Below, one piece after another: positions 1 through 20,000 of a stretch of 20,000 nt of DNA. A program made the translations under genes and the position numbers. A model generated the notes under the pieces. That model worked only from the letters and a program-made list of their open reading frames with translations. It was not told the DNA's origin and searched no databases. Numbering within the stretch: position 1 is the first letter of the stretch; each line of letters begins with the position of its first letter. The stretch is from an uncultured virus (IMG/VR IMGVR_UViG_3300032288_005130) (lineage: Duplodnaviria; Heunggongvirae; Uroviricota; Caudoviricetes): the IMG/VR virus record IMGVR_UViG_3300032288_005130; one strand, given 5' to 3'.

Positions 1-134
1 TCACCTCTTACAGATATAATCTGTCTTTTAATTTCCTCAGTATAATCAGAGCAAACTCCTCTTGTGATTATCTCATAAAGATCAATAGGTCTTAATGATT
101 TCATTAATTTATATGTACTTACATTCCAATTCAT
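1..134 (-). CDS. Partial hypothetical protein (MNWNVSTYKLMKSLRPIDLYEIITRGVCSDY...), runs off the window
   Basis: My translation; its ATG overlaps the TGA of 131..475 (ATGA coupling) and the frame is open to base 1. Confidence 0.7.
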   Translation of the reverse strand, partial: MNWNVSTYKLMKSLRPIDLYEIITRGVCSDYTEEIKRQIISVRG

Positions 135-475
135 ATTCCTAATTGACTTAATTTTCTATCTCTAATTACTTGTTTTGTTATATCTGTTATAACTACTTGA
201 TGAAATGCACAAAAACACTCCTTGTTTGGATTAAAATCTGGATGTGAATTATTACAATCATCATATCCTGTTGAAGTCCAACCTTGTTTAGTTATCTTTT
301 TTAATTTAAGTTGAATTGGATAAAACTTCATATTAAATGATCCATTTACATAAGTAATCATATCACCATAAATATCATTAAACTCTGTAGTTATGGTATC
401 ACCTTCTCTTAACTCATATCTTGAATTACCATTCAATAAACACCAACCATCAGTCATTATTCTATACAATCTCAT
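131..475 (-). CDS. Hypothetical protein, C-tag class (...RDRKLSQLGI)
   Basis: 114 aa ORF, ATGA-coupled at both ends, shared C-terminal motif. Confidence 0.85.
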   Translation of the reverse strand: MRLYRIMTDGWCLLNGNSRYELREGDTITTEFNDIYGDMITYVNGSFNMKFYPIQLKLKKITKQGWTSTGYDDCNNSHPDFNPNKECFCAFHQVVITDITKQVIRDRKLSQLGI

Positions 476-858
476 ATTCCTAAATCATTTAACTTTTGAT
501 CTCTTAATTCTATCTTCTTTAACTCATACCAATCATTTAACATATCTCTACTCTCAACGCCACTATTAATATAAACACCTTCTCTTATATTTTTTATAAC
601 TGATTCTGGTTTATCTAACTCAAACCAACTAAGTGGAAAGTTTTTAGAAAATGACTTTTTTGTTTCCCAGTTTCTCATCACAATTCTTATATAACCACCA
701 TTTATAGCTTTATTACCAGGAATATGTTTATAGATAGTGAATATCATAGTCATATGATCATCTTCATATTGTCTTTCATCATCATCACCTGGGTTTAATA
801 TAACCATCCTCATTTGATTGACAAAATGATTATCTAATATGTCAAAAAACTTACTCAA
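472..858 (-). CDS. Hypothetical protein, C-tag class (...RDQKLNDLGI)
   Basis: 128 aa ORF in coupled run, shared C-terminal motif. Confidence 0.85.
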   Translation of the reverse strand: MSKFFDILDNHFVNQMRMVILNPGDDDERQYEDDHMTMIFTIYKHIPGNKAINGGYIRIVMRNWETKKSFSKNFPLSWFELDKPESVIKNIREGVYINSGVESRDMLNDWYELKKIELRDQKLNDLGI

Positions 859-1057
859 TTCCTAAATTCTTTAATCTTTTTTCTCTAAATTCTTCTAATG
901 TAATAAACAATCTTGTGTCAAATAACACCTTATCACCTAAATCATCTTCAATGTAATAATTGAGTTGACTTAATATCACATTAATATTTATAGTATCATA
1001 AGTCTTACCAACTGTTACTCTATTATTTCTATCAGACTTTATACAAATCACTTTCAT
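851..1057 (-). CDS. Small beta-rich (SH3-like/DUF6501-like) protein, C-tag class
   Basis: KVICI..VTVGKTY..YYIEDDLG..F pattern shared with 5 paralogs in the window; ends REKRLKNLGIE. Family name is by-eye resemblance. Confidence 0.8.
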   Translation of the reverse strand: MKVICIKSDRNNRVTVGKTYDTININVILSQLNYYIEDDLGDKVLFDTRLFITLEEFREKRLKNLGIE

Positions 1058-1084
1058 ACTTTTTAATTTATTAAAAAGAGTCTT

Positions 1085-1369
1085 TTAGACTATTCCTAAA
1101 TCATTTAGCTTTTGATCTCTTTCGGTTGATTTCAAAAATGGACATTGTTGAGGTGTTTTCTCATCAGTTAAAACAAATAAAAAGAAGGGATATCCTGTAC
1201 TATTAGTGTCTACTTCTTTACCATACATATCTAACTTCTTACAAACACTTTCATATTCTGGATTCATTCCAGATTTAAGCATTCGGTATTCATAATATTT
1301 ACAAAACATACAAGACCAATATCTTTGTTCGGGTATTACTACTTGTTGAGGTCCTTCATTTAATTCCAT
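1085..1369 (-). CDS. Cys-rich putative metal-binding protein, C-tag class
   Basis: CMFC...C...CPF; ends RDQKLNDLGIV; first gene behind a TATATTTG box. Confidence 0.8.
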   Translation of the reverse strand: MELNEGPQQVVIPEQRYWSCMFCKYYEYRMLKSGMNPEYESVCKKLDMYGKEVDTNSTGYPFFLFVLTDEKTPQQCPFLKSTERDQKLNDLGIV

Positions 1370-1373
1370 CTAA

Positions 1374-1404
1374 CAAATATAACAATTTTATTTCTGAAAT
1401 CAAA
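1374..1404 (-). promoter_or_regulatory. Bacteroidota-type primary sigma promoter (TTTG-N19-TATATTTG)
   Basis: Plus strand CAAATATA 1374-1381 and CAAA 1401-1404; matches the -33 TTTG / -7 TAnnTTTG consensus; 4 nt from the ATG at 1369. Confidence 0.75.
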
Positions 1405-1407
1405 AAT

Positions 1408-1416
1408 TAATATATA
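1408..1416 (+). promoter_or_regulatory. Putative phage (late-type) promoter motif TAATATATA
   Basis: ATATATA-N4-start geometry recurs before N-tag genes at 1421, 2332, 8272 and 13124(-). Confidence 0.5.
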
Positions 1417-1420
1417 CTAA

Positions 1421-1888
1421 ATGAGATACTTAAAAATATTTGAGGATTTTAACAATAATATATTATTGGATGTCAATGATATTCTTCTTGAATTGGAAGA
1501 TATTGGATTCACTACTAATATAATAACTCAAGATTATAAAGGTAGTCCTAATAAAATAGTTATTACTATTAGTAAGGAAAAAAATATTATAGAAGATGAG
1601 GGTGGTGAAGATGAACATATAGTAACTGAGCAATCTGATTTTAATTTATCCGAAATTGAAGATGTTGTATTAAGACTTCGTAGTTTCTTAGAAACATCAG
1701 GATTTAACCTATTTCATTGTGATTATTATACAATGATTGATGGAAAAAATGGATTTTTTTCTATAAAAAAAGAAAATTTTATTATACCAAACTTAATAGC
1801 TGATGAATTCAGAATAAGTTTTGTTAAAGATGTTAGTATACTCTTAAAACAGGCGCTTGGTTCTAATGCTAACAATATTCATACCTGA
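1421..1888 (+). CDS. Hypothetical protein, N-tag class (MRYLKIFEDF), DILLELxDxG domain family
   Basis: 155 aa; DVNDILLELEDIGF...IEDVVLRLRSFL shared with paralogs. Confidence 0.85.
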   Translation: MRYLKIFEDFNNNILLDVNDILLELEDIGFTTNIITQDYKGSPNKIVITISKEKNIIEDEGGEDEHIVTEQSDFNLSEIEDVVLRLRSFLETSGFNLFHCDYYTMIDGKNGFFSIKKENFIIPNLIADEFRISFVKDVSILLKQALGSNANNIHT

Positions 1889-1908
1889 TATAAATAACAA
1901 AATAATAT

Positions 1909-2313
1909 ATGAAACATCTAAAATCATACAAAATATTTGAATCTATACCAAAGTCAAAATTAGAATCAGATGTCAGAGACATATTCCTTGAGTTGGATGA
2001 TGAAGGTTTTGATGTTGACGTTTCATTAAGCAATCCATGGACAATTGCGATATCTAAAAAAACCATATTTAAGTGGTCAGATGTTTCTGATGTTATTGAG
2101 AGAGCTAAAGAGGTAATTGAGAATACTGGAGATTGGAAAGCAAGTGAATATTGTGTTGCTTACCATCAGAGAAGTTCCGTAATAAAGGGAACAGAATATT
2201 TCGAAAACTATGATGAGTTTATAGATTTTGTTTCAGATGATGTGATATACGGAATATATGAAATAGCTTTCATATTTGACTTAGTTAACTTTACAAAACG
2301 AAACTCTTACTAG
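1909..2313 (+). CDS. Hypothetical protein, N-tag class (MKHLKSYKIFES), DILLELxDxG family
   Basis: 134 aa; full-length paralog of 12696..13124. Confidence 0.9.
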   Translation: MKHLKSYKIFESIPKSKLESDVRDIFLELDDEGFDVDVSLSNPWTIAISKKTIFKWSDVSDVIERAKEVIENTGDWKASEYCVAYHQRSSVIKGTEYFENYDEFIDFVSDDVIYGIYEIAFIFDLVNFTKRNSY

Positions 2314-2331
2314 AAAACCAATATATACAAA

Positions 2332-2889
2332 GTGAAACATCTAAAATCATATAAAATATTTGAATCCTCTGAAGATCTAAAGTATAGTGATAGAGATATC
2401 ACTAATAAATATTATTGTGCTTTAGGTTGGGTTAGATATACCGATGCTCATAAAGATTCTTATATTGATATTGAAAAGTATTTTGACATAGAATGGGACC
2501 ATATAGGATGGATATTGGAAGATTTTGTTACTAAGTGTGATTTACTTTATAGTTGTTCAGTTCGTGATAGGAGAGGTATGTTTTTATCTCACGAAGATTC
2601 AGATGGTGTTGCTGATAGTATAACAATTGATTTTACACCTGAGAAATTTGATAGAGTTGGTGGTCATAAAGGTGTGAATTTTAGAAAGCATCTTAGTAGA
2701 TTCACACATTTTCCACCAAGAAAAGGAGATGAGTTAATATCATTATTAAGAGGTATTGAAGATAAGTTGGAAGAGAGTTTTCCTTATTTAACAATAGTAG
2801 ATGAGGAGAATGTTGAAGATGAAGGTTTAAATAAGTGGAATCTATTTATAACATCATCTCAGATAACATTAAAGATTAAAAGAAAATGA
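2332..2889 (+). CDS. Hypothetical protein, N-tag class (GTG start, KHLKSYKIFES)
   Basis: 185 aa; tag DNA nearly identical to 1909 and 2886; CAATATATA 4 nt upstream. Confidence 0.85.
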   Translation: MKHLKSYKIFESSEDLKYSDRDITNKYYCALGWVRYTDAHKDSYIDIEKYFDIEWDHIGWILEDFVTKCDLLYSCSVRDRRGMFLSHEDSDGVADSITIDFTPEKFDRVGGHKGVNFRKHLSRFTHFPPRKGDELISLLRGIEDKLEESFPYLTIVDEENVEDEGLNKWNLFITSSQITLKIKRK

Positions 2890-3344
2890 AACATCTAAAA
2901 TCATATAAAATATTTGAATCTATTGATATTCTTAATGATATCAGAGATATTCTAAAAGAATTAGAAGATATAGGTTATTCTACTTATGTTCAATGGACAC
3001 CACTGACAATTGCTGGATATCCAAGGAAAAAAGAAATAATGATTCAGATAAATAAAATGAAGAAGAAGTCATTTATAGTGAGTGAAGAAGATTTAGAAAC
3101 AATAATATTAACATTTGAACATTTAGATAGTTTTTTAAGTGATTCAAAATTTAAAATAAAAAGCTTCTTCTTTGATAATTCTTCATATAATCTTCTTACT
3201 AATTCAATCACTGAAGGTAAATCATTTAGAGAAATATTTACAAATTTTTATAAAGAATACAAAGATTCTCACAGCTATTTTATACTTCCAGAAAGTTTAG
3301 GTGATATAGGAGATTACATACAATTAATATTAGTAGAAAAATGA
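2886..3344 (+). CDS. Hypothetical protein, N-tag class, DILLELxDxG family
   Basis: 152 aa; MKHLKSYKIFES then DIRDILKELEDIGY. Confidence 0.85.
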   Translation: MKHLKSYKIFESIDILNDIRDILKELEDIGYSTYVQWTPLTIAGYPRKKEIMIQINKMKKKSFIVSEEDLETIILTFEHLDSFLSDSKFKIKSFFFDNSSYNLLTNSITEGKSFREIFTNFYKEYKDSHSYFILPESLGDIGDYIQLILVEK

Positions 3345-3796
3345 GATACTTAAAAACATATAAAATATTTGAATCTATCGAAGATGGCTTAGATAAAGAA
3401 GACACTAAAAATGTATTTGAGTCATATATCAATTGGAATATGATACATAATTTGAAAGATATAGCACTAGAGTATTTAGATAATGGTTTGACCCTAATTG
3501 TTAGAATTAGATATAATGACGAGGCATATCATAAAGAAAAATACACAAATATTATTTATACCATATGTTTTAAGCATGAATGTGATGTTTCTACATTTTC
3601 TACTCCATCATTCAATATTTATAACTTAGAACCTATTGATAAGAGTCGTATTCAATATCACATTTTTATTGTTAATAAAGATGTTGATACTATGAAAAAA
3701 GAAACTTCTGAAGTTATTGAAATTTTAGGTGACATGTACCCTGAAATTAAAAATAATCTATTTCCAGTAATAAAACCAGAAACATTGAAGAAATGA
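3341..3796 (+). CDS. Hypothetical protein, N-tag class (MRYLKTYKIFES)
   Basis: 151 aa; diverged LKDIALEYLDNG motif; ATGA coupling. Confidence 0.85.
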   Translation: MRYLKTYKIFESIEDGLDKEDTKNVFESYINWNMIHNLKDIALEYLDNGLTLIVRIRYNDEAYHKEKYTNIIYTICFKHECDVSTFSTPSFNIYNLEPIDKSRIQYHIFIVNKDVDTMKKETSEVIEILGDMYPEIKNNLFPVIKPETLKK

Positions 3797-4566
3797 AACA
3801 TATAAAACCATATAAAATATTTGAATCAAACGACTTACTTTTAGATGTTGAAGATATTCTTTTAGAACTAAAAGATGAAGGATATAGAGTAGATGTAAGC
3901 ATGACACCTCAAGGTGTTGATGCCTTTTATATAGAAGTATCAAATGATAATCTATTTCAATGGTCGGATGTTGAAGAATGTGTTACAAGATCAAAAGATT
4001 ACACTTGTTCAAACGGTTGGAAATTAGTAAAAATTAATCTCGGTTTCTATGGACCAGTTGTTAGAATTAAAGAGTTTATGACCTTTTCTGGTTCAAATTG
4101 GAATTACTTTATACACTATATAACTCATCCAGAATTCATTAAGAATAATAAGATATATGAGATATCTTTAGTATTTGAATCAAATAAACATGTTATGAAG
4201 TTACCAAACTGGGCTAAAACATTTGAATCAAATGACAATTTCCTACTAGATTGTCAAGATATTCTTTTAGAACTAAAAGATAACGGATTTGATGTCCAAT
4301 TTAGATTCTATCCTAATTATAATAATCCTGAGGCTGAACTACTAGCCGAAATAAACATCTCTAAAAGAGATGAATCTAATATGAATAAACCATATAACTT
4401 CGAAGAAATAAGCGAATCAATCTTTAGATTAAATGACTTTCTTAAATTAAATAACAAAAAAGCAACTATATATGAAAGTCCTCAATATAACGATCTAGAT
4501 TATATAGTAAAAACTTGGGGTAAATACTATAGACTAAAAAGATTAACTATCTACTTAGAGCAATAA
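3793..4566 (+). CDS. Two-domain N-tag protein (tandem DILLELKDxG units)
   Basis: 257 aa; FESNDLLLDVEDILLELKDEG and FESNDNFLLDCQDILLELKDNG. Confidence 0.9.
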   Translation: MKHIKPYKIFESNDLLLDVEDILLELKDEGYRVDVSMTPQGVDAFYIEVSNDNLFQWSDVEECVTRSKDYTCSNGWKLVKINLGFYGPVVRIKEFMTFSGSNWNYFIHYITHPEFIKNNKIYEISLVFESNKHVMKLPNWAKTFESNDNFLLDCQDILLELKDNGFDVQFRFYPNYNNPEAELLAEINISKRDESNMNKPYNFEEISESIFRLNDFLKLNNKKATIYESPQYNDLDYIVKTWGKYYRLKRLTIYLEQ

Positions 4567-4944
4567 CTTTTCCAACTTCATATCTCTCAACTCTTCCTTA
4601 ATAGGAAGGACATTGAGAGCATGTCTATTATCAAATACATAACCCTCAGTCCGACCAGGATAACTAACAAAAATCTCATCATCACTCTTAATTCTAACCA
4701 TATAATGACCCATATCACGAACATGTTCAATTATAGTCCAAATATCATCACCATAGGTATGAACATCATTTTCTGGGTAATTAGATCTAATATTAACCTT
4801 ATGAACCTTCATACCAATAGGATACCACTTCTTCAATAATTCCAATTGAAAATCAATAGGAGTATAATTAAACCTCTTTTTCTCCAACATAGTGTGATTA
4901 AAGTAATCCCACTTTTTTAAATATTTCTTACCAAAAGTACTCAT
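4555..4944 (-). CDS. Hypothetical protein, C-tag class (...RDMKLEKLLL)
   Basis: 129 aa; last gene of a 13-gene minus-strand run. Confidence 0.8.
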   Translation of the reverse strand: MSTFGKKYLKKWDYFNHTMLEKKRFNYTPIDFQLELLKKWYPIGMKVHKVNIRSNYPENDVHTYGDDIWTIIEHVRDMGHYMVRIKSDDEIFVSYPGRTEGYVFDNRHALNVLPIKEELRDMKLEKLLL

Positions 4945-5180
4945 TCTAATATCTTACCTAAATTATGATCTCTCATAACAACTTTTAATTCATCCAATAT
5001 TAACTTAACATGTGAACCATTGCCACCTGAATAACCATTATAGTATTCAGGAACATTTATATCCCAGGTTTTAATAATATTCCATATCGCTTCAAACTGA
5101 GGAGAAGCCATTTCTTCAGGAGTTGGATTAGGCATCTCCTTTTTTAGGACATTCCAACCTAATCTACTAATTTTCGCCAT
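4941..5180 (-). CDS. Hypothetical protein, C-tag class (...RDHNLGKILE)
   Basis: 79 aa coupled ORF. Confidence 0.8.
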   Translation of the reverse strand: MAKISRLGWNVLKKEMPNPTPEEMASPQFEAIWNIIKTWDINVPEYYNGYSGGNGSHVKLILDELKVVMRDHNLGKILE

Positions 5181-5400
5181 CTTCTAATATCTCATTTAAT
5201 TGTTTTTCACGCCATTCTTCCAATGTAACAAATCTACCGACTGAATAATCTCTAATAACACCATCATCACAAGTAATGGTATATTGGGCAGCGGGACCAC
5301 CTGAAGTTTCATAAACTTTACCAATAGTAAGACCTAGTTTAATTGGGTCTATTAAATCACCTGATCTTTTTAAATTATTATCTATACAAACTATCTTCAT
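5167..5400 (-). CDS. SH3-like/DUF6501-like small protein, C-tag class
   Basis: KIVCI..LTIGKVYE..YTITCDDG..FVTLEEWREKQLNEIL. Confidence 0.85.
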   Translation of the reverse strand: MKIVCIDNNLKRSGDLIDPIKLGLTIGKVYETSGGPAAQYTITCDDGVIRDYSVGRFVTLEEWREKQLNEILEDGEN

Positions 5401-5708
5401 TATATTCCTAATTCTTTTAATTTTTTATCTCTTAGTTCTTGTTTTGTTAGTTGAAATTCTGACCAACCAGAATCATATCTTTTTAAATCATAACCTAAAT
5501 TTTTATAATAAGTCATAGAATGAACAGGAATAAAATGAATATTATTGAGTTGTTTATAATAACACCTCGAACATATTCTAACATTCCTGAGTAATGTATT
5601 TTCAACACCATTTGGTGTCGATTTAGTTACACTACCAGAAATTATATAAGTAACATCCTCTACAGAATATTCCCACTTATGTCCAAATACCTTACACTTA
5701 AAACTCAT
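5400..5708 (-). CDS. Putative Zn-binding protein (DUF1660-like CKxFGHKW...CxxC), C-tag class
   Basis: MSFKCKVFGHKW...RICSRC; ends RDKKLKELGI. Confidence 0.85.
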   Translation of the reverse strand: MSFKCKVFGHKWEYSVEDVTYIISGSVTKSTPNGVENTLLRNVRICSRCYYKQLNNIHFIPVHSMTYYKNLGYDLKRYDSGWSEFQLTKQELRDKKLKELGI

Positions 5709-5944
5709 ATTCCTAATTCCGCTAATTTCTTATTCCTTAACTCTTCTTGTGTGATAAAGAACTCAGAATCAAACTTTCTTAATTTACCATCATTACAAAT
5801 AACAATATATGATGGTGGTACAGGTAGATAAGTATTTGGATCATACATAGTAGGAGTTAAATCTCCTTCATACCAATTATTTAATGTTAGACATTCATCA
5901 TTCTGCCAATAATACGGCATTGGTTTAATTAATAAAATTTTCAT
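5705..5944 (-). CDS. SH3-like small protein, C-tag class
   Basis: LTLNNWYE..YIVICNDG..FFITQEELRNKKLAELGI. Confidence 0.85.
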   Translation of the reverse strand: MKILLIKPMPYYWQNDECLTLNNWYEGDLTPTMYDPNTYLPVPPSYIVICNDGKLRKFDSEFFITQEELRNKKLAELGI

Positions 5945-6204
5945 ATTCCTAATTCCGATAATTTCTTATCTCTTAACTCTTCTGTACTTAAAACATATTC
6001 ACACCAGTCAGTTTTTTCTCTACCAGTATAATGGTCTCTTATCTGTTTATAATAACACCTACTACAAATTCTAAAATCTTTTTTATACATCACAGTAAAT
6101 CCTGGTATAGACATATGACTATTACTAGTGGCAGGTATCATATATGAAATATCTTCCTTATAAACATTCCACTTATGTCCAAATATCTTACACTTAAAAC
6201 TCAT
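5941..6204 (-). CDS. Putative Zn-binding protein (DUF1660-like), C-tag class
   Basis: MSFKCKIFGHKW...RICSRCYYKQ; paralog of 5400..5708. Confidence 0.85.
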   Translation of the reverse strand: MSFKCKIFGHKWNVYKEDISYMIPATSNSHMSIPGFTVMYKKDFRICSRCYYKQIRDHYTGREKTDWCEYVLSTEELRDKKLSELGI

Positions 6205-6425
6205 ATTCCTAAACTTATTAACTTTTCTTCTCTTACCGAAGATAAGGATTTAAAACATTGCTTTGGGTATTTAGTTAAATCATTATTATCATTAATTATT
6301 TGATATTCAGGTAGACTCAGATAAACATCCTCTCCTAATACCTCATACCATTTACCTATAGTTATAAACCCATAACTATGATTACTCATAGTTGGATCAT
6401 TAACACTTATACAAATAATTTTCAT
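6201..6425 (-). CDS. SH3-like/DUF6501-like small protein, C-tag class
   Basis: KIICI..ITIGKWYEV..YQIINDN..F; ends REEKLISLGI. Confidence 0.85.
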   Translation of the reverse strand: MKIICISVNDPTMSNHSYGFITIGKWYEVLGEDVYLSLPEYQIINDNNDLTKYPKQCFKSLSSVREEKLISLGI

Positions 6426-6430
6426 TTCAA

Positions 6431-6655
6431 TTATATACCCAATTCCTCTAATTTAATATCTCTCCAATCTTCTAATGTGTAAAAACTAGAATCCTGATGC
6501 CAACATTCAGTACCAAAATCATCTATTATTTGATATTCTATAGCAGGTTTTGTATCACCACCAGTTGACTCAACAAACCAAGCATTCCTAGTATTAATAA
6601 CACTATATAACTTACCTTGTGTTAAAAATAAAGCACCTTTACCAACCACTATCAT
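6431..6655 (-). CDS. SH3-like/DUF6501-like small protein, C-tag class
   Basis: LTQGKLYSV..YQIIDDFG..FYTLEDWRDIKLEELGI. Confidence 0.85.
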   Translation of the reverse strand: MIVVGKGALFLTQGKLYSVINTRNAWFVESTGGDTKPAIEYQIIDDFGTECWHQDSSFYTLEDWRDIKLEELGI

Positions 6656-6885
6656 ATACCCAATTGCTTTAACTTCCTATCCCTTAACTCTTCCTTTGAT
6701 AACTTATCCCAATCTGCCCAGCCATTACCATTATTATATCTTTGTTTCTTATGACAATTTTGACATATTCTAACATGTGTATTTATAGTAATTTTTGTAC
6801 CAATACTACTTATCCAATGGATATCTTCCTTACTCCAATCCCAATCATGTTGATTAAATAAACATTTAAAACTTGACCAATTCAT
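6652..6885 (-). CDS. Putative Zn-binding protein (DUF1660-like), C-tag class
   Basis: FKCLFNQHDW...RICQNC; ends RDRKLKQLGI. Confidence 0.85.
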   Translation of the reverse strand: MNWSSFKCLFNQHDWDWSKEDIHWISSIGTKITINTHVRICQNCHKKQRYNNGNGWADWDKLSKEELRDRKLKQLGI

Positions 6886-7223
6886 ATACCTAACACCTTA
6901 TTAATTTTCTTTTCCCTCCATAACGCCTTATCTATTACAACATCTTTCTTTATATCATTTACCCAATCCTCAAAACTAATAGAAAAAGATAAACTATAGA
7001 AATTTCTATACTTAACACTACTCCAATTAGAATATAAAGCTTCTTTTTGTTTTAATGTAACACAATCCCACCAATCTTTACCTACAATAAGGCAAATAGC
7101 TTCTGAAAATTTCTTTAATTCTCTTTCTCTTTCTCTTCTCCGCTTACGCTCAGAATCTGGTTGATCTAACTTATCAATCTGCTTATTCCAAGAATTAATT
7201 GTTCTTCTATCTTTATACTTCAT
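6882..7223 (-). CDS. Hypothetical basic helical protein, C-tag class
   Basis: 113 aa; ends REKKINKVLGI. Confidence 0.8.
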   Translation of the reverse strand: MKYKDRRTINSWNKQIDKLDQPDSERKRRRERERELKKFSEAICLIVGKDWWDCVTLKQKEALYSNWSSVKYRNFYSLSFSISFEDWVNDIKKDVVIDKALWREKKINKVLGI

Positions 7224-7225
7224 AA

Positions 7226-7756
7226 CTAACTCAATAAGGATTTCAACGCAGCATCCCTTATCTCTGCCTTTAATCCACCAAGTGGAACATTTATATTAAT
7301 ACCTTCACCTTTAATAATCATTTTTACCGTCTTTTTGGTATACTTACCAAAAATAGTTGCTTTATATAAATTACACTGAAAACCAGCAGTAATTAGATTA
7401 GTAGCAACTGATGAACTATCAGTAACAATCACAACATACTTATCACCATCTATATCGGATTTTAATTTACCACCACCATTTTTATACTCTCTTAGTAAGG
7501 TATTAATATTAGAAGTACTTCTAGATGTAATTGAATATTCACCTGAATCAAAACATGATTTTAATTCTTCTAACACATCCCAAGTAGAATATTCACCACA
7601 TTTGACTACATTGATAACCCCTTTTCTAAATCCAAGTGGATTAGTTTGCTGTGTGCTAAGATAAAGTTCTTTGGCTAAATTTGATATAAGTAACCAATCA
7701 GGACTTTCTTTAAGTAATTCAGTTGATATTATTTCTTTGCTCATATTCATTCCCAT
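7226..7756 (-). CDS. Hypothetical protein, C-tag class (...RDAALKSLLS)
   Basis: 176 aa; three candidate Met starts (MGMNM). Confidence 0.8.
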   Translation of the reverse strand: MGMNMSKEIISTELLKESPDWLLISNLAKELYLSTQQTNPLGFRKGVINVVKCGEYSTWDVLEELKSCFDSGEYSITSRSTSNINTLLREYKNGGGKLKSDIDGDKYVVIVTDSSSVATNLITAGFQCNLYKATIFGKYTKKTVKMIIKGEGININVPLGGLKAEIRDAALKSLLS

Positions 7757-7962
7757 ATTTGTTCAATTTTTCTTGCTCTTTCCTCATCAATTGGATAAAA
7801 CTTATCTTTAGTGTACCAAAAGTTTTGACCATTATCATTAATTATCCTATACCCAACATTGTCAATCTCAGTAACCCTATATGACTTATCTGGAGTTATA
7901 CTCTTTGACATAATAGATATGTTATCCAAGATATCATAATTTTTTTTACACCTAACTATCAT
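7747..7962 (-). CDS. SH3-like/DUF6501-like small protein, degenerate C-tag
   Basis: IVRC..ITPDKSYRV..YRIINDNG..F; ends RARKIEQIWE. Confidence 0.8.
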   Translation of the reverse strand: MIVRCKKNYDILDNISIMSKSITPDKSYRVTEIDNVGYRIINDNGQNFWYTKDKFYPIDEERARKIEQIWE

Positions 7963-8240
7963 ATTCCTAATTCTTTTAATTTCTTTTGCCTAACTAGTAT
8001 CAAATATTCTGACCAATCAATTACAACCGTAGCAGCTTTAATACTATTACTCTGATCACCAAACATAGTTAAATTATTCTTATACCTAACATCCCACATA
8101 TCATAATAAACTAAAATATTGCCATCATCAGTATTAACACCTTTAATCTTAATATCATATACAATATCATCAAAAATATCATTTTGCTTAAACAAAACAA
8201 TATCCCTAATCAATTCCCAATCTAACTCTTTTAGATCCAT
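7959..8240 (-). CDS. Hypothetical protein, C-tag class; start revised to MDLKEL (93 aa)
   Basis: TATATTTG box at 8246-8253 lies inside the longer ORF call, 5 nt before the ATG at 8240; ends RQKKLKELGI. Confidence 0.8.
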   Translation of the reverse strand: MDLKELDWELIRDIVLFKQNDIFDDIVYDIKIKGVNTDDGNILVYYDMWDVRYKNNLTMFGDQSNSIKAATVVIDWSEYLILVRQKKLKELGI

Positions 8241-8245
8241 GTTTA

Positions 8246-8267
8246 CAAATATACAAAATAATATATA
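8246..8267. promoter_or_regulatory. Back-to-back promoter motifs: TATATTTG (minus, 8246-8253) and TAATATATA (plus, 8259-8267)
   Basis: 31-bp divergent gap between ATGs at 8240 and 8272; same architecture as 1370-1420. Confidence 0.65.
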
Positions 8268-8271
8268 CATT

Positions 8272-9159
8272 ATGAAATATTTAAAACAATTTCAAATATT
8301 TGAAAGTAAATCCGATCTAATAGATACCTATCTATCAAAGTTAGGCACAACTAAACAAGATGTAATAGATATCTTCCAAGGAATTATTGACTTAGGATAT
8401 GAACCTAAATTCACTTTACAATATATTGATAAAGATGGTAGAAAAAGAGATGAGAAATCAACCTCACAAGAAACACCAATAGTAATTATCGACTTTGTAT
8501 CAAATCATGAAAAGTATATCGGTGGATCAATCAAATTTAATAACCTAGATTATATAGAAAACCTTTATCATAACTTATCTATGTTTATGTCTATGTTTAA
8601 AGATAAATGCCATATTACATATGAATTAGATAATATGATTGAACTTAAACTTAAACTACAGTTTGAAACAGAATACGATCAATCTAAATTAAATATTTCT
8701 ATAACTGATTTACAATCAGCTTTAGAATCCAGTATGTCTTTGGTACCTAATGAATATTTAAGTGAAATAGTGGATGAATTATTATTAGTAATTAAACCAC
8801 AATCTTCATTAGTAGGTAAAAGATTATTCAATGAAATAATCAAAACAAAAGAAGATAGAATTAGTAATAAAGATGAATTATATGAAATTTCAAAAAATAT
8901 CAATCAATCAATCGCTAAAAAATTATCAGATAAATTTAAAAAAGATATTAGATATGAAGTAGTTAAGGGAAGTTACTTTGATAAAAAAGGAACAGGACTT
9001 TATTTATTTGAAGGTAATGAAAAAGAAATGATTTGTAGAATACAAAACCTTTTCAACGAACATAAAAAATACGATGGTAACATTAAAACAGGATTCTTGA
9101 AAACAAAAGAAGTAAGTGTAGATTTAGAATACTTAGAAATTAAATTATCAATGACATAA
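8272..9159 (+). CDS. Hypothetical protein, N-tag class; start revised to MKYLKQFQIFES (295 aa)
   Basis: Tag begins at Met52 of the 8119 ORF; the upstream part is antisense overlap with 7959..8240. Confidence 0.85.
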   Translation: MKYLKQFQIFESKSDLIDTYLSKLGTTKQDVIDIFQGIIDLGYEPKFTLQYIDKDGRKRDEKSTSQETPIVIIDFVSNHEKYIGGSIKFNNLDYIENLYHNLSMFMSMFKDKCHITYELDNMIELKLKLQFETEYDQSKLNISITDLQSALESSMSLVPNEYLSEIVDELLLVIKPQSSLVGKRLFNEIIKTKEDRISNKDELYEISKNINQSIAKKLSDKFKKDIRYEVVKGSYFDKKGTGLYLFEGNEKEMICRIQNLFNEHKKYDGNIKTGFLKTKEVSVDLEYLEIKLSMT

Positions 9160-9704
9160 TGAAATACTTAGAAAAATTTAAATCATTTGAGAAAATGAAA
9201 TATTTAAAGTCATATAAAATATTTGAAAATCAAAACTACAAAGGAGTTGCTGAGTATTTAGATACTATCTTAACACCCTTGGTAGATATTAATTTTGATT
9301 ATAAGATTGAAGTTTATAATACCAAATTCTCAGATAGTGAGTTTCTAATAAGACAGGGACATGAAAAGTTTATTAATTCAATTTCAGATAAGACAGATTT
9401 TAAAAGTATTTCAATTGAGATAGTCAAAAAAGGAGAGTGGTGGAAAAAAGATTTAGATACCGTAACCGAAGTTATATTAAGCTCAGCTTTATACTTAAAG
9501 ACTTTAGGATTTTTACCGAAAGCAACAGCCATTAACTTTTCAGACCTTATTAAAACAGAGTATATTGATAAATTAAATGAACTAGAAGAACTATTCAAAA
9601 ACTCAGGAACAGGAGTCGGAGTAAGTGATGTATTTGGAAATAACATACACAAGACATCCGGAGTTGATGATCAATATGAATATGAAATTAGATTTACAAA
9701 ATGA
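9159..9704 (+). CDS. Hypothetical protein with a doubled N-tag
   Basis: MKYLEKFKSFEK-MKYLKSYKIFEN; 181 aa. Confidence 0.85.
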   Translation: MKYLEKFKSFEKMKYLKSYKIFENQNYKGVAEYLDTILTPLVDINFDYKIEVYNTKFSDSEFLIRQGHEKFINSISDKTDFKSISIEIVKKGEWWKKDLDTVTEVILSSALYLKTLGFLPKATAINFSDLIKTEYIDKLNELEELFKNSGTGVGVSDVFGNNIHKTSGVDDQYEYEIRFTK

Positions 9705-9714
9705 AATATAAAAT

Positions 9715-10074
9715 ATGAAACATCTGAAAAAATACAACCATATTACCAAAAAAGATATAGAAAACTACTTTGCTCACTCATTTGACCTATCAGATAGCTT
9801 CGAAATAAGCGAAGCTTATTTTAATCCAAATGATACAAGAGACTGGGCAAGTAACGACTTTAGTAATGAAGAAAGTGAAAATCATCCCAATTTTTGCTTA
9901 AAAGGATTTCAAATATCAATAAACAATAACATATATGAACTAAAAGATTTCACTAAGTATGTTGAACTAATTAACCAAATATCAGAAGATATAAACAGAT
10001 TTAAACAAATAGAAAAGCCCAAAGATATTTTCTTTGACTCAAATGATCCTCTAATTATAATAATAGCTATCTAA
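9715..10074 (+). CDS. Hypothetical protein, degenerate N-tag (MKHLKKYN)
   Basis: 119 aa acidic protein. Confidence 0.8.
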   Translation: MKHLKKYNHITKKDIENYFAHSFDLSDSFEISEAYFNPNDTRDWASNDFSNEESENHPNFCLKGFQISINNNIYELKDFTKYVELINQISEDINRFKQIEKPKDIFFDSNDPLIIIIAI

Positions 10075-10077
10075 ACA

Positions 10078-10683
10078 CTACCCAAATAACACCAACAAAC
10101 ACCCAATTGTTATCAATATGAAATTATACTTCATATGCAAAGATGTCGCATGAAGTAATGCCACCTCAGACCCAAACTTCTTAAATGACCTAACATACCT
10201 AACAGAGAAAATAAAACCCGTAATACATAACAACATCGCCACAAATAAGGGTATTCCCATCACCATATGAACCATACCAAATATAATAGATTTCTTAATC
10301 CTAGCACCAATATCAATAACTCCCTCCCTAAATATCACTTCTTCTATCTTAGCTAAATAAGGTATACTAAAAACCATTAAGATCCAAAATACTAAAACAA
10401 TAGGAGTAAATCCACTAGTCATAGGCGATGTTACTAAATTCTGAGACTGACCATCAGATATAAAACTAATCCAAGAAAACTTTAACCAAGCAGGCGGTTC
10501 TAAATAAAGAATAAACACAACAGATAAAGAAACACCAATAAATAATAAGAAAGACCATAAGTAATCCCAATAATTACTGAAATATAACTTTAATAAAGAC
10601 CTATCTTTCCTAAACATCTTAAAAGCATCCCTTATTGCCATTATTGCTAATAAATACCCAATTACCTTTATTACTATTCCCAT
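10078..10683 (-). CDS. CPBP/Abi (CAAX protease-like) intramembrane glutamic endopeptidase
   Basis: Multiple hydrophobic segments; EEVIFR (EExxxR), FGMVH (FxxxH) and HMKYN (HxxxN) motifs. Confidence 0.85.
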   Translation of the reverse strand: MGIVIKVIGYLLAIMAIRDAFKMFRKDRSLLKLYFSNYWDYLWSFLLFIGVSLSVVFILYLEPPAWLKFSWISFISDGQSQNLVTSPMTSGFTPIVLVFWILMVFSIPYLAKIEEVIFREGVIDIGARIKKSIIFGMVHMVMGIPLFVAMLLCITGFIFSVRYVRSFKKFGSEVALLHATSLHMKYNFILITIGCLLVLFG

Positions 10684-10716
10684 TGTTACAATTTATTTTA
10701 TTTATGTGATTACTGA

Positions 10717-10754
10717 AGTTTAAAAAAATTTCCAGAGTTTAAAAATTTTTCCAG
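10717..10754 (+). repeat. 19-bp tandem direct repeat
   Basis: AGTTTAAAAAAATTTCCAG / AGTTTAAAAATTTTTCCAG, 2 mismatches. Confidence 0.7.
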
Positions 10755-10762
10755 ACCCACCA

Positions 10763-10793
10763 CAAATATAAAAACAAATTCCGATATAAACAA
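10763..10793 (-). promoter_or_regulatory. Bacteroidota-type promoter for the CPBP gene
   Basis: CAAATATA 10763-10770 (minus TATATTTG) with TTG 20 nt upstream. Confidence 0.55.
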
Positions 10794-10803
10794 TATAAAA
10801 AAC

Positions 10804-11058
10804 ATGATTAACCTAAAAACTATAAAAGATATCAAAGACTCAGAAGAAGGCCAACTACTCCTAATGGCAATCGCCATACTAACATCCATAAAACCAGAAG
10901 ATATCAAATCAGATAAATGGGGCGGCATGGTACACCCAGATGACGCATTAGAAAGAATACAAGACCTAGCCAACAAAATCTACTATGAAGAAGAATGGAA
11001 AGGGGAACAAATCAAAATAATGAGAGATAATAAACTAAATAAAATTATTAATGATTAA
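10804..11058 (+). CDS. Hypothetical protein, C-tag class (...RDNKLNKIIND)
   Basis: 84 aa. Confidence 0.8.
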   Translation: MINLKTIKDIKDSEEGQLLLMAIAILTSIKPEDIKSDKWGGMVHPDDALERIQDLANKIYYEEEWKGEQIKIMRDNKLNKIIND

Positions 11059-11290
11059 AGAAGACCTAACTAAAATCTATAAAGGGAGATTTGCCATAAA
11101 TACAACATATAGTCCAGACTCACTAAAACCACAATTCCATATAATAGATAAACTAACAAATAAAAAAGTAATAATAGAAATATCTGATATAGATAACTTT
11201 ACCGATGAATCTATCTACAACATACTAAAAGAAACAATAGATAATATGATATCAGAAAATAGAAATAATAAAATCAATTCAATACTCTAA
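11051..11290 (+). CDS. Hypothetical protein, C-tag class (...RNNKINSIL)
   Basis: 79 aa coupled ORF. Confidence 0.8.
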   Translation: MIKEDLTKIYKGRFAINTTYSPDSLKPQFHIIDKLTNKKVIIEISDIDNFTDESIYNILKETIDNMISENRNNKINSIL

Positions 11291-11484
11291 TGAATATAGA
11301 AGTAGTAGCCTATAATAAAGTCCTATTCAAAGACCAAATACTAAAAGTAACACCAGAAGTAATTCAAGATGCACACCACGGAATATCTATAACAGAAGAA
11401 CAATTCATACAATACATAACAGATATCTATAATAAACAAATACACATAATCAGAAATAATAAACTAAAACAATTAGGAATATGA
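11290..11484 (+). CDS. Hypothetical protein, C-tag class (...RNNKLKQLGI)
   Basis: 64 aa coupled ORF. Confidence 0.8.
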   Translation: MNIEVVAYNKVLFKDQILKVTPEVIQDAHHGISITEEQFIQYITDIYNKQIHIIRNNKLKQLGI

Positions 11485-11612
11485 TAACATCTAAAGAATA
11501 TAAATACAGTTATTATATATGTATTAAACACGGAACATCATCAAAAACTAAATTAAATTGCAATGGGTGTAGAAAAGATAAAATAAAGAGATTATTTCTT
11601 CTTAAATTCTAA
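11481..11612 (+). CDS. 43-aa putative Zn-binding microprotein, C-tag-like (absent from ORF track)
   Basis: MITSKEYKYSYYICIKHGTSSKTKLNCNGCRKDKIKRLFLLKF; ATGA-coupled; CxxH...CxxC. Confidence 0.6.
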   Translation: MITSKEYKYSYYICIKHGTSSKTKLNCNGCRKDKIKRLFLLKF

Positions 11613-12101
11613 ATACATAAAATTAATATAATAGTTATTCTTTATAGAATTTAATAACTCACCCTTACTTATAGGATGCTCTGGTGTCTGAAAATCCTCC
11701 TGAACTCCCTCCCCTCCACACTTACCACAAATCCACATATTAATATCCTTATCATCATTCCTTTCAGTAAACCAAACATTCCTACTGTCACAACTAGGAC
11801 ACCTTTCATAATAATCCCAATTCTCATTCTCATAGAATGAATCCTCACCTAAAACATATCCCTGAGACTCTAAATATGAAAAGAGATGCTCTATAATATG
11901 ACCAATTGATCTTAATTTAAGCTCAGATTTATAACTAGATAAAATTACAACTATACTAGTGAACTTCGTGAACTCAGTACCATCACCCTTTAATTCAACA
12001 TCATACCCAACTCCATCATCACTTAACTCAATTAAAATATCTTTAATATAATCTACAAAGATATGAGATTCAAATATTTTGTATTTCTCTAAATGTTTCA
12101 T
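11592..12101 (-). CDS. N-tag protein, DILLELxDxG family with Zn-ribbon insertion
   Basis: MKHLEKYKIFES; IKDILIELSDDG; CPSC...CGKC. Confidence 0.85.
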   Translation of the reverse strand: MKHLEKYKIFESHIFVDYIKDILIELSDDGVGYDVELKGDGTEFTKFTSIVVILSSYKSELKLRSIGHIIEHLFSYLESQGYVLGEDSFYENENWDYYERCPSCDSRNVWFTERNDDKDINMWICGKCGGEGVQEDFQTPEHPISKGELLNSIKNNYYINFMYLEFKKK

Positions 12102-12102
12102 A

Positions 12103-12360
12103 CTAATATAAACTATCTTTATACTCCATTAAGAACTCTATTATCCTCTCTATCTCATCCGGAGTATCAATAATAACACCACCCTCATTTGTTTGAAATT
12201 TAATAGACATCTCACCTTCAACATCTTTATAGTTCCATTGCTTTTTAATAACAGATATCTCTAAAGATGGAGAAGATATAGGAGAAGAATATGGATTATT
12301 ACCACTTATTCTAACTTTAGGAGTTTCTAAAGATTCATTGTACTTTCTTAAATGTTTCAT
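12103..12360 (-). CDS. Hypothetical protein, N-tag class (MKHLRKYNES)
   Basis: 85 aa. Confidence 0.8.
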   Translation of the reverse strand: MKHLRKYNESLETPKVRISGNNPYSSPISSPSLEISVIKKQWNYKDVEGEMSIKFQTNEGGVIIDTPDEIERIIEFLMEYKDSLY

Positions 12361-12363
12361 ATA

Positions 12364-12672
12364 TTATTTCTTTATTTTTATGAATCTAGGATCATTCTCT
12401 AATGAACCAAATTCTGCCTTCCACTTATCCCTTACCACCTCATCCGAGAAAAGAACTCCATCTTTATAAAAAACAATAGCTCCTCCATTCTCTATGTATA
12501 TCTTACAAGGAATAGGGAAAACATTTCTTAAACCAGTAGTTGTCTTAAACCCAGAGTCTATCTCATCTGAATAAACTTCATATCCCTTAATTACTCCTGA
12601 ATATTCACCTTCAGGCCAGTTATCCAATGTATAATTTGATTTTGATTCGTTATATGTTTTTAAGTGTTTCAT
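12364..12672 (-). CDS. Hypothetical protein, N-tag class (MKHLKTYNES)
   Basis: 102 aa. Confidence 0.8.
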   Translation of the reverse strand: MKHLKTYNESKSNYTLDNWPEGEYSGVIKGYEVYSDEIDSGFKTTTGLRNVFPIPCKIYIENGGAIVFYKDGVLFSDEVVRDKWKAEFGSLENDPRFIKIKK

Positions 12673-12695
12673 ATTTTTTATATTATTTTTTTATA

Positions 12696-13124
12696 TTATT
12701 TAACCAAATCAAATATGATAGATATCTCATATATATCCTCTCTATCTAATGAAACAAAATCTATGAATTTCTCATAGTTATCGAAATATAATCTAAAGTT
12801 TTCTCCAATATCATTTTCAAAAACAACACAACACTTATCAAGTTTCCATCTACCCGAACTTTCAATATAGTCTTTAGCCCTTTCAAATGTATCAGAAACA
12901 TCAGACCAATTAAATAGCTTTATTCTAGTAACCTGAAGAATCCACATATCTAAACCCTGCGGACTTACAACAACATCAACACTGAATCCCTCATCACCCA
13001 ATTCAAGAAACATATCCTGAACATCTAATTCTAATCTAGAATCAGAATATTCAGATACCTCATACATAGTAGTGAACTTAGTTAACTCAGTATCGAAGAA
13101 AGTATATGGTTTTAAGTATTTCAT
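12696..13124 (-). CDS. N-tag protein (MKYLKPY), DILLELxDxG family
   Basis: Paralog of 1909..2313 (WSDVSD..ERAK, FIDFVS, IYEI..IFDLV). Confidence 0.9.
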   Translation of the reverse strand: MKYLKPYTFFDTELTKFTTMYEVSEYSDSRLELDVQDMFLELGDEGFSVDVVVSPQGLDMWILQVTRIKLFNWSDVSDTFERAKDYIESSGRWKLDKCCVVFENDIGENFRLYFDNYEKFIDFVSLDREDIYEISIIFDLVK

Positions 13125-13160
13125 AAATTATATATAAAAAGAGAGAGTTAAAAAATTTTC

Positions 13161-13550
13161 CTAATTAAAATGTAACTCAAAAAAAGTTATAACACCCTCG
13201 GCTCCAAAGTTAGTTGGATTCATAACTGATGTAGTTTTAATAATAGGTCTTTGTTCTGATCTTTCCTTTGGACTCATCCAATCAATCTTTAATCCATATT
13301 CTGATAAGAATAATTTTAATCTTTCAACCACATCTTCTATATCAGAATAATCAAACTCTTCTTTTTTACTAAAGAAAAATTGAATCCAATTCTTATTATG
13401 TTCTTTACCTATACTAACACCAGTATTGAAATAAGAACTAATTTTAGTTGTAAAACCATTATCCTCTAACTCTAAAAGAATATCCTTACATTCATTTATA
13501 ACTGACTGGTCTATATTTTCATTAAACCTTCTTAAATATTTCATACTCAT
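13161..13550 (-). CDS. N-tag protein (MKYLRRFNEN), DILLELxDxG family
   Basis: CKDILLELEDNGF...IEDVVERLKLFL; start may be 13544. Confidence 0.85.
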   Translation of the reverse strand: MSMKYLRRFNENIDQSVINECKDILLELEDNGFTTKISSYFNTGVSIGKEHNKNWIQFFFSKKEEFDYSDIEDVVERLKLFLSEYGLKIDWMSPKERSEQRPIIKTTSVMNPTNFGAEGVITFFELHFN

Positions 13551-13568
13551 AATTAATTTTTTGTATCT

Positions 13569-13611
13569 TATATATTAATTTATAACATTAGAATTATTAT
13601 TTGTATATTTG
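13569..13611. promoter_or_regulatory. Back-to-back promoter motifs: TAATATATA (minus, 13569-13577) and TATATTTG (plus, 13604-13611)
   Basis: Third copy of the divergent architecture, in mirror orientation. Confidence 0.65.
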
Positions 13612-13615
13612 TTAT

Positions 13616-13966
13616 ATGAATTATTTAAAACATATATTTTATTACACCTTCTATAAGAACTATAGAATACTTATTTCTAATACTTGGGTATTTACATGTT
13701 TCGAATATTCAGGAATATTATTTAAGACTATCTATGATTCGTTGGATGGTGAGTATTCATTTATTGTTTTAGAAGATTCTGATTCTTCTTCTTCTTCATA
13801 TAAAGGATCCTTTTCTGAGATAATAACTAATCAAGATAATCATATTGTTCGTAGAGATGTAAGTAAAGATGTTTCACAATTCTTTATTATGTATCATAAA
13901 GATAAATTAATTCTGGATAAATTATCATATCAGAGAGATAAGAAGTTAAAAGAATTGGGAATATAG
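13616..13966 (+). CDS. Hypothetical protein, C-tag class; start revised to MNYLKH (116 aa)
   Basis: ATG 4 nt after TATATTTG; ends RDKKLKELGI. Confidence 0.8.
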   Translation: MNYLKHIFYYTFYKNYRILISNTWVFTCFEYSGILFKTIYDSLDGEYSFIVLEDSDSSSSSYKGSFSEIITNQDNHIVRRDVSKDVSQFFIMYHKDKLILDKLSYQRDKKLKELGI

Positions 13967-13975
13967 AAATTAAGT

Positions 13976-14113
13976 CGGATTTCTGTAAAAGAGTGGATTT
14001 TGGGCGGATTTCTCTACAAAAAAACGGTTAGATTCCTGTAAGAGGAAAATTGGATATACAGAAATCTGTGCAGAATTTTGTAATGACTACAGAAAAATGA
14101 CCGGATTTCTGTA
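13976..14113. repeat. Cluster of CGGATTTCTGTA-like 12-mers ending in a 26-bp palindrome
   Basis: Copies at 13976, 14005, 14029, 14057 (inverted) and 14071; TACAGAAAAATGACCGGATTTCTGTA at 14088-14113. Confidence 0.85.
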
Positions 14114-14231
14114 TTAAAATGTGTTGATGCTATACAGGTTTATTAGAGCCTGTCTGAAACCTTCTTTCAGTACTAAATCTTATATACGGTCAAAACAAAA
14201 TGGCGCTTATGAAATAAATATATATAGTATT

Positions 14232-14417
14232 ATGTCAGATGAATTTGAAGGGGCCAAAAGGGGCCGAAAAACAACAGAGAAGAAGCGTTTATGTGTTCGG
14301 TTAGATCCGGATGTTCATAGTGAGTTGATGGCTTATATAGATAAGCATGGGTTTATAACTGCTAAGTTAGTAGAGAAGATATTGATATCATTTTTAAAGA
14401 CGAGGGATGATAAATAA
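14232..14417 (+). CDS. Ribbon-helix-helix-like DNA-binding protein; start revised to MSDEF (61 aa)
   Basis: KRGRK basic arm, KRLCVRL strand, helix-G-helix pattern typical of Arc/CopG/MetJ; ATATATA just upstream. Confidence 0.7.
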   Translation: MSDEFEGAKRGRKTTEKKRLCVRLDPDVHSELMAYIDKHGFITAKLVEKILISFLKTRDDK

Positions 14418-14478
14418 TATAAAGGGTATAACCTTCTCATATACTAAGATAAGAAGATTATTCAACTTATAAGATATA

Positions 14479-14504
14479 TACAGAAAAATGTGCGGATTTC
14501 TGTA
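14479..14504. repeat. 26-bp imperfect palindrome, copy 2
   Basis: TACAGAAAAATGTGCGGATTTCTGTA, between convergent genes. Confidence 0.9.
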
Positions 14505-14512
14505 AATTGTTT

Positions 14513-14923
14513 TTAATCTAAGTTTTTTCTTAAAATTTCTTTACAAGTTTCTTCCCACTCAAAATGTTCTACATTAACTGGAAAACATTTAATCTCATTG
14601 GATCGATTACTTTCTAGTATATCCATTAGTTCAATAACATCATCATCTAGGTGAAAGATAAATCCTTTACCTTCTAAAAATAAAGACTTAGACTCCATAC
14701 AAGTAAAGTGGATATTTTCTACTTTAATACCACAATCTTCAGCAACATGGAATAGTTTTTGATTTTGTTCTTCTATCCAATGCCAATTTTTAGTTTTAGC
14801 GGCTTCATCACTAAAGCGAGAAGTAACTATCCAAACTTCATATCCTTTACTCACCAAATCTTTGGCAAGTTTCTGTACATCTTTTCGAGATAACGTACCA
14901 TCAAAATCAAAACTCACTTTCAT
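14513..14923 (-). CDS. HAD-superfamily phosphohydrolase (capless/small)
   Basis: Motif I DFDGTL, motif II IVTSR, motif III K, motif IV HLDDD. Confidence 0.85.
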   Translation of the reverse strand: MKVSFDFDGTLSRKDVQKLAKDLVSKGYEVWIVTSRFSDEAAKTKNWHWIEEQNQKLFHVAEDCGIKVENIHFTCMESKSLFLEGKGFIFHLDDDVIELMDILESNRSNEIKCFPVNVEHFEWEETCKEILRKNLD

Positions 14924-14938
14924 AGTCTTTCGTTTTTA

Positions 14939-15181
14939 TTATAACATTGCGTGTGGACAACTGAATTTATAGCACCATTCTTGTGCTTCTGAATAGTCTT
15001 TACACGGGATTAATTGGTGACCTTTTGTATTAACTATATAATGTTCTTTATTAATGAGTATATGTGTATATCCAACTATGTCTTTCATAAGATGGAAGAT
15101 AGTGAAAGGATCCCCATTGGGGTGTAAGGTAACTTGGGCTTTGATATAATGACCGTTTTGAGGTGTATTAAATTTTATCAT
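14939..15181 (-). CDS. Hypothetical protein
   Basis: 80 aa; TATCTTTA promoter variant 4 nt upstream. Confidence 0.65.
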   Translation of the reverse strand: MIKFNTPQNGHYIKAQVTLHPNGDPFTIFHLMKDIVGYTHILINKEHYIVNTKGHQLIPCKDYSEAQEWCYKFSCPHAML

Positions 15182-15212
15182 ATTGTAAAGATAAGGATAA
15201 TAATTGATAATA

Positions 15213-15238
15213 TACAGAAAAATGTTCGGATTTCTGTA
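15213..15238. repeat. 26-bp imperfect palindrome, copy 3
   Basis: TACAGAAAAATGTTCGGATTTCTGTA. Confidence 0.9.
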
Positions 15239-15247
15239 TATTAATTT

Positions 15248-15907
15248 CTAATCTTTCCATCTATCTGGATAGTTATATCTCATCTTAGTTATCATAATTA
15301 ACATACGCATATTAACGCTTACTTCATTACAAACTTCTGATAGGAAACTTAGGGCGTCTTTCTTAAACTCTAATGAATACTCTGGTAAGATATCCTCTAA
15401 GATAGCATTCATACGCTCAATCTTATCTGATGGAGTCATGGTTAAATCTACTGTTAAACTTCTTGAGCGGATAGCTTCATTTACATCATCAATTGATTTA
15501 TTGGATATAAAGATAATTCTGCCGGTAAATTCAAATTGCTGAGGATATTCATCATTCTTATTCATCTTAGTCATCCAAGAGATAGTTCTCTTTTCATATG
15601 AGTCTAGGGCTGATTTTAAGATGTTTAGGGCTACTTTATCATCTAATACGGAATCACAATCATCAAAGATAATTAGTTTACCGTTGTTATCATAAAGTGT
15701 ATTGTATAGGCCGCGAGCGGTTGAATAACCTTTGAAAAAGATATACTCATCATCGGTTAAATCATTTGATTGAATGGTTTCGGTAACAGAGTGAGTTTTA
15801 CCTAGGCCGCCTTCTCCAAGAATTATTAAAGAAGGAGTAGCGTTGTTAACAACCATAGTTGTAAGGTCATTAAGGAATTGAAATCTTTGGTTGATATTAA
15901 ATGTCAT
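15248..15907 (-). CDS. AAA+ family P-loop ATPase
   Basis: Walker A GEGGLGKT, Walker B LIIFDD, sensor-1 FISN, arginine finger AIRSR. Confidence 0.9.
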   Translation of the reverse strand: MTFNINQRFQFLNDLTTMVVNNATPSLIILGEGGLGKTHSVTETIQSNDLTDDEYIFFKGYSTARGLYNTLYDNNGKLIIFDDCDSVLDDKVALNILKSALDSYEKRTISWMTKMNKNDEYPQQFEFTGRIIFISNKSIDDVNEAIRSRSLTVDLTMTPSDKIERMNAILEDILPEYSLEFKKDALSFLSEVCNEVSVNMRMLIMITKMRYNYPDRWKD

Positions 15908-15927
15908 AGTGGTTTTGTTTTGTTATA

Positions 15928-15959
15928 CAAATATAAGGAATGATTTTGATATAAACAAA
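15928..15959 (-). promoter_or_regulatory. Bacteroidota-type promoter (TTTG-N20-TATATTTG) for the ATPase
   Basis: CAAATATA 15928-15935, CAAA 15956-15959. Confidence 0.7.
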
Positions 15960-16034
15960 TAGGAGACTCTTTTAAATATAAAAGCAGGTTGGAGTCTACT
16001 CTCCTATTATTATCTAACAGCCCTTTTGATATAA

Positions 16035-16066
16035 CAAAGATAGTCATTATATTCCATATAAACAAA
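16035..16066 (-). promoter_or_regulatory. Second Bacteroidota-type promoter (TTTG-N20-TATCTTTG)
   Basis: CAAAGATA 16035-16042, CAAA 16063-16066. Confidence 0.65.
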
Positions 16067-16072
16067 TTATAA

Positions 16073-16098
16073 TACAGAAAAATGTGCGGATTTCTGTA
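16073..16098. repeat. 26-bp imperfect palindrome, copy 4
   Basis: TACAGAAAAATGTGCGGATTTCTGTA, identical to copy 2. Confidence 0.9.
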
Positions 16099-16150
16099 AT
16101 TATATTTAAAAAGTCGTTAAAATCTACAACTCGGATTTATATCCAATTAG

Positions 16151-16705
16151 TTAAATTGATAGCCAGGAAGAGTTTATTTTAAGCACATAGTATTTTTTAG
16201 TTACTTTGACATTATTAATCTGGCGTAGTGTTTTGTTTAAAAAAACCGTTTGGTTAATTTCATCTTCTGTTTTGAATGTATCATTAAATACCCATTTACA
16301 ATTTTTATAATCACCATTTTGGATGTATTTACTATTACTTGGTTCATTCCCGGAGATTGAGTTACTTGGGTGTGGAACAGCTTCTTTTTCATCTGATTGT
16401 TCTAACCAGCATTCAATATTAGATATTCCCTTTCCTGTCTTATTTAGGTCGGAAATAAATTGGGATATGCCAGAATAAACTACTTGTAGATGTGATGTTA
16501 AGTTATCTTCTTCTTTTTGAAAGATAGGTGAGAATAGTTTTGTATATGATCCTATTGGTGCGGATCCTCCATTTGGAAATGGTTCAAAAATTTCCCAACC
16601 TGGTAAATAATTCAATAAGTTATTTGCTTGTGATTCCAAGATGTTTTTATCATCCCAACGGCTAACAATTATATCAATTGGTGAATGTGTAATAGTTTTT
16701 GTCAT
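16151..16705 (-). CDS. Hypothetical protein
   Basis: 184 aa ORF, no recognised motif. Confidence 0.75.
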   Translation of the reverse strand: MTKTITHSPIDIIVSRWDDKNILESQANNLLNYLPGWEIFEPFPNGGSAPIGSYTKLFSPIFQKEEDNLTSHLQVVYSGISQFISDLNKTGKGISNIECWLEQSDEKEAVPHPSNSISGNEPSNSKYIQNGDYKNCKWVFNDTFKTEDEINQTVFLNKTLRQINNVKVTKKYYVLKINSSWLSI

Positions 16706-16742
16706 ATTTTTAGGTTTTTATATTTTATAAAATAAGGAATTA

Positions 16743-16910
16743 TTACTTGTCTTGTTTCTCATTAGTTTGGTTTTCTTCATCTAGTAATTGAAGTCCACCT
16801 CCTAAAAAAAGGTTATTATTTTCGGCAAATTCAATTAATTTATCTAAAATTTCATTTTCACTAATATCTTCTTTAGTTGATATAGTCATGTTTAATTGAT
16901 ATGTTTTCAT
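16743..16910 (-). CDS. 55-aa acidic microprotein (absent from ORF track)
   Basis: MKTYQLNMTISTKEDISENEILDKLIEFAENNNLFLGGGLQLLDEENQTNEKQDK; TATATTTG box at 16934-16941. Confidence 0.7.
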   Translation of the reverse strand: MKTYQLNMTISTKEDISENEILDKLIEFAENNNLFLGGGLQLLDEENQTNEKQDK

Positions 16911-16946
16911 ATTATTTTTTATTAAATCTTTAGCAAATATACGGAA

Positions 16947-17237
16947 TTAATTACTCACTTGTGAGAGTTTATGAAAATAAACTACAGAAATCTGACCTAT
17001 TTCTCCTCCAAAACAAAAAAATAGGCTGTTTCCTTGAGAGACATTTTCTTTAGTGATGCCACATTCTTCGCTAAGTATAGGACTAATTCTTTGATAATAA
17101 AAAACAATATCATCTTCTATGAAGTCAATTGATTTAATATAAACATCTAATGCTAACTTATCAGTAAATTTAGCCGATTTGTTCCATTCATATAGGTGTT
17201 CAATTATAATATCATTATCTAGCTTTGTTAGTATCAT
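16947..17237 (-). CDS. Hypothetical protein
   Basis: 96 aa, ATGA-coupled to the upstream gene. Confidence 0.65.
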   Translation of the reverse strand: MILTKLDNDIIIEHLYEWNKSAKFTDKLALDVYIKSIDFIEDDIVFYYQRISPILSEECGITKENVSQGNSLFFCFGGEIGQISVVYFHKLSQVSN

Positions 17238-17620
17238 ATGTCTATCCTAAATATCTTGTTTATTTTATCTTTTCGGATATTATTACGATTGTTATAAATC
17301 ATTGTGCCTGAACCATAAGTCATATTTCCTGTTATGGTTATAGATTCTTTTATAGTTAAATTTCCTCTAAAATTAATTGTTAATTCTTTAAAATGAATTT
17401 TATTCCATTTGTTTTTATCAAATGTATGAAGGAACATAATTAAGTTATACCATAGTCTGGATCTTTTGTTTTTAAACCCAAATATGACATCGCCTGCTTT
17501 ATTATCTAATAATATGTGATCATTGATATTAGGTACTGAGCATTTATTTCCACTTTTATCTACCCATTTACTTTCGTGGAAGTATCCTGATCCTACATAG
17601 TATTTTTCTCTTCTTTTCAT
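17234..17620 (-). CDS. Hypothetical protein, C-tag-like (...RKDKINKIFRIDI)
   Basis: 128 aa. Confidence 0.75.
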   Translation of the reverse strand: MKRREKYYVGSGYFHESKWVDKSGNKCSVPNINDHILLDNKAGDVIFGFKNKRSRLWYNLIMFLHTFDKNKWNKIHFKELTINFRGNLTIKESITITGNMTYGSGTMIYNNRNNIRKDKINKIFRIDI

Positions 17621-17627
17621 AATAAGT

Positions 17628-17903
17628 TTAATAACCCCTATTATTTTTGATATTCTCCCATTCTTTAAGCATTGAGTATGACATTCTCCATAAACCTACA
17701 ATAAATACCCATAAAAGAGGAAAGATTAAATAGTAGGGTTTACTTAGGGTAAGAAACAATATTGAATAAGGGATGAATATTAAAGATAGGTAGAATATCC
17801 CTCCCTTTATATTATTGAGGTTTTCATACCATATATTTGTTTTATAAATAAATTTCTTAATCATTTGTAAGAATACTGGGATTGAATAAAAGAATTTTTT
17901 CAT
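17628..17903 (-). CDS. Small membrane protein (2 predicted TM segments)
   Basis: GGIFYLSLIFIPYSILFLTL and YYLIFPLLWVFIVGLW; TATATTTG at 17917-17924. Confidence 0.75.
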   Translation of the reverse strand: MKKFFYSIPVFLQMIKKFIYKTNIWYENLNNIKGGIFYLSLIFIPYSILFLTLSKPYYLIFPLLWVFIVGLWRMSYSMLKEWENIKNNRGY

Positions 17904-17926
17904 ATTTTTTATACTTCAAATATACG

Positions 17927-18478
17927 TTATTTTAATATTTCATCTAAATTAAAATCTCTTAAAATACCAGATTCTTTAGATATATTTTCCCATATGTTAT
18001 TAAAGTTATTAGCATTTATTTCACTTACTTTATCCTTAGTAATATCTATTAACTCATTATACATATTCACATCAGTATAACTTGTTTGTATGTTATATCC
18101 CAGTGTTAAACTAAAATACTTATCCTTATAAATATAGATAGTCAGGCGTTCATTATTATTTGATTTAATCATATTCCCATTACTTGGTGGGTATGCCTTT
18201 TTAATATACCTAATATCACTTATTTCAATATTTATAAAACTTTCATTATAAGATATTCTTATATTCTCTGGGTATTTAATAATGTTATTGAATAGATTTT
18301 TGAACTTGTTACTAACTTCTTCATTATATTGACACTTCTCTTCATTATTTCCTTTTGATTTATCTATTGGTTCATCTGGTTCAGTAGGATATTTATTTTG
18401 AGGAGTACTCTGTGAAAGACTTTTATTTAGTTTTTCAAATACCTTTTTGGATATTTTATTAATCTCTTTCTTTTTCAT
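17927..18478 (-). CDS. Hypothetical protein, C-tag-like (...RDFNLDEILK)
   Basis: 183 aa. Confidence 0.8.
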   Translation of the reverse strand: MKKKEINKISKKVFEKLNKSLSQSTPQNKYPTEPDEPIDKSKGNNEEKCQYNEEVSNKFKNLFNNIIKYPENIRISYNESFINIEISDIRYIKKAYPPSNGNMIKSNNNERLTIYIYKDKYFSLTLGYNIQTSYTDVNMYNELIDITKDKVSEINANNFNNIWENISKESGILRDFNLDEILK

Positions 18479-18486
18479 TTAGTTAA

Positions 18487-18603
18487 TTATTTTTTAATTG
18501 CAATTTTTAAATCATCAACCATATCTTCTCCATATAAATCATCATTTGTATCATGGTGAAAAGAATCCATAAACTCTTCTGATGTTAGTATTTTATTGCT
18601 CAT
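18487..18603 (-). CDS. 38-aa acidic microprotein (absent from ORF track)
   Basis: MSNKILTSEEFMDSFHHDTNDDLYGEDMVDDLKIAIKK; fills the gap in a minus-strand run. Confidence 0.5.
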   Translation of the reverse strand: MSNKILTSEEFMDSFHHDTNDDLYGEDMVDDLKIAIKK

Positions 18604-18622
18604 ATTAGTTTGTTTTTAGTTG

Positions 18623-18862
18623 TTAGTCTTGTTCAATTTCACTATCTACATTTCTATCACACTTTGGACACCAATATCCACCAAATACACCACTCACAAA
18701 TTCTTTATCAGGATGTGAGCAAATTTGATTTAGCTGAAATAATTCATTTATAGTTTCAATAAAGCAATCTTCATCCATTGCTTGTATAACATCTTCATCA
18801 TCAGCATAACAATTTGCTCTGTTTTTAAATAGCTGTCTTAATTTTTGTTCATCCATATTCAT
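18623..18862 (-). CDS. Small protein with C-terminal Zn-ribbon
   Basis: CSH...WCPKC. Confidence 0.75.
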   Translation of the reverse strand: MNMDEQKLRQLFKNRANCYADDEDVIQAMDEDCFIETINELFQLNQICSHPDKEFVSGVFGGYWCPKCDRNVDSEIEQD

Positions 18863-19254
18863 ATTAAATAGAACTGAGGGTTTCTAATAATATCTGCCAT
18901 TATCTTAATTGACAATTCAAGGTCTTTTTTCATCATATGAGATGAGGCATAGTTTAATACTATTTTAGTTAATTCTTCTTCTAAATCATCCATACTCATT
19001 TTTCTTTCTTGAGAAGATAATACATTTATTCTATTATATGGTCTTAATTCAGAGTTATCTCTATATGAGAAAAGTCTATCATATAATTCGTTTTCTAATT
19101 CTTTTACATCTGTATCAGAAGGTGTAAGACCATTAAAATGTAATTGTCTTGCTTTAAAGAGACAATTTTCTATTACTTCTCTTTCTGTCACAAGATTCGT
19201 GTTAAGTTCTTTAGTACTGTTCGGAGGTGGATCTGGAGTTAGTGTTTTTTTCAT
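18859..19254 (-). CDS. Hypothetical helical protein
   Basis: 131 aa; TATTTTTG box at 19302-19309. Confidence 0.75.
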   Translation of the reverse strand: MKKTLTPDPPPNSTKELNTNLVTEREVIENCLFKARQLHFNGLTPSDTDVKELENELYDRLFSYRDNSELRPYNRINVLSSQERKMSMDDLEEELTKIVLNYASSHMMKKDLELSIKIMADIIRNPQFYLI

Positions 19255-19313
19255 TTTTATTTGTTTTTATTATTTTTATAAATTGGTTTTAGTTAAGTTT
19301 ACAAAAATAATAA

Positions 19314-19373
19314 AATCGAGTAGTAAATCGAGTAGTGAATCGAGTAGTAAATCGAGTAGTAAATCGAGTAGTG
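19314..19373. repeat. 5 x 12-bp tandem repeat AATCGAGTAGT(A/G)
   Basis: Units start at 19314, 19326, 19338, 19350 and 19362. Confidence 0.95.
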
Positions 19374-19393
19374 AATACGAAAGAAATTCACAT

Positions 19394-19484
19394 CTATAGG
19401 ATTTTGTTTATTTGCTCTAAGGTATGGAACTTAAAAAAATCTATTACGTGTTTCTTAAAAACCTTTTCGACTTTCAGTATCACA
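19394..19484 (-). pseudogene. Duplicated fragment of the 19742..19999 gene
   Basis: 19416-19484 matches 19818-19886 at 66/69 nt; reads VILKVEKVFKKHVIDFFKFHTLEQINKIL*. Confidence 0.75.
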
Positions 19485-19526
19485 TTTTCTTCAACATCAT
19501 CTACATTGTAGGAGATGTATAGTGAA

Positions 19527-19721
19527 TTACTTATGTGTTAGAAAACAGGTATAATTATCAATATATTGAATATTAATCACATCGGTGATATTATTATCAC
19601 TGATATAAGATTGAACTTTATCCTGAACGGATTTTATTACACGAGGTGGTGGTGGGGGGAGAAAATATCCACCTAAGCTCACCACCTCTATTTCTGCGCT
19701 AATTTTGACTGTTTTTGCCAT
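19527..19721 (-). CDS. Hypothetical protein with poly-Pro tract
   Basis: 64 aa. Confidence 0.65.
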   Translation of the reverse strand: MAKTVKISAEIEVVSLGGYFLPPPPPRVIKSVQDKVQSYISDNNITDVINIQYIDNYTCFLTHK

Positions 19722-19741
19722 ATTATTTTATTTTTCTTGTT

Positions 19742-19999
19742 TTACTTCTGAACGACTAATTTTGTGTAACCGAGTTGATTAGTTGCTTTTACAGTTTCTT
19801 CACCAAAAAATTTATCTTCTAAGGTATGGAACTTAAAAAAGTCTATTCCGTGTTTCTTAAAAACCTTTTCTACTTTCAGTATCACAGTTTTATTTTTGTC
19901 TTCTGGGCCAAGCTTTTTTGACACAATGTCACCCTCTTTAATTTCACCTGTAATCAGTTGGTAGAATTTTCCATCCACTTTAATTTCTCCTTTTTTCAT
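19742..19999 (-). CDS. Hypothetical basic beta-rich protein
   Basis: 85 aa; ATG at the window edge. Confidence 0.7.
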   Translation of the reverse strand: MKKGEIKVDGKFYQLITGEIKEGDIVSKKLGPEDKNKTVILKVEKVFKKHGIDFFKFHTLEDKFFGEETVKATNQLGYTKLVVQK

Positions 20000-20000
20000 A

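Follow-up and report, generated by a model that had tools for sequence, protein, structure and literature searches.

Two mutually exclusive terminal peptide tags on the proteins of a huge phage of Bacteroidota: a possible addressing code

The 20,000-nucleotide stretch of DNA analysed here, referred to as the window (uncultured virus, IMG/VR record IMGVR_UViG_3300032288_005130), raises the question of why so many unrelated open reading frames (ORFs) carry one of two short peptides, either at the N-terminus or at the C-terminus, and what these peptides might do. The window belongs to a huge phage of Bacteroidota that is distantly related to the 642-kb phage LR756502.1, for which a Bacteroidetes host has been predicted (PMC7162821).

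Two tags in alternating blocks of opposite strand

The tags are scored with position matrices for the N- and C-terminal peptides, where a score of at least 10 bits defines a clear copy. The N-tag consensus, M-K-H/Y-L-K-x-Y/F-(x-x)-F/N-E-S, has 8-12 residues and is MKHLKSYKIFES-like in the window; the C-tag consensus, (S/T)xEE-L-R-D-x-K-L-x-x-L-G-I or ...K-L-x-x-I-L-x, has 13-17 residues. The tagged blocks and related features are as follows.

131..1369, minus strand: C-tag block 1, four small ORFs (131-475, 472-858, 851-1057, 1085-1369), C scores 18.7-22.7 bits
1421..4566, plus strand: N-tag block 1, six MKHLKSYKIFES-like ORFs (1421-1888, 1909-2313, 2332-2889 with a GTG start, 2886-3344, 3341-3796, 3793-4566)
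1909..1944, plus strand: representative N-tag coding stretch, 12 codons, MKHLKSYKIFES
4555..8240, minus strand: C-tag block 2, thirteen small ORFs, mostly ending RDKKLxELGI, followed by an ATGA or TAATG junction
5400..5441, minus strand: representative C-tag coding stretch, last 13 codons and stop of ORF 5400-5708, ...QELRDKKLKELGI
8272..10074, plus strand: N-tag block 2, three ORFs (8272-9159, 9159/9195-9704, 9715-10074)
10078..10683, minus strand: untagged ORF, polytopic membrane protein, with a TATATTTG box upstream at 10763-10770 (minus strand)
10804..11612, plus strand: C-tag block 3, four ORFs, with clear tags on 10804-11058 and 11290-11484 and two degenerate ones
11592..13550, minus strand: N-tag block 3, five ORFs (11592-12101, 12103-12360, 12364-12672, 12696-13124, 13161-13544/13550)
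13616..13966, plus strand: single C-tag ORF, ending QRDKKLKELGI and then TAG
17927..18478, minus strand: C-tag ORF with the IL variant of the tag (...LRDFNLDEILK), having a homolog in LR756502.1 (43% identity)

The ORF listing and the translations confirm the 14 N-tagged ORFs of the original prediction for 131-13966. The 22 C-tagged ORFs claimed for the same range are recovered as 18 clear copies (at least 10 bits) and four degenerate ones (7226-7756, 7747-7962, 11051-11290 and 11481-11612, with scores of -6.7 to 4.8 bits). A count of 24 C-tags had been given for the whole window; beyond 131-13966, the tag of ORF 17927-18478 is clear (17.3 bits), whereas that of ORF 17234-17620 is weak (7.9 bits). 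The blocks alternate between opposite strands at the predicted coordinates, and it also holds that nearly every ORF at 0.1-14 kb is tagged, 10078-10683 being the sole untagged ORF in this range. None of the ORFs has both tags, as had been noted (Fisher exact p 2.5e-9 when considering 22 C-tagged ORFs and 2.4e-6 when considering 18).

The ORFs of C-tag block 1 end in RDxKLxxLGI(x) and are linked via stop/start overlaps, and the bodies of block 2 include zinc-ribbon (DUF1660-like N-terminus) and small beta-rich proteins. In the AlphaFold2 model of ORF 5941-6204, a paralog of 5400-5708, the C-tag is placed as a terminal helix (residues 74-84). In the model of the 1909 ORF, residues 1-12 are disordered (pLDDT <50), and the body (residues 15-128) is folded. 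The N-tag ORFs starting at 2886, 3341 and 3793 begin at ATGA overlaps, without a promoter of their own; ORF 3793-4566 is a fusion of two units in which the internal tag has decayed, two tandem N-tag copies are seen in ORF 9159-9704, and N-tag block 3 includes a MKHLxxYNES variant.

Promoter classes and the tags of related genomes

All three divergent junctions between C- and N-blocks carry the motifs that had been described for them, TATATTTG on the C side and AATATATA on the N side.

1370..1420, junction 1, 51 nt: TATATTTG at 1374-1381 (minus strand), 4 nt before ATG 1369; AATATATA at 1409-1416 (plus strand), 4 nt before ATG 1421
8241..8271, junction 2, 31 nt: TATATTTG at 8246-8253 (minus strand), 5 nt before ATG 8240; AATATATA at 8260-8267 (plus strand), 4 nt before ATG 8272
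13551..13615, minus strand, N side of junction 3: AATATATA at 13569-13576, 18 or 24 nt before the start at 13550/13544
13551..13615, plus strand, C side of junction 3: TATATTTG at 13604-13611, 4 nt before ATG 13616

In the window, TATATTTG occurs nine times versus 3.9 expected, a count that is reached in 2 of 200 shuffles. The five copies of AATATATA, four of which are just upstream of N-tag genes, are below the expected 9.6, and this motif is therefore non-random in position only, not in number.

The two-tag pattern is also found in three related huge-phage genomes (LR756502.1 and the contigs G001 and G005), and the genome-scale status proposed for the code would rest on these genomes. In LR756502.1, scores of at least 10 bits are reached at 117 of 975 N-termini versus 3 of 3399 internal Met positions (N matrix), and at 146 of 975 C-termini versus 12 of 11534 internal windows (C matrix). 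Clearly, the tags are real and terminal, not chance matches. The mutual exclusion extends beyond the window, as no ORF with both tags is found in any of these three genomes; for LR756502.1, simple independence predicts 17.5. The claim of interchangeable payloads is also borne out, the 117 N-tagged bodies forming 100 BLAST clusters and the 146 C-tagged bodies 142. Known domains that are tagged include SET, GNAT, HNH and riboflavin kinase, and one N-tagged protein is a PQ-loop membrane protein. The C-tagged bodies are tiny (median 111 aa) and orphan; the riboflavin kinase, which carries the C-tag, is a full-size enzyme.

The predicted association between tag and promoter class is seen when genes are assigned to units headed by TATATTTG (E units; sigma-A -7 box) or by AATATATA (L units), a simple heuristic that has exceptions, such as 17 C-tag genes in L units of LR756502.1 and four N-tag genes in E units of G001. 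The E units of LR756502.1 have 52 C- and 0 N-tag genes and its L units 17 and 113 (p 4.7e-31); the corresponding numbers are 55 and 4 versus 4 and 42 for G001 (p 5e-20), 33 and 1 versus 10 and 23 for G005 (p 3e-9), and 5 and 0 versus 0 and 5 for the window.

Transcription of the C side by the host polymerase, as had been proposed, is soundly inferred from the presence of the Bacteroidota sigma-A -7 box TAHHTTTG on this side (PMC6847099). The start site is reported 4-5 nt downstream of the Bacteroidetes -7 element (PMC6847099), and, since TATATTTG is only 4-5 nt before the first ATG, the C-class mRNAs are probably leaderless. TATATTTG fits the TAnnTTTG/TAHHTTTG consensus, and its spacing to the ATG equals the reported distance between box and start, whereas in the cited Flavobacterium data leaders are longer than 10 nt in 87% of the predicted transcripts of genes with a probable promoter (PMC6847099), unlike the phage operon heads, which look leaderless. 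The assignment of the N side to the late class is well supported, because its promoter motif is shared with structural and lysis genes: in LR756502.1, 11 of the 11 annotated structural or lysis genes are headed by it, versus 3 of 15 replication genes (p 4.9e-5). Its distance to the ATG is 4-7 nt in 111 genes, and the distances show a further peak at 18-27 nt.

Selection at the peptide level

The choice of codons shows that selection acts on both tags as peptides. In the C-tag, Arg is encoded by AGA, AGG, CGT, CGA and CGC near background, Leu by six codons and Gly by four; in the N-tag, Ser is encoded by six codons, and the His, Glu and Phe codons are mixed. The final two C-tag codons are biased (GGA 60 versus 30.7 expected, ATA 65 versus 36.5) and 51 of 92 C-tags terminate in an ATGA overlap, from which it follows that part of the conservation at the extreme end of the C-tag serves the translation of the next gene.

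This raises the alternative that the tags are by-products of translation-initiation signals and that the peptides are idle, the N-tag being the 5' end of leaderless late mRNAs and the C-tag the region where translation of the following, overlapping cistron begins in a host without Shine-Dalgarno pairing. Both tags are indeed located exactly where initiation signals are expected, with both promoter motifs at 4-7 nt from the ATG, and A-ending codons are enriched (N-tag: AAA, TTA, ACA and ATA; C-tag: GGA and ATA). Moreover, the common C-tag codons together with ATGA put A at -3, -6, -12 and -13 of the next start, positions at which A is reported to be a positive determinant in Flavobacterium (PMC6847099). 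However, where conservation is highest, the synonymous codons of a residue are used at frequencies close to background (AGA or CGT for Arg, TCN or AGY for Ser), and the tags are retained at the amino-acid level across contigs of 25% to 47% G+C. Of the 92 C-tags, 26 have no nearby start codon; for example, ORF 13616-13966 keeps its tag without a stop/start overlap and with no gene start close downstream. In LR756502.1, 54 of the 117 N-tag genes are located inside operons and have no promoter of their own, such as those at 2886, 3341 and 3793 in the window. Also, 143 of 206 genes headed by the late motif, including those of the tail fibre and the baseplate hub, have no tag, showing that the N-tag is unnecessary for late leaderless expression. 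It is therefore improbable that the peptides are idle.

A very unlikely possibility is that the tags are recombination joints for shuffling, duplicating and capturing cassettes of small genes, being kept alike by gene conversion, as for the PeSL elements, whose role in shuffling is documented in T4-type phages (PMC2839356). The arrangement in tandem arrays, whose small genes are unrelated but share their ends, would agree with this, as would the N-tags at 1909, 2332 and 2886, which are nearly identical in DNA over 36 nt in front of different bodies, the double tag of 9159-9704 and the fused gene 3793-4566. However, the codon identity of neighbouring tags is barely above that of distant tags (LR756502.1: N 0.68 versus 0.60, C 0.62 versus 0.57; G001: N 0.71 versus 0.67, C 0.57 versus 0.56), and recombination joints would explain neither the link with the promoter class nor the mutual exclusion. 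PeSL cassettes are similar in that, in hyperplastic regions, many small non-essential genes have short conserved repeats on their flanks (PMC2839356), but a PeSL is intergenic promoter-plus-terminator DNA, whereas the tags are coding, selected as peptides and without excess DNA identity; sigma-70-type promoters number 89 versus 107.8 expected, and the six terminator-like hairpins are all within genes. Recombination may spread the tags, but it fails to explain their retention.

Two proposed fates and comparison with known systems

The reading that we prefer, with a probability of about one half, is that portable terminal peptides sort small proteins into two classes, having an early docking helix and a late capsid-targeting propeptide, respectively. 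Genes in operons headed by the host sigma-A -7 box encode small unrelated proteins with a C-terminal helix; these would be early proteins, and the helix would be the element by which a common host or phage partner could localise, assemble or later remove them. Genes behind AATATATA encode unrelated proteins with a disordered N-terminal peptide, which, similarly to the T4 capsid-targeting sequences (CTS), would carry late-made cargo into a T4-type prohead core, after which a gp21-type prohead protease would remove it by cutting after the conserved Glu. N-tagged cargo would then be packaged alongside the DNA and reach the next cell on infection. That no protein has both tags would be explained by the proposed fates, acting in the current cell and being packed for the next, which exclude each other.

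The T4 CTS are N-terminal propeptides of 10-19 residues on diverse internal proteins, and T4-type proteases cut after Glu at L/I-x-E sites (PMC9026906, PMC3012670). The window has no head genes, but its relatives have a T4-type head module (Portal_T4 1e-57, Gp23 4e-28, head maturation protease phrog_207 6e-28). At 20.2 bits, however, the protease stays under the Pfam cut-off of 27 for Peptidase_S77, which counts against this role. The protease begins with I-I-E at residues 6-8 and carries, as a fusion, 12 repeats of 14 residues; an [LI]-x-E site is present in every repeat, as [LI]-A-E in 11 and as I-V-E in one. In LR756502.1 and G001, a conserved N-tag gene is directly upstream of the portal gene; G005 has N-tags, yet no PF07068 match. 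In 106 of 117 N-tags, Glu is residue 8, 9 or 11, with Ser next in 48. A virion-packaging role, as originally suggested, is plausible because the N-tag is predicted to be disordered ahead of a folded body and is Glu-terminated, and because of the head module and the protease repeats.

Of the 117 N-tags, 51 have I/L and 39 have Y/F two residues ahead of the Glu; the T4-type cleavage rule is thus followed in under half of them, which counts against the capsid-targeting role.

It is also possible, though doubtful, that the N-tag is an uncleaved docking peptide of late proteins which does not lead to the capsid interior, maybe attaching varied proteins to one site on the surface or the tail of the virion, or to an assembly chaperone. 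The late promoter class and the low agreement with the T4 rule are compatible with this, and in LR756502.1 two N-tag genes are directly upstream of the tail sheath gene. The near-invariant Glu-Ser end and the [LI]-x-E repeats of the protease fit a processing site, however, and the N-tag is disordered and set off from the bodies by linkers of variable length.

The C-tag helix has an N-cap box (S/T-x-x-E) and a Gly C-cap, and it tolerates 0-5 extra residues after its end, so a reader that needs a free carboxyl terminus is less likely. We infer that this capped amphipathic helix may dock the early proteins to one common, hypothetical reader. The ssrA-type degrons are short C-terminal peptide signals that are read by one receptor. 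As with these and similar signals, many unrelated proteins end in a single short peptide, implying that there is one reader; the C-tag differs in being a capped amphipathic helix with 0-5 trailing residues, present only on phage early proteins. Alternatively, the helix would have no external reader, being a generic stabilising or self-associating element that helps tiny new proteins to fold, oligomerise or escape C-terminal proteolysis. The capping features are those of a textbook autonomous helix, the bodies are tiny and orphan, and the only look-alikes in the PDB are designed ideal-helix repeat proteins (E 0.47, not significant). Such a stabiliser would not need the invariant Arg and Asp/Asn at fixed positions, however, and its restriction to one temporal class, its lack on N-tagged proteins of similar size and its presence on the full-size riboflavin kinase make this explanation unlikely.

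For the late half of the preferred reading, the closest comparison is with the CTS of the T4 proteins IPI, IPII, IPIII and Alt, which are cut by the prohead protease gp21. In both cases a short N-terminal peptide ending in Glu is present on unrelated proteins that are expressed with head genes, and the phage has a T4-type portal, a gp23-type capsid protein and a gp21-like protease. However, there is no alignable sequence similarity: the N-tag matrix gives -10 to -13 bits for the N-termini of the T4 internal proteins (AF158101), which share with the N-tag no more than the initial MK, two aromatic residues spaced by three and the terminal Glu. In T4, the aromatic pair (residues 4 and 7) carries the targeting function (PMC9026906), whereas the N-tag is 1-2 residues longer before the pair and often has Y/F two residues before the Glu. 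There are about 50-117 N-tagged proteins per genome versus four named for T4 in the cited sources, and more than 100 packaged proteins per genome would exceed several-fold any phage head in the cited literature, which counts against the capsid reading, as does the presence of a PQ-loop membrane protein among the N-tagged ones.

In the giant phages phiKZ, 201phi2-1 and SPN3US there are also many head-internal proteins, paralog families with conserved N-termini and a gp21-related protease that cuts after Glu, at S/A-x-E (PMC5694885). Their propeptides are mostly longer than 100 residues rather than one shared short tag, their hosts are Proteobacteria, and the cited part of that work describes no early-class counterpart tag. 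In the MuF-domain polymorphic toxins of prophages (Bxa, Apk2), a conserved N-terminal module is hypothesised to send variable C-terminal payloads to the capsid (PMC11699363), but MuF, a minor capsid component, is a complete folded domain, whereas the N-tag is a disordered 12-residue peptide; the domain searches gave no match to a MuF or toxin family.

When considering the three related genomes, the exclusivity, the unrelated bodies and the two promoter classes of the original prediction are supported, and its claim of novelty is only half right: our literature search found no prior description of the C-tag or of a paired two-tag system, but the N-tag half has a clear precedent in T4. The paired tags look like a code that addresses proteins across the whole proteome, and a precedent is known for its late half only.

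Two exclusive terminal tags in the window and in related huge phages

The window (20 kb, G+C 25-32%) is densely filled with small ORFs, and 14 ORFs between 131 and 13966 open with a MKHLKSYKIFES-like N-terminal peptide (the N-tag), as found from the ORF listing and the translations. In the same region 22 ORFs end in an RDxKLxxLGI-like C-terminus (the C-tag), clearly in 18 cases and in degenerate form in 4, and the sole ORF with neither tag is the membrane protein ORF 10078-10683. Both tags are never found on one ORF of the window (Fisher p 2.5e-9 for 22 C-tagged ORFs, 2.4e-6 for 18). The tag classes lie in alternating strand blocks, as described in the original prediction, and the junction motifs named there are also found at all three divergent junctions: TATATTTG precedes the opening ATG of the C block by 4-5 nt in each case, and on the N side the distance from AATATATA to the opening ATG is 4 nt at two of the junctions and 18-24 nt at the remaining one. 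In the window TATATTTG is over-represented (9 copies, 3.9 expected) and AATATATA is not (5 copies, 9.6 expected), so that only the position of AATATATA is informative here.

When 51 window ORFs are compared with Pfam and PHROGs, almost no family is recognised; the matches of note are a DUF1660-like N-terminus in two C-tag ORFs and phrog_1250 in one untagged ORF. Three C-tag ORFs (5400-5708, 5941-6204 and 6652-6885) form a zinc-ribbon-like family with conserved C5, H10, W12, C47 and C50, whose first 15 residues match Pfam DUF1660 (a prophage protein). Six N-tag ORFs are paralogs of a single family, and a further motif that they have, DILLELxDxGF, is part of the folded body; it was rejected as a tag feature, being confined to this one family in the window and found in 3 of the 117 N-tag ORFs of the relative LR756502.1. 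ORF 9159-9704 has two tandem N-tag copies at its start, 12 residues apart, and in ORF 3793-4566 two units of one family are fused, the internal tag being decayed (…AKTFESNDNFLLD…).

The phage collection contains two relatives of the window and no others, LR756502.1 (642 kb) and LR745206.1 (635 kb), both of them uncultured huge phages. The same two genomes hold the only matches to N-tag proteins or to the bare N-tag, and the C-tag has no match in this collection. Homology to LR756502.1 extends to about 20 ORFs of the window, with identities of 26-59%. This 642-kb genome is described as complete and circular, of the 'Mahaphage' clade and predicted to replicate in Bacteroidetes (PMC7162821). In IMG/VR, the DNA pattern derived from the N-tag is matched at 30 loci and that from the C-tag at 12, on contigs of 10 to 476 kb with 25% to 47% G+C. 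The homolog search with one N-tag protein returns six metagenome proteins without names, and that with a C-tag tail returns nothing beyond the query protein; the ESM Atlas has only viral clusters without names.

The census of the whole of LR756502.1 covers 975 ORFs, as defined by a greedy longest-ORF rule, with both termini scored by position matrices built from strict matches at a cut-off of 10 bits. The N-tag is found on 117 of the 975 N-termini, compared with 3 of 3399 internal Met positions as control, and the C-tag on 146 of the 975 C-termini, compared with 12 of 11534 internal windows; 263 ORFs are thus tagged and none has both tags, where 17.5 would be expected under independence. After trimming of the tags, the bodies fall by BLAST into 100 clusters for the 117 N-tagged ORFs and 142 clusters for the 146 C-tagged ORFs. 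Known domains include HNH, SET, GNAT, PQ-loop and DUF6576 on N-tagged ORFs (6/117) and riboflavin kinase, DUF6011 and BtpA on C-tagged ORFs (3 of 145 scanned). Because the bodies are unrelated and the known domains varied, the tags are portable units rather than the shared termini of a single family. Two further related contigs give the same picture: the N-tag and the C-tag are found on 49 and 79 ORFs of G001 (476 kb; 128 of 641 in all) and on 25 and 92 ORFs of G005 (344 kb, 37% G+C; 117 of 505 in all), again with no ORF that has both. The mutual exclusion first noticed in the window is therefore confirmed in all three relatives.

Promoter classes, timing and the coding of the tags

The TATATTTG box of the C side fits TAHHTTTG, which is the -7 element of the Bacteroidetes sigma-A, with transcripts starting 4-5 nt downstream (PMC6847099). 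The TAHHTTTG box lies 4-5 nt from the ATG at 3/3 C-block heads of the window, and its spacing to the ATG is 3-6 nt in 27 genes of LR756502.1. Since this spacing puts the transcript start at or next to the ATG, we infer that the early C-tag operons are leaderless. For AATATATA in LR756502.1, distances to the ATG of 4-7 nt form a sharp peak (111 genes), and another peak is found at 18-27 nt. The geometry of the two promoter classes implies leaderless mRNAs for the early operon heads and probably for many late genes. In Flavobacterium, in contrast, leaders longer than 10 nt are reported for 87% of the predicted transcripts, counted for genes with a probable promoter (PMC6847099). Boxes of both classes only 4-7 nt from the start codon are seen in the window at 1369-1381, 8240-8253 and 13604-13618, and genome-wide in LR756502.1.

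The proposed tie between tag and promoter class holds up when it is tested statistically in the three genomes.

C-tagged/N-tagged ORFs by promoter class of the unit. Each unit takes its label from the closest box upstream (TAHHTTTG, E; AATATATA, L), a simple heuristic that leaves many genes unassigned.
LR756502.1: E units 52/0; L units 17/113; Fisher p 4.7e-31
G001 (476 kb): E units 55/4; L units 4/42; Fisher p 5e-20
G005 (344 kb, 37% G+C): E units 33/1; L units 10/23; Fisher p 3e-9

In LR756502.1, AATATATA heads the genes of the tail fibre, baseplate hub, endolysin, portal, terminase, capsid and protease, and its units hold 11/11 annotated structural or lysis genes, compared with 3/15 replication genes (p 4.9e-5). 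The early and late timing assigned to the two classes in the original prediction is better grounded by these data, the C class being the host-promoter class and the AATATATA units holding all the annotated structural and lysis genes. A third (middle) promoter class is suggested for LR756502.1, where 9 of the 15 annotated genes of replication and nucleotide metabolism are behind neither motif (for example 116029-117207 and 253958-255391). In this genome the C-tag operons cluster on either side of the coordinate origin, at 600-642 kb (-) and 0-10 kb (+), with 44 C-tag ORFs in 600-640 kb transcribed away from the origin; on the circular map they form one large divergent early region.

The tags could in principle be conserved as RNA signals and not as peptides, and the codons bear on this. 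Among 92 non-redundant C-tags the invariant Arg is encoded by AGA (68), AGG (16), CGT (6), CGA (1) and CGC (1), which is about background, and the Leu and Gly positions use six and four codons, respectively. Among 213 N-tags the Glu, Phe and Ser codons are at background, Ser being encoded by all six codons, and His and Tyr are divided between both codons. An RNA signal would be favoured by the A-ending codons preferred at four N-tag positions, by the strong skew of the last two C-tag codons, the only ones so affected (GGA 60, 30.7 expected; ATA 65, 36.5 expected), and by the ATGA overlap at the end of 51/92 C-tags. However, the conserved residues of both tags otherwise use synonymous codons near background, 54/117 N-tag genes of LR756502.1 have no promoter of their own, 143/206 late-headed genes have no N-tag, and a start codon nearby is absent for 26/92 C-tags; this explanation ranks low. 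The codons near background, together with the promoterless N-tag genes and the tagless late genes, lead to the conclusion that both tags are kept as peptides. The A-rich codons are a secondary pull, which suits translation initiation in a host that does not use Shine-Dalgarno sequences. In the ATGA overlap, the common C-tag codons place A at -3, -6, -12 and -13 of the next gene, positions where A is reported to be favourable (PMC6847099), and the conservation of the final Gly-Ile of the C-tag in part serves the overlapping start of that gene.

Also improbable is that the tags are recombination cassettes, in which case neighbouring copies should be alike in their DNA. Codon identity at same-residue positions is hardly higher for near than for far pairs (0.68 and 0.60 for the N-tag; 0.62 and 0.57 for the C-tag), and there is no surplus of sigma-70-like sites (89, 107.8 expected) or of intergenic hairpins, all 6 hairpins being inside genes.

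The N-tag, the head module of the relatives and the C-tag

The peptide kept at the N-terminus can be compared with the head genes, which are absent from the window and are seen in its relatives only. These have a T4-type head module with matches to Portal_T4 (1e-57), Gp23 (4e-28) and the head maturation protease phrog_207 (6e-28); the match of this protease to Peptidase_S77 is weak (20.2 bits, below the cut-off). Among the related contigs, a full-length Gp23 is seen in G001, G002 and G004 and a fragment of it in G003, and G005 has none. A Gp23-type capsid gene was therefore discarded as a correlate of the N-tag, being not discriminating, as G005 has N-tags without a PF07068 match. The protease genes are:

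L106:377-2539, head maturation protease of G001, 720 residues
L107:745-2883 (-), protease homolog
L108:645-2744 (-), protease homolog

The G001 protease has 12 tandem 14-residue repeats of exact period at residues 287-447, with [LI]-A-E in 11 of them and I-V-E in the twelfth, and I-I-E at residues 6-8 of its N-terminus. The three proteins are fusions of 699-720 residues that begin with a protease domain, continue with the 12 repeats (YSEY[LI]AENLDKNIx) and an acidic stretch rich in His, and close with a C-terminal domain. The T4 protease gp21 and related enzymes of giant phages cleave behind the Glu of short motifs, which in T4 are L/I-x-E, and the scaffold is cleaved to small pieces (PMC9026906). 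From its sequence, the protease of the relatives looks like a protease-scaffold fusion built for cutting into 14-mers.

The N-tag ends in a Glu at position 8, 9 or 11 in 106/117 ORFs of LR756502.1, followed by Ser in 48; two residues ahead of this Glu, 51 tags have I/L and 39 have Y/F. In the AlphaFold2 model of window ORF 1909-2313 (15 aligned sequences) residues 15-128 form an alpha/beta body at a pLDDT of about 90 and the tag is disordered (residues 1-12, pLDDT below 50). Foldseek finds no PDB or BFVD match to this model at E 0.001 or better, the best being generic alpha/beta folds. A conserved N-tag gene is located directly upstream of the portal gene (LR756502.1 222007-222480; G001 53888-54361); its protein has at least three paralogs (G001 373324-377454), with which it has in common an STYxxAAxKLxxxGH motif just after the tag. 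The bodies of N-tagged proteins tend to be slightly more acidic, with a median pI of 5.1 compared with 6.0, from which nothing is concluded. These features of the N-tag, the T4-type head module, the protease repeats and the portal neighbour are the basis on which the N-tag is read, by analogy, as a putative capsid-targeting propeptide removed by the protease. If it does target the capsid, the following N-tagged proteins of LR756502.1 are candidate injected host-modifying enzymes:

L048:24271-24714 (+), SET protein
L054:15891-16307 (-), GNAT acetyltransferase
L043:11122-11700 (+), HNH endonuclease
L045:22630-23244 (+), PQ-loop membrane protein

The extended consensus of the C-tag is (S/T)-x-E-E-L/W-R-D-x-K-L-x-x-L-G-I, which, by the general rules of helix capping, we take to be an amphipathic helix with an N-cap box and with a Gly C-cap whose last Ile folds back; a second common form in LR756502.1 is ...RDxKLxxILx. 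The AlphaFold2 model of ORF 5941-6204 has a terminal helix at residues 74-84, at low confidence (pLDDT 68). A PDB sequence search with the C-tag finds only designed ideal-helix repeats (E 0.47, not significant), and the family profile has no match in the PDB. The C-tag is followed by 0-5 extra residues, and this tolerance argues against recognition of the free carboxyl end. The C-tagged bodies are unrelated to each other and short, with a median of 111 residues, and their tags have Arg and Asp/Asn fixed in position; together with the host-promoter class and the exclusion of the N-tag, these properties point to recognition by one common partner. No candidate for such a reader emerged from the analysis. 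The riboflavin kinase of LR756502.1 (L045:4926-5570, -) has its Flavokinase domain at residues 2-128 and an 85-residue extension ending in the C-tag.

A possible two-address code and its relation to known systems

The most far-reaching interpretation of these results, held tentatively at about one chance in three, is a proteome-wide two-address code in huge phages of Bacteroidota. A dedicated reader would bind the early C-terminal helix, so as to bring together more than 100 takeover proteins, to localise them or to time their removal, and the late N-terminal peptide would load a comparably large, fast-evolving arsenal of cargo into the capsid for injection, so that temporal class, fate and tag would form one coupled system. 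The packaging and docking functions of the original prediction are plausible by the analogies drawn here.

The genes of huge phages are mostly of unknown function, and the tags give a handle on about a quarter of the proteome in the censused relatives. Together with the two promoter motifs they allow the temporal class to be read straight from the metagenomic sequence of uncultured phages, and under the two-address code unknown phage proteins could be sortable from sequence into those that act now and those that act in the next cell. If the N-tag is a packaging signal, the predicted injected proteins far outnumber those of any model phage, and foreign cargo proteins could be loaded into Bacteroidota phages with it as a ready-made tag. 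A reader of the C-tag, should there be one, would be a central hub of host takeover and could be fished with a 15-residue peptide.

Among known systems, a C-terminal degron or docking peptide is like the C-tag in being one terminal peptide on unrelated proteins. PeSL cassettes have an intergenic sigma-70-like promoter and a stem-loop terminator, and their repeats are kept alike in DNA by recombination, whereas here the repeated units are coding and the codon identities give no sign of such upkeep. A MuF domain is found neither on the N-tag ORFs of the window, which match no Pfam family, nor on the 6 domain-bearing N-tag ORFs among the 117 of LR756502.1.

The closest comparison is with T4, whose gp20/gp21/gp23-type head module is matched in the relatives of the window. 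The internal proteins of T4 have N-terminal capsid-targeting sequences of 10-19 residues, with residues 4 and 7 responsible for targeting and residues 8 and 10 for processing (PMC9026906), and those of T-even phages are described as highly diverse, with only this sequence in common (PMC3012670). Like the N-tag, this sequence is short, N-terminal and carried by unrelated proteins. T4 IPII and IPIII (AF158101) have an MK start, Tyr4, Phe7 and a peptide end I-A-E; with the N-tag matrix, the N-termini of IPI, IPII and IPIII receive scores of -10.4 to -13.4 bits. They resemble the N-tag only in starting with MK, in having two aromatic residues spaced three apart and in ending with Glu, which is a likeness of design with no alignable homology. 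An untagged 55-residue ORF behind a TATATTTG box (window 16743-16910, -) has the same first five residues as IPII and IPIII, probably by chance.

In the main-text passages of the report on the 642-kb genome, the tags are not mentioned (PMC7162821). The earlier statement that no such paired system has been described stands for the C-tag and for the pairing of exclusive tags with temporal promoter classes, for which no precedent was found in the literature, but not for the N-tag half, which appears to follow the T4 capsid-targeting principle. The 49-117 N-tagged proteins per genome (G001, LR756502.1) would nevertheless be without precedent found in the literature. By this analogy, the N-tags represent the T4 principle in a new and much enlarged form, in a huge-phage lineage of Bacteroidota.
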